64,000 nt of DNA from Malacoraja senta (Eukaryota), in NCBI GenBank assembly GCA_038087875.1, contig JAXLNO010005073.1, positions 248,001 to 312,000 on the forward strand. The letters are read 5' to 3'. Positions 1 through 64,000 of the stretch are shown here, one piece after another (within the stretch, counting starts at the first letter, position 1; every line of letters begins with the position of its first letter). A program made the position numbers and the translations under genes. The notes below the pieces were generated by a model. That model worked only from the letters and a program-made list of their open reading frames with translations. It did not search any database and was not told where the DNA came from.

Positions 1-239
1 ATCCTTTTAGTTCGGAGATACAGCACAGAATCAGCACAATTCCAGTTGCACCAGAAAAAAATCATCATTAAAAACCCTGGACACTTCAAATGACAACAAT
101 TGAAAGGAAAAGTCAGCAGAATTAATCAAAGAAGCAAACACAATTCAGTAGAGAGCGATGGTGTTCTCACCGACCTCATGCCCTGGAGATGTAGATCTAC
201 ATCAGACACAAGGGGAGACTCCCTGTCTCTACACTGAGC

Positions 240-1830
240 ACTGCTCCCATCCACAGCCCAGGACCACTGCTCCCATCCACAGCCCAGGACCACTGCTCCC
301 ATCCACAGCCCAGGACCACACCTCCCATCCACAGCCCAGGACCACTGCTCCCATCCACAGCCCAGGACCACTGCTCCCATCCACAGCCCAGGACCACTGC
401 TCCCATCCACAACCCAGGACCACTGCTCCCATCCACAGCCCAGGATCACTGCTCCCATCCACAGCCCAGGACCACTGCTCCCATCCACAGCCCAGGACCA
501 CTGCTCCCATCCACAGCCCAGGACCACTGCTCCCATCCACAGCCCAGGAGCACTGCTCCCACCCACAGCCCAGGACCACTGCTCCCATCCACAGCCCAGG
601 ACCACTGCTCCCATCCACAGCCCAGGTCCACTGCTCCCATCCACAGCCCAGGACCACTGCTCCCATCCACAGCCCAGGACCACTGCTCCCATCCACAACC
701 CAGGACCACTGCTCCCATCCACAGCCCAGGATCACTGCTCCCATCCACAGCCCAGGACCACTGCTCCCATCCACAGCCCAGGACCACTGCTCCCATCCAC
801 AGCCCAGGACCACTGCTCCCATCCACAGCCCAGGAGCACTGCTCCCACCCACAGCCCAGGACCACTGCTCCCATCCACAGCCCAGGACCACTGCTCCCAT
901 CCACAGCCCAGGTCCACTGCTCCCATCCACAGCCCAGGACCACTGCTCCCATCCACAGCCCAGGACCACTGCTCCCATCCACAGCCCAGGACCACTGCTC
1001 CCATCCACAGCCCAGGACCACTGCTCCCATCCACAGCCCAGGACCACTGCTCCCATCCACAGCCCAGGACCACTGCTCCCATCCACAGCCCAGGACCACT
1101 GCTCCCATCCACAGCCCAGGACCACTGCTCCCATCCACAGCCCAGGACCACTGCTCCCATCCACAGCCCAGGACCACTGCTCTCATCCACAGCCCAGGAC
1201 CACTGCTCCCATCCACAGCCCAGGACCACTGCTCCCATCCACAGCCCAGGACCACTGCTCCCAACCACAGCCCAGGACCACTGCTCCCATCCACAGCCCA
1301 GGACCACTGCTCCCATCCACAGCCCATGACCACTGCTCCCATCCACAGCCCAGGACCACTGCTCCCATCCACAGCCCAGGACCACTGCTCCCATCCAGAG
1401 CCCAGGACCACTGCTCCCATCCACAGCCCAGGACCACTGCTCCCATCCACAGCCCAGGACCACTGCTCCCATCCACAGCCCAGGACCACTGCTCCCATCC
1501 ACAGCCCAGGACCACTGCTCCCATCCACAGCCCAGGACCACTGCTCCCATCCACAGCCTAGGACCACTGCTCCCATCCACAGCCCAGGACCACTGCTCCC
1601 ATCCACAGCCCAGGACCACTGCTCCCATCCACAGCCCAGGACCACTGCTTCCATCCACAGCCCAGGACCACTGCTCCCATCCATAGCCCAGGACCACTGC
1701 TCCCATCCACAGCCCAGGACCACTGCTCCCATCCACAGCCCAGGACCACTGCTCCTCACGACAGCCCAGGACCACTGCTCCCATCCACAGCCCATGACCA
1801 CTGCTCCCATCCACAGCCCAGGACCACTGC
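240..1830. repeat. 26-bp minisatellite (CCACAGCCCAGGACCACTGCTCCCAT)n, about 60 units
   Basis: Direct reading of the tandem unit. Confidence 0.98.
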
Positions 1831-2069
1831 ACTCAGACACTCCCACAACTCCCCCTTTTATACACAGCAGCTGACAATTTTCTAATCAGCTTCAAACAAG
1901 CTGATTACCACATTAACCCTTCGCCCACCAGTGGTCAATCAATGTTTGTTGCACACATCATGATATCCACCTGGGGCAGTAGTTGTCTGCAGGACAATAA
2001 TTGCCCTCCGACTTGTTGCTTTTTACACAAAGTGGCTGCTTGCATTTCCTTAAGTCAGAGACGACACAC

Positions 2070-2520
2070 AGAAACAGAATTAGGCCATTCGGCCCATCGA
2101 GTCTACCCCACCATTCAATCATGGCTGATCTATCTCTCCCTCCTAACCCCATTCTCCTGCCTTCTCCCCATAACCCCTGACACCCGCACTCATCAACAAT
2201 CTATCTATCTCTGCCTTAAATATATCCACTGACGTGGCCTCCACCGCCATCTGTGGCAATGAATCCCACAGATTCACCACCCTCTGGCTAAAGAATTTCC
2301 TCCTCATCTCCTTCCTAAAGGAAAGTCCTTTAAATCTGAGGCTGTGCCCTCTGGTCCTAGACTCTCCCACTAGTGGAAACATCCTCTCCACATCCACTCT
2401 ATCCGGGCCTTTCACTGTTCGGTGACGTTTCAATGCTCCCCCCCCCCCAATCTTCTAAACTCCAGCGAGTACAGGCCCAGCGCCGACAAACGCTCATCGT
2501 ACGTTCACCCACTCGTTCCT
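2070..2520 (-). mobile_element. CR1 LINE 3' fragment (paralog at about 57130-57600)
   Basis: [14 protein letters not shown]...FSQRVVNLW, typical CR1 ORF2 C-terminus. Confidence 0.85.
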
Positions 2521-2704
2521 GGGATCGTCCTTGTAAACGCTAACTCTTTTGTCTTGCTGATGTTGAGGGATGGATTGTTATCCTGACCATAGGCGCAGGA
2601 GTGGGCCATTCGGCCCTTCAGGACAGAAGGTTCTCAATGTCTTTCCCATATTCTATCTCATCGTTGCTGCTCATGTGGCTGAAATAATGCCCCATCTACA
2701 CCAG

Positions 2705-3800
2705 TCCCACCCTGACCAACATGCCCCATCTACACTAGTCCCACCCCGACCAAGATGCCACATGTACACTAGTCCCACCCCGACCAACATGCCACATGTA
2801 CACTAGTCCCACCCCGACCAACATGCCCCATCTACACTAGTCCCACCGCGACGAACATGCCCCATCTACACTAGTCCCACCCCGACCAACATGCCACATC
2901 TACACTAGTCCCAGCCCGACCAACATGCCCCATCTACACTAGTCCCACCCCGACCAACATGCCCCATCTACACTAGTCCCACCCCAACCAACATGCCCGA
3001 TCTACATTAGTCCCACCCTAGACCAACATGCCCCGTATACACAAGTCCCACCCCGACCAACATGCCCCATCTACACTAGTCCCACCCGACCAACATGCCC
3101 CATCTACACTAGTCCCACCCCGACTAACATGCCCCATCTACACTAGTCCTACCCCGACCAACATGCCCCATCTACACTAGTCCCACTCCGACCAACATGC
3201 CCCATCTACACTAGTCCCACCCCGACCAACATGCCCCGTCTACACTAGTCCCACCCCGACCAACATGCCTCATCGACACTAGTCCCACCCCGACCAACAT
3301 GCCCCATCTACACTAGTCCCACCCCGACCAATATAACCCATCTACACTAGTCCCACCCCGACCAACATGCCCCATCTACACTAGTCCCACCCCGACCAAC
3401 ATGCCCCATCTACACTAATCCCACCCCGACCAACATGCCCCATCTACACTAGTCCCACCCCGACCAACATGCCCCATCTACACTAATCCCACCCCGACCA
3501 ACATGCCCCATCTACACTAATCCCACCCCGACCAATATGCCCCATCTACACTAGTCCCACCCCGGCCAACATGCCCCATCTACACTAGTCCCACCCCGAC
3601 CAACATGCCCCATCTACACTAATCCCACCCCAACAAACATGCCCCATCTACACTAGTCCCACCCCGACCAACATGCCCCATCTACACTAGTCCCACCCCG
3701 ACCAACATGCCCCATCTACACTAGTCCCACCCCGACCAACATGCCCCATCTACACTAGACCCACCCCGACCATCATGCCCCATTCTACACTAGTCCCACT
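2705..3800. repeat. 34-bp minisatellite (CCAACATGCCCCATCTACACTAGTCCCACCCCGA)n
   Basis: About 30 units; shorter paralog at 58090-58335. Confidence 0.97.
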
Positions 3801-4021
3801 TGCCCGCGTTTGACCCATATCCCTCCAAACCTGTCCTATCCAAGTGTCTCTAAAACGTTGTGATAGTCCCAGCCTCAACTACCTCCTCCGGCAGCTCATT
3901 CCATACACCCACGACCCTCTGTGTGGAGAAGTTGCCCCTCAGATTGACATTATTAATGTGAACCATTTGTGCACAACTCTGCTGGTGTGAGTAATAAATG
4001 AAATGATAGATAGCAAAAATA

Positions 4022-4312
4022 CACAGTTGTGCAGCGGTAGAGTTGCTGCCTCACAGCGCCAGAGACCCGGGTTCCATCCTCAATACGGGTGCTGTCTGTA
4101 CGGAGTTTGCACGTTCTCCCCGTGACCTGCGTGGGTTTTCTCCGGGTGCTCCGGTTTCCTTCCGCATTCGAAAGACCTGCTGGTTTGTAGGTTAATTGGC
4201 TTCTGTAAAATTGTCCCTAATGTGTGTAGGATGGAGCTAGTATACGGGGTGATCACTGGTCGGCGATGACTTGTTGGGCCGAAGGGCGTGTTTCTGCGCA
4301 GTATCTCTAAAA
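4022..4312 (+). mobile_element. tRNA-derived HE1/V-SINE-type SINE
   Basis: tRNA-like head (gcagcggtagagttgctgcctcacagcgccagagacccgggttc) and conserved core gtttgcacgttctccccgtg. Confidence 0.85.
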
Positions 4313-4682
4313 TCTAAACAATACCCGGTGACTTGGCCTCCACCGCCCTCTGTGGCAATGAATTCCACAGATTCACCACCCTCTGGCTAAAGAAATTCCT
4401 CCTCATCTCCTTTCTAAAGGCATGAGTGGGAAAGGCAGAGAGGGTGAGGGGCCAGACGTGGGCATGTGGGACTAGCTTCGATAGGCATGGCTGTGTGTTT
4501 CTGTGCTGTGGGACTGACGGGGCTACACAGGGTAGTAGTTTGATGCTTCAGCCTGCAGCAACCCAGGAGAACTGTGTTCCAGATGTTTCATTAGTTTGTT
4601 GTTCTGCACATCGATCGGGAGACGATGAAATCTCTCGTTCACACGCAGCGGCCAGAGCAAACAGTGTACATACAGTGATGAC

Positions 4683-6290
4683 CAGCCGCTCCATTCTCTC
4701 AGCATATGACAGTCCCGTCATCCCGGGAATTAACCTTGTAAACCTACGCTGCACTCCCTCAATAGCAAGAATGTCCTTCCTCATATTAGGGGACCAAAAC
4801 TGCACACAATACTCCAGGTGTGGTCTCACTAGGGCTCTGTACAAATGCAGAAGGACCTCTTTGCTCCTATATTCGATTCTTCTTGTTATAAAGGCCAACA
4901 TGCTATTCGCTTTCTTCACTGCCTGCTGTACCTGCATGCTTACTTTCATAGCCTGATGAACAAGGACCCCCAGATCCCGTTGTACTTCCCCTTTTCCCAA
5001 CTTGACACCATTTAGATAGCAATCTCCCTTCCTGTTTTTGCTACCAAAGTGGATAACCTCACATTTATCCGCATTAAACTTCATCTGCCATGCATCTGCC
5101 CACTCCCCCAACCTGTCCAAGTCACCCTGCATTCTCATTGCATCCTCCTCACAGTTTACACTGCCACCCAGCTTTGTGTCATCTGCAAATTTGCTAATGT
5201 TACTTTGAATCTCTTCATCCAAATCATTGATGTATATTGTAAATAGCTGCGGAACCAGACCGAGCCTTGCCGTACCCCAGTAGTCACTGCCTGCCATTCT
5301 GAAAGGGACCCATTAATCCCTACTCTTTGTTTCCTGTCGGCCAATCACTTCTCTATCCATGTCAGCACTCTACCCCCAATACCATTTGCCCTAATTTTGC
5401 CCACTAATCTCCTATGTGGGACCTTATCAAATGCTTTGTGAAAGTCCAGGTACACTACATCCACTGGCTCTCCCTTGTCCATTTTCCTAGTTACATCTTA
5501 AAAAAATTCCAGAAGATTGGTCAAGCATGACTTCCCCTTCGTATATCCATGCTAACTCAGACCGATCCTGTTACTGCTATCCAAATGTGCGGCTATTTCA
5601 TCTTTTATAATTGACTCCAGCATCTTCCCCACCGCCGACGTCAGGCTAACTGGTCTATAATTCCCTGTTTTCTCTCTCGCTCCTTTCTTGATAAGTGGGA
5701 TGACAGGAACTGATCCTGAATCTATTGAACATTGGAAAATGATCACCAATGCGTCCACTATTTCTAGACCCACCTCCATGAGGACCTTGGGATGCAGACC
5801 ATCAGGCCCAGGGGATTTATCATCCTTCAGTCTCATTAGACTACCCAATACTATTTCTCGCCTAATGAACATTTCTTTCAGTTCCTCTACCCCCTTAGAT
5901 CCTCTGTCCTCCAGTATTTCTGGGAGATTGTTTGAGTCTTCCTTAGTGAAGACAGATCGGAAGTACCTATTCAACTCTTCTGCCATTTCCTTGTTGCCCA
6001 TAATAATTTCACCCACATCTGCCTTCAAGGCACCCACATTTGACTTTGCTACTCTTTTTCCCTTAACATATCTAAAGAAGCTTTTACTGTCCTTCTTTAT
6101 ATTCCTGGCCAGCTTCCCTTCGTACTTCATCTTTTCAGCCCGTATTGCCCGTTTTGTTTCCTTCTGTTGTCCTATGAAAGTTTCCCAATCCTCTGGCTTC
6201 CGGCTACTCTTTGCTGTGTTGTACATCTTTTCTTTTAGTTTTATTCTATCCCAAACTTCTCTTGTCAACCACGGATGCCTCCCACTCCCC
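4683..6290 (-). mobile_element. CR1 LINE ORF2 fragment with internal deletions
   Basis: [40 protein letters not shown]. Confidence 0.93.
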
Positions 6291-6857
6291 TTAGTTGAGA
6301 AACAAATCAGGAAGTAAAACAGCCCAGAGATCAAAATAGACGAATCATTGTGGTTGAATTGCATAAAAGCTCTTAATGCAGCCTTAACCATTGCTCTGAA
6401 TTTTGCTTCAGGTCCTGAATGTGATATCAGTTTGTATGTTGGTTGCACCAAGCTTCAGTGCGTCCCTCAGCACGTTTTCCTGCAGTCTGGAGTGGGTCAA
6501 GTGGCAACATTCCCTGATGGACCACACTTTGACATATCGTTGCTTCATCCGTCAGCACAGTAACAGTGTGTGGGAGATGGGACAATGTTCCTGTCCTTAT
6601 AATCCAGCCTTTGACCCACAGTGAGCAGCACCAGAACAGAAGTATTGCAATTGAAGTTTTATCTTTAGAAACAAGAGACACTTCCTCACTCTTACATTCA
6701 ATGCCTTAGCATTGAAGGCAAGCATACCATACGCCTTCTTCACTACCGTAACTACTTGTGCTGCCACCTTCCGTGAGCTATCAACTTGGACTCCAAATGC
6801 ACTGAAGACATGTGTCTCAAACTGGCTCAGTCTAAAATTCTATGTTATTTCCCACAG

Positions 6858-6931
6858 GGAATCCACAAAATGAGGCCCAGGTTTTTCTGCAGCAGTTTGC
6901 CAGCTGGTTTGATGTTTGGTGTCTTTGTTTT
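6858..6931 (+). pseudogene. Orphan truncated copy of the leader exon
   Basis: ttatttcccacag acceptor and MRPRFFCSSLPAGLMFGVFVF, near-identical to 16156-16220; cut by an LTR-like element at about 6932. Confidence 0.75.
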
Positions 6932-8220
6932 TATCAGAACTGAACGAGGAGGAGGACTCAAATGCAGGCTCAGACACAGGGCAGATCAGTTTCCAGAGTT
7001 TAATCGGTCCAAGTCAGTACACAGGTAAGCAAAAACGGAGACAACAGTACAATCTAGGAGCAGGCAAAAACAGTGGTTGAAGACAGGCACTGGTGGAGAT
7101 AATAAGGTCAACAGATTTGTAGAGCTGGCACGAGGTGATACAAATTAACATACACAACGAACTGGCAATGAGAACTAAAACACAAAGGGCTTAAATACAC
7201 AGCCTAAAGGCTCTGTCTCACGGTGTTGCGGTCATCGGCGGTGAAGCGCGGCTTCGCCTGTAGAGGGGACCGCACGGCAAAGGCGAGAGCGCCGAGCCTA
7301 TGCCACGGGAGCGCCGCACGGATGCTGCGCGGGGGCCGAGTGATTTAAATACGGCTGGTCCCACGAGCTTGAGGTAAGTAAAAAAAAAAGGGCGGGCCGA
7401 CTGCGATGACGTCATTTTGGATCTGCGGGGCTGTGGCGGCGGCCGTGCTGATCGCGGCGCTGTAGCGGTGGCTGTGGCGGCGGCCGTGCCGCACACGTGT
7501 CTCACTAGCGGAGGCTGTGGCGGTGGCTATGCTGATCGCGGCGCTGTAGCGGTGGCTGTGGCGGCGGCAGTGCCGCACACGTGACTCACTAGCGGCGGCT
7601 GTGGCGGCGGTTATGCTGATCGCGGCGCTGTAGCGGTGGCTGTTGCGGCGGCCGTGCCGCACACGTGTCTCACTAGCGGCGGTTGTGGCGGCGGCTGTGA
7701 TGAGCGCGCCGCTGTAGCGGTGGCTGTGGCGGCGGCCGTGCCGCACACGTGCCTCACTGGCGGAGGCTGTGGCGGTGCAAGTTCGACGCACGGCGCTCGT
7801 GCCACACTGGCGGCGGCCGTGCTGCACTCGTGCCTCACTGGCGGAGGCTGTGCGGTAGGGACATATTTTTGAACAGTGTTGGTTTTATTTTAGCACCGTG
7901 CGGTGTTGGGAACAACGCCGCACGGCCCCGGAATTGTGCGTTTGACCGAGTGCGCGGTCTATGGCAGCCCAGGAGCGGTAGATTCTTCCTGTTTCGCCGC
8001 CAATGACCGCAGACTCGTGAGACAGGCCTTTAACAGGGGATAACGAGACACAGGTGAAACACATCAGGGCGGGGCCTACAATCACACGAGGGGAAAGGAC
8101 ATGACAGGAAATGGGACCTGAAACGAGAGGAGATGTGAGACACCAAAATAAAACAAGCATGCAACCAATAATACTAACAACAATAAGAAACAGAAACTAG
8201 ATCAAACGTGAGACCTGACA
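6932..8220 (-). mobile_element. Probable solo LTR interrupted by a TIR element
   Basis: Ends TATCAG... and ...CTGACA (TGTCAG-type inverted termini); no TSD found. Confidence 0.5.
7207..8030. mobile_element. Non-autonomous TIR DNA transposon (MITE) with internal GC-rich ~60-bp tandem repeats
   Basis: TIRs AAGGCTCTGTCTCACG / CGTGAGACAGGCCTT, flanked by TA on both sides. Confidence 0.75.
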
Positions 8221-11200
8221 CAGTGAGAACTAGAATGCAACAAGAGACACAACAAGAAATAACTGAACTGAATAAATCTCATCTTTAACGTTCAAATTGT
8301 TGCTGCATTTTAAGAGTTATTCACATTTTAGGCATTAATATCCCTTTTCCACTTGCCATGCCCGTCAGCTGTGCCTGCGCAGTAATGCCTGCATATTCTG
8401 CATCACAATGGGAACCCAATGGGCGGGAATGGTGGCTCTGTCGGAGAGCCGCTAATAATGGATGCGGGAAGGGGGATGGAGTGAGTACGTGGGGGGGGGA
8501 GGAAGGGCAAGGAGCGGAGTGGGGGGGTGAGATCAGGAGCGTCACAACCAGAATACGTCAGCCACGCCTGCGTAGTTGGGGCTATGGGTGTGTGGTGGAA
8601 TATTGCGTTGGGGGACCAGGCCTCCTGTGTCTGAATGAACTTAGTCGAGTGAACATTAAACTACTTTCCCTGCAACAGCAGCCAACTAGGATGACTTTAA
8701 CCAGGGGATGTAACCTGGTCCAAAACAAAGTGCTGGAGGTACTTGGCAGATCAGGCACCATCTACCTGACCACAAAGGGAATGGACAGATGCTGTTGTTT
8801 CCTGTTGGGACCCTTTCAGACTGATGGAGTCAGGCAGAGAAAGTGGGAAAGAGGTGGGAGAAGGACACAGCCTGTTACGTGATTAGTGGATACAGGGGAG
8901 AGGGTGATGGGTTGTGACATTGGCTAGGGGTGACAAGGAGACAAAAGGTGCAAGAGATGAGAAGAGTGAAACGTAAAGATGAAGGGAGGGATACGGGTGG
9001 AAGGGGATAGAGTGAAATATGAGACTGGTTTGGGAGGTGAACATACACAGGGAAGGAGCAGAGTGACCAAGATGTTGAGGGAAGTGTTCACACCAGGGGG
9101 GGTGCAGGGAAAGAGGGGGTTCCCATTACCAGGGTGGGGGTGCAGGGAAAGAGGGGGTTCCCATCACCAGGGTGGGGATTCAGGGAAAGAGGGAGCTCTT
9201 AGCCAAGGAAAGGTGAAGGAAAATGTGAATGTGTGAGAGTTGGCAGCCCTGTATTCAGGCCCTGTATTCAGGACCTGATGCAAAATTCAGAGCAATGGTC
9301 AAGGCTGCAGGAAGAGCTGCCTTGCAATTTAACCACAATGATTCGTCTATTCTGAGCTCTGGGCTGTTTCACTTCCTGTTTTTTATCTCAACTAAATTTC
9401 ACAATGTGTAAATAAACATCAGAAGTGTGAAGGACAAAGAAAACATCCCAAAACCTGTTGAAACATGCAAATGAGAATCAGGGGTGGATTATTTGTCACT
9501 TTGAGCCTGTTCAATCATTCCAAACAATCTCATATTCCAATTCTCTCCTGATAAATTTTGATGCATTTTATGTCAAATAAATCTATCCCCTACTTAACAG
9601 GATTCAGTGACCTGCCATCTACCATTTTCTGCGGGGTGGATTTCAATGGCTCACCATATTCACAATGAAGAAATGTCTCAGCCCTAAATGTTTCACCCCT
9701 GATCTTGAGTCCAAAACCCCTTGTTCCAGATCCTACAGTCACAGGAAATATCTTCATGTATCGAGTCTGTCTAGCTCTGCTTTGAATTTTGTTTAATTTA
9801 GAGAGGTCATGTTTAAGTCTTCCAAATTCCAGTGACTACTGACTCAGTCAGCTCCTCCTCTCCTTACACATTAGACCTGCCATTCCAGGAATCAGTCTGG
9901 TCAGCCTTGGCTGCATTACATCTGTGGCTGAAAAACCCTTTCTCCGGTAAGGAGAGCACAAAGACATGTTTGGGGAGACATGGGCCAGGCACAGCCAGTT
10001 GTGATGGGGTCAGTTGGACATCTTGGTCAGCATGTGTGCGTTGGGTCGATGTGTCTATTTCCATGCTCTACAGCTCTATGACTCTCTGCTGCATCTGTGT
10101 ATATTTGGCAAGTAACTCAACTGACTGACATCACCTGGAAACCTCTTTGCATCCTCTTTGCTTCTCCTACTTACTCTCAGTTTCATGTCATCAAACTTAG
10201 AAACATTAAATTTGTTTCCTTGTCAATACCATTGATGAACATTGAAAATAATGGACTCAAGAACTGGATTGATTCTGGATCATTCATCACCAACTGCCAC
10301 CCTAACAAAGTCATCTCTCTGTTTCCTGTCTGCCAAATTATTTTTAATTCATGCCTGTTTAATATTGCCTAATCCACATATTAAAAAATTCAAAGACCTT
10401 CTGAAAATTGGACACATCCACTTGTTCTCCCTGAAACAAAAAAAAACAATCTGCTGGAGGGACTCAGTGGGTCAGGCAGCATCTGTCGAGGGAAATGTGC
10501 AGATGACCCTGTATCGTGACCCTTCTTCAGTTGCCAATGGTCATCTGTCCATTTACTTCCACAGATGATTCCTGATCCACAAATTCCCTCCAGCAGTTTG
10601 CTCTTTGCTCATGTTTCCAGAATCTGAAAACTCTTGGGTCTCCACATCTTCTCCCTTATCTATTCTACATGGTACATCACCATCATCTCCAATAGATTTG
10701 TTTGCCATGATTTCACTTACATAAATTCAAAAAGACATTGTCTTATCGCATAAATTATTTTAAAATATCCAAACACTGTTTTGGAACCTGGAAACACCAA
10801 ACTAGGTTGGAGATTGAAATATATTCATCCAACAAGTAGCAAACAGGAAATTTAATATGTAGAAAACAATAAAGAGCAGTAATTTAGTAGAGAGAAACAC
10901 CACAATAGACAATAGACAATAGGAACAATAGAAACACCACTATTTTATTTTTTAATCAGTGGGAAGTAGCAACAATAATTTTTAAAATTATGCTTTTTGG
11001 TCAAGATACCAACAATGCAATAGTTAGTTACTATCCTTATAATAAATGCATCCTCAGCACACATGCCCCATGTTCTGTTCTCATAGTAATTAAAAAAATT
11101 ACATAAATAGAATTATACGGAATTACTTTTAAATGTAAAGGGTAAATAGATAAGTTGTTTCTGAAGATAACATCAGCGTAAAAGAGGAAGGATCTGTGTT

Positions 11201-12704
11201 AGGCCCTGTTTACACTTCTGCTGTGAAACTCAGCAAGTGCCTCAACGGAGACATTTGCAGCAGTTAAGACAGGATGTGATGTTTCAAATGTGAGAGTGAC
11301 AGACAGTGTAGGTTGGAGGGGGTGATATGATGAATTACGAAGAGAAAGATTCAGGAGCTGGGGGGAAATATCAAAACAGAGGGCGAGCAGCAATAAAAAT
11401 GAATTGTATTTCTCTGCAGAATTCAAACATATTGGGGGAAATTAGTTGTTAACCCGGATTAAGGAAGGAGCCTGATTAGATTTCTTGTCACAATGAGGAC
11501 GACACTAACTCCTGAGCTGATGATGAGCTGCACTCTGTAATTCCCTCCAGAATTGTTGCTTATAAATCTATGTTTTTGGATGTGGGCCTCAGTGCTTAGG
11601 CTTCCATTTTTAACCCATGAGGATGTGACCATCCTTATTTCACCACTGAGGTGTTTAGTAAATGATGTAAATGATAGGAGTAGGCCCCACAAATAACGAA
11701 GGATCAGCAATGTATTTCCAAGTTATGATGGTGACTAACTGGGTCAATTTGTGCCACTCCACTAACTTGACCAAACAATTCTGGGTATGGATTGTGTTTG
11801 CATATTGTGGATATATTTTCTAGCACCGATGCAGTCATCAATGTAATGGGGATAGAGTTCGGGGATAGGGCCAGTGTACACCTGGAACACAATGTATATC
11901 TCGTGTCTATATCTCTAGGCTGTGAAGATCTTGGTGCAACTCTGTGAGGTTGTGCTTGGAGAACACCAAATGACATGGGGAAAAACTTGTGATTGTGAAA
12001 ATGTTTGCTGGAAGTTCTACCTTGAGTGAAATTCAGAACTGAGGAGAAAATTGCTGTCAATATTGGACTTACTTTGAAAAATTGTAGTAGCTTGATTATC
12101 ATATGCAGCTCATTGGTGACCTCCTAAGTCCAACCTCCACCATGATCTGATGCAATGAATATTGGTTTGAACTATCGGACCAACTACAGCATGAACAGGC
12201 AAGAATATTGACCGTTCCATTTATTACAAAACAACAGATTCTGTCATTTGCCATTGTCATAGACATTTCAAACATCACACAGTCATCTGCTTGAATATGT
12301 GTTACTGGAAACTATTCTAACTTCAGTTGTGAATAGCATTCATTATGCTTGTCTTTCTCCAGGCTGGTTAGCATTCTGCAAAAGCTTTTCTCTTTACCTC
12401 AGAAACGTGACACTGAACTAAACTGAATTGAACTGGAAGGGACGTGATTTATTCCCAGAGGTAGTGAAGGTCTTGGTGCAAACTGTGCGGTTTGATTTGG
12501 AGAAAACTGAAAGTTGCAGAAGAAATTGGATGATGATGAGGCCGGTGACTGGTGGGTTTACCTTATGTGAAACTCAGGAGATAATTACACTCAACATTGT
12601 AATAACTGAGTAAATACAGCAATGTTATTATTACATCTGCTCGTTTGTGTTCTCCTCAACCCAAAACTCACATAGTTTTAAACTGTCAAACCACCCAAAT
12701 CACA

Positions 12705-12965
12705 GTGGCACAGATGTTAGAGTTGCTGCCTCACAGTGCCGGAGACCAGGGTTCAATCCTGACATCGGGTGGTCTCTGGGTGGAGATAGCACGCTCCCTG
12801 TGGCCACGAATGAGTGGGGATGTAGGTTACTGGACCTCCATAAATTGCCTGTAGTGTGTAGGGAGCGGACTGGAAAGTGAGATAACAGAACGAGTGTGAA
12901 CGGGTGATCAGAGGTCGGCACGGACAGAGGGCTGAACGGCAAGTTTCCATGCTGTGTCTCAAAAC
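12705..12965 (+). mobile_element. HE1/V-SINE-type SINE, degenerate
   Basis: Similar to 4022-4312. Confidence 0.75.
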
Positions 12966-15099
12966 TAAACTCAATCAGAACATCACTACAGATGCAAGAA
13001 GATTGACACCTACTCGTCATTACAAAACAATAGATACTCTCATTCCCCAATGCCAGTGACATTTGTTATCCTCCAATAACCTTTAGAAAGATGAGGTTCC
13101 ATGTCTCAACGCATCCAATGCATGTTTCAGCTCAGTAAATTCCCATTTGCCTTTGCCGAAATAAGGTTTTACAAGATGGGTTTTACGCTGACACAAACGC
13201 TTTCAACAGAAGTGATGTCTGAACCATGAGCAGGAGAGGAAGAGGGAGGTCCTGTAGTTTCATAAGACACAGAGTGAGACTGGGGAACTCAGTGTCGCCG
13301 TGCTTGGAGCTTTGCTGCCCAAGTCTCTGGACTCGTTCACCAGTCTCTTCCCACAAGGTAGGCGACCTTACTACAGGTTCACTTCAGGTAAAGGCGTGGT
13401 TTAAATGGGATCTAGAAACGGAACTCCGTGTTCAATAATTTCTAACGTGTGATATTCCACTCCTACAATCATTTATTAGACTGTTACAGCCTGTTCTGCT
13501 TTAGATTTTACAAGGACATAGAAACGTAATGAATAATGAAGAGAGACACAAAATGCTGGAGTAACTCAGCGGGACAGGCAGCATCTCTGGAGAGAAAGAA
13601 TGGGTGACGTTTCGTGTCGAGACCTTTCTTCAGACCCAGATTTCTTTGACCCGAAACGTCACCCATTCCTTCTCTCCAGAGATGCAGCCTGTCCCGCCCA
13701 GTTACTCCCGCCCAGTTACTTTAGTGTCTATATTCGGTATCAAGCAGCATCTGTAGTTCCTTCCAACACGAAACTTTATCAATGTATATTTGTCTCCATT
13801 GTTTCCACTAGAAACTTAATGAAGCTAAATTACCAGCATCTTGCATTTTACCCATTTGCGCTTTGTTCTTTGTTGCCTGGTCAATCTAATGTATCCATGC
13901 TCATGTGGATTTTATTTTTCCCATTTCTCCGGCAATCCTCTGGGACTGATTGAGGATGTTCAACGTCCTCGCCGTTCTGATGCCCGCTCAATTAATTGAC
14001 TGCCTTGTGAGGTACAAATGAGTTAAAACCATTCTACCGAGAAGCAGGAAGTAAGTGGGTCAAGAATGAAAATGTCGGCGTACAGATGAGTCGTTTCAGT
14101 CAAGGCAAACCGACTGAATGTGGTTGTGAAATCCCAGATTACAACAGTGATAATATTCCAGTGGCAGATTCCACAGAGGAATGGTCCTTCCCCGTGTAAT
14201 TGTGTGCGGTTAATTCTCAAATGGTCCGGTCCCAGGGTTTTCAAAGTGGCTGTGTTCAATACAACACTTGCCAACTAGCAATTTACTGCAGCATTTCCTT
14301 TGCAAATTATTTAGTGCCCCTGTTCCGTTCAAGATGACACGACGATCAAACATTCTTTAGTATGATTTTACAGATCATCACCACTTCAAATGGTGACATT
14401 TGTTTTAGAGAAATGCAAGGTGGTTATGCGGGTTATTCTCAGAGGCTGTGAAGGTCTTGGTGCACTCTGTGAGGTTGAACTTGGAGAACACGGCAAGGTG
14501 CAGGAACAATTTGGATGCGAATGAAAATATTGGCTGGAGGTTCCCCCTTGAGTAAAATTAAAAGCTCGGGAGAAAATTAGCATTCAATATTGTACTAAGT
14601 TTGAAAATAATGTATGATCCTGATGATGAAATGCCCCTCCTTTGTAACCCCCTAAACCCACCGTGATCTGATACGTTTAGATATAGATTTAAACTGCAGG
14701 ACCAGCTATAATGGTATATGGACATATAATGGTATATGGACACACTGATCTGTTTTGTAGTCAATGCCTACTATGTTCTGTTGTGCTGAAGCAAGAATTT
14801 CATTGTCCTATCATGGACACATGACAATAAACTCACTTGAACTTGTGCTAAAGCTTGAACATCGCTGCAAGGCGTGAATATTGACCATGTTCCCTTCGTT
14901 ACTAAACAGCAGATTCCCTCGTTTGCCATTATCTTAGACATTTGCCACCCACTAATAACATTTAATATAAGGAGGTTCCAAGTCTAAACTTATCCAATAT
15001 ATTTGTGATCTCAGGAAATTCCCGATTTGGTTTGTCCAAATTAGCTTTTACAAGATGATTTTTAATCTGAGGCAAACATTATCAACACAAATGGTGTCT

Positions 15100-15239
15100 G
15101 AATCCTGAGCTGGAAAGAAAGAGGAAGGGTGTTTGCCCTTCCAAAGAAACTGTGTGAGTGTGAATCTCAGTGTGTCGCCGTGCTTGGAGCTTTGTTGCTC
15201 AGTCTCTGTACTCGTTCACCATCAGTCTCTTCTCACAAG
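15100..15239 (+). other. Candidate non-coding first exon of the Ig gene (duplicate ends at 13357)
   Basis: Donor CACAAG|GTAGGC is conserved in both copies although the frames differ; the leader exon has its own acceptor, so an upstream exon is expected. Start coordinate is approximate. Confidence 0.4.
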
Positions 15240-15469
15240 GTAGGCGACCTCACTGCACTCTCACTTCATGTCAAAGAGTGGTTTAAAAGGTATCCACAAA
15301 CTGAACAATGTTGGATGTCCTGTAAACTGTGGTTTATCACTCATTCAATCAGTTTGTTCCACTTTAGATTTGACAAGGGCATACAAACTTTATTAACTTC
15401 GTTTTGTCTCCTTTGTTTCTGACAGCTAAATGACCAGCATATGCCATTTTCCTACTGGTTTCAATAGAC

Positions 15470-15700
15470 AATAGACAATAGGTGCAAGAGTAGGCCATTC
15501 AATGTGATCATGGCTGATCTTCCCCAATCAGTTCCCCGTTCCTGCCTTCTCCCCATATCCCATGACTCCGCTATCTGTAAGAGCCCTATCTAGCTCGCTC
15601 TTAAAAGCATCCAGAGAACCGGCTTCCACCGCCCTCTGAGGCAGAGAATTCCACACACTCACAACTCTCAGTGAGAAAAAGTGTTTCCTCGTCTCCGTTT
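15470..15700 (-). mobile_element. CR1 3' end fragment
   Basis: caatagacaatagacaataggtgc tail and CR1 3' UTR. Confidence 0.8.
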
Positions 15701-16143
15701 CCAAGTCAATCTAAATTGAATACATTTTTCCCGTTTCGCTGACAACGTCCTGGGACCGTTTGAGAATATTGAATGTCCCTTGCCATTCTGTTGCCTTCTC
15801 TGTTCATTGACTCACTAGCGAGGTCTGATTTAGTTGAGAATATTTTACCGAGTGGTAGGAGGTAATTGAGTCAAACATTAAAAAAGGCGGAGTTCAGATG
15901 AATGATTTGGGACAAGGCAAACCGATAGCGGTTGAATATGGTGATGAAATCCCAGATTACTGAAGTGACAATATTCTAGCGGCAGAGTCCACCAAGCGAA
16001 TGTATTTTCCCCGTGTAATTGTGTGCGGCCAATTCTAAAGTGCCCCAGGGTCAGGAGTTTCAAACTGGCTGTACTCAATACAACATTTGCCAACTACCAA
16101 TTTACTGATCCTTAGTCTAAAACTGCACCTTATTTCCAAACAG

Positions 16144-19100
16144 AGAATGTACAAAATGAGGCCGAGGTTTCTCTGCAGCAGTTTGCCACTTGGTTTGATG
16201 TTCGGTTTCTTTGTTTTCCTGCTTCGACCAGTTTCCACACAGAGTAAGTGCTTTCTCTTCGCTGGTCACAATCACCTTGCATTAATTATCATTGTCCGTG
16301 TAAACCCGCACCCATTGTCAATCTCGCTTTACTCTCAACATCCCTGAATGTGTTGCTGCCTCATAAACCCACACCATCCTTCGTGGACCTCCATTCCACA
16401 TCCCTGAATGTGTTGCTGCCTCATAAATCCACACCATCCTTCCTGGACCTCCATTCCACATCCCTGAACGTGTTGCTGCCTCACAAATCCACGCCATCCT
16501 TGCTGGACCTCCATTCCACATCCCTGTATGTGTTGCTGCCTCACAAATCCACACCATCCTTGCTGGACCTCCATTTCTGAGCCCATCCCATCAACTCCCT
16601 CTCCTTCTCCTGCACCGACACGGTCCTTATCAAAGTCAGAAATGGCCTCCTGTGAGCTTGTTGCAGAGTTAAACTCTCCCTCCTCATCCCGCTCAGCCTC
16701 TGCAGCCTTTGACACGGTTGTCCACACCATCCTTCCCAACATCTCCTCACCACAGTCCAGGTGGGTGGAACTGCCCTCGACTTATCGATCCAGTCGCAGC
16801 CCGAGAACCACGCACAATGTCTTCACTTCACGCTCCCACAAAGTTCCTTCAAAACCAGGTGGAGTTCCTCCACTACCCCAACACAACCCCCTATCCCCAC
16901 CTACGTCTCCCTCCCTCCCACTCACTCACTTCTCTCATGTGATGAAATATCCCTGCATCAATCAGGCCAGGTTATTCCAGACCACATCTCTTCACAAACC
17001 GTGTCTTCCTCGCTGGGGTTTCCAAGGAAGATCACAACTGTCTGGAATTAAATTCAGTTCAAAATTAATGATTACAGATATGGGGTGGATGGGGAAAATG
17101 TGTTTTAAATATTAATTCTTCATTGTTCGTATTCGCAACAGCAAATAGAAATCGAATGTATTTCTTGGATAATGGAGGCGACATTGTGTTAAACGGACCG
17201 GACAATGCTGAGAAAGACACTGTTGTTGTCTGGGAATGGAAACCACACTCAGGGAAGGAAATCGGAAAATTGTCGACTTTTAGAAGAATGGGGCGCGATT
17301 GGATCAAAGTGAAGGCCGCTGGCGAGAGTAAAGTGGACTTGTACCCGGAGATGAAAGTGTATTCCCGTACCCTTGATCTGACAATTGATAAACCCACATT
17401 TAAATGGGCGGGAATTTTCACTTTGGCTCAAACAGAACCGAGAAAGCAAATCCTGAAACAATATGAAATATTTGGGATGAAAGGTGAGTGGGAGCGATAA
17501 GGATCAATAATGTTTAATTTATCTCTGTAAGTATTGTCACCTATAATGATGAGAGATGGCGGGAATTGTGAGACTTCTTCCACCCGGTGAAACGTTAAAC
17601 AACTGGGGAAGTGTTTTTGTTCATTGATTCTGTAATGATCAGCAGGGGTGATAATAGTTTGATGACTTCACTGGGAACAGCAAATCAATGAATCGACCCG
17701 CAGCGAATACCATGGTCTTCTTGCCTGCACACGGTAAGGTGATCGCGGCAAGGTGGTATGGAACCAATGTCTCCATGCAGTGGCCCCGGGTTAACACTGC
17801 TACTTAATGTTACCCTGTGACCAGGTGGATGGAAGTCCATCGCCTGTGGAACATGGGCTCTGCCATAGAGTTCACCTCTTGAGAGCAATCAGATACACCT
17901 AGGAGTGGAAATAGATGCATTTTCAACAGTTTGTGAATATTTGAAACAGAGCATGTGTAAATACAACAACACCTGAATGTTGCCGGTTCCACCTGCAGTC
18001 ACACGGTAAACAGCCGGCATTTCGCTGCGTCAATGTGAGCAGCCACGGGTGTCAGGGTTCTGAGAGCACTTGGGGAGAAGTTGTTCTGACTTTCAGCTAC
18101 GTGTCAGCTTTAAGCCCGGTTATTGGATGAACCATGACATCCGCACTCTTCTGAAGTCCAGATTCCGGGCATTCAGGTCTGGGGATGCAGTGGTCTACAA
18201 GAAGTTCAGATACGACCTTGGTAAGGCCATCAAAAGTCCAAAAGGGACTTCTGCTCCAAGCTGGAGGATGAGACGGATGTTCGGCAACTATCTTAGGGCT
18301 TGAATGCCATCACCTCCTATAAAGGCAAATTCAGGATGTAGCTCAAATGTCAGCGAAACATCACTCCCTGACGAGCTCAATGCGTTCTATGCACGCTTTG
18401 ATAGGGAGAACACCGATGTGCCTTCCCGAGCCCCCATTCGCTGTGATGGTATTTCAGTCTCAGTCACAGAGGCCGACGTCAGGAAATCCTTCAGAGGTGT
18501 GAACCCTCGATAAGCACCTGGACCTGATGGTATACCTGGTCGTGTTCTAAAAACCTGTGCGGACCAACTGGCTGGAGTTTTTACGGACATTTTCAACCTC
18601 TCACTTCTGAGGTCTGAGGTTCCCACCTGCTTTAAAAGGGCATCAATTATACCAGTGCCCAAGAAGAGTAAGGTGATGTGTCTCAATGACTATCGACCTG
18701 TGGCACTAACACCTGTGGTGATGAAGTGCTTTGAAAGGTTGATCATGGCGCAAATCAACTCCTACCTTGACAAAAACCTGGACCCACTGCCGTTGGCTTA
18801 CCGCCACAACAGATCAACGGTGGATGCGATCTCGCTGGCCCTCCACTCTGCTCTGGACCACTTGGACAACAACAACTCATATGTCAGGCTGTTATTCATT
18901 GATTACAGCTCGGCATTTAACACAATCATCCCCTCCAAGCTGGTTACCAAACTCTCAGATCTGGGTCTCTGTGCATCCCTCTGCAATTGGATCCTCGACT
19001 TCCTCATTCACAGACCATAGTCTGTTCGTTTTGGTGGAAATGTGTCAGCCTCGATAACAATCAGCACGGGAGCACCTCAAGACTGTGTGCTCAGTCCCCT

Positions 19101-22100
19101 GCTGTACTCACTCTATACTCATGAGTGCGTAGCCGGACATAGTGCGAACTCCATCATCCAGTTCGCTGACGACACCACTGTTGTGGGACAAATCACTGAT
19201 GGGGACGAGTCAGAGTATAGAAGAGAGATCGAGCAACTGTCCATATGGTGCCAGCACAATAACCTGGCCCTCAACACCAGCAAAACCAAGGAATTGATTG
19301 TGGACTTTGGAAGGGGTAGGATGGGGACCCACATTCCCGTTTATATCAACGGGTCGATGGTGGAAAGGGTCAAGAGCTTCAAATTCCTGGACGTGCATAT
19401 TTCCGAAGATCACTCGTGGTCCCAGAACACTGATGCAATTATAAAGCAAGTACATCAGCGCCTCTACTTCATGAGCAGATTACGGAGAGTCGGTTTGTCA
19501 AGGAGGACTCTCTCTAACTACTACAGGTGCACAGTAGAGAGCATGATGACCGGTTGCATCGTGGCTTGGTTCGGCAACTTGAGTGTCCAGGAGCGGAAAA
19601 AGCTACAACAAGTAGTAAACACTGCCCAGTCCATCATCGGCTCTGACCTCCCTTCCATCGAGGAGATCTATCGCAGTCGCTGCCTCAAAAAGGCTGGCAG
19701 CATCATCAAGGACCCACACCATCCTGGCCACACACTCATCTCCCCGCTACCTTTAGAGAGATTAGAGAGATTCCTTTATTTGTCATTCAGACCTTTCGGT
19801 CTGAACGAAATTTCGTTGCCTGCAGTCATACATATAATAATAAATGACAAAACACACAATAAACACAAATTAACATCCACTACAGGACCCTGAAATCTGC
19901 AACATCCAGGTTCAGGAACAGCTGCTTCCCCACAGCCATCTGGTTATTAAACACAACTTCAAACAAACTCTGAACTATAACAGCCTATTGCACTTTATCT
20001 GTTTATTTATGTGTGCATATATGTATATATATTCTATGGTACATGGACACACTGATCTGTTCTGTATTTATGCCTACAATATTCTGTTGTGCTGCAGCAA
20101 GCAAGAATGTCATTATCCCATCTGGGACTTGACCTGTACAAACCACTACTCACTCTGAATCTCATTGATCTGTTTTTCACAGTTGAGGCAAGTCCACAGA
20201 GGCCTCTGCTGGGCAGTGACGTCACACTCAGCTGCACCATCTCCAGACTCTCAGATACAGTCAGTCTTTACTGGAGACCCATGGACTCATCCCAGCAGAA
20301 CAGGAGCAACACTGATCAGATCCGCCTGGATAACACGGTCTATCTGATGGTTCAACACGTTACAGTGGGGGATGGGAAGCTGTATGTGTGTGATGTGCAG
20401 GAAAACGGAAACATTGTTCACACAAGTAATGGAGATTTTACTGTAGAGAACGGTGAGTGTAAACACCTCCCATTGGATATCAAGTAGACACTTGTATCAC
20501 GGTGCTTCTTGTAATATTATGTGCGCGCCCTGTGAAGAACTGTGGCAGTGACCAACTGCTCTCCAGTATAAAATGCTGCAATGATCAGGGAGAAGTTTAC
20601 AGAAAGTCTCTCTCTCTGTGGAGCAGCTGCCTGCTTGTCTCTGTGTGACAGACACACAGCACAGGAGGGGGATGTCTTTCTGTAACCATTCTTCAGTCAA
20701 GTATTTTGTCAGTTTATCTTGCCATCAATGCTCCAGTATCTGAGACTGAGATACTGATACAGGACTCATGTCAAAGTGTCAGATAGAAAGTGTAGTCACC
20801 ATTACAACCACCAGCACTTGCTGCTCACACTCACACTGGGGGTCCCGGCCCACACATCAGCACTGAACAACAATCCATCCCCTCTCCCCTCACTGACCCT
20901 TCTCTCCGAGTCTGGTGTTGCTTGAAGTGATTCCAACTGCTGCAGACTCTGGCTTCGGATCAGCATTCAGCTGGGAGCAGGACCCGGGAACAGGGAAGAA
21001 CAGGGAATCAATGGGTGTGAATGGGAGAGGGATGGTGGGAATAATGGGAATGAAGGGACGGGAAGACCCGACCTACTTGAAGTGCGAACCTGTCCGGGTC
21101 AGTCCCCACGCAGGCATCCTCTGGGCTGCTTCTGTCCGCAGCCTGAACCTGCACCACCTCCTGCAGACAAACTGACAGAGACATTCACCTCCCAGACCGC
21201 TCTCGGGAGTCTCCGGGAGGTTTCATTCCATCCCGGGAGATTCCCGGACAGTCGGGGTGTGGGGGCGAACCTAATGTTGAAATGTAGAGTGGAATATCCA
21301 AACTTCACTGCAATTTACTGCCGTACAGGACATTGTATTTTATAAAGATCTGATGAGTTTAGTGCGGCATTCATGAAAGATGTTACATTTGAAACTTGAT
21401 CAGCTGAACAAAACACCACGAATGTTTATAAGAATACGGTTGAGAATCTCTGTATGGCACGGTAACTGTAATACTGAAAGGAGTTATCCTCTGTCTCTCT
21501 GATACAGATTTATATAGGGAGACATACACACTTTACCGCTCCAGCACAGATCACAGTGAACTTCACCTGGTTTGTTCTGTGAGTTATGGTGATAGCTATT
21601 CCCGTGCTGAGTGGACCTGGACACCTCATCGCCTTCAACAGCAGAAAGTAATAGCATCTGCAGAACGTTCTCAGCCCATCAATGTCAAAGGGACCGACTT
21701 CAGGAATCGATTGGTGACCTCAGGGAAACCCTTCGATGGCGAGGATTTTAGTGTGAGGATTGTCCCCGTTGTGTTTCAAGATGCCGGAGTTTACGCATGT
21801 TTTCTGGAATCATATCCATTTCTCACCATTGATCTAATCACAGTGAAAGGTAGGAGACAGAATGTTGCCACTGAGTTTACTGATGAACTTATTGTTTAAA
21901 ATGTAAACAACCTGCTTGTTTCCACAGTCACAGCTGAACCGTCTGATGCAGTGACTGAGGGAGACAACGTTACCCTGACCTGCTCTGTGTCTCACGTCAC
22001 TGGGTCAATGAGACTGGTTTGGATCAATGGCGATGGCAAAAGTGTTGGAGAAAAGACACTGACTGTGGAAGAGAAATCACAGAGTCTGGTTATTCAGAAA

Positions 22101-25100
22101 GCTGAGAGAGGCAGAGGGAACTGGAGATGTGGTTTGTTTCATCAAGACCTGCCCCGGCTTGTTGTCCCGTACTATCAGGAGCCCCGTGGTAAGTGATAAG
22201 GGTTTGTTCTTCATACTTAGAGTCATGATTGAGTTTTGATGTCGCTTATTGATCCTGAAATTTGAGTGGAATATTTTCTTCCAGTTTGAGTGGTCTAACT
22301 CTGTTATGAATACCGAATTCTCAAATTTCAAATAACACTTCCCGAACCCCACTTCTCCCCCCCCCCTTCATTGTGCACGCATTTATCCCACCACCCAGTT
22401 ATCCTATTCTCTTCCCTTCCTCTTTCAACTCATCTCCCACCCCTTCCAATTGCAGAGTTTTCCTTTTATGTTCTTGCTCCACTTCCACCCATATCCCTCC
22501 CTCTGTTACTGATCTGACTGTAGATCAGTCAGTATTAGTTGACCTGATCTATGTCATGTTTTACTGCATGCCGCTGTGTACTCAAACAGTCATCATATTA
22601 TCTGGTCTGTTAGTCCAGCCTCTAGTTAGATTCGTTGCTGAGCTTGAGCTTACAACACCTAAGTATTTGAGCTCTGTGTGTTTACTATAACAAACAACTT
22701 CTTCTTATGTATGGATCCTGTTATTACACATGTTTACACTGACAACCTTTTGTCTCCATTTCACCCCTCCATTTTGGCATTATCTCCATCCATCTACTCA
22801 TCACCATTCCCCACCTGTATCCACCTATCACTCACCATGCTTTGTCTCATGCCTACTTCCCTTCCCCAGTTGTCACTCTCCCATTCCATCAGTCTGAGAA
22901 TGCATCCTGACATGAAACGTCATCAATCCATTCCCTCCACAGATGCTGCCTGACCCATTGAGTTTCTCCAACACTTTGCTTTGATCAACATTCCACAATC
23001 TGCAGTTCTTGTGTCTCCATGGAGACCCACTGGTCAACGTGGACAGATTGCTGCAGAGGGCCTGTTTCCATGCTGTTCCATGATGATGAATTATAACGTA
23101 CAACTTAGTAAAGATTAATTCTCTGCAATATTGCTACTGACAAGGTCAGTGAAAAATTATTGTCCAACATTTACACATTTGTTCTCTTTTCCTACAGGAA
23201 GTGGACATTATATGTACTTTTTCCATCAGGAAGGCAACTTTGTATTGAAAGGACCAGACAGTCTGGAAATGGCCCCATTGACTTGGAATGGAGGCCACAC
23301 TCAGGGCAACAAACCACAAAGCGATTGGCCACTTTCCACAGAGAAGATCAGCAGTGGGACGTACAATGGAGTGATGAGTACATTCAAATACCAGGCATTT
23401 CCCAGAGGATGCATGGCGGACTGGGGTACCCTTAATCTGAGGATCAGGACGCCACATTCAAACTTGCAGGACTGTTCACCTGGACTCAAACAGAGCCCGC
23501 TGGGAAAATCCTGAGACAGTGGGAACTATTTGGGATCAAAGGTAATAGAGTCATAGTGTCACACAGCACTGAAACAGGCCCTTTGGCCCAATTCATCCAT
23601 ACTGACCAACTACCATCTAAACATCCCATTTGCCCTCATTTGGCCCATATCCCTTCAACCTTTTTTCCATCTACCTGTTTAAATGCCCTTTAAATGCTGT
23701 ACCTGCATCAAACACTTCCTCTGCTCGATCTTTCCATAAAGTATGTTTAGGTACCACACTCTTTGTCAAAACTGCCCCTAATATTAAGGGGTATATCAAA
23801 TCTGCCCCTCTCACCTTAAACATGTACTATCTAGTTGTTGATTCCCCAACCCTGGACAAAAGACCATGTGCGTTTACTATAGATATGCCTCTCATGATTT
23901 TATTCACCCATATAATCTCTGTTAAAGACATCCAAGAAATATAATGTCTGAAGAAGGGTCTCAACCTGAAAAGTCACCTATCTATGTTCTCTAGAGTTCA
24001 AAGGTCTTTTATTGTCACGTGTACCAATTAAGGGGCAGTGATATTCATATTACCAGACCTGCTGAATTACTCCTGCACTTTATGTCCTTTTATATATTAA
24101 CCAGCATCTGCAGTTCTGTGTTTCTACTATACTAAAAACATCCCTACCTGGAAGTGTTGATGTGGGAGACGAGGGGGCGAGGGGACAGGTGGTCACTACC
24201 AGGAAGTGTTGATGTGGGAGACGAGGGGGCGAGGGGGACGGGTGGTCACCTACCAGGAAGTCTTGATGTGGTAGACGAGGGGGGAGGGGGACAGGTGGTC
24301 ACTACCTGGGAAGGTGTGTTGATTGCGAGACAGGGGGCGAGGGGGACAGGTGGTCACGACCAGGAAGTGTTGATGTGGGAGACGAGGGGGCGAGGGGGAC
24401 AGGTGGTCACTACCTGGAAGTGTTGATGTGGGAGACGAGGGGGCGAGGGGGACAGATGGTCACTACCTGGAAGTGTTGATGTGGGAGACGAGGGGGCGAG
24501 GGGGACAGATGGTCACTACCAGGAAGTGTTGAAGACATCACTGAGCACGGTAGCTCAACATTCAGCCGACTGTCAGTCTGCAGGAAAAAGACAATTCTGC
24601 CCACAGTAGTTCAGAAAGCTGTTGGTGAACTGAACCACATGTGTCTGTTTCCACAGTTGAGGCCGACTCACCGAGGCCAGTGATGGGCAGTGACATCACC
24701 CTCAGCTGTACCATCTCCAGACTCTCAGATACCATCAGTCTTCACTGGAAACCAAGAGGCTCATCTCAGCAGAACAGGAGGAGCAACACTGATCAAATCC
24801 ATCTGAATAACGCCGTCTATCTGATGATCCAACATGTTGGAGCAGGAAATCCCAATCTGTACACATGGGAAGTGCAGGAAAATACCTCCATTGTTCTCAC
24901 TGGAGACACCAATGTCGAAGTGGATCAGGGTGAGTCCAAAGCTGCCTTGCAGCAGGTATTAAATAGATCTTGATATCAAACTGTTCCACATGTTGTATAG
25001 TGAGCACTGACTCCACCCGTGGGCTTCCACACTGCAGGATGTGGAGATTGCCTTTACCCTGGGGCATGGTGTAAATATAAAATGGTGGCACTAAGATTGA

Positions 25101-28100
25101 TGGAGCCACACAGGAGAACCAAGAGATTCATTTCAGTTCACCTGCATGAATCAAAGAGAATAATATCCAGTGATGGAAATAACATCTAGTTTTCAGTGTA
25201 TAACAGAACAGGAAAATATGAACTAATTCAAGTATAAATGCAGAGGAAATATCAGAATCAGAATCACATTTTATTGGCCACGTAATAATACACAGGGAAT
25301 TTGACAGTGCTTTGCTGGCATAAGGTAAAAACACGATATACAGCAGACAATTAAAAATAAAACATTATAATTTAAACATGTGAAAATAAAGTACCTGAGT
25401 AAAAAGAGGCTACCGACTTTTGGCTGTTGAGTAGAGCTACGGCTCGTGGGAAGAAGTTGTTTTTATGTCTGGCTGTGGCTGCTTTGACAATCAGGACTCA
25501 CCTGCCAGAGGGAAGTGATTCAAAGAGTTTGTGGCCTGGGTGAGAGGGGTCAGAGATGATCTTGCCCGCTCACTTCCTGGCCCTTGCAGTGTACAGTTCA
25601 TCAATGGAGGGAAGGTTGCAGCCAATAACCTTCTCTGCTGATCGGACGATTCGCTGCAGCCTCCAGGTATCGTGCTTGGTGGCTGAGCCAAACCAGACCA
25701 TGATGGAGAAGGTGAGGACAGACTCTATGATGGTAGTGTAAAACTGGACCATCATTGCCTGTGGCATGTTGTGTTTCCTCAGCTGCCGCAGGAAGTACAT
25801 CCTCTGTTGGGACTTTTTGACTGTGGAGTCGATGATGGCCTCCCAATTAAGGTTGCTGGAGATGATGATTCCGAAGAAATTAAATGACTCCACAGTTGTG
25901 ACTGTGGTGTTGTTGAAGATGAGTGGGGGAGGGGAGGGGGAGCTCTACAATCAGGAGGGGAGGATTGAGTCTACAATCAATTCCACTGTCTATAGAGCAC
26001 TGAGCTTCAGGTTGTTACCATGTCAACAGGACACCAGCTTTATGATTAGGGTGACTTGGACATCGTGCTGAAGTAAGCATGCAGGTACAGCAGGCAATGG
26101 AGAAAGCAAATGGCATGTTGGCATTCATAGCGAGATGATTTGAGTATAGGAGCAAAGAGATCCTACTGCAGTTGTACGGGGCCCTGGTGAGACCACACCT
26201 GGAGTATTGTGTGCAGTTTTGGTCTCCTAGTTTGAGAAAGGACATTCTTGCTATCGAGGGAGTGCAGCATAGGTTCACCAGGTTAATTCCTGGAATGGCG
26301 GACTGACATATTATGAAAGAATGGATCGACTGGGTATATATTCACTGAAATTTAGAAGGATGAGAAGGGTATCTTATAGAAACGTATAAAATTATTAAGG
26401 GATTGGGCAGGCTAGATGCAGGAAAAATGTTCCCCATGTTGGGCGAGTCCAGAACCAGGGGTCCCAGCTGACATCCCAGAGCCGGGGGTTTGTCCCTGTG
26501 GAAACTCACAACATTGTATCTCGGCGTGTGTGGAAATCTAATTCTTTGTTCCCTGTCCCTCTCTTGCAGGTTTACATAACAAGACGTACACAGTTTATCG
26601 CTCAGTCACAGATGACAGTCAACTCGACCTGATTTGTGAAGCTTCTCCTGAGCTCAGTGAAACCAAATGGACTTGGAGATCACCACGTTTCCAGAATCAA
26701 GAGAAGGAAATAGCTTCTTCTCACAGGTCTGGGCCGATACATGTCAACAGGAGCTACTTTCGGAATCGACTGGAAACCATAGAGGGAAATGTGAATGGCA
26801 AGAATTTCCATGTGAGGATTGTCCCCGTGCAGTTTGCAGATGCTGGAGTTTACACATGTTCCACGGGATCAAATATATATGTGACCATTGACCTAATCAC
26901 AGTTACAGGTAGGAGACTGGATGTTACTACTTTCAAGAATTAAGTTACTGGTGTAGAGTTTCTAATCTGAGTGCAGACTGCAATGTCAGCAGAAATTCCC
27001 AAGTTTGAAGAATTATTTTACCTCCAGAGCTTCCTCTTCAACTTATTTGTATTTTGCTGAACCCAAAATCTGCTCTAAACCAACATTATTGGGAAGCACA
27101 TCAAATGTTATTTTCATTTATTTCGCTGAAAACACATTGTTTTATACATAAGAGGGGGAATATGATGAAATGTGATTCACAAAGGTGCAAATGAGCTTCT
27201 ATCGAAAATATTTAAAAATCATTCAACTTCTCTTAATACATTCCCCAAGTTTCTTTGACCCCAAACGACCCATCCTAATTTTTGAAGGCTCACTGGACGC
27301 TTAAAACTGAGTGTATTTTGTGGAATTTATCGATTAATATTTACCTGGATGAGTGTTGTGGCCAAAACTGTGGCCAGAGACAATGATGTGGGCATTGGTT
27401 GCTCTTTGTATAATTAGTTCAAAACTGACGTGAATGATTATGGAAAAGACACTTGGAGAGGTACATGGATGGGAAAGGTGCAGAGGGATATGGGCCAAAT
27501 GTGGGAACATATTTTAGATGGAGCATCTTGGTCAGCATGGATGAGTTGGGCTGAATGGACCGAATTGTTTCATGCTGTGTGACTATGCCTCTAACTCTTG
27601 TTGTGTAATATAATTTTCCACACTTAGAACGCCAGATACTGGTGTCAAAGTACTGAGAAAAATACAACACAATCCAGACAAAATTCATTGTTTTACGATT
27701 TTCTTCTTTCCACAGTCACAACTGAACCATCTAGCGCAGTGACTGAGGGAAGAAACATTACCTTGACCTGCTCTGTGTCTCATGTCACTGAGTCAATAAG
27801 ACTGGTTTGGATCAATGATGAAGGCAAAGTTGTAGAGCAGAAAAATCTCATTCCAACAAAGCAGGAGAAGAATTCTTTGCAGCTGATTATTGCAATAGCT
27901 GATGGAGTAAGAAGGAAATGGACATGTGGTTTGTTTCATCAAAGAACAGCCAAGGTTGTCATTCCATATAATCTGCAGGTGAACAGTAAGTTTCTTAGCT
28001 TCTGCTCTTCGTTATCTCGACACAGAGTTCTTGTCACGTTGCTATTCTTTTTGGATAACTTTTAACATTTCATGTCTTACTGCAAGTAGAGCTCAATCAT

Positions 28101-31100
28101 AGACATTTCCTGCAAACCTCTTGTCCATGCCTATAAGGTCACTTCTATTGTAAGTAGTCCAGGTCTCTGAAGCACATGGGAGCACATGGATCACTACTGC
28201 TGGCAGACCACTGACCAAGTCCTATGTTGGCCATCTCATTGAAGGTGATCGGGAATTTCATCATCAATGTCTGTCCACAGGTATGAAAACTGGTCCAGTA
28301 GTATGAAAACCAGTGTGTCACTGTGAACCTTTTTGTCAGAGGTCAGTATAGTAAGGTGGGCAGCTTGGTGGAAGATCTTTGCCATAACACCCAAACTGTG
28401 CCCCTTAAAGATCACAAAAGTAGTGAAAATCATCTTACAAATAGTTGTACAAGTTTCTTTCCCCTGTTCTGATGCTGTAAAACATTACAGCGGTTGAAGC
28501 ATCCACAGTAACTTCACCAAAGGCTGCCGTGTGAGAACAGAAGATGTGGGGGAGGGAATACTGATGTCTTCACCTTGTCTGACCATGGTGGCGCAGTGGT
28601 AGGGTTGCTGCCTTACAGCGCCAGGGACCCGGGTTCAATCCTGACTACAGGTGCTGTCTGTATGGAGTTTGTACCTTCATCCCGTGCCCTGTGTGTGTTT
28701 TCTCGAGGATTTCCGGTTTTCTCCCAAATTCCAAAGATGTACAAGTCTGTAGGTTAATAGGCTTGGTTTAATTGTATGTTGTCCCTGTTGTGTAGGGTAG
28801 TGTTAGTCTGTGGGAATCGCTGGTTGGTGTGGACTCGGCGAGCCGAAGGGCCTGTTTCCGCGCTGTATCTCTAAACTAAACACGCCCTTTCCTCCCCATC
28901 ACCATCCATTAATCCCTGCCTTCATGTGGCCCCAAGCCTCGGTGAAAGACTTTTTGTACAATGCTGACAGAAGGCAAAGCACTGATCCCTAACAGAGGAA
29001 GATCCTGTAAACACCCAGGCACAAAGAAACAATCTCCACCACACATAGATCAATGAAGAGTCAGTGAAGCACAGTGGAAAGTATCAATGTCCCAACAGAA
29101 ACATTTTAATTCCTCATAGATAATAACATCATCCAATCATAGAATTGTGGAATGGTTGTAGCAGCAGAAGGTGGCCATTTGACCCATCATATCCATGCTA
29201 ACTCTCATCCACAGCAACTCGCTAATTCTACCCCCTCTCCTTTTGCCATTACATTGCAGCTTTTTCATCACTATATATTTCTCCAAATTCCTCTCTGGGA
29301 AAGCCACGATAGAACCCAGCTCCCAACTGATGCAGACAGTACACTTCAGACTCCAACTGCCTGCTGCCTAAAAAGATTTTCCTCAAGTCATTCTAACATG
29401 TTTTCCCCTTTATTTTAAACCTATAACTTTTTGTGCTCAGCCTTTCCACTGAAGGGAGCATCCTTCCACAATCCATTCTGTTCAGACTGAATAAATGATG
29501 CATAAATGAACAATTACGCCATTGTGCAGATAACTATTAATGACTATGATATAGTTGGGATCACGGAGACATGGCTCCAGGGTGACCAAGGCTGGGAGCT
29601 GAACATCCGGGGATATTCAATATTCAGGAGGGATAGACAGAAAGGAAAAGGAGGTGGGGTAGCGTTGCGGGTTAGAGAGGAGATTAACGCAATAGAAAGG
29701 AAGGACATTAGCTTGGAGGATGTGGAATCCATATGGGTAGAGCTGCGAAACACTAAGGGGCAGAAAACACTAGTGGGTGTTGTGTACAGGCCACCTAACA
29801 GTAGTAGTGGAGTTGGGGATGGCATCAAACAGGAAATTAGAAATGCGTGCAACAAAATAAAACAGTTATAATGGGTGACTTCAATCTACATATAGATTGG
29901 GTGAATCAAATTGGCAGGGTGCTGAGGAAGAGGATTTCTTGGAATGTATGCGGGATAGTTTTCTAAACCAACATGTAGAGGAACCAACGAGAGAGCAGGC
30001 TATTCTAGACTGGGTATTGAGTAATGAGGAAGGGTTAGTTAGCAGTCTTGTTGTGCGTGGCCCCTTGGGCAAGAGTGACCATAATATGGTTGAGTTCTTC
30101 ATTAGCATGGAGAGTGACATTGTTAATTCAGAAACAAGGGTTCTGAACTTAAAGAAAGGTAATTTTGAGGGTATGAGACGTGAATTTGCCAAGATTGACT
30201 GGCAATTGATTCTTAAAGGGTTGACGGTGGATATGCAATGGAAGGCATTTAAAGACTGCATGGATGAACTACAAAAATTGTTCATCCCAGTTTGGCAAAC
30301 GAATAAATCAGGGAAGGTAGTGCATCCGTGGATAACAAGGGAAATCAGGCATAGTATCATAACAAAAGATGAAGCGTACAACTTAGCCAGAAAAAGCAGC
30401 CTACCAGAGGACTGGGAGGAATTCAGAGTCCAGCAGAGGAGGACAAAGGGCTTAATTAGGAAAGGGAAAATAGATTATGAAAGAAAACTGGCAGGGAACA
30501 TAAAACCTGACTGCAAAAGATTTTATAGATATGTGAAGAGAAAGAGATTAGTTAAAACAAATGTAGGTTCCTTGCAGTCAGAAACAGGTGAATTGATCAT
30601 GGGGAACAAGGACATGGCAGACCAATTGAATAACTTCTTTGGTTCTGTCTTCACTAACGAAGACATAAATAATCTGCCGGAAATAGCAGGGGACCGCGGG
30701 TCAAATGAGATAGAGGAACTGAGTGAAATCCAGGTTAGCCGGGAAGTGGTGTTAGGTAAATTGAATGGATTAAAGGCCGATAAATCCCCAGGGCCAGATA
30801 GGCTGCATCCCAGAGTACTTAAGGAAGTAGCCCCAGAAATAGTGGATGCATTAGTGATAATTTTTCAAAACTCCTTAGATTCTGGAGTCGTTCCTGAGGA
30901 TTGGAGGGTAGCTAATGTAACCCCCCTTTTTAAAAAGGGAGGGAGAGATAAAACGGGGAATTACAGACCAGTTAGTCTAACATCGGTAGTGGGGAAACTG
31001 CTAGAGTCAGTTATTAAAGATGGGATAGCAGCACATTTGGAAAGTGGTGAAATCATTGCACAAAGTCAGCAAGGATTTACGAAAGGTAAATCATGTCTGA

Positions 31101-34100
31101 CGAATCTTATAGAATTTTTCGAGGATGTAACAAGTAGAGTGGATAAGGGAGAACCAGTGGATGTGTTATATGTGGACTTTCAGAAGGCTTTCGACACGGC
31201 CCCACATAAGCGATTAGTATACAAACTTAAAGCACACAGTATTGGGGGTTCAGTATTGATGTGGATAGAGAACTGGCTGGCAAACAGGAAGCAAAGAGTA
31301 GGAGTAAACGGGTCCTTTTCAGAATGGCAGGCAGTGACTAGTGGGGTACCGCAAGGCTCAGTGTTGCGTCCCCAGCTATTTACAATATACATTAATGATT
31401 TGGACGAGGGAATTGAATGCAACATCTCCAAGTTTGCGGATGACACGAAGCTGGGGGGCAGTGTTAGCTGTGAGGAGGATGCTAGGAGGCTGCAAGGTGA
31501 TTTGCATAGGCTGGGTGAGTGGGAAAATGCATGGCAGATGCAGTATAATGTGGATAAATGTGAGGTTATCCACTTTGGTGGCAAAAACAGGAAAGTAGAC
31601 TATTATCTAAATGGTGCCCGATTAGGAAAAGGGGCGATGCAACGAGACCTGGGTGTCATGGTACACCAGTCGTTGAAAGTAGGCATGCAGGTGCAGCAGG
31701 CAGTGAAGAAAGCGAATGGTATGTTAGCATTCATAGCAAAAGGATTTGAGTATAGGAGCAGGAAGGTTCTACTGCAGTTGTACAGGGTCTTGGTGAGACC
31801 ACACCTGGAGTATTGCGTACAATTTTGGTCTCCAAATCTGAGGAAAGACATTCTTGCCATAGAGGGAGTACACAGGTTCACCAGATTGATTCCTGGGATG
31901 TCAGGACTTTCATATGAAGAAAGACTGGATTGACTCGGCTTGTACTCGCTAGAATTTAGAAGATTGAGGGGGGTTCTTGTAGAAACTTACAACATTCTTA
32001 AGGGATTGGACAGGCTAGATGCAGGAAGATTGTTCCCGATGTTGGGGAAGTCCAGGACAAGAGGTCACAGTTTAAGGATTAAGGGTAAATCCTTTAGGAC
32101 CGAGATGAGAAAAACATTTTTCACACGGAGAGTGGTGATTCTCTGGAACTCTCTGCCACAGAAGGTAGTTGAGGCCAGTTCATTGCCTATATTTAAGAGG
32201 GAGTTAGATGTGGCCCTTGTGGCTAAAGGGATTAGGGGGTATGGAGAGAAGGCAGGTACAGGATACTGAGTTGGATGATCAGCCATGATCATATTGATTG
32301 GCGGTGCAGGCTCGAAGGGCCGAATGGCCTACTCCTGCACCTATTTTCTATGTTTCTATGATGTGATGAAAGAGCATTATTGACTCTTGTCTTCAAACTC
32401 TCTCTTCAGTGTGCCATGGTAATAACTGGACAGAGAACAGCCATTAAAAGAATCTCAATTATACCAGCCATGTTTACTGTTTAGTTTAGAGATACAGCGC
32501 GGAAACAGGCCCTTCGGCCCACCGGGTCCACGCCAACCAGCGATCCCCGCATAATAACACTATCCTACACCCACTCGGGACAATTTTTACATTTACCATG
32601 CCAATTAACCTACAAACATGTACCTCTTTGGAGTGTGGAAGGAAACAGAGGATCTCGGAGAAAACACATGCAGGTCCCGGGGAGAAAGTACAAACTCCGT
32701 ACTGACAGCACCCGTAGTCGGGATCGAGCCCGGGTCTCCGGCGCTGCATTCACTGTAAGGCAGCAACTCTACCGCTGCGCCACCGTGCCGCATTCATTGT
32801 GTCATCTCTTTGTGACATGTTTACAGTTTGACTTGCCGATTCAACTGCTTCAATGCACCATCTGATGTGATTATTTGACTGAACACAGCAACCTGCTCCC
32901 TGATGGTCACTGTGTGCTTCAGGTTGGTGTTATTAATCCTTACTCCTGGCGAGCAGCAGTCTCCCCCTGGGAGAGGACAACAGGGCTCTGACTATAGTCG
33001 GCTGAGAGTCCACTGAGGAATGAAGGCTTTGGTTGTCCTCTGCCTGTGCCTCAGTGCCAGTAAAACCCTGCTCCGTCAGCCGCTGCACCAAGGGAGAGGC
33101 CACCCCAACCCACACCGACTCCCACTGTGGTGTCCTCACCTCCCAGATTGGAAATCTGTGCTCCCGGCTGAGCAGAAGCCTCCCCATGTACGCTCATCTA
33201 GCACAGTCTCACTATGGAGCAGAACTGAAGTTGAACTTTATTTTACAAGGGTCGCGCACACCAGCCTCTCCATCCTTTGGCCTCATTGCAGACTGATGCT
33301 TTTGGGTGTTGAGCTGTCCTTAGAGGGCAGGACATATCAATCAGTGAGTGAATAGATTAGTTGGTGTGTGGAATTAATGCATGGATCAACCATCTCCAAT
33401 TTTACACTAAAAACACATGAAGTTGTGCTCATTAGGATTGCAATAATAATGTGTTCAACCTCATTGACATCAGTAGGCAATGGTTACATGCACAATACAG
33501 TTTTAGTACTTGAAGACCAAAATTAATTTTAGGAGTTGAAAATCGGAATTAAAAATAATAATAATAATCAGCAGGACAGATAGGAACTGTGAAAGAGGAA
33601 CAAGTCCAGCCATGATCGCATTAAATGGCGGTGCTGGCTCGAGGGGCTGAATGGCCTACTCCTGCACCTATTGTCTATTGGCAAAGATCCTTTCTTTGAA
33701 TCTGACAATGTTTTATTCATCATAAAACATGAACTCACTTCTTTCCCTTTCCACGGATACTGCTCAAACGGCTGAGTATTTGTAACGTTTACAGTTCTTG
33801 AGCTCCTGGTTAGAGAGGATTGAAGCTGGAGGGCAATATCCACTCTGTTGTCAGCAGTGTTCATTCAACCATTGTTCCAGGCTTGGACTTTGATAGACAT
33901 TTGTCCACTGTACAGGGGGAAGTATCACAGCTGAATCAGCTACTTTATCAACCAACCATCAGCTCCCATCTCCTGCCTGAGAAATGTCAGCTGATTGTAA
34001 CCAAGAAATAGAAACTTGTGTGAATGTTTACAGTCTCTAACTGATGGCTACTGAGAAAAGTTGTGGCTCTCTGATCTTTGTGAGTAAGGTTAATTTATCT

Positions 34101-34550
34101 GGGGAAAAAAAGACACAATGTGCTGGAGTAACTCAACGGGTCAGGCGGAATCTCTGGAGAACATGGATAGGTGAGGTTTTGGATCTTGACCCTACTTCAG
34201 ACTAAAGGGCTGCGACCCGAAATACCACCTGCCTAACCTGCTGAGTTTCTCCAACACTTTGTGTCTTTTATTGGTAAACTCTCATCTGCAGTACCTTGTG
34301 TCTCAGTGAATCTGGATCACAAGTTAAACTCAAGACTTCTGATCTAAATTAGTCAGTGTGGTTAATGCCTGGTCTTTGGGGGAGCTTTTGAATGATGTCC
34401 ATTTATTCTACAAATGTGAACTCTGTGTTTATTATTTTGACAGGGAATTATACTTTTATATACATCATTGTTGGAATTATCGGGAGTCTGGCTGTTCTCA
34501 TCGTCATTATACTGGCAGTGGTGTGGTGTCAAAGAAAGCGCAAGCCTACA
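16144..34550 (+). CDS. Spliced gene: 8-Ig-domain type I membrane receptor, (V-C2-V-C2)x2-TM, CD4/LAG-3/G6F-like family; cytoplasmic exon(s) not resolved
   Basis: Ten exons with canonical AG/GT join in phase 1 from leader to TM (about 880 aa). Exon D5 is 344 nt and out of frame as assembled. Confidence 0.85.
16147..16243 (+). CDS. Leader (signal peptide) exon
   Basis: Acceptor ttatttccaaacag ends at 16143; [32 protein letters not shown]; donor A|GTAAGT, phase 1. Confidence 0.85.
16340..16577. repeat. 60-bp tandem repeat x4
   Basis: Consecutive 60-nt lines repeat in register. Confidence 0.95.
16600..16950 (+). mobile_element. Old L2-type LINE RT fragment
   Basis: [13 protein letters not shown] ... 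[12 protein letters not shown] resembles the L2 RT motif LDLSAAFDTVDH. Confidence 0.65.
17142..17483 (+). CDS. Exon D1, V-like Ig domain without canonical cysteines
   Basis: 342 nt, phase 1-1, cgcaacag| ... G|GTGAG; DIVLNGP...[10 protein letters not shown]...[23 protein letters not shown]...YEIFGMK. Confidence 0.85.
18095..20135 (+). mobile_element. Rex1/Babar LINE, 5'-truncated and decayed
   Basis: [43 protein letters not shown]. Confidence 0.92.
20183..20452 (+). CDS. Exon D2, C2-like Ig domain
   Basis: 270 nt, ttttcacag| ... G|GTGAG; [34 protein letters not shown]. Confidence 0.9.
21508..21849 (+). CDS. Exon D3, V-set Ig domain
   Basis: 342 nt, gatacag| ... G|GTAGG; [40 protein letters not shown]. 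Confidence 0.92.
21928..22188 (+). CDS. Exon D4, C2-set Ig domain with WxC motif
   Basis: 261 nt, ttccacag| ... G|GTAAGT; [33 protein letters not shown]. Confidence 0.92.
23198..23541 (+). CDS. Exon D5, paralog of D1, frameshifted as assembled
   Basis: cctacag| ... G|GTAATA, 344 nt. D1-like motifs ([15 protein letters not shown]; LEWRPHSG; GTLNLRI; [22 protein letters not shown]) alternate between two frames. Confidence 0.8.
24150..24532. repeat. ~53-bp G-rich minisatellite, about 7 units
   Basis: ggaagtgttgatgtgggagacgagggggcgagggggacaggtggtcactacca repeated. Confidence 0.93.
24657..24929 (+). CDS. Exon D6, paralog of D2, F-strand Cys replaced by Trp
   Basis: 273 nt, ttccacag| ... G|GTGAG; [27 protein letters not shown]. 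Confidence 0.9.
25250..25990 (-). mobile_element. Rex1/Babar LINE 3' fragment
   Basis: [42 protein letters not shown]. Confidence 0.85.
26066..26465 (+). mobile_element. CR1 ORF2 3' fragment
   Basis: [15 protein letters not shown]-encoding sequence. Confidence 0.85.
26570..26908 (+). CDS. Exon D7, V-set Ig domain, paralog of D3
   Basis: 339 nt, ctcttgcag| ... G|GTAGG; [40 protein letters not shown]. Not in the supplied ORF track because it lacks an in-frame start. Confidence 0.9.
27716..27985 (+). CDS. Exon D8, C2-set Ig domain with WxC motif, paralog of D4
   Basis: 270 nt, ttccacag| ... A|GTAAGT; [29 protein letters not shown]. Confidence 0.92.
28583..28878 (+). mobile_element. HE1/V-SINE-type SINE
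   Basis: Similar to 4022-4312. Confidence 0.82.
29505..32360 (+). mobile_element. CR1 LINE, near-complete ORF2 (APE endonuclease + RT), frameshifted
   Basis: [32 protein letters not shown]; (tttctatg) tail. Confidence 0.96.
32485..32790 (-). mobile_element. HE1/V-SINE-type SINE
   Basis: Reverse complement of the SINE head and core. Confidence 0.85.
34444..34550 (+). CDS. Transmembrane exon
   Basis: ttttgacag|; (R)[35 protein letters not shown]; hydrophobic span plus basic stop-transfer; donor ACA|GTAAAG, phase 0. Confidence 0.82.
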
Positions 34551-36254
34551 GTAAAGTACATGAAGACATCCTTAATGCAGCACAGATTCCCCAAATTATC
34601 AATGACAATGTTATCTTTGTTACAAGGAGAAAAGAACAATATATTTTGGATAAGAAAAGTATCTGTTTGTGCATATGTTGTTGAGAAATTGATTTCAGAC
34701 TTTTTGTGTTCAATTAAAGCATTATGTATGCAATGTGGATTGTCTACCTACCTGCGTTGCCATGAGGAGTCTGCTGTATGATTTCAGGTGCTGTTCTGCA
34801 ATGATCTGACCACGTGGTGATTGTGGCACCATCCCCTGTATAAACCATTATCAAATAAACATGCCAGAAGATGAAGTATAGCTAGTGTAGTCATGTAGAA
34901 AATATGGTCTCCAATTTGCCCTCAACATGTTCCTATTTACTGAGGGATGAATATTGGCCAGGAAACCAGGAGACCAAGGTATCTCCACTGCACTTTGGTG
35001 ATTCACGTTCCAAAATCTATTGTGTCCCAAGAGGCCAGAAGGGGCCTCAGTTAAACAAATAATCTTTAATCTGGTGAGGCCAATGCTGCAACAATCCCAC
35101 ATGGCAACAGAGTGTTAGGCTCAACTGTGTGTTCAAATTTGGGGTTGTGCCTGCGGGTTTATTCTGTGTTGTTGAACAAACTGATCAGACGGGTATCGGG
35201 CTAGTACAACAGTTCATCAAGGTCACTGACACATGGAATACTCAATTCTTAAAGCTTCCCTTATATTTATATAAATCAACATTTTTTTCCCATTAAAAAA
35301 ATAAACCATTCCAATAACTGATCATTAGAAATATAAAATTACACATTGAATATATTAACTGTATGTACAATTATAAATTCAGTTGCTCCTTTACTTGTCA
35401 TCTTGACTTGTGAAAACTCTGCAGTGCAAAGATGCATTTGTCCACTCTCCAGATATTTTCAACTCTGCTAGATACCTCCACATGTTGGCCTTACCTCATT
35501 CATGGTCTCCTGTGCCTTCCCACCCATGTTCTGTCCAGCAATGGCTCTATTGTGGAATCCATACCGTAACTCAAATCCATGCTCATCCTGTACCTCATAT
35601 TCTCCATCACCATCTTCTTGGGCATCCTGTCCATGTAACACATGATCTATCCATGTAATTTGACTTCTGTCACTCATTCCCATCATTGCACCACCATTTT
35701 ATTCACAATATTTTTCCTGAACTGCATCCGAATTCTCAGATTATCAAATAGGATTTAAACCTGTGCTTCTGGACTATTAATCTCAAAGAGTCTTGGATTA
35801 ATATCCAGTTAACCTATGACAATCCAAAAGTACATCAAAGTAAGCAAACTAAATAATGTACCCATTAACAGGAGTCAGCACAACACATTTGAAAGTAAGT
35901 TGGAGAGAAACACATCACCAATTCTAAATCTGGTAATGTTGGGAAAAGTTAATTACATATTGTGTTTATCATATTTGTGGAAAACGGAGTTAATGGAATC
36001 TCTATTGTGTTTTGTTCAATGTGTGAAATTAAATTGTATGTAAAATCATGAGGGGAATAGATAGGGTGAGTGTGCAGAGTCTTTGACCCAGTATAAAGTA
36101 ATCAAAAACTAGAAGACATAGGTTTAAGTTGAGAGGAACCTGAGTGGCAGCTTTTTCACTCAGATGATGTTGGTTATATGGAACAAGCTGACAGAGAAGG
36201 TCAATGAGGAAGGAACTATAACTGCATTTAAAAGACACTTAGGTAGGTACATGA

Positions 36255-37250
36255 ACCACCGGGTGGCGGCGCAATGGCCGCCTCGCCAACAGTCTGTCTC
36301 GTCCTTTTCCTTCTTTGATGTTTTTTAGTATGTGTTAAATGGATGTTTTAGTGTTCTTTAGTTTTATTTTATGTGGGGGGTGGAGGGAGGTTGGGGGAAC
36401 CTTTTTAAAATCTCTTACCTCGACGAAGATGCATTTTTTCCGTATCGTATCTCCATCCGCATCCGCACTGTGGCCTAACATCGAGGTGCTGGCGGCCTCT
36501 TGCTGGGGATCGACCTTGGAGCTCCAACCGTGGGAGTCTGCAGGATATAACATCGTGGAGCTGGTGGTCCCTGTCGGGGATCGACCTTGGATCTCCAACC
36601 GTGGAGCCTGCAGGACTTAACATCGTGGAGCAGGTGGTCCCTGTCGGGGATCGACCTTGGAGCTCCAACCATGGGAGCCTGCAGGATGTAACATCGTGAA
36701 GCACGTGGTCCCTTGGTTAGGGATCGACTTCGGGAACTCCAACCGCGGGAGCCTGCAGGATTTAACATCGTGGAGCTGGTGGTCCCTTGGTTAGTGATCG
36801 ACTTCGGGAGCTCCAACCGTGGGAGCCTGCAGGACTTAACATCGTGGAGCACGTGGTCCCTTGGTTAGGGATCGACTACGGGAGCTCCAACCGTGGAGCC
36901 TGCAGGATTTAACATCGTGGAGCACGTGGTCCCTTGGTTAGAGATCAACTTCGGGAGCTCCAAGCCGCAGGAGCTTCGACCGCCCTGACCTGGGGGCTTC
37001 AATCGTCAGCTGCGGGAGCTTCTATCACCCCGAATGTGAATGGTTCGACTGCCCTGACCGCGGGAGAATAAAGAGTGAAGAAGATTAGACTTTATCGCCT
37101 TCCGTCACAGTGAGGAATGTGGAGAATCCACTGTGGTGGATGTTTATATTAACTTTTCTGTAGTTGTGTGTCTTGTTGCTTTTTCTAGTATGACTATGAT
37201 AAATTGAGTTTAATTGCACCTTAATTGCTGCACATGACAATAAAATACAT
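36255..37250. repeat. Unclassified interspersed repeat with internal ~60-70-bp tandem array (36480-36960)
   Basis: ttaacatcgtggagc...gggagcctgcagga units. Confidence 0.7.
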
Positions 37251-37284
37251 TTGAATCTTTGGAGAAGAAAGGTTAAGGTCATGG

Positions 37285-37511
37285 TGTAGCGGAAACTGCT
37301 GGCGCACATAGATATCGAACCCGGCGTTGGGAAGCCGCGGTCACGTGACTCGGGAGGGGCTGCTGTTTTCGTGCGGTTTCGTTTTGGCGCCACAGTTGTT
37401 TTGCTGACCACCGTTGTGATCAGACGTGTATGCAGAGACCTGTTTGCTAAGGAGCGAGTGTTCAATAAAAACCGTTCAGAAAACATAGTCGTCGTTTCTG
37501 CATCCGCTAAA
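37285..37511 (+). mobile_element. Short solo LTR (Gypsy-type), 227 bp
   Basis: TGTAGCGG...CCGCTAAA termini, internal AATAAA, 4-bp TSD ATGG. Confidence 0.8.
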
Positions 37512-38255
37512 ATGGGTCAATTGCAGGCACATGGGTCTAGCTTGGATGGAGCAACTTGGATGGTATAGACTAGTTGAGCCAAAGGACATGGTTCTGTGCT
37601 GTATGACTCTATGACTCTTTGACTTTATAAAAAGGTGATAAGAATTTAAATTGTGCCCTCTCTCTAAACAGGTTTGGGCAATCAAAGACAGACAGCTCCA
37701 CCATCAAAAAGAAACACAGAAAGTGAATCTCAACTTTAAGGCAACCTTGAAGAAATTCAGCAGATGGCAGGTGTAGTGGCCATTTGGCCTGTTTTACATG
37801 TCACTGATGATGGCATGTGCCTTTAAATTTTAGACTGCCCGTTGTATTGTGGGTGGGATTTATGACGTGTTTTTAGGCATGTTTGGAACTTAGATGCTTG
37901 CGCAGAAGTCTAGTTTTTAGATTAGTTTGGAGAGACGATGGAGAAGGTCAAACCTTCGACCATGTCAATGTTACGGAGACACGAGGAGTTTTGTCATGTT
38001 TAAAGTTGCAAGTTGGAATTGAAGGAAGATTGCAGCAACGAGTCGGAAGAAACTTGGATGTATCTTGCTGTTTACCATCAACAATAAAGCATTTATTCAA
38101 CAAAAGACTGTGTGTTGAAGCTTTATGAGTGAAGAGGCTCTGAAGGTCTCTGAGGAAGCTTGCATGAGTATTGAAGATATTCCCCTTATCCATTCTCATC
38201 CAAATAGCGGCTAGAGAATTTGTTTCTCAAAAGATAAGAAAAATCTGCCGTTACA

Positions 38256-38547
38256 ATAAGTCGAAGGGTACCTCCGGCAGGGGGGTTAAATACTAGTCCC
38301 AGAGACCGGGACAGAAGATTAAATCAAAGGGAACCTCCGGCTGGGGGGTTAAGTACTAGTCCCAGAGAGTGGGACAGAAGATTAAATCGAAGGGAACCTC
38401 CGGCAGGGGGGTTAAATACTAGTCCCAGAGAGTGGGACAGAAGATGAAATCAAAGGGAACCTCCGGCAGGGGGTTAAATACTAGTCCCAGAGAGTGGGAC
38501 AGAAGATTAAATCGAAGGGAACCTCCGGCTGGGGGGTGAAATACTAG
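38256..38547. repeat. 63-bp tandem repeat x4.6 with GTCCCA-GAGAG-TGGGAC hairpin
   Basis: Unit starts at 38261, 38324, 38387, 38450, 38512. Confidence 0.95.
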
Positions 38548-40798
38548 AAAGGGACATTGAGGGTGGTCTTTGACTGTGCTGCAGTCTTTAAAAGTACATC
38601 GCTTAACAGTGAACTACTGCAAGGTCCAGTCCTTACCAACTCACTCATTGGAGTTCTCATCAAATTTAGGCAAGAACCGATTGCTTTAATGGCTGACATC
38701 AGATCGATGTTTCATCAAGTGAAAGTAGCTGGTGAACATATTGATTACCTGCGATTCTTATGGTGGCCTGAAGGGGATGTGCAGCAAGATCTTGTTGATT
38801 ACCGGATGAAAGTACATCTCTTTGGAGCCGTGTCATCTCCAAGTTGTGCGAACTTCGCTTTAAGGAAGACCGCAGAGGATAATAAAGATTATTTCCCAGA
38901 GGAGGTAATTTCCACTTTGACAAATAATTCCTACGTGGACGATTGCCCAAAATCCATATCTACTGAGCAGAAAGCAATTCAAATGGTAAAACACCTGACC
39001 TCTCTCTGCAATAAGGGAGGATTTGTACTTTCCAAGTGGATCAGCAACAATCGTGTTGTATTGGAAAGCATTCCACCAGATGACAGAGCTGAAGAAACCA
39101 AGGAGTTGGATTTAGTTAAAAACAATTTGCCAATGGAAAGGGCACTGGGACTGCACTGGTGCGTGGAAACGGATGTGTTTAAGTTTAAATTGTCGATTCA
39201 GGAGCGACCATGTACAAGAAGGGGTATATTTTCTGTGATTGGCTCAGTATACGACCCTTTGGGATTTCCTGCACCATTTACACTGCCAGCCAAGTTAATT
39301 TTACAAAATCTTTGTAAGGAAAAACTTGGATGGGATGAGAGTATAACTCAAACATCCTCGCACCGTTGGCCAGAATGGTTAACGGACTCCATAAAATTTC
39401 AAAGTTTAAGGTGGATCGGTGCATAAAGCCTAAAAACTTTGGTAAGATCAGAAGTGCACAATTGCATCATTTTTCGGATGTCAGTGAAAGTGGTTACAGG
39501 ACTGTTTCATATTAAAGACTGCAAAATGTTAGCAAAAGAGTGCATGTTGCATTCTTAATGAGAAAAGCCAGAGTGGCACCACTGAAACAAATGACGATTC
39601 CCAGAATGGAACTTACAGCAGCAGTCTTAGCTGTTAAAATTGACATAATGCTGCAAAAGGAACTACAATTTCAACTGGAAGAATCTATCTTCTGGACCGA
39701 TAGCACTACGGTTCTGAAATACATCAATAATGAAAACAAACGCTTTATGACATTTGTAGCAAATTGAGTCTCCTTTGTATTGGGAGCTACTAATGTTTCT
39801 CAATGAAGATATGTTAGCACCAAAGAAAATCCTGCGGATGAAGCCTCTAGAGGACTAACAGCAAATTGTTTTCTAAACAACAGGAGATGGATCAATGTGC
39901 CCAAGTTTCTTTGTGAACAAAGCAGAGAATGGCCAAAGCTTGAACTCGGATATGAAATCTCTGTAAATGATCCGGAAATTAAACAAAACATTTCGGTGAT
40001 TGTGATTGCTAAAGACTCATATGACACCGTGAACAATTTAATTACCCACTTTTCATCATGGAATAAATTGATAACTTCTTAAGATAAATTGATAATTGTT
40101 CTTAAAATAAAAACAAGTTTATTGCTGGCGGCTCGAGAAAGGAGACAAATTACAGAGTATCCTGGGAGAGAATCCTGATAAACGGAAAGGAGAGATTGAA
40201 GGCCAGATGCAAGTTTTTGAAGCTTCATATGACGTACAGGATTTACGTCTTGATGATGTCCTCAAGGCGGAAAATGCGATCATCTCTTTCTGTCAAAGAC
40301 AGAAATACAAAGAAGAAATATTAACATTGGAAGCTGGAGGACAGGGGGTAAAAAGAAACAGTCAATTGTACAAGCTCGACCCAGTCTGGGAGGAAGGTCT
40401 TCTGCGGATGGGTGGTCGCCTAAACAAATTGGCAATGCCCGTAAAAACTAAACATCCTATCATTCTCTCAAAGGACTTTTACATAACGACATTATTTTTA
40501 CGACATATTCAGGAACAAGTTAGACATGGAGGAAGAAATTATATGTTGTCCCAACTTGGTAACAAATATTGGGTTATCAAGACTGATTCTGCAGCATCAC
40601 GAGGTTCTTGGTTGATGGGAAGAATACTAGAAATCATGCCTCACGTTCAGGGTTTGGTGCGTATGGTACGTCTTAAAACAAAAAACTATGTTTTAATAAG
40701 ACCAATAACCAAGTTGTGTTTGCTTCTAGAAGGCGAAGGTGAAGATGGAAGAGTCGATGAAGGGCCATGATTGCGGATATATAGTGCATGCTATTTTT

Positions 40799-40873
40799 TC
40801 CTCGTTAGTATCGTGTTTAGTATCCCTGCCTGTCACGCGTTAGACCGGGGTTCAATTTGCCGACGAGGAGCCA
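40799..40873 (+). tRNA. Degenerate tRNA-Asp(GTC) copy followed by CCA, inside the BEL element
   Basis: TCCTCGTTAGTATCGTGTTTAGTATCCCTGCCTGTCACGCGTTAGACCGGGGTTCAATTTGCCGACGAGGAG-CCA; about 9-10 changes from the vertebrate tRNA-Asp I recall; acceptor stem TCCTCGT/ACGAGGA perfect. Confidence 0.85.
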
Positions 40874-41242
40874 CAGGGTTTAATTCCCTGACCTTTTGCT
40901 TTTGATATATGTATAGCCTTTATGGCCATTTTTTAAATGTTTATTAGTAATTGCCTCATTAGATACTCGGAACAATTAGGAGCCGGTATGTAGTGGCCAT
41001 TTGGCCTGTTTTGCATGGCACTGATGATGGCATGTGCCTTTAAATTTTAGACTGCCCGTTGTATTGTGGGTGGGATTTATGACGTGTTTTTAGGCGTGTT
41101 TGGAGCTTAGATGCTTGCGCAGAAGTCTAGTTTTTAGATTAGTTTGGAGAGACGATGGAGAAGGTCAATCCTTCAACCATGTCAATGTTACGGAGACACG
41201 AGGAGTTTTGTAATGTTTAAAGTTGCAAGTTGGAATTGAAGG

Positions 41243-44200
41243 GACTCAAATAGAGAATGCTATTAGACAGTGTGTGAGGCAGGAGGCAGAGAAGGAAAGC
41301 ACTCAGACCCAACATGTAGGGGGGAAAGAAGAAAACAATAATAAACAGAGAATAAGAGGTGGTGAGGTTCTTAAATGGGTGAGCAGAGAAACAGAGGGGT
41401 GTAAAATGCGGGCGGAAGCAATAGGTAGCAATGTGAAAAGTAAAAGTGGCAGGCAGACAAATCCACGGCAAAAATCAAAAAGAGTCACTTTTCAACATCA
41501 TTGTATAAGGGGTAAGAGCGTTGTAAAAACAAGCCTGAAGGCTTTGTGTCTCAATGCAACGAGCATTCGTAATAAGGTGGATGGGTTGAACGTGCAGATA
41601 GCAATTAATGATTATGATATAGTTGGGATCACGGAGACATGGCTCCAGGGTGACCAAGGCTGGGAGCTGAACATCCAGGGATATTCAATATTTAGGAGGG
41701 ATAGAGAGAAAGGAAAAGGAGGTGGGGTAGCGTTGCTGGTTAGAGAGGAGATTAACGCAGTGGAAAGGAAGGACATTAGCTTGGAGGATGTGGAATCGGT
41801 ATGGGTAGAGCTGCGAAACACTAAGGGGCAGAAAACGCTGGTGGGTGTTGTGTACAGGCCACCTAGCAGTAGTAGTTAAGTTGGGGATGGCATCAAACAG
41901 GAAATTAGAAATGCGTGCAACAAAGGCAAAGCAGTTATAATGGGTGACTTCAATCTACATATAGATTGGGTGAATCAAATTGGCAGGGGTGCTGAGGAAG
42001 AGGATTTCTTGGAATGTATGAGGGATAGTTATCTAAACCAACATGTAGAGGAACCAACGAGAGAGCAGGCTATTCTAGACTGGGTATTGAGTAATGAGGA
42101 AGGGTTAGTTAGCAGACTTGTTGTGCGTGCCCCCTTGGGCAGGAGTGACCATAATATGGTTGAGTTCTTCATTAGGATGGAGAGTGACATTGTTAATTCA
42201 GAAACAACGGTTCTGAACTTAAAGAAAGGTAACTTTGAGGGTATGAGACGTGAATTGGCCAAGATTGACTGGCAATTCGTTCTAAAAGGGTTGACGGTGG
42301 ACATGCAATGGAAGGCATTTAAAGACTGCATGGATGAACTACAAAAATTGTTCATCCCAGTTTGGCAAAAGAATAAATCAGGGAAGGTAGTGCATCCGTG
42401 GATAACAAGGGAAATCAGGGATAGTATCAAAGCAAAAGATGATGCGTACAAATTAGCCAGAAAAAGCAGCATACCAAAGGACTGGGAGAAATTCAGAGAC
42501 CTGCAGAGGAGGACAAAGGGCTTAATTAGGAAAGGGAAAATAGATTATGAAAGGAAACTGGCAGGGAACATAAAAACTGACTGCAAAAGTTTTTATAGAT
42601 ATGTGAAGAGAAAGAGATTAGTTAAAACAAATGTAGGTCCCTTGCAGTCAGAAACAGGTGAATTGATCATGGGGAACAAGGATATGGCGGACCAATTGAA
42701 TAACTACTTTGGTTCCGTCTTCACTAAGGAAGACATAAATAATCTGCCGGAAATAGCAGGGGGCCGCGGGTCAAAGGAGATGGAAGAACTGAGTGAAATC
42801 CAGGTTAGTCGGGAAGTGGTGTTGGGTAAATTGAATGAATTAAAGGCCGATAAATCACCAGGGCCAGATAGGCTGCATCCCAGAGTACTTAAGGAAGTAG
42901 CTCCAGAAATAGTGGATGCATTAGTGATAATTTTTCAAAACTCTTTGGATTCTGGAGTAGTTCCTGAGGATTGGAGGGTAGCAAACGTAACCCCACTTTT
43001 TAAGAAGGGAGGGAGAGAGAAAACGGGGAATTACAGACCAGTTAGTCTAACATCGGTAGTGGGGAAACTGCTAGAGTCAGTTATTAAAGATGGGATAGCA
43101 GCACATTTGGAAAGTGGTGAAATCATTGGACAAAGTCAGCATGGATTTACGAAAGGTAAATCGTGTCTGACGAATCTTATAGAATTTTTCGAGGATGTAA
43201 CTAGTAGAGTGGATAGGGGAGAACCAGTGGATGTGTTGTATCTGGACTTTCAGAAGGCTTTCGACAAGGTACCACATAAGAGATTAGGATACAAACTTAA
43301 ATCACACGGTATTGGGGTTTCAGTATTAATGTGGATAGAGAACTGGCTGGCAAACAGGAAGCAAAGAGTAGGAGTAAACGGGTCCTTTTCACAATGGCAG
43401 GCAGTGACTAGTGGGGTACCGCAAGGCTCAGTGCTGGGACCCCAGCTATTTACAATTTATATTAATGATCTGGACGAGGGAATTGAAAGCAACATCTCCA
43501 AGTTTGCGGATGACACGAAGCTGGGGGGCAGTGTTAGCTGTGAGGAGGATGCTAGGAGACTGCAAGGTGACTTGGATAGGCTGGGTGAGTGGGAAATGTT
43601 TGGCAGATGCAGTATAATGTGGATAAATGTGAGGTTATCCACTTTGGTGGCAAAAACGGGAAGGCAGACTATTATCTAAATGGTGGCCGATTAGGAAATG
43701 GGGAGATGCAGCGAGACCTGGGTGTCATGGTACACCAGTCATTGAAAGTAGGCATGCAGGTGCAGCAGGCAGTGAAGAAAGCGAATGGTATGTTGGCCTT
43801 CATAGCAAGAGGATTTGAGTATAGGAGCAGGGAGGTTCTACTGCAGTTGTACAGGGCCTTGGTGAGACCACACCTGGAGTATTGCGTACAGTTTTGGTCT
43901 CCAAATCTGAGGAAGGACATTATAGCCATAGAGGGAGTGCAGACAAGGTTCACCAGACTGATTCCTGGGATGTCAGGACTTTCATATGAAGAAAGACTGG
44001 ATAGACTTGGCTTATACTCGCTAGAATTTAGGAGATTGAGAGGGGATCTTATAGAAACGTACAAAATTCTTATGGGGTTGGACAGGCTAGATGCAGGAAG
44101 ATTGTTCCCGATGTTGGGGAAGTCCAGGACAAGGGGTCACAGCTTAAGGATAAGGGGGAAAACCTTTAAGACCGAGATGAGGAAAAACGTTTTCACACAG

Positions 44201-44438
44201 AGAGTGGTGAATCTCTGGAACTCTCTGCCACAGCGGGTAGTTGAGGCCAGTTCATTGGCTATATTTAAGAGGGAGTTAGATGTGGCCCTTGTGGCTAAAG
44301 GGATCAGGGGGTATGGAGAGAAGGCAGGTATGGGATACTGAGTTGGATGATCAGCCATGATCATATTGAATGGCGGTGCAGGCTCGAAGGGCCGAATGGC
44401 CTACTGCACCTATTTTCTTTGTATCTATGTATCTATGT
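41243..44438 (+). mobile_element. CR1 LINE (end of ORF1 + ORF2) nested in the BEL 3' LTR
   Basis: Endonuclease and RT ORFs 41223-44341 with one stop and one frameshift; (tatctatg) tail. Confidence 0.96.
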
Positions 44439-44664
44439 ATTGCAGTAACGAGTCGGGAAGAAACTTGGATGTATCTTGCTGTTTACCATCAACAATAAAG
44501 CATTTATTCAACAAAAGACTGTGTTGAAGCTTTATGAGTGAAGAAGCTCTGAAGGTCACTGAGGAAGCTTGCATGTGTATCGAAGATATTCCCCTCATCC
44601 ATTCTCATCCAAATAGCGGCTAGAGAACTCGTTTCTCAAAAGATAAGAAAAATCTGCCGCTACA

Positions 44665-44990
44665 CCGATGTTGGGTGAGTCCAGAACCAGGGGCCACTGT
44701 TTAAGAATAAGGGGTAAGCCATTTAGAACGGAGACGATGAAACACTTTTTCTCACAGAGAATTGTGAATCTGTGGAATTCTCTGCCTCAGAGGGCGGTGG
44801 AGGCAGGTTCACTGGATGCTTTCAAGAGAGAGCAAGATAGGACTCTTAAAGATAGCAGATTCAGGGCATATGGGGAGAAGGCAGGAATGAGGTACTGATT
44901 GGGAATGATCAGCCATGATCACATTGAATGGCGGTGCTGGATCGAAGGGCCGAATGGCCTACTCCAGCACCTATTGTCTATTGTCTATTG
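44665..44990 (+). mobile_element. CR1 3' fragment directly abutting the LTR end
   Basis: [11 protein letters not shown]...; ctattgtctattg tail. Confidence 0.88.
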
Positions 44991-44994
44991 TAGG

Positions 44995-45700
44995 CTAACA
45001 AAGTAGTCGAAGTGTTTACAATACATTCGGCATTTCTGATCTGTTTAAATTCGGATAATGACATGATGATGCATTTGGCTCCAGTGTCGATCTTTGCAAC
45101 AGTAATGGTGTTGACATGAAGTGAAACTTCAGGGTTGAGTTGCTTGTTAGTGGAAGCAACCAAGGAGTTTATGTTATGGCTGCTATCTTCATGCTCAGGG
45201 AGTAGAGCTGGAGGTGGCGCTGCTAGCTCTTGGTACTTACTATCAGCAGCTTCATGTTTTAACCAGTGTACAGACTGCCTTGGGAGTGATCGGATTCCAC
45301 GAGTACTGCAACATTTTGAGAAATTATTTCTTCATTTGCAAAAATGGCATATTTTTCCGAGAGCAAAGCAAAGTTTGCGATCTGCAGGGTGGGAGCTGCT
45401 ACAGTTAGAACACTTTCCAATAATCTTTGAGATTGTCGAGATGATGTGTGGGGATGTGAGCGCTATTTACGGTAGGAAGTGTCGATAGCATCGACATGGT
45501 ATGAGGAATGTGGTCCAGGTCTCAATGACCTGGTGTGAGAGGTCATGATCTCATTAATACGACAAGCATGTTCAGCTCGGGCAAGTTTCAGTTCAGTATC
45601 ACAAAGTAATTCATCGCATACTTTATCACTGAGAATTCCACCCGGATGTGGACCGAGCATCAAAAATGTGTCTAGAAATCCATTTTCGTGACCCACGTCA
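44995..45700 (-). mobile_element. Gypsy-type gag-protease remnant
   Basis: AKIDTGAKCIIMS aspartic protease motif; gag-like GILSDKVCDELLCDTELKLARAEHACR. Confidence 0.7.
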
Positions 45701-46187
45701 CGGAACTACATGAAATTTTCCACAGATTTAGATGAAATATAATTGAGAAGGTACTCATAACTCGTCATTCCCAAAAGTTGCACATTAATTAATTAAACTA
45801 ATTAGAAAATGAGATAGGGAAAGTAAGCCATATATATAATTATATATATATATACAAGTCATATATATATGACTTGTAAATATGACTGTAATCATATATA
45901 ATTAAGTATAATTATATCATAAAAAATAATATGATGAATATAATTGTGAGTGTTTTTTAATGACACTGTCGCAGAGGTCCTGCTCCTGAACCAGCCTAAT
46001 TAATGGGTGAGGGCAGTTCTTGTGGGTTCCTCCCTTTACTGAACCCCACTGACTGCCAATGTGCAGAGTGGGGGTCACGGCCATAGTGGGACAGGGGCAG
46101 TTCCAGGCTGGGGGACAGCCCTTCAAGGCATCTTCCAGTTGTTTTAATAGGAAATTTAATGAGACTGCAGCAGAGGTCCCAGGTTTT

Positions 46188-47849
46188 TTTAATTTAATTT
46201 TATTATTTTTTTAAATTATTTTTATTAGAAGTACGGTAAATTACAGTAATACACAACACTTATATCTTAATACATTTTTTATACCGCTTCATTTTTTTGA
46301 GCTTTAAGAGAAAGATAGAAGTAAGAAAAGTAAAGAAAGTGCGCAAGAGTCGTGAGGTGCAAGAGAGTGTTGTGAAAAGAAAGCCCCTTAGAAAAGAAGT
46401 TAGAGAAGGAAGTAAAGTAAGAAAGTAGATCCTAGAAAAGAAAGAAAAATAAAGTAGGAACAATCGCAGAAAGGGAACCACCAACCAAGTCTGTTTTTGT
46501 TGTTTTACCTCCCATTACCAGGTCCTGATACCATTTCTTTATTTATTTATTTTTTAAATTACTATTGCACCTCATGCTTGTAATAGGTCCAAAAACGTAG
46601 ACCACGTCTTTTGGAATTGGTCTGCTTTCCCTGCTAAGAGGAATCTCATCTCTTCCAGATGTAATGTTTCCAACATATTTGATGTCCACATTTTTATTGT
46701 TGGTGTGGGCGCATTTTTCCAGAATTTAAGTATGAGCCTTTTTCCCATTATTATCCCGTAATTGAATAAGTTCTTCTGATACACGTTTAATTCAGGGATA
46801 CCTTCCGATATTCCAAAAATGATCCATTCTGGTTTTGGTACCAGTTTTATTTTAATTAATTTTGAGAAAATATCAAATATTTCATACCAAAAATTTTGGA
46901 TTTTTGTACACAAAACAAAAGAATGCGCTATGGTAGCTTCTTGACATAGACATTTATCACAGATTGGTGAAACATTAGGAAAGATTTTATTTTATTTAGT
47001 TTTTGAATAATATAGTCTATGTAATGTTTTGAATTGGATGAGCGTATGTCGCACGTTGATCGAACATTTATGCACCTGTAGTAAGTGGTTATCCCAGCTC
47101 TCTTTTGAAATTTTTATAGCTAATTCTTGTTCCCAGTCTCTTCTAATTCCTTCTGTTGTGGGTATTTCTATGTTTAAAATGATATTATATAAGTACGATA
47201 TTAGATTAGCTGATTCCGCCTTTGTCTTCATTGCTTCATCTAGTAAGTCGGAAGGCATATTATGATAGTCTTTTGTGTATTTTTTCAGGTAATCACGAAT
47301 TTGTAGATATTTAAAATATTGATTATTTTTCAGATTATATTTCAGTTGTAGTTGTTGAAATGATAGTAATTTTCCCAATTCATACAGATCTTCGAGCGTT
47401 TTGATTCCCATTCTTTCCCATTGTATAAATGATTTGTCTATGGTTGAAGGTTTAAACGATGGGTTATTAACTATTGGTATTGAGAGAGATAGGTTTCTTA
47501 ATGTTAGATTCTGTTTTATTTGTTTCCATGTTCTAATTGTGCTATTTATAATTGGGTTTTTATTATAATTTTTATTATTCAAATTTATTGGAGAGAGAAT
47601 AATCGCTCCTATATTACTCGGGGAACAGTCCCCTTTTCCCACTATAATCCAGTCCACGTGCTGGGCAGAATTGTCCAGCAGGTGAATCATATTTTTAATA
47701 TTTACTGCCCATTTATAATACATAAAGTTAGGGAGCGCGAGACCCCCCAACTCTTTTCGTTTATTAAGGTGTGCTCTTTGTATTCTATGGGATTTATAAT
47801 CCCATATAAAATTTGTAATGTCTGAGTCCAATTTTTTGAAAAACTTTTC
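46188..47849 (-). mobile_element. L1-clade LINE, 5'-truncated
   Basis: FIW..GGLALPNF..; poly(T) at left end; TSD CCCAGGTTTT at 46178 and 47850 with TTTT/AA target. Confidence 0.93.
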
Positions 47850-48059
47850 CCCAGGTTTTAAGGGCTCATGAACCTGCCTAATTAAAGGGTCAGGACAGAT
47901 CCTCTGTGTTCCACCGTTTACTGAACCCCACTGACTGCCATAGTGGGGAGAGTGGGGGTAACGGCCATAGTGGGACTGGGGCAGTGCCAGGCTGGGTGAC
48001 AGACCTGTAAGAGGCCTGTCTTATTTCTGATGTAAATGCCACATCCTGACCAAGAATCG

Positions 48060-48770
48060 AATGATCTGATGTTTTACCCCAGACCGGGTTTATTCCGCTC
48101 CCCTGTGTGTTTATAACATTATTTACCTCAGTTTTACCCCAGACCGGGTATATACAAGATTCAAGAGAGTTTATTGTCGTGTGTCCCAGATAGGACAATG
48201 ACATTCTTGCTTTGCTTCAGCACAAAAGAATATAGACGGCATGAATACAGAACAGATCAGTGTGTCCATATACCACTGTATAAATATATACACACATGTA
48301 TAAATAAAACAGATAAAGTGCAAATAAACTGATAATGGGCTATTAATGATCAGAGTTTTGTTTGAGTTGAGTTCAATATCCTGATGGCTGTAGGGCTGTT
48401 TGTGTATTTTGTTCCCCTGTGTGTTTATAACATTATTTACTGTATTATATCGTATTATAACATTATTTACTGTCACTACGTCATGTTGTTACTTGTGGGC
48501 GGAGCACCAATGCAAATTCCTTGTATGTGAATACTTGGCCAATAAACTTACTTTACCTCAGTTTTACCCCAGACCGGGTTCATTCCACTCCCCTGTGTGT
48601 TTATAACATTATTTACTGTCACTGTATGTCATGTTGTTACTTATGGGCAGAGCACCAAGGCAAATTCCTTGTATGTGAATACCTGGCCAATAAACATACT
48701 TAACCTCAGTTTTACCCCAGACCGGGTTTATTTTGTTCCCCTGTGTGTTTATAACATTATTTACCCCAGC
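48060..48770. repeat. Irregular tandem repeat (ttttaccccagaccggg...cccctgtgtgtttataacattattta) with SINE-tail pieces
   Basis: About 4-5 imperfect units. Confidence 0.8.
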
Positions 48771-49909
48771 CCAGTGACTAAGTGGGTTTTCTCAGAGATC
48801 TTCACTTTCCTCCCACACTCCAAAGATGTGCATGTTTGTAGGTTAATTGACTTGGTATAAATGTAACATTGTCCCTATTGTGTGTAGGATAGTGTTAATG
48901 TGCGGGGATCGCTGGTCGGTGCAGATTCGTTGGGCCAAAGGGCCTGTTTCCGCGCTGTGTCCCTAAATGTGAAACGTACCATGTCACATGAAGTGTTCTC
49001 CCCGACACTGCTCCTGATACTGTGCCCTTTACCATGGACATTGAAACCCTGTGCACAAACAGAAACAGATAGGAGCATACAGGCAGTTCAAATATCTGGA
49101 GAAACACACCATGACAAACCAGATACTACTTTAACTGACAAAGAAATACTTTGAATTAAATGAGAAGTACAAGTAAAGGAACAGTAGTGAAGTTTGGCCC
49201 AGTTTATGCAACATTCGGCAGAATGGGGTAGACAGTCTAACCCTGGCAGACTCTTCCTGCATCAGAGGACCCAGTCTTTGGAGATCCTGGGTGGAAACTA
49301 ACACTAATTGGTCACCCCTTTAGAAAGGAGCAGAGAGGAGAGGAAATGGATTCTGGCAACAGACACAAACAGACTAAACCAATTATAGATTTAGATCAAT
49401 TCCAAACAAAGCTACAGTTGGGTGAATGGAAGGGGCAAGATTACTTAATTGTAATGAGTTAAACACAAGTGTCATGAACATTAAACTACTTTCCCTGCAA
49501 CAGCAGCCAACTAGGATGACTTTAACCAGGGAATGTAACCTGGTCCAAAACAAAGTGCTGGAGGTACTTGGCAGATCAGGCACCATCTACCCGACCACAA
49601 AGGGAATGGACAGATGCTGTCGTTTCCTGTTGGGGACCCTTTAAGACTGATGGAGTCGTGTAGAGAAAGTGGGAAAGAGGTGGGAGCAGGACAAAGCCTG
49701 TTATGTGATTAGTGGATACAGGGGAGAGGGTGATGGGTTGTGACATTGGCTAGGGGTGACAAGGAGACAAAAGGTGCAACAGATGAGAAGAGTGAAACGT
49801 AAAGCTGGAGTGAGGGATACGGGTGGAAGGGGATAGAGTGAAATATGAGACTGGTTTGGGAGGTGAGCATACACAGGGAAGGAGCAGAGTGACCAAGGTG
49901 CTGGGGGAA

Positions 49910-50210
49910 GTGTTCAAACCAGGGTGGGGGGTGCAGGGAAAGAGGGGGTTCCCATTACCAGGGTGGGGGGTGCAGGGAAAGAGGGGGGTCCCCATCACCA
50001 GGGTGGGGGGTGCAGGGAAAGAGGGGGTTCCCATCACCAGTGTGGGGGGTGCATGGAAAGAGGGGGTTCCCATCACCAGTGTGGGGGGAGTGTAGGGAAA
50101 GAGGGGGTTCCCATCACCAGGTTGGGGGGGGGGGGGGTGGGGGTCAGGGAAAGAGGGGGCTCCCATCACCAGGGTGGGGGGGATGCAGGGAAAGAGGGGG
50201 TTCCCATCAC
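49910..50210. repeat. 39-bp G-rich minisatellite (short paralog at 9090-9190)
   Basis: gggaaagagggggttcccatcaccagggtggggggtgca units. Confidence 0.92.
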
Positions 50211-50264
50211 CAGTATGCTGATTTCCCACCTCCATGCCACATTTCCCTTTTATCCTGGGTTAGC

Positions 50265-50850
50265 CTCTACTTCCTGAGAAGATTACCGAGAGTCGGTTTG
50301 TCAAGGAGGACTCTCTCTAACTTCTACAGGTGCACAGTAGAGAGCATGCTGACCTGTTGCATCGTGGCTTGGTTCAGCAACTTGAGCGCCCTGGAGAGGA
50401 AAACACTACAAAAATTAGTAAACACAGCCCAGTCCATCATCGGCTCTGACCTTCCTTCCATCGAGGGGATCTATCGCAGTCGCTGCCTCAAAAAGGCTGG
50501 CAGCATCATCAAGGACCCACACCATCCTGGCCACACACTCATCTCCCCGCTACCTTCAGGTAGAAGGTACAGGAGCCTGAAGACTGCAACATCCATGTCA
50601 GGAATAGCTACTTCCCCACAGCCATCAGACTATTAAACTTGGCTCGGACAAAACTCTGAACATTAAAAGCTCATTATATGTTATTTGTACTTCATCAGTT
50701 TATTTATTCATGTGTGTATATATTTATATAATGGTATATGGACACACTGATCTGTTTTGTAGTCAATGCCTACTATGTTCTGTGTGCTGAAGCAAAGCAA
50801 GAATGTCATTGTCCTATCAGGGACACATGACAATAAACTCACTTGAACTT
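50265..50850 (+). mobile_element. Rex1/Babar 3' fragment
   Basis: [29 protein letters not shown], same family as 18-20 kb. Confidence 0.88.
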
Positions 50851-52714
50851 GAACTATCCCCTCCCATGTCCCATTCACCCATAAACCTCCCTCTGGCTTC
50901 ATCTTCCACACCTCTCTCCTTCTTATCCAACATGTTTTATCACTTTCACCTCTGGCCTTTGTTACTTTTTCCATCCATCTGCCAATCACCCACCCCCACA
51001 TGCCAGGCTTTGTCCCATCCCCACTTTCCATCTATCTCCCCCTACTCCAGTCTGTAGGTTTCCAACCCAAATGCCATCTGCATATTTCCCCCACAGATGC
51101 TGCCTGACCCTCAGAGTTCCTCCAGCACTTCTGCTCAACATTCCAGCACCCTGAAATACAAGGAACGTGACCACAAAGCAATTAGGAAAAGACATTGTTA
51201 ATCTTTCTCAAAGATTTATCCCCATTGAAACCACGAGAAGGTCTAAACAAGGGCCTTATCTTCATATCATCTCCACAAAGACTAGATTAGATAGACTTGG
51301 TTATAGCAAAATAAAATCACGTTAATGATTGAAATCTCCTGACATCCTTGATCACACCCTCTTTGACAATCAGTACTTGGAACAGCAAGTTGACAAAGCC
51401 CATCTATCACAAACCATAGAAAACTGGGGACATTAGAAGATCTCCAAAGACCTTAGCACATCAACCAGAAACAAGTAGAATAACTGTAGAGGGAGAAACA
51501 GCAGCAGGTGAGAAAATTCTACATTCACCTCAAAATATCAAACACTCGGTGGACAGGGCCTGGAAAAATAACTCTAGGCCCAATGTTTCAAGGTCATTTT
51601 ATCGTCACATGTACCAATTAAGGTTCAGTGAAATTACAATGTGTCTGCAGTAGTGAATCCTACAGGGTAGAAGAATACATTGACTATTATCATAATCAAA
51701 CTGGCACAGCAACATGCCAGCCATATCAAACACAACACTTCACACAAACAGAAAACTCCCTGAATGAGCTGCCCAATGATGTAACTCTTACTATGGGCAT
51801 CAAACGTGACACTCTGTGAAATGTCACGTATCCATGTTCTCCACAGATGCTGCCTGACCCGCTGAGTTACTCCAGAACTCTGTGAAACGGCACCTATCCA
51901 TGTTCTCCACATATGCTGCCTGACCCGCTAAGTTACTCCAACACTCTGTGAAACGGCACCTATCCATGTTCCCCACCTGCCTGACCCGCTGAGTTACTCC
52001 AGCACGTTGTGCCTTCTTTTGTAAATCAGCACCTGCAGTTCCTTGATTTTCATCCCAAATCTTGCTTGGTTTCAGGGTTTTCACTAAATTTGGTATCTGT
52101 CCAATGGGTGCATTACGGGGAAAGGTAAAGGGTCACAGAGCAATAGAGAACCATTTTGCAGTAAAGAACACAATACCTAATTTGTAGACAGCGCTCCCAA
52201 TGTGCAGTGTATTCACATAACAGGTCGCTCCAATTTGTGGTCAACACTCCCACCGTGTGGTGATCCGCCGCATTGCAGGCCCGTCCAATGTGTGGTCAAC
52301 ACTCCCACCGTGTGGTGATCCGCCGCACTGCAGGCCCGTCCAATTTGTGGTCAACACTCCACCGTGTGGATTAAGAAAAAAATGCAGATGCTGGAAAAAT
52401 CGAAGGTTGACAAAAATGCTGGAGTAACTCAGCGGGTGAGGCAGCATTTATGGAGAGAAGGAATAGGTGACGTTTCAGGTCGAGACACTTCTTCAGACTG
52501 AAGTTGGTGGGGTTTGGGAAAAAGAAAGGAAGAGGCAGAGACAGTAGGCTGTGGAGAGCTGGAAGCGAAGGGGAAGGAGGGAGAAAATAAGGACTATCTG
52601 AAATTGGAGAATGGGAAGATGAGGCAGGTGGTGGGATTCCGTTGGAGGTGGCAAAAATCTCAGAGGATTATCTGTTGTATGTGACGGTTGGTAGGGTGGA
52701 AGGTGAGGACAATA

Positions 52715-53450
52715 GACAATAGAAAATAGGTGCAGGAGTAGATGCCATTCGGCCCTTCGAGCCAGAACCGCCATTCAACGTGATCTTGGCTGATCATCCC
52801 CAATCAGAACCCCGTTCCTGCCTTCTCCCCATATCCCCTGACTCCGCTATTTTTAAGAGCCCTATCCAGCTCCTTCTTGAAAGTATCCAGAGAACCTTGC
52901 CTCCACCGCCCTCTGAGGCAGAGAATTCCACAGACTCACAATTCTCTGTGAGAAAAAGTGTTTCCTCGTCTCTGTTCTAAATGGCTTACTCCTTATTCTT
53001 AAACTGTGTGTGGCCCTGGTTCTGGGCTCCCCGAATATTGGGAACACGTTTCCTGCCTCTAGTGTGTCCAACTCCTTAACAAACGTATATGTTTCAATGA
53101 GATCCCCTCTCATTCTCTAAACTCCAGAGTATACAAGCCCAGCCGCTCCATTCTCTCAGCATATGACAGTCCCGCTATCCCAGGAATTAACCTGGTGAAC
53201 CTACGCTGGGCTCCCTCAATAGCAAGAATTTCCTTCCTCAAATTAGGGGACCAAAACTGTACACAATACTCCAGGTGTGGTCTCACTGGGCTCTGTACAA
53301 CTGCAGAAGGACCTCTTTGCTCCTATACTCAACTCCTCTTGTTATAAAGGCCAACATGCCATTGGCTTTCTTCACTGCCTGCTGTACCTGCATGCTTACT
53401 TTCAGTGACTGATGAACAAGGACCCCCAGATCCCGTTGTACTTCCCCATT
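52715..53450 (-). mobile_element. CR1 3' fragment
   Basis: MRGDLIETY..FSQRIVSLWNSLP. Confidence 0.88.
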
Positions 53451-55089
53451 TCACACAAGAGGTTAACAACTAGTTCACGTTAACTTTCCTCAACCAAGTA
53501 CAATGTAGAACCACATTAAATTCCTCGCTGTCTTCTTAATCATAACAATTAGTCATCAACTGAAAACCAGTCTTCATAAAGTGCCCCAATTAAACACACA
53601 ATTGGACATCTATCCAGGAGACAAATTCATTCTTGCCACTGCCTTCATGAAGTAAATGGAACCACACCCAGAAATCAGTCTGAGGCTCCCAACCCAAGAT
53701 CTCACCTATCCATGTTCTCCACAGATGCTGCCTGACCCGCTGAGTTACTCCAGCACTTTGTGTCTTGTTTTGTAAACCAGCACCTGCAGTTCCTTGATTT
53801 TCATCCCAAATCTTCCCTGGTTTCAGGGCTTTTACTAAATTTAGGATCTGTGCAATGGATGCATTACGGGGAAAGGTAAAGGGTCACAGACCAACAAAGA
53901 CCCATTTTGCAGTAAAGAGCACAATATCTAATTTGTAGACAGCGCTCCCAATGTGCAATGAATTCACTAACAGGTCGCTCCAATTTGTGGTCAACACTCC
54001 CACCGTGTGGTGATCCACCGCACTGCAGGCCCGTCAAATTTGTGGTCAACACTCCCACCGTGTGGTGATCCACCGCACTGCAGGCCCGTCCAATTTGTGG
54101 TCAACACTCCCACCGTGTGGATTAAGAGAGAACTGCAGAAGCTGGAAAAATCGAAGGTAGACAAAAATGCTGGAGTAACTCAGCGGGTGAGGCAGCATCT
54201 ATGGAGAGAAGGAATAGGTGACGTTTCAGGTCGAGACCCTTCTTCAGACTGAAGTTGGGGTGGGGGAGCGGGAAAAAGGACGGAAAAGGCAGACAGAAGG
54301 CTGTGGGAGAGCTGGGAAGGGGAAGGAGGGAGAAACCACTGAAATTGGAGGATGGCAAGATGAGGCCAGTGGTGGGATCCCGTTGGAGGTGGCAATAATG
54401 TTGGAGGATTATCTGTTGTATGTGACGGCTGGTAGGGTGGAAGGTGAGGACATGGGGGACTGTGTCCTTGTTACGAGTAGGGGGGGTGGGGAGTAAGAGC
54501 AGAGCTGCGGGATATAGAGAAGACTATGATAAGAGTGCTGGAGAAACTCAGCAGATCAGGCACCATCTCTGGAGGAAAAGGATGGGTGATATTTTGGGTA
54601 AGAACCCTTCTTCTATTCCATCCCAAAATCACTTGTTTCTCCAGAGATGCTGCCTCACCCACTCAGTCACTCCAGCGATGTGTCTATCTTTGGTATAAAC
54701 CAGCATCTACAGGTCTTGGTTTCTACATTTTACATCAGCCAGATTCAATTTCAGTTGTGATAAGGTTAGGGTATCATCACTTTAGTAAAGATACATCCTT
54801 TTATTCTGACACTGTGCCCTCTGGTCCGAGACTCTCCCGCTAGTAGAAACATCATTTTAGTTCGGAGATACAGCACAGAATCAGCACAATTCCAGTTGCA
54901 CCAGAAAAAAATAACCATTAAAAACCCTGGACACTTTAAATGACAACAATTGAAAGGAAAAGTCAGCAGAATTAATCAAAGAAGCAAACACAATTCAGTA
55001 GAGAGCGATAGTGTTCTCACCGACCTCATGCCGTGGAGATGTAGATCCACATCAGACACAAGGGGAGACTCCCTGTATCTACCCTGAGC

Positions 55090-56890
55090 ACTGCTCCCAT
55101 CCACAGCCCAGGACCACTGCTCCCATCCACAGCCCAGGACCACTGCTCCCATCCACAGCCCAGGAACACTGCTCCCATCCACAGCCCAGGACCACTGCTC
55201 CCATCCACAGCCCAGGACCACTGCTCCCATCCACAGCCCAGGACCACTGCTCCCATCCACAGCCCAGGACCACTGCTCCCATCCACGCCCAGGACCACTG
55301 TCCCATCCACAACAGCCCAGGACCACTGCTCCCATCCACAGCCCAGGACCACTGCTCCCATCCACAGCCCAGGACAACTGCTCCCATCCACAGCCCAGGA
55401 CCACTGCTCCCATCCACAGCCCAGGACCACTGCTCCCATCCACAGCCCAGGACCACTGCTCCTCACGACAGCCCAGGACCACTGCTCCCATCCACAGCCC
55501 AGGACCACTGCTCCCATCCACAGCCCAGGACCACTGCTCCCATCCACAGCCCAGGACCATTGCTCCCATCCACAGCCCAGGACCACTGCTCCCATCCACA
55601 GCCAGGACCACTGCTCCCATCCACAGCCCAGGACCACTGCTCCCATCCACAGCCCAGGACCACTGCTCCCATCCACAGCCCAGGACCACTGCTCCCATCC
55701 ACAGCCCAGGACCACTGCTCCCATCCACAGCCCAGGACCACTGCTCCATCCACGGCCCAGGACCACTGTCCCATCCACAACAGCCCAGGACCACTGCTCC
55801 CATCCACAGCCCAGGACCACTGCTCCCATCCACAGCCCAGGACAACTGCTCCCATCCACAGCCCAGGACCACTGCTCCCATCCACAGCCCAGGACCACTG
55901 CTCCCATCCACAGCCCAGGACCACTGCTCCTCACGACAGCCAGGACCACTGCTCCCATCCACAGCCCAGGACCACTGCTCCCATCCACAGCCCAGGACCA
56001 CTGCTCCCACCCACAGCCCAGGACCACTGCTCCCATCCACAGCCCAGGACCACTGCTCCGCATCCACAGCCCAGGACCACTGCTCCCATCCACAACCCAG
56101 GACCACTGCTCCCATCCACAGCCCAGGACCACTGCTCCCATCCACAGCCCAGGACCACTGCTCCCATCCACAGCCCAGGACCACTGCTCCCATCCACAGC
56201 CCAGGACCACTGCTCCCATCCACAGCCCAGGACCACTGCTCCCATCCACAGCCCAGGACCACTGCTCCCATCCACAGCCCAGGACCACTGCTCCCATCCA
56301 CAGCCCAGGACCACTGCTCCCATCCACAACCCAGGACCACACCTCCCATCCACAGCCCAGGACCACTGCTCCCATCCACAGCCCAGGACCACTGCTCCCA
56401 TCCACAGCCCAGGACCACTGCTCCTCACGACAGCCCAGGACCACTGCTTCCATCCACAGCCCAGGACCACACCTCCCATCCACAGCCCAGGACCACTGCT
56501 CCCATCCACAGCCCATGACCACTGCTCCCATCCACAGCCCAGGACCACTGCTCCCATCCACAGCCCATGACCACTGCTCCCATCCACAGCCCAGGACCAC
56601 TGCTCCCATCCACAGCCCAGGACAAGTGCTCCCATCCACAGCCCATGACCACTGCTCCCATCCACAGCCCAGGACCACGGCTCACATCCACAGCCCAGGA
56701 CCACACCTCCCATCCACAGCCCAGGACCACTGCTCCCATCCACAGCCCAGGACCACTGCTCCCATCCACAGCCCAGGACCACTGCTCCCATCCACAGCCC
56801 AGGACCACTGCTCCCATCCACAGCCCAGGACCACTGCTCCCATCCACAGCCCAGGACCACTGCTCCCATCCACAGCCCAGGACAACTGCA
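55090..56890. repeat. Same 26-bp minisatellite, about 70 units
   Basis: Direct reading of the tandem unit. Confidence 0.98.
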
Positions 56891-58089
56891 CTCAGACACT
56901 CCCACAACTCCCCCTTTTATACACAGCAGCTGACAATTTCCTAATCGGCTTCAATCAAGCTGATTACCACATTCACCAATCGCCCACCAGTGCTAATCAA
57001 TGTTTGTTGCACACATCATGATATCCACCTGGGACAGTGTTTGTTTGCAGGACAATAATTGCCCTCCGACTTGTTGCTTTTTACACAAAGTGGCTGCTTG
57101 CATTTCCTTAAGTCAGAGACGACACACAGAAACAGAATTAGGCCATTCGGCCCATCGAGTCTACCCCACCATTCAATCATGGCTGATCTATCTCTCCCTC
57201 CTAACCCCATTCTCCTGCCTTCTCCCCATAACCCCTGACACCCGCACTCATCAACAATCTATCTATCTCTGCCTTAAATATATCCACTGACTTGTGGCCT
57301 CCACCGCCATCTGTGGCAATGAATCCCACAGATTCACCACCCTCTGGCTAAAGAATTTCCTCCTCATCTCCTTCCTAAAGGAAAGTCCTTTAAATCTGAG
57401 GCTGTGCCCTCTGGTCCTAGACTCTCCCACTAGTGGAAACATCCTCTCCACATCCACTCTATCCGCGCCTTTCACTGTTCGGTGACGTTTCAAGCCCCCC
57501 CCCCCCCAATCTTCTAAACTCCAGCAAGTACAGGCCCAGCGCCGACAAACGCTCATCGTACGTTCACCCACTCGTTCCTGGGATCGTTCTTGTAAACGCT
57601 AACTCTTTTGTCTTGCTGATGTTGAGGGATGGATTGTTATCCTGACCATAGGCGCAGGAGTGGGCCATTCGGCCCTTCAGGACAGAAGGTTCTCAATGTC
57701 TTTCCCATATTCTATCTCATCGTTGCTGCTCATGTGGCTGAAATAATGTTCTGACCAGTGGACGGACGTCTGGATCCCACTGGCCTGAGACCCGGCCACA
57801 AGTTGTGGGTGGCAAGGTCATGACCCCGAGGGACATTGGTGTCAAGGGTCACGGTGGAGGGAATGTTCTGACCAATTCTAACGTCTGAGAAGTGAATAGT
57901 GGTGATTTGTTAATTCATCATGGCTGAAGCAGGTGGGCTCACTTCTGACTAGACTTTACTGTGGACATTTAAACAGGAAAAGTAAACTTTCTTTATTAAC
58001 AATGAATGACCCAGAGAAAGGAGAATGTTACTCTTGGAAGTTCATAGAGTAACAGCATGGAAACAGGCCCTTCCTTCGGCCCAACTTGC

Positions 58090-58335
58090 CCACCCCGACC
58101 AACATGCCCCATCTACACTTGTCCCACCCCGACCAGCATGCCCCATCTACACTAGTCCCACCCCGATCAACATGCCCCATCTACACTAGTCCCACCCCGA
58201 CCAACATACCCCATCTACACTAGTCCCACCCCGATCAACATGCCCCATCTACACTAGTCCCACCCCGACCAACATGCCCCATCTACAATAGTCCCACCCC
58301 GACCAACATGCCCCATCTATACTAGTCCCACCTGC
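58090..58335. repeat. 34-bp minisatellite, about 7 units
   Basis: Same unit as 2705-3800. Confidence 0.95.
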
Positions 58336-58551
58336 CCGCGTTTGGCCCATATCCCTCCAAACCTGTCCTATCCAAGTGTCTCTTAAACATTGTGATAGTC
58401 CCAGCCTCAACTACCTCCTCCGGCAGCTCATTCCATACACCCACCACCCTCTGTGTGGAAAAGTTGCCCCTCAGATTGACATTATTAATGTGAACCATTT
58501 GTGCACAACTCTGCTGGTGTGAGTAATAAATGAAATGGTAGATAGCAAAAA

Positions 58552-58845
58552 TACACAGTGGTGCAGCGGTAGAGTTGCTGCCTCACAGCGCCAGAGACCC
58601 GGGTTCCATCCTGAATACGGGAGCTGTCTGTACGCAGTTTGCACGTTCTCCCCGTGACCGGCGTGGGTTTTCTCCGGGTGCTCCGGTTTCCTTCCGCATT
58701 CCAAAGACCTGCTGGTTTGTAGGTTAATTGGCTTCTGTAAAATTGTCCCTAATGTGTGTAGGATGGAGTTAGTGTACGGGGTGATCATTGGTCGGCGATG
58801 ACTCGATGTGCCGAAGGGCCTGTTTCCGTGCAGTATCTCTAAAAT
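58552..58845 (+). mobile_element. HE1/V-SINE-type SINE (duplicate of 4022-4312)
   Basis: Part of the segmental duplication. Confidence 0.85.
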
Positions 58846-60129
58846 CTAAACAATACCCGGTGACTTGGCCTCCACCGCCCTCTGTGGCAATGAATTCCAG
58901 ATTCACCACCCTCTGGCTAAAGAAATTCCTCCTCATCTCCTTTCTAAAGGCATGAGTGGGAAAGGCAGTGAGGGTGAGGGGCCAGACGTGGGCATGTGGG
59001 ACTAACTTCGATAGGCATGGCTGTGTGTTTCTGTGCTGTGGGACTGACGGGGCTCAACAGGGTAGTAGTTTGATGCTTCAGCCTGCAGCAACCCAGGAGA
59101 ACTGTGTTCCAGATGTTTCATTAGTTTGTTGTTCTGCACATCGATCGGGAGACGATGAAATCTCCCGTTCACACGCAGCCGCCAGAGCAAACAGTATACA
59201 TACAGTGATGACAAACGCAATAAATGCAATATCCAGTGCAGAACAGTGCAAGATTGTGTTGCAGAAAGCCCGGGGTTGCACGGACGAGAGGGGCCGAAGG
59301 GCATGTCGCCGGGCAGGGCGACCACCGACGCTGTGGAGTTTGCTCGCTTCCCCCTCCGTGGTGGACCGGATGCGGGTCGGGGCAGGGGAGGCGAGCTCAA
59401 CCTTCCAAGCCTCAATCCAAGCTCAGCCTTCCTCCCGCGCATCCTAGCCCCGACGGGCCGAGTGCCGTCGCCGTCCTCCCCGGACAACAACCGAGGGGAA
59501 AAACACAGACGAAACCTCTTCCAACCACCCGAATCCCTCAGGGAATGTCCCTGTCCTGTCCTGTCTTTGAAATCAAGCCGTCACAATTGTGCACGATCAG
59601 TCAGCATTATCCTTTTTTTAATATATAGACAAAAGCTGATCAAGTTCAAGTTGGTATTTATTGTCACATGGACCAATTATGGTACAGTGATATTTGAGTT
59701 ACCATACAGCCATACTGAGTAAAAAGCAACAAGACACACAGCCACATAAAATAAAATCTAACATAAACATCCACACAGCGGAATCACATTCAATGGCGGT
59801 GATGGCTGGAAGGGCCAAAGTTCTCACCACGGATGGCTGACCTGCTGAGTACTACCGGCAATTTGGAGGGGAATGGACAGGCGACGTGTCGGGTCTGGAC
59901 CCTTCTTTGGACTGATGGAGTCGGGGGAGAAAGCTGGAATAAAGAGATGCGGTTGGGACAGACTCCAGGACTTGATTAGGAGGGGGAAGTTTCCTTAATT
60001 TGAATGTCATTGGGCTGTAAGCTATGAGGTACTGTTCCTCCAGTTTGCTTGTCTACTCACTCTGCCAATGGAGGAGGCCCAGGACAGAAACATCAGTGTG
60101 GGAGTAGGAAGGGGAGTTAAAATGGTTGG

Positions 60130-63100
60130 GAACCGGGAGATCTAGTTCCGACCTTCTCCATAATTATATTGAAACTAATGGTATTGTGATCACTGGACCC
60201 GAAGTGCTCCCCAACACATACCTCCGTCAACTGACCTGTCTCATTTCCTAACAGGAGGTCCAGCACTGCCCCTTCTCTAGTAGGTACCTCTATGTATTGC
60301 TGCAAAAAACTATCCTGCACACATTTTACAAACTCCAAACCATCCAGCCCTTTTACAGAATATGTTTCCCAGTCTATGTGACCCGTTAATCCCTACTCTG
60401 TGTTTCCTGTCTGCCAACCAATTTTCTATCCGTGTCAGCACTCTACCCCAATGCCCTTTGCCCTAAAATTTGCCCACTAATCTCTATGTGGGACCTTATC
60501 AAATGCTTTCTGAAAGTCCAGGTACACTACATCCACTGGCTCTCCTTGTCCATTTTCCTAGTTACAGCCTCAAAAATTCCAGAAGATTAGTCAAGCATGA
60601 TTTCCCCTTCGTAAATCCATGCTGACTTGGACCGATCCTGTTACTGCTATCCAAATGTTCGGCTATCTCATCTTTTATAATTGACTCCAGCATCTTCCCA
60701 CCACCGATGTCAGGCTAACTGGTCTATAATTCCTGTTTTCCTCTCTCCCGCCTTTCTTAAAAAGTGGGATAACATTAGCTACCCTCCAATCCACAGCAAC
60801 TGATCCTGAATCTATGGAACATTGGAAAATGATCACCAATGTGTCCACAATTCTAGAGCCACTTCCTTAAGTACTCTGGGATGCAGACCATCAGGCCCAG
60901 GGGATTTATCATCCCAGGGCTCGAATTAGAGGTTGCCTGGGTGCCACTGACCACTCAAAGCGCCGCCGGGCAACATAAACACCGAGTTATTTGCCCGCTT
61001 GGCAACCAGATACTGGTTTGTACCAAAGATAGACACAAAAACTGGAGTTACTCCGGCGGGTCAGCCAGCATCTCTGGAGAAAAGGAACGCGATGTTTTGT
61101 GTTGGCGGCGGGCCGTGCGGGGCAAAGATACGAGGTGCGGGGTGACGAAGTGTCGGAGCGAATGACGGGCCCCGAACAGCGGCAGCAGCGGTTCCATCTC
61201 CTCCTCCTCCCGTCCCACGCCCGCCCTGATAAGGGGCCGCTGCTTGTAAATCCGCTAACGGCGATAATCGCTTTCAAAACAAACCCTCCCCGCACGCCGA
61301 GGCCGGAGGGAGAGGCCTCGGCGTGTGGAGGGTTTGTTTTGCGCCGTTACCGGATTTACAAGCAGAGGCCCTGATCAGGGTGGGCGGGGTGCGGAAGGAG
61401 GAGATGGGCCCCGAAACAGCGGCCGCTGCTGCCGCTGTTCGGGGCCCGTCATTCGCTCCGACTTGTTTGAAGCAGCTGCACCAAAGATCTTATAGGTATA
61501 GGGTCTCTGAGCTGCACCTTGCTGTTGGCTGGCGGAGGAGGGAGGCGGTGGCGAGGAGTTCCCAACGGCCAAGGCAGCGGGGCGATGTTGTCCGAGGAGC
61601 GCTGACCTTAGTGCCTCCCCACCTCGCCCCCCCTCTCCCTCTCGCTTGTACGCCCCCTCCACCCCGTTATCCTGGGACCCCTCTACTCCATCCCGCACTG
61701 ATCCCCATTCCCTCCTCTATTCAGTCCTCACTGACATCCCCTGTGCTCCCTCCACATCTACCCCCCCCCCCCCATCTATTCATCCTGCGCTGATCACCCT
61801 ATCCACCTGGCATTGATTCTCCTGCCACACCCCCCCCCATCCATACTACACTGGTTCCCCAATTCACCCTGTACTTACCCCTTTCCCATCCATCCTGCAC
61901 TTCACCTCCATCCATCCTGTACTGATCTGCCATCCATCCTGTACTAATCCACGCATTCATCCCGTACTGACCCACCCTCCATTTACCCTGCACCTTCCCC
62001 CTTCCCCTCATTCATCCTGTAGTGATCACCCATTCATCCTGCTCACCCTCCGATCCACACTGTACTGACCCCCCCATTCATTCCTACGCTGATCTCCCCC
62101 CATTCATCCTGCGCTGATCTCCCCCCCCCCCCATCCATCCTGTACTGATCCTCCCATTCAAGAATGGGGGGAAGTCTGAAAGAAGGGTCTCGACCTGAAA
62201 CGTTAGCCTATTTCCTTCGCTCCATAGATGCTGCCTCACCCGCTGAGTTTCTCCAGCACTTTTGTCTACCCCCATCCATCCGTACTGAACCCCTCCATTC
62301 AACACCACTGACATCCCCGGTGCTCTCCCCTCACAATTTTACCACTCCAACCAACACGTACTAATTCACCTGCCTCAATCCATCCATTCTGCACCAACTG
62401 CCTTCTAACCCTCCCCCCCCCACCTATCCACCCCGCACTGATTCCACACACACACCCCTCCTGACCCTATTGTGCTGGAATGTCTTCAGAGCGAACATTG
62501 ACTATGTTTGATAACGGATGCAATCAAATGTGTTTTAATTCCAATGTTATTATTTGTTTTAATCCATAAAGATGGATTAATTAAATTGTGAACACGTGAA
62601 CATTACAACCGCAGTGTTCGATTGTCACTGCTACTGTTACAGAATTCTTTTTAACGGCAAAATCAATGCTCTTAATATGGAGTATCAGTACTGTAGTTAT
62701 TTAATGAGCAACATTCATAACTATACGTACGCATTTATGTCACCATGGTCCAGGATTTATTGACTCAGGTTGGTCATACGATGAATAATCCAACCACATT
62801 TTTGTTTGGAAGTGAAAGAACTAATAGTAATTTGCATTAATTGCAATGTGTAAAAAGAGTTGAGATACTGTCTTATAATTTTGCTGCATGTCATTGTGGG
62901 ATATATCATGTCTTGATTGGTGAATATGTTTAGTTTGTGACTTTATTTGAAGCAGAAATAATATGTGAATGCTTCATTGAGTATAATTCCGACTGGTAAC
63001 TACGCACTTCGTCTGAGCACATTATCGCACGCGTCATGCAAGCCATCTTAAATGACCACCTAAACTGTCTTTTGGCAACCTAAAAAGCTGCCAAGGTTGC

Positions 63101-63400
63101 CCGGCTGGCAACAGGAAAAAAAGTTAAGCGAGAGCCGTGCATCCTTCAGTCCCATCAGTCTATCCAACACCATTTCCTGCCTAATGTGGGATTTCCTTCA
63201 GTTCCTCCGTCACCCCAGATCCTCTGGCCACTAGTACATCAGGAAGATTGTTTGTGTCCTCCTTAGTGAAGATGGATCAAAGTACCTGTTCAACTCATCT
63301 GCCATTTCCTTGTTTCCCCATAATAAATTCACCTTTTTCAGTCTTCAAGAGTCCAACTTTGGTCTTAACTAATGTTTTCCTCTTCACATACGTAAAGAAG
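60130..63400 (-). mobile_element. CR1 fragments (60130-60914 and 63140-63400) split by a DNA transposon
   Basis: ggggatttatcatcc | catccttcagtcc rejoins into CR1 sequence as at 5811. Confidence 0.85.
60915..63139. mobile_element. Non-autonomous DNA transposon with 5-bp TSD (hAT5-like)
   Basis: Termini CAGGGCTC / GAGCCGTG, subterminal GGTTGCC/GGCAAC motifs, TSD CATCC. Confidence 0.75.
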
Positions 63401-64000
63401 GAACAGCAGGATGCCGGTTTACAAAGAGAGACACAATCTCCTGGAGTAACTTGCACATCTGGAGAGCATGGACAGGCAACATTCTAGGTCAGGCCCTTCT
63501 TCAGACTGCTTGGTGTGGGGGGTGGAGAAAGTTGGAAAGGAGAGGAGGGAGTGGTCGCCTTAGATTCCCTTCCCTCTACAGATGCAGCCTGACCTACTGA
63601 GTTCCTCCACTGCTTTAGAGGGAAATGACAGACGACGTTTTGAGTCAGGACCCTTCTTCAGGCTGAGTGGAGAGGGTAGGGGGAGGAAGCTGGAAAGAGA
63701 AATGGGGGCTGGACAAAGCCTGGCAAGTGACAGGTGGACACAAAATGCTGGAGTAACTCAGCGGGACAGGCAGCATCTCTAGAGAGAAGGAATGGGTGAT
63801 GTTTCAGGTTGAGACCCTTCTTCAGAAGTGATAGGTTGATATAGGTGAGGGAGACACAAGATATTGCAGATGCTGGAATCTTGCATAGAACACAATTTAG
63901 TTAGATGCACAGAATCTCTTGGCCAGAGTGGGGGATCGAGACCAGAGACATGGATTCAAGGTGAAGGGGAAAAATATTTAAAAGGAAAACTGAGGGGTAA

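What the first reader, a model, noticed from the sequence alone, without database searches (positions are those of the whole stretch)
1..59212. ~54.85-kb direct repeat implies a tandem array of the receptor gene
1-4682 recurs at 54851-59212 in the same orientation with about 8 differences in the first 240 nt, and with different later insertions (CR1 at 4683 in copy 1 only) and different VNTR lengths. These structural differences argue for true paralogs. One Ig gene lies between the copies. Inference: a young, possibly copy-number-variable multigene cluster, as seen for paired immune receptor families, with another gene copy expected beyond either window edge.
Basis: partly seen in the sequence, partly recalled or inferred. 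Interest (0 to 1): 0.75.

Follow-up and report, generated by a model that had tools for sequence, protein, structure and literature searches.

The report
Young 54.5-kb duplication around skate Ig-receptor gene
A 4.4-4.7 kb block really does occur twice, 54.85 kb apart, on either side of one damaged eight-Ig receptor gene in a skate. It is most likely the tail end of a recent head-to-tail duplication of a 54.5-kb segment, which is an ordinary way for immune-receptor gene clusters to grow.

Summary
The repeat is real. R1 (1-4682) matches R2 (54851-59212) in the same orientation. The parts outside the minisatellites are 97.4% identical. The 26-bp array has 61 copies in R1 and 69 in R2; the 34-bp array has 33 and 7. 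R2 also holds 340 bp that R1 lacks.

The "CR1 insertion at 4683" reading is wrong. That LINE lacks about 421 bp of its own 3' end, and homology never resumes after it. So 4682/4683 is a rearrangement junction, with 1 bp of microhomology.

Best reading (about 0.68): the window holds the end of one unit, a whole second unit (4683-59212, 54,530 bp) and then unique flank, from a young head-to-tail segmental duplication. Nothing after 59212 matches 4683 onward, so no third young unit follows on the right.

The upstream unit lies outside the window and I could not fetch it. Unverified scan notes place there a second eight-Ig gene with the same tail lesions, at offsets of 55.8-59.4 kb. I confirmed those lesions in the window's copy.

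The enclosed gene looks dead: frameshifts and a stop in one Ig exon, a stop in the tail exon, and a BEL element at its splice donor.

Copy-number variation and read depth could not be tested. The scan has noted genes of this family on other pieces of this genome, but not this duplication. The finding is ordinary and of low interest.

The parts
1..4682 (.). R1: the last 4.68 kb of the presumed upstream duplication unit, cut off on the left by the window edge
   Evidence: Matches 54851-59212 on the same strand; 97.4% identity outside the minisatellites
239..1830 (.). 26-bp C-rich minisatellite in R1, 61.2 copies
   Evidence: TRF, 97% matches. Against the R2 array it is 97.9% identical, with a net excess of eight units in R2 spread over several indels
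2075..2480 (-). Old LINE 3'-end fragment inside R1, also present in R2
   Evidence: 68-72% identical to other LINE 3' ends in the window. It lies inside the 98.2%-identical R1/R2 block 1831-2686 / 56890-57748, so it predates the duplication
2687..3799 (.). 34-bp minisatellite in R1, 32.7 copies
   Evidence: TRF. The unit derives from a SINE-like element
4682..4683 (.). Rearrangement junction: the end of R joined to an internal point of a LINE, with 1 bp (C) of microhomology
   Evidence: Four-way alignment. Left of the junction R1 matches R2; right of it R1 matches LINE copies at 53139 and 26333, and both of those continue leftwards with their own LINE sequence
4683..6427 (-). LINE fragment (CR1-like; clade not tested) lacking about 421 bp of its 3' end; first element of unit 2
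   Evidence: RVT_1 hit in ORF 4551-5312. 4690-6124 matches 44001-42546 of a LINE that ends at 44429; 4682-4996 matches 53139-53452 at 93%
6429..6931 (+). Orphan copy of the promoter-proximal and 5'-end region of a family gene
   Evidence: 90.9% identical to L. erinacea L004 9557-10062 (that gene model starts at 10001). 6826-6931 matches 16111-16217 in the window at 84%
16147..37771 (+). Eight-Ig-domain receptor gene ('gene B'): leader, 8 Ig exons, TM exon 34446-34553, first tail exon 37668-37771. Apparently disabled
   Evidence: Ig Pfam hits; tblastn to skate and shark family proteins. Frameshifts and a stop in the fifth Ig exon, 23181-23540. TAA at 37737-37739 where a L. erinacea homolog has Tyr
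37772..41242 (+). BEL/Pao LTR retroelement starting at the tail exon's splice donor
   Evidence: LTRs 37772-38025 and 40989-41242 are 97.2% identical. Peptidase_A17, RVT_1 and DUF5641 hits
54851..59212 (.). R2: the end of the complete unit 2
   Evidence: Same as for R1
55089..56889 (.). 26-bp minisatellite in R2, 69.2 copies
   Evidence: TRF
57749..58088 (.). 340 bp present only in R2. Its last ~45 bp are the head of the SINE-like element from which the 34-bp array grew, so R2 keeps the ancestral state and R1 has a deletion
   Evidence: Alignment with four other copies of the element
58089..58332 (.). 34-bp minisatellite in R2, 7.2 copies
   Evidence: TRF
59213..64000 (.). Z: flank unrelated to the start of unit 2. 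No Ig exons or Pfam domains found; transposon fragments and a GC-rich stretch
   Evidence: Sensitive BLAST against 4001-14000 gives only transposon pieces at 77-92% identity. No Pfam hits. No significant tblastn hits to family proteins there

Best explanation
The window shows the right-hand part of a young head-to-tail (tandem) segmental duplication inside a skate cluster of eight-Ig receptor genes. The duplicated unit runs from an internal point of a LINE (window 4683) to the end of the R block (window 59212), 54,530 bp in this copy. It carries one receptor gene, a BEL element and much transposon debris. The window therefore holds the last 4.68 kb of unit 1 (R1), the new junction (4682/4683), the whole of unit 2 ending in R2, and then the original downstream flank Z. 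The junction joins unrelated sequences with 1 bp of microhomology, so the event was a non-homologous one (end joining or replication template switching), not unequal crossing-over between repeats (inferred). Since the duplication the copies have gained 2.6% substitutions, both minisatellites have changed length, and R1 has lost 340 bp. Shown here: the repeat, its sharp right end, the truncated LINE at the junction, the lack of homology beyond R2, and the lesions in the gene. Inferred: that unit 1 continues upstream for about 50 kb with a second gene copy.
For: R1 and R2 are co-oriented and 97.4% identical outside the minisatellites. They share older nested transposon fragments at the same positions, so they are duplicated host DNA, not an element of their own. 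The LINE at 4683 lacks about 421 bp of its 3' end. A LINE inserts 3'-end first, so this is a breakpoint and not an insertion. R2 is followed by unrelated DNA, as expected at the end of the last unit. The gene in unit 2 has TAA in place of a conserved Tyr in its first tail exon, and a BEL LTR starts at that exon's splice donor. Unverified scan notes describe the same set upstream: an eight-Ig gene, its internal four-exon duplication, a tail exon with Tyr changed to stop and cut by BEL, and a BEL tRNA-Asp copy. Their mutually consistent offsets are 55.8-59.4 kb. The notes also place a CR1 about 5.8 kb before R1, which could account for the extra length there. BEL LTR divergence (2.8%) is about the same as R1/R2 divergence (2.6%), which is compatible with BEL inserting before the duplication. 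In L. erinacea, same-strand paralogs LOC129701495 and LOC129701493 start about 60.5 kb apart, so units of this size are normal for the cluster.
Against: Unit 1 beyond R1 lies outside the window, and I could not fetch it: no protein on record is identical to a product of this window. All evidence for a duplicated gene copy comes from AI scan notes I could not check. Their coordinates need the reading 'distance from the finding's end to the window start'. I chose that reading because it makes the notes consistent with one another. Read evidence failed. From the window alone, a duplication of the R block only cannot be excluded.
Confidence: 0.68

Rival explanations
1. Only the R block (about 4.7 kb or somewhat more) was duplicated and placed about 50 kb away, a dispersed local duplication. 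The receptor gene between the copies would then be single-copy at this level of identity.
For: Only 4.4-4.7 kb of homology is visible in the window. Homology ends sharply on the right with different neighbours in each copy.
Against: It does not explain the scan notes of a second gene upstream with the same BEL-cut, stop-bearing tail exon at matching offsets. It also needs a separate event to remove the LINE's 3' end at the junction.
Confidence: 0.15
2. R1 and R2 are two insertions of one interspersed repeat family, a large transposon or composite element with internal minisatellites. The sharp right end would then be the element's terminus.
For: A common terminus with unrelated right flanks is what two independent insertions would show. 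Short contigs from public runs cover the R2 start at high summed depth. About half the sampled words of 3800-4682 occur in runs of many organisms.
Against: R has no coding capacity or structural hallmarks, and it carries older LINE and SINE fragments at identical positions in both copies. The widely shared words are explained by those embedded fragments. The unique parts of R have no match in about 320 kb of homologous skate loci. A transposon insertion would not remove the 3' end of the neighbouring LINE. Two same-strand copies within 55 kb would be improbable for a rare family.
Confidence: 0.08
3. Assembly artefact: two haplotypes, or a mis-join, placed in series, so the organism has one copy.
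For: Immune clusters are hard to assemble. I have no read support for either junction.
Against: The window has no N at all. The copies differ by 2.6% plus several structural changes. Their right flanks are unrelated, which alleles would not be. About 50 kb of other sequence separates them.
Confidence: 0.05

Closest known systems
Head-to-tail segmental duplications in IgSF immune-receptor clusters, such as primate KIR/LILR in the leukocyte receptor complex, chicken CHIR and teleost NITR/LITR (from general knowledge)
   Same: An Ig-domain receptor gene sits inside a large direct duplication. The long, highly similar direct repeats are a substrate for unequal crossing-over. Old (about 12-13% diverged) and young (2.6%) layers of duplication coexist, with dead copies among them, as in birth-and-death evolution.
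   Different: Only two units are indicated, and only one and a bit are seen. The unit is about 54.5 kb and mostly transposon debris. The copy in the window looks non-functional. Copy-number variation and activating/inhibitory pairing were not tested.
The eight-Ig 'uncharacterized protein' cluster of Leucoraja erinacea (LOC129701489, 493, 495, 496 and 498 on CM054017.1, 15.39-16.04 Mb)
   Same: Same gene family and exon layout. The window's gene region is collinear with LOC129701493 and LOC129701495 through introns and upstream DNA, at about 87-88% identity. Same-strand neighbours lie about 60 kb apart.
   Different: None of the fetched skate loci is the window itself (best identity in single-copy DNA is about 91-94%). 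None holds the R block or the BEL insertion. LOC129701493 keeps Tyr and the further tail exons.
Tandem duplications with microhomology junctions, from non-homologous end joining or replication template switching (FoSTeS/MMBIR; general knowledge)
   Same: A novel junction joins the unit's end to an unrelated internal point of a LINE, with 1 bp shared.
   Different: The other end of the event, the intact LINE at the start of unit 1, was not seen, so the class of event is inferred.
Skate MDIR receptor cluster (mentioned in scan note s1-140192; not examined here)
   Same: A clustered, recently duplicated IgSF receptor family in the same genome.
   Different: A different family with a six-domain ectodomain, on another piece of the genome.

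Membership tests
Head-to-tail (tandem) segmental duplication | Two copies in the same orientation with high identity | tested here: met
   R1/R2 on the same strand, 97.4% identical outside the minisatellites
Head-to-tail (tandem) segmental duplication | A novel junction where the unit's end abuts the unit's start, while the last copy abuts the original flank | tested here: met
   The end of R is joined to an internal LINE position at 4682/4683. The same R end is joined to unrelated DNA at 59212/59213
Head-to-tail (tandem) segmental duplication | Homology over the whole unit (unit 1 collinear with 4683-54850) | not testable with these tools
   Unit 1 lies outside the window. No locus of this genome could be fetched. 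Only unverified scan notes bear on it
Tandem array of three or more units | A further unit follows R2 | tested here: not met
   59213-64000 has no homology to 4683-9470
Interspersed transposable element | Own coding capacity or structural hallmarks, and no host-like nested debris shared by the copies | tested here: not met
   No domains in R other than an old LINE fragment. Old LINE and SINE fragments are shared at identical positions
Interspersed transposable element | Many dispersed copies in the genome | tested here: inconclusive
   No copy of the unique parts of R in about 320 kb of related skate loci. Run and word data are confounded by the embedded transposon pieces
False haplotypic duplication | Half read depth over each copy; copies next to gaps; allelic flanks | tested here: inconclusive
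   No N in the window and the right flanks are unrelated, both arguing against. Depth could not be measured
Clustered multigene IgSF receptor family | Several paralogs close together on one chromosome | tested here: met
   In L. erinacea, five family genes lie at 15.39-16.04 Mb of CM054017.1. In the window there is one gene plus an orphan 5'-end fragment
Paired activating/inhibitory receptor family | Copies with a charged TM residue alongside copies with ITIM tails | not tested
   Outside this finding. The window's copy has a stop before the tail tyrosine motif

The most novel reading that the evidence does not exclude
The right breakpoint may lie inside the receptor gene's long last intron. 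The duplication would then have copied only the 5' part of the gene (Ig exons, TM exon, first tail exon) and left a single set of terminal ITIM-type tail exons downstream of R2. A scan note places such exons about 9.6 kb beyond the window end. That arrangement would produce a tail-less upstream copy, or read-through 16-Ig transcripts. The two 54.5-kb direct repeats would also make the locus copy-number variable between individuals.
Probability: 0.1. Interest if true: 0.4.

Novelty: new member of a known kind. Interest (0 to 1): 0.2.

Why it matters
It adds one dated, junction-resolved example of how a cartilaginous-fish immune-receptor cluster grows: a non-homologous duplication of about 54.5 kb, laid over older paralogs that are about 12-13% diverged. 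It also gives a junction (R end joined to a truncated LINE at 4682/4683) that can be assayed by PCR for presence or absence between individuals. It does not change what is known about such clusters. The copy in view seems to be a pseudogene, so functional consequences are doubtful.

Tried and rejected
1. Fetching the flanks. I searched the protein collections with an Ig exon and two family proteins and fetched eight skate loci. None is the window's genome region; the best identity in single-copy DNA is 91-94%. No protein on record matches the window's exons at more than 92%. The upstream unit therefore could not be read.

2. Read evidence. Two run searches found only small runs holding 0.3-0.77 of the sampled words. 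Laying four of them on 49100-55088 gave only transposon-like contigs of 100-300 nt at huge summed depth, and 8 raw reads. That gave no information on depth, on paralogous variants left of 54851, or on junctions.

3. Unequal crossing-over between LINEs as the mechanism: rejected. Z does not begin with the matching LINE. The fragment at 60380-60914 is only 87% identical and out of register.

4. The old LINE 3' fragment at 2075-2480 as the missing 3' end of the LINE at 4683, split by an insertion: rejected. It is about 72% identical to the 3' module of the copy that matches the 4683 LINE at 93%.

5. The minisatellite ORFs (up to 658 aa, Pro/Ser/Thr-rich) as coding: rejected. The 26-bp unit is not a multiple of three, so each unit gained or lost shifts the frame. 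All six frames are open simply because the unit has no stop triplets.

7. Two literature searches found nothing specific to this family or locus.
Full report
**Observation.** The window has no N. A self-comparison shows that 1-4682 (R1) recurs at 54851-59212 (R2) on the same strand. The blocks are 1-1827/54851-56678 (96.2%), 236-2689/55293-57748 (96.5%) and 3556-4682/58089-59212 (96.0%), all at E = 0. Outside the two minisatellites, a global alignment gives 1920 matches and 52 mismatches (97.4%), with a few 1-2 bp gaps and 9 mismatches in the first 238 nt. The 26-bp minisatellite has 61.2 copies in R1 and 69.2 in R2. The 34-bp one has 32.7 and 7.2. The 26-bp arrays align at 97.9%, with a net excess of eight units in R2 spread over several indels. 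R2 also has 340 bp (57749-58088) that R1 lacks. Its end is the head of a SINE-like element from which the 34-bp array grew, so R2 keeps the older state and R1 has a deletion. Both copies hold the same old LINE and SINE fragments at the same positions. They are therefore duplicated host DNA, and the copies are truly diverged paralogs.

**The right end.** Homology stops at 4682/59212. It is not. 4690-6124 matches 44001-42546 of a LINE that runs on to 44429. 4682-4996 matches 53139-53452 at 93%, and that copy continues for about 427 bp with the normal 3' module. In a four-way alignment, both other LINE copies run on leftwards past the point where R1 switches to R sequence. LINEs insert 3'-end first, so a copy without its 3' end marks a later breakpoint. 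The junction shares one base (C). After the LINE fragment (to about 6427), nothing in 4001-14000 matches 58501-64000 except transposon pieces at 77-92% identity. So homology does not resume.

**What lies between and beside the copies.**
- One eight-Ig receptor gene lies on the + strand: leader at about 16147, Ig exons at 17147-27993, TM exon at 34446-34553, first tail exon at 37668-37771.
- The fifth Ig exon needs frame changes and holds a stop.
- The tail exon has TAA at 37737-37739. L. erinacea LOC129701493 reads ...ESHLYGNPDEIQQMA there, against ESQL*GNLEEIQQMA in the window.
- A BEL/Pao element starts exactly at that exon's splice donor. Its LTRs, 37772-38025 and 40989-41242, are 97.2% identical.
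- The further tail exons of the L. erinacea gene were not found anywhere in the window.
- The rest of 4683-54850 is LINE copies, repeats, an orphan promoter/5'-end fragment (6429-6931) and no other recognisable gene.
- 59213-64000 has no Ig exon or Pfam domain.

**Family and cluster.** The gene belongs to an unnamed family of 'uncharacterized' eight-Ig proteins of skates, rays and sharks. In L. erinacea, five members lie at 15.39-16.04 Mb of CM054017.1. LOC129701495 and LOC129701493 are on the same strand and start about 60.5 kb apart. The window's gene region is collinear with both, introns and upstream DNA included, at about 87-88% identity. The two L. erinacea genes are about 86% identical to each other. 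The window's gene is thus one more lineage of an old layer of duplication, and R1/R2 (2.6% diverged) belong to a much younger layer. None of the fetched loci contains R or the BEL insertion.

**Explanation.** The simplest model that fits the junction is a head-to-tail duplication of the segment 4683-59212 (54,530 bp). Its end (R) would be joined to its start (inside a LINE) at 4682/4683, while the last copy keeps the original flank at 59212/59213. The window then holds the end of unit 1, all of unit 2 and the flank. A junction between unrelated sequences with 1 bp shared points to end joining or template switching, not to crossing-over between repeats; this step is inferred.

The model predicts an upstream unit with a second gene copy. 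I could not read that DNA. Scan notes (AI notes, unchecked) report the following before the window:
- an eight-Ig gene of 18,057 letters, described by a follow-up as probably dead;
- that gene's internal four-exon duplication;
- a tail exon whose Tyr codon is a stop and which is cut by a BEL insertion;
- a tRNA-Asp copy in a BEL element;
- a CR1 about 5.8 kb before the window start.

If 'N letters before' is read as the gap between a finding's end and the window start, these features lie 55.8-59.4 kb from their counterparts in the window, in the same order. That is the only reading that makes the notes mutually consistent. The CR1 could account for the roughly 4.6 kb by which the spacing shrinks again before R. 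I confirmed here that the window's copy has the Tyr-to-stop change and the BEL at the donor. Two copies sharing both lesions would mean the whole unit was duplicated after the tail was already damaged. BEL LTR divergence (2.8%) is compatible with that order. I put this model at about 0.68.

**Rivals.**
- A duplication of R alone (0.15) fits what is visible in the window, but not the notes.
- Two insertions of a repeat family (0.08) would explain the sharp end. However, R looks like host DNA with nested debris, has no hallmarks of an element, and the neighbouring LINE is truncated.
- An assembly artefact (0.05) is unlikely given gap-free sequence, 2.6% divergence, structural differences and unrelated right flanks. 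Depth could not be tested: the available runs gave only short transposon-like contigs, and 8 raw reads were laid.

**Verdict.** This is a young, probably tandem, duplication in a clustered receptor family, with a likely second copy upstream. It does not continue to the right. Only two units are indicated, the gene in view is apparently dead, and copy-number variation is untested. This is the normal way such clusters evolve, so interest is low. The scan has already described genes of this family on other pieces of this genome (notes listed), but not this duplication.

Noticed in passing
window 23181-23540: The fifth Ig exon of the receptor gene reads correctly only with frame changes (around 23260, 23410 and 23450), and it contains a stop in the main frame. 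This is either a pseudogene lesion or local sequence error.
   Followed up: partly
window 37668-37775: The first cytoplasmic exon has TAA where homologs have the Tyr of a YxNxxEI-like motif. A BEL LTR begins at the splice donor. The later tail exons seen in L. erinacea LOC129701493 are absent from the window.
   Followed up: yes
window 6429-6931: An orphan copy of the promoter-proximal region and the first ~60 nt of a family gene: 90.9% identical to the region in front of L. erinacea LOC129701498, and 84% to the window gene's own 16111-16217. It breaks off at 6931, and no exons follow.
   Followed up: partly
window 9266-12156: This stretch is homologous, at about 90%, to the upstream region of L. 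erinacea LOC129701496 (L002 4-8914) but inverted relative to the gene. In LOC129701495 (L008 3681-10252) the matching upstream DNA is collinear with window 10669-16395.
   Followed up: no
window 40799-40870: The tRNA-like piece in the BEL element noted by the scan is not called by ARAGORN. It scores 22.5 bits against Rfam tRNA, below the gathering score of 29 (E = 0.016 on 281 bases). It is a decayed copy at best.
   Followed up: yes
window 38029-38255 and 44439-44664: The 227 bp just inside the BEL 5' LTR recur (94.7%) directly after the LINE at 41592-44429. This suggests a second, partial BEL interior split by that LINE.
   Followed up: no
window 51957-52711 and 53703-54452: A local direct duplication of about 750 bp at 90% identity, 1.75 kb apart, just left of R2. 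Each copy contains a 55-bp tandem repeat.
   Followed up: no
window 7425-7856: A GC-rich 84-bp (42+42) minisatellite of about 5 copies lies between the orphan promoter fragment and the inverted block.
   Followed up: no
L006 and L007 (Rhinoraja longicauda JBLLEK010000536.1 and JBLLEK010000558.1): Two unplaced contigs of about 75-77 kb encode the identical 900-aa family protein and give near-identical BLAST patterns. They are probably two haplotype copies of one locus in that assembly.
   Followed up: no
window 239-1830 and 55089-56889: The 26-bp minisatellite is open in all six frames, with ORFs up to 658 aa that look like a Pro/Ser/Thr-rich 26-aa repeat. This follows from a unit without stop triplets. 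Because 26 is not a multiple of 3, it is not credible coding sequence.
   Followed up: partly

Follow-up and report, generated by a model that had tools for sequence, protein, structure and literature searches.

A probably non-functional copy of an eight-Ig-domain receptor gene in Malacoraja senta and the unnamed multigene family to which it belongs

In a 64,000-nucleotide stretch of Malacoraja senta DNA (contig JAXLNO010005073.1, positions 248,001 to 312,000; hereafter the window) we found a locus that is best explained, with a probability of roughly 60%, as a damaged and probably non-functional copy of a gene from a multigene family, so far unnamed, that encodes type I membrane receptors. 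Because the locus is broken in its fifth Ig exon (D5), at the donor of its transmembrane (TM) exon and in its first cytoplasmic exon (T1), the window copy would give no eight-domain protein.

Exon structure of the locus

All parts of the gene lie on the + strand, and the positions that an initial annotation had given for its leader exon, eight Ig exons and TM exon were borne out, with an AG acceptor at every Ig and TM exon and a GT donor at every exon. The leader exon (16147-16243) runs from an ATG to a phase-1 GT donor and encodes a signal peptide; it is collinear with 5179-5275 of the little skate locus LOC129701493 (L001), and shares 96.9% identity (32 aa) with the leader of little skate P0211 mapped on that locus. 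D1 (17142-17483, 342 nt, AG/GT borders) is V-like, lacks the canonical Cys pair and carries WEW and AGxFT motifs; it had no Pfam match and aligned with D1 of other family members. D2 (20183-20452, 270 nt) is C2-like, has an ordinary YVC F strand at 20383-20391 rather than WxC, and matched Pfam Ig_3, ig and C1-set. D3 (21508-21849, 342 nt) is a V-set domain (DAGVYAC; Pfam V-set, E=1.5e-5) and D4 (21928-22188, 261 nt) is C2-like (Pfam ig and Ig_3). D5 (23198-23541) is broken and is treated below.

D6 (24657-24929, 273 nt) is C2-like and reads LYTWEV, with YTW at 24860-24868 and no F-strand Cys. Because YTW is found likewise in Mobula, Leucoraja, Amblyraja and Scyliorhinus proteins, the missing Cys is a family trait and not decay. 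D7 (26570-26908, 339 nt) is a V-set domain (Pfam V-set, E=5e-7), and D8 (27716-27985, 270 nt) is C2-like and 81% identical to D8 of little skate P0229. Pfam thus recognised Ig or V-set domains in D2-D4 and D6-D8, and the F-strand WxC motifs claimed earlier for D4 and D8 were both located in their exons, as WRC at 22122-22130 and WTC at 27919-27927. D1-D4 and D5-D8 form paralogous V-C2-V-C2 cassettes with protein identity of 38-65%. The TM exon (34444-34550) encodes an uncharged helix and ends ...CQRKRKPT. T1 (37672-37770, AG/GT borders; tblastn E=3e-11) is homologous to the ...GLGNQRQK...LYxN...IQQMA segment of relatives.

The window holds no further cellular gene, and the 10-kb flanks of L001 no other called gene. 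Three transposable elements lie on the + strand in and beside the locus. A LINE reverse-transcriptase remnant (18070-19893; ORFs with an RVT_1 match) in the intron between D1 and D2 falls outside the gene product, and a second LINE (29506-32269) with a 678-aa reverse-transcriptase ORF (RVT_1, E=1.4e-29) occupies the intron between D8 and the TM exon. A BEL/Pao retrotransposon fragment (Peptidase_A17, RVT_1 and DUF5641 matches) spans approximately 38257-40900, its low end being taken from a tandem repeat at 38257-38547 and its high end estimated. It follows T1 directly, at the place where the ortholog has an intron toward tail exons T2-T4.

Lesions of the window copy

The locus had been read as eight phase-1 Ig exons giving (V-C2-V-C2)x2-TM. 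The exons and the two cassettes stand, but the frame through D5 does not: this exon is 344 nt long, leaving a remainder of 2, whereas the other seven Ig exons (~2100 nt) have no frame break. Read on from D4, D5 is out of frame after ...KGPDS and meets a TGA stop at 23512-23514. Window DNA is collinear, introns included, with L001 up to 37772, and the D5 exon of that locus is 345 nt long and open. Compared with it, window D5 shows three one-base indels: single C residues are missing after 23262 and near 23451, and one additional base is present near 23415. The TM donor lacks one G relative to the ortholog (ACAGGTAAAG in L001, ACAGTAAAG in the window), so that its splice phase is 0 instead of 1. 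In T1, a TAA at 37737-37739 stands at the conserved Tyr of a YxN motif, the codon being TAT in L001. The ITIM-bearing tail exons T2-T4 (AEYMSV, IHYGSISF, SVIYAQI) were not found in 37771-64000 of the window. L001 has an open frame of 909 aa comprising leader, D1-D8, TM and T1, which runs on into the ITIM tail of P0229. The initial annotation ended at 34550 and thus missed the TM-donor and T1 lesions.

We considered that the gene might be intact and encode a full eight-domain receptor, the D5 and TM-donor indels being homopolymer errors of the assembly or a null allele. Three of the four one-base indels do fall in short C or G runs (CC to C, CCC to CC or GG to G), contigs of the closest available relative show the intact form at 47-65% of depth, and the orthologous little skate gene is unbroken. 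The lesions are nevertheless unlikely to be assembly slips, because the seven other Ig exons are free of frame errors, because the TAA, a substitution and not an indel, is present (A at 37739) in ~98% of depth in two independent runs (X6 and X7) of a relative 1-2% apart, and because window-type alleles at 23262 and 34550 also occur in the close relative's runs, at ~35-53% of depth. The absence of the ITIM exons from the 26 kb downstream argues in the same direction, and an intact gene appears highly improbable. Run X2 has T at 37739, X6 and X7 have the extra G at the TM donor in ~65% of depth, and the extra C after 23262 is present in RNA contigs of related skates.

A second alternative is a shorter working product, namely a seven-domain protein without D5, a four-domain protein in which D4 is joined to TM, or D1-D4 as a soluble form, which might act as a decoy or adhesion-type variant with a short tail and no tyrosines. 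Because all Ig exons are phase 1-1, any of them, D5 included, can be skipped in frame, and D1 or entire cassettes are in fact missing from some RefSeq isoforms of relatives (P0014 versus P0153 and P0236, for instance). With the shifted phase-0 donor T1 is open for 33 codons, and the TAA is apparently fixed in the close relative. Between the window and its ortholog dN/dS is 0.79 overall and 0.4-0.6 in D2, D4 and D6, which is not a pattern of clean neutral decay. However, the joints seen in RNA contigs of related skates are D4-D5, D5-D6 and D6-D7, with no D4-to-D6 or D4-to-TM joint among those listed. Run X1 has an RNA contig that matches the D4 exon at 100% over 157 nt and no RNA contig on the TM exon. 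Loss of D5 is also unlikely to be neutral, since D5, together with D6, shows the highest conservation in the family. We consider a shorter working product unlikely.

A decaying copy is the likeliest state of the window locus. Its message, if made, would be out of frame in D5, and even with D5 skipped the tail would be frame-shifted or stopped upstream of any tyrosine motif; the copy would then be an example of the birth-and-death turnover that is usual in immune receptor clusters. Some observations run counter to decay. In the close relative the TAA appears to have reached fixation, perhaps in a second copy with no other damage, and it could mark a maintained tail-less variant; D5 skipping keeps the frame, dN/dS is not cleanly neutral, and the one-base indels may be assembly-derived or allelic.

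An elasmobranch family of eight-Ig-domain receptors

Predicted 8-domain proteins of ~850-1000 aa occur in over 15 species of sharks and rays, examples being XP_072120630.1 (Mobula birostris, 974 aa) and UniProt V9NJF3 (nurse shark 'obscurin-like', 916 aa). All are named "uncharacterized" apart from automatic names (CEACAM5-like, VCAM1-like, obscurin-like, CD276). The system had been put forward as undescribed; relatives with eight domains already exist as RefSeq predictions in many elasmobranchs and as V9NJF3, while no published description of the 8-domain family was found in the literature searched. These unnamed proteins belong to the same family as the window locus, and domain-by-domain best matches make each window Ig exon orthologous to the same domain in other species. 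They differ from the window copy in having an open D5, a phase-1 TM donor, the T1 Tyr and an ITIM tail, none of which it retains.

In a tree of four-domain modules, D5-D8 of all species formed one clade (95% support), sister to a clade of D1-D4 modules and elasmobranch four-domain proteins. D1-D4 and D6-D8 of the window fell in the N and C clades, respectively, beside the matching modules of little skate P0206. The tree bears out the proposal that the doubling is specific to cartilaginous fish (sharks and rays), and the eight-domain architecture is genuine and old. A catshark model has 15 domains.

Within the family D1 is the most variable domain (46% mean identity), and conservation is highest in D5 and D6. 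The tail of intact relatives carries a YxN motif (LYSN, LYGN or LYAN) in T1, an ITIM (..IHY[G/A]S[I/V]..) and a C-terminal ITIM/ITSM-like motif (..VIYAQI..), the last two spaced by ~35-40 residues. The sister proteins P0016, P0004 and P0021 have a Lys in the TM helix.

Intact members thus consist of a signal peptide, two CD4/LAG-3-like V-C2-V-C2 rods in tandem with eight Ig domains in all, an uncharged TM helix and a YxN/ITIM tail. These features suggest how they may work. The variable, membrane-distal D1 would bind a ligand on another cell, and the conserved D5-D8 module would serve as a rigid extension of reach. Phosphorylated ITIMs would recruit SH2 phosphatases and damp signalling, and the sister genes with a TM Lys and a short tail could encode activating partners.

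Likeness of the family to CD4 and LAG-3

The nearest known folds and profile matches of the family are CD4 and LAG-3. The AlphaFold model of the four-domain relative P0153 (pLDDT 84), a predicted structure that stands here for the family and not for the window's own protein, has four beta-sandwich domains, and CD4 and LAG-3 took the first 17 places among its Swiss-Prot fold matches, after which the ranking fell off to IGSF2/8 and Ly-9. CD4 D1D2 and D3D4 superposed on D3-D4 of this model at 2.5-3.6 A over ~175 residues, compared with 10-29 A for nectin, CAR and JAML. A hallmark of CD4 and LAG-3 is the rod-like V+C2 pair, in which strand G of V is continuous with strand A of C2 (PMC10768021). 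The same predicted model of the relative has two such continuous strands (103-118 and 309-324), each running from V into C2.

Against the PDB, the family profile matched LAG-3 first (E=3e-12) and then CD4 (3e-11), and LAG-3 was also the best PDB match in a single-sequence search. In the profile alignment, the end of family D3 together with D4 aligned to both V-C2 junctions of LAG-3, including both WxC motifs. The gene had been called CD4/LAG-3-like with a WxC signature. The four-domain fold and the WxC of D4 and D8 uphold this, the D4 motif being invariant across the family (W409/C411). The signature is incomplete elsewhere: D2 has a family-wide Y202-x-C204 in place of WxC, D6 has YTW, and the tail motifs of CD4, Cx(C/H), and LAG-3, FPAL(D/E) (PMC10768021), are absent from the tails of relatives and from the window TM and T1 exons.

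The resemblance might instead be convergent or generic to Ig rods, the family belonging with CEACAM, Siglec/CD22, SLAM or IGSF2/3/8-like ITIM receptors. The profile scores leave room for this, with pIgR, CEA and NCAM (3e-11 to 9e-11) within one log of LAG-3, and so do the lack of a match to the CD4-specific Pfam family, the automatic names given to family members, and the ITIM tails, which are typical of those receptor families. The fold ranking speaks against it, placing IGSF2/8 and Ly-9 below 17 CD4 or LAG-3 matches, as do the close superposition of CD4 two-domain fragments, the long V-to-C2 strand predicted twice, and the alignment of the family WxC with both LAG-3 WxC motifs. We regard a convergent or generic origin of the likeness as doubtful.

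More tentatively, the family could be a third ancient CD4/LAG-3 branch, extending from chimaeras and sharks to sturgeons, eels, salmonids and carps, that kept classical ITIM signalling and split into inhibitory and activating members. Its module would have doubled in the shark-ray ancestor to give about twice the reach of CD4, and the near-fixed stop at the YxN tyrosine of this skate lineage would mark a maintained tail-less variant and not decay. We hold this broader scenario to be possible but a good deal less than probable.

Discussion

The origin of CD4 and LAG-3 is an open question, and in the accepted model a V-C2 pair doubled once. The family would add fish-wide relatives with the same rod geometry and ITIM tails, and a second, independent doubling from four to eight domains (15 in the catshark model); it would also put inhibitory and activating members side by side. 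For comparative immunologists it may offer an outgroup for rooting CD4 and LAG-3, and its members are candidate checkpoint-type receptors of sharks and rays that lack a description in the literature searched. Annotation should not present the damaged window copy as a working receptor of eight domains, and its little skate ortholog is the better gene to study.

The family shares with CD4 the V-C2-V-C2 module, one exon per domain, the rigid V-C2 rod and WxC in the membrane-proximal C2 domain, and D1 is undivided, as in shark CD4 (PMC10768021). Sharks have a separate four-domain CD4 (PMC10768021), and the window family has eight domains; D2 and D6 have YxC and YTW instead of WxC, and the Cys pair is missing from D1 and D5. 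The CD4 tail carries Cx(C/H) for LCK, whereas intact family relatives have ITIM-type motifs, and the family, unlike CD4, forms a many-copy gene cluster with pseudogenes.

Sharks also possess their own LAG-3. LAG-3 is the closest sequence-profile match in the PDB, with E-values that improve only slightly on those for generic Ig proteins, and both LAG-3 and the family are presumed to be inhibitory. The family lacks a tail motif of the FPAL(D/E) type (PMC10768021), so that inhibition there would use classical ITIMs, and no long extra D1 loop was seen in it.

Teleost G6F-like (G6fL) and mammalian G6F, compared with the family here by description, combine four Ig-like domains with one TM helix and a Grb2-type YxN early in the tail (PMC3528668). 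The four domains and single helix match each cassette and the four-domain relatives, whereas the window gene has eight domains. At the corresponding point of the tail relatives read LY[S/G/A]N, and the Tyr codon is TAA in the window. G6fL signals through an ITAM (two YxxL/I 6-12 residues apart) split over two exons, whereas the family has ITIM-type motifs. No protein named G6F or G6F-like was among the 118, 32 and 86 relatives listed.

The family resembles the paired inhibitory/activating Ig receptor clusters SIRP, LILR/PIR, CD300 and fish NITR/LITR, to none of which a sequence link was found. Shared features are clustered many-copy genes, frequent pseudogenes, a fast-evolving distal domain, and ITIM-tailed members beside short-tailed ones that carry a charged residue in the TM helix. 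The family differs from these paired-receptor systems in the type of its ectodomain, which is built of CD4-like V-C2 rods, and in its eight-domain length.

Exon structure of the window gene

The gene lies on the forward strand and consists of a leader exon (16147-16243), eight Ig-domain exons (D1-D8), a transmembrane (TM) exon (34444-34550) and a first cytoplasmic tail exon, T1 (37672-37770), which was absent from the initial annotation. All Ig and TM exons have AG acceptors and all exons have GT donors, in phase 1 except at the TM donor. A per-exon Pfam scan of the window returned generic Ig families only, with V-set matches for D3 (21508-21849) and D7 (26570-26908), generic Ig matches for D2 (20183-20452), D4 (21928-22188), D6 (24657-24929) and D8 (27716-27985), and no match for D1 (17142-17483). 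D4 and D8 carry an F-strand WxC (WRC at 22122-22130 and WTC at 27919-27927, respectively), which is replaced by YVC in D2 and by YTW in D6. We ruled out decay as the reason for the missing Cys of D6, since every shark or ray relative shows the same loss.

Comparing the encoded proteins within the window, we found that a single four-exon cassette is present twice, as D1-D4 and as D5-D8. The identity between the copies is 65% for D2/D6, 60% for D4/D8, 52% for D3/D7 and ~38% for D1/D5, indicating that the duplication is old. The exons, the doubling of the cassette and the WxC of D4 and D8 proposed from the sequence alone are real, and their coordinates, borders and motifs were confirmed. The claim of eight phase-1 Ig exons in a continuous frame did not hold: seven of the eight have lengths divisible by three, and D5 (23198-23541) has 344 nt. 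No further exons of the eight-Ig family were found within the 64-kb window.

Lesions relative to the little-skate ortholog

Continued from D4, the reading of D5 departs from the family frame after KGPDS and runs into a TGA at 23512-23514; a homologous D5 reading requires three frame changes. The LOC129701493 locus of the little skate Leucoraja erinacea (L001) is collinear with the window across exons and introns at 84-92% identity, and we therefore regard it as the ortholog. In a tree of four-domain modules, those of the window adjoin the modules of one little-skate protein. P0211, the relative most similar in D1-D7, matches L001 at only 72-90% and is thus a paralog. Apart from the leader, all L001 exons are divisible by three in length (the TM exon has 108 nt), and one open frame of 909 residues spans the leader, D1-D8, TM and T1 and continues into the tail of the little-skate RefSeq protein (P0229). 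The public RefSeq model of LOC129701493 begins at a Met within D5 despite the open upstream frame (L001 5179-32525, CM054017.1) and looks truncated at its 5' end.

Exon-by-exon alignment with L001 revealed five lesions in the window. Three affect D5, where a C is missing after 23262, one base is gained near 23415 and another C is missing near 23451. The fourth is at the TM donor, where a G has been lost (ACAGGTAAAG in L001, ACAGTAAAG in the window), shifting the splice phase from 1 to 0. The fifth is a TAA in T1 (37737-37739), at a position where L001 has TAT encoding the Tyr of the YxN motif. Moreover, L001 has three additional tail exons (T2-T4; AEYMSV, IHYGSISF and SVIYAQI), none of which has a counterpart in window positions 37771-64000. 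Collinearity with L001 stops at 37772, just ahead of a BEL/Pao fragment (38257-40900; Pao peptidase, RT and DUF5641) that lies right after T1, and insertion of this element may have cut off T2-T4.

With D5, the TM donor and the tail all damaged, the window copy is probably (about 0.6) a pseudogene belonging to a receptor cluster under birth-and-death turnover. Relative to the ortholog, dN/dS is 0.79 overall, 1.7 in D1 and 0.4-0.6 in D2, D4 and D6, a pattern that a fast-evolving receptor recently released from constraint could show, but that is too ambiguous to tell decay from selection.

Read data on the lesions

The best share of the window's words in any public run was 54%, so that the reads were compared as those of relatives and not of the window's own species. 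The two best runs, X6 and X7, come from the same organism, which is ~1-2% divergent from the window in unique intron DNA. The stop-making A at 37739 accounts for ~98% of the depth in both runs, showing that the stop is not an assembly slip. Window-type indels were also present in these independent data, at mixed sites: at 34550, the G that the window lacks is present in ~65% of the depth in X6/X7 and the window form makes up ~35%, and the C that the window lacks after 23262 is present in ~47% in X6. Such mixtures are consistent with two near-identical copies or a pair of alleles, only one of which has the frameshifts. The stop at ~98% versus frameshift alleles at ~35-53% in X6/X7 suggests a second, otherwise intact copy that shares the stop. 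Such a copy could be a maintained tail-less receptor.

Repeats around the gene

A 26-bp minisatellite occurs at 239-1830 and again at 55089-56889 (61 and 69 copies), ~54.9 kb apart, and a 34-bp array recurs at the same spacing (2687-3799 and 58089-58332). The first and last 9 kb of the window both align to the same regions of the little-skate locus. Together, the repeated arrays and the matching ends suggest that the receptor gene seems to lie in a ~55-kb tandem segmental repeat. The introns contain LINE remnants, as well as a 53-bp minisatellite between D5 and D6 (seven copies, 24144-24532) and a 60-bp minisatellite just past the leader exon (four copies, 16338-16575), the latter giving rise to long spurious ORFs on both strands.

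The eight-domain architecture is a family trait of sharks and rays

We searched 1.8 billion proteins with a profile of the D4 and D8 exons and used the full-length relatives returned as further queries. The profile search gave 61 proteins at E<=1e-10, the best of which are from elasmobranchs and all called 'uncharacterized'; 118 proteins were listed in the search with a full-length relative. Forms of ~850-1000 aa are present in Pristiophorus, Heptranchias, Heterodontus, Carcharodon, Cetorhinus, Rhincodon, Stegostoma, Ginglymostoma (UniProt V9NJF3, 'obscurin-like'), Pristis, Hypanus, Hemitrygon, Mobula, Amblyraja, Rhinoraja and Leucoraja, and four-domain forms of ~450-600 aa occur alongside the eight-domain ones among the 118 proteins listed. 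According to the accession series, the genes are clustered on one chromosome per species. Four-domain relatives with similar tails, all unnamed, are found in chimaera, coelacanth, sturgeon, eels, tarpon, salmonids, carps and characins.

RNA contigs from related skates contain GT..AG joints from D4 to D5, D5 to D6 and D6 to D7, plus D2-like to D3 and D7 to D8-like. These contigs, ~5% divergent from the window and with D5 intact, demonstrate expression of the architecture in related skates or paralogs, and not expression of the window copy. We conclude that the eight-domain architecture is genuine as a family trait.

In the module tree, every shark and ray D5-D8 module falls into a single clade (support 95), whose sister comprises the D1-D4 modules and elasmobranch four-domain proteins (support 97). 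Outside both clades are a second four-domain lineage, including chimaera, and bony-fish proteins. It follows from this topology that the doubling took place once, before the split of sharks and rays, and the single D5-D8 clade supports the earlier proposal that the doubled form is specific to cartilaginous fish. Mean identity across 19 eight-domain proteins is lowest in D1 (46%) and highest in D5 (73%) and D6 (77%). Judging from this pattern, D1 would bind the ligand and D5-D8 would provide reach.

Two predicted relatives have other layouts. P0236 from Amblyraja radiata (LOC116978604; 532 aa) has four domains corresponding to D1 followed by D6-D7-D8, indicating that phase-1 exons have been recombined or skipped in frame among relatives. 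The catshark model P0001 (Scyliorhinus canicula XP_038652085.1) has 1710 aa and ~15 Ig domains, with the four-exon cassette present ~4 times, followed by a single TM helix and an ITIM-bearing tail. This model represents either a further expansion or neighbouring genes fused by the gene predictor.

The eight-domain, ITIM-tailed, CD4-like receptor exists in databases solely as unnamed predictions. The literature searched yielded no description of the eight-domain family, with only papers on CD4/LAG-3 and G6fL coming up, and a paper on the cartilaginous-fish MHC does not mention it. The receptor had initially been called undescribed, which is correct for that literature, but not for the databases, where predicted proteins already exist without a name.

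Tails of intact members

The tails of intact members contain, in order, LY[S/G/A]N, AEY[M/A][S/T]V, an ITIM (IHY[G/A]S[I/V]) and a C-terminal VIYAQI. From these motifs, the intact members are probably inhibitory receptors, whose tails would recruit SH2 phosphatases and thereby cause inhibition. In three relatives, P0016, P0004 and P0021 (from Pristiophorus, Chiloscyllium and Heterodontus), the TM helix has a central Lys (YLLVKL) and the short tail lacks tyrosine motifs; these proteins are likely activating counterparts of the ITIM-tailed members.

Comparison with G6F-like, CD4 and LAG-3

The initial annotation placed the receptor near CD4, LAG-3 and G6F-like. Teleost G6F-like has four domains and YxN in common with the family, but signals via an ITAM (PMC3528668). 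The name G6F or G6F-like was not found among the relatives returned by shark, tarpon and carp-family queries.

Four-domain CD4 and LAG-3 already exist separately in sharks (PMC10768021). The family lacks the D2 WxC of CD4/LAG-3, as well as the Cx(C/H) of the CD4 tail and the tail motif of LAG-3 (PMC10768021), and full-length relatives matched no CD4-specific Pfam family even at E<=1. When we compared the family profile with the PDB, LAG-3 (E=3e-12) ranked first and CD4 (3e-11) next, with pIgR, CEA and NCAM within one log of these scores; both V-C2 junctions of LAG-3 align with the end of D3 plus D4 of the family, WxC included. A single-sequence comparison with the PDB likewise had LAG-3 as its best match. 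The AlphaFold model of the eight-domain relative P0200 (19-row alignment) was poor (pLDDT 54, pTM 0.34) and was used solely for the domain count and the position of the TM helix. The ectodomain of the four-domain relative P0153 (23-row alignment) was modelled with pLDDT 84 and pTM 0.81, and in this model long continuous strands connect D1 with D2 and D3 with D4. Using Foldseek with the P0153 model, we found that CD4 and LAG-3 take the first 17 places among the Swiss-Prot models, followed by a drop, and that LAG-3 and CD4 are the best natural matches in the PDB, with the highest TM-scores. Hence, the proposed CD4/LAG-3-like ectodomain is upheld with regard to fold and geometry, which is a separate matter from membership of the CD4/LAG-3 family.
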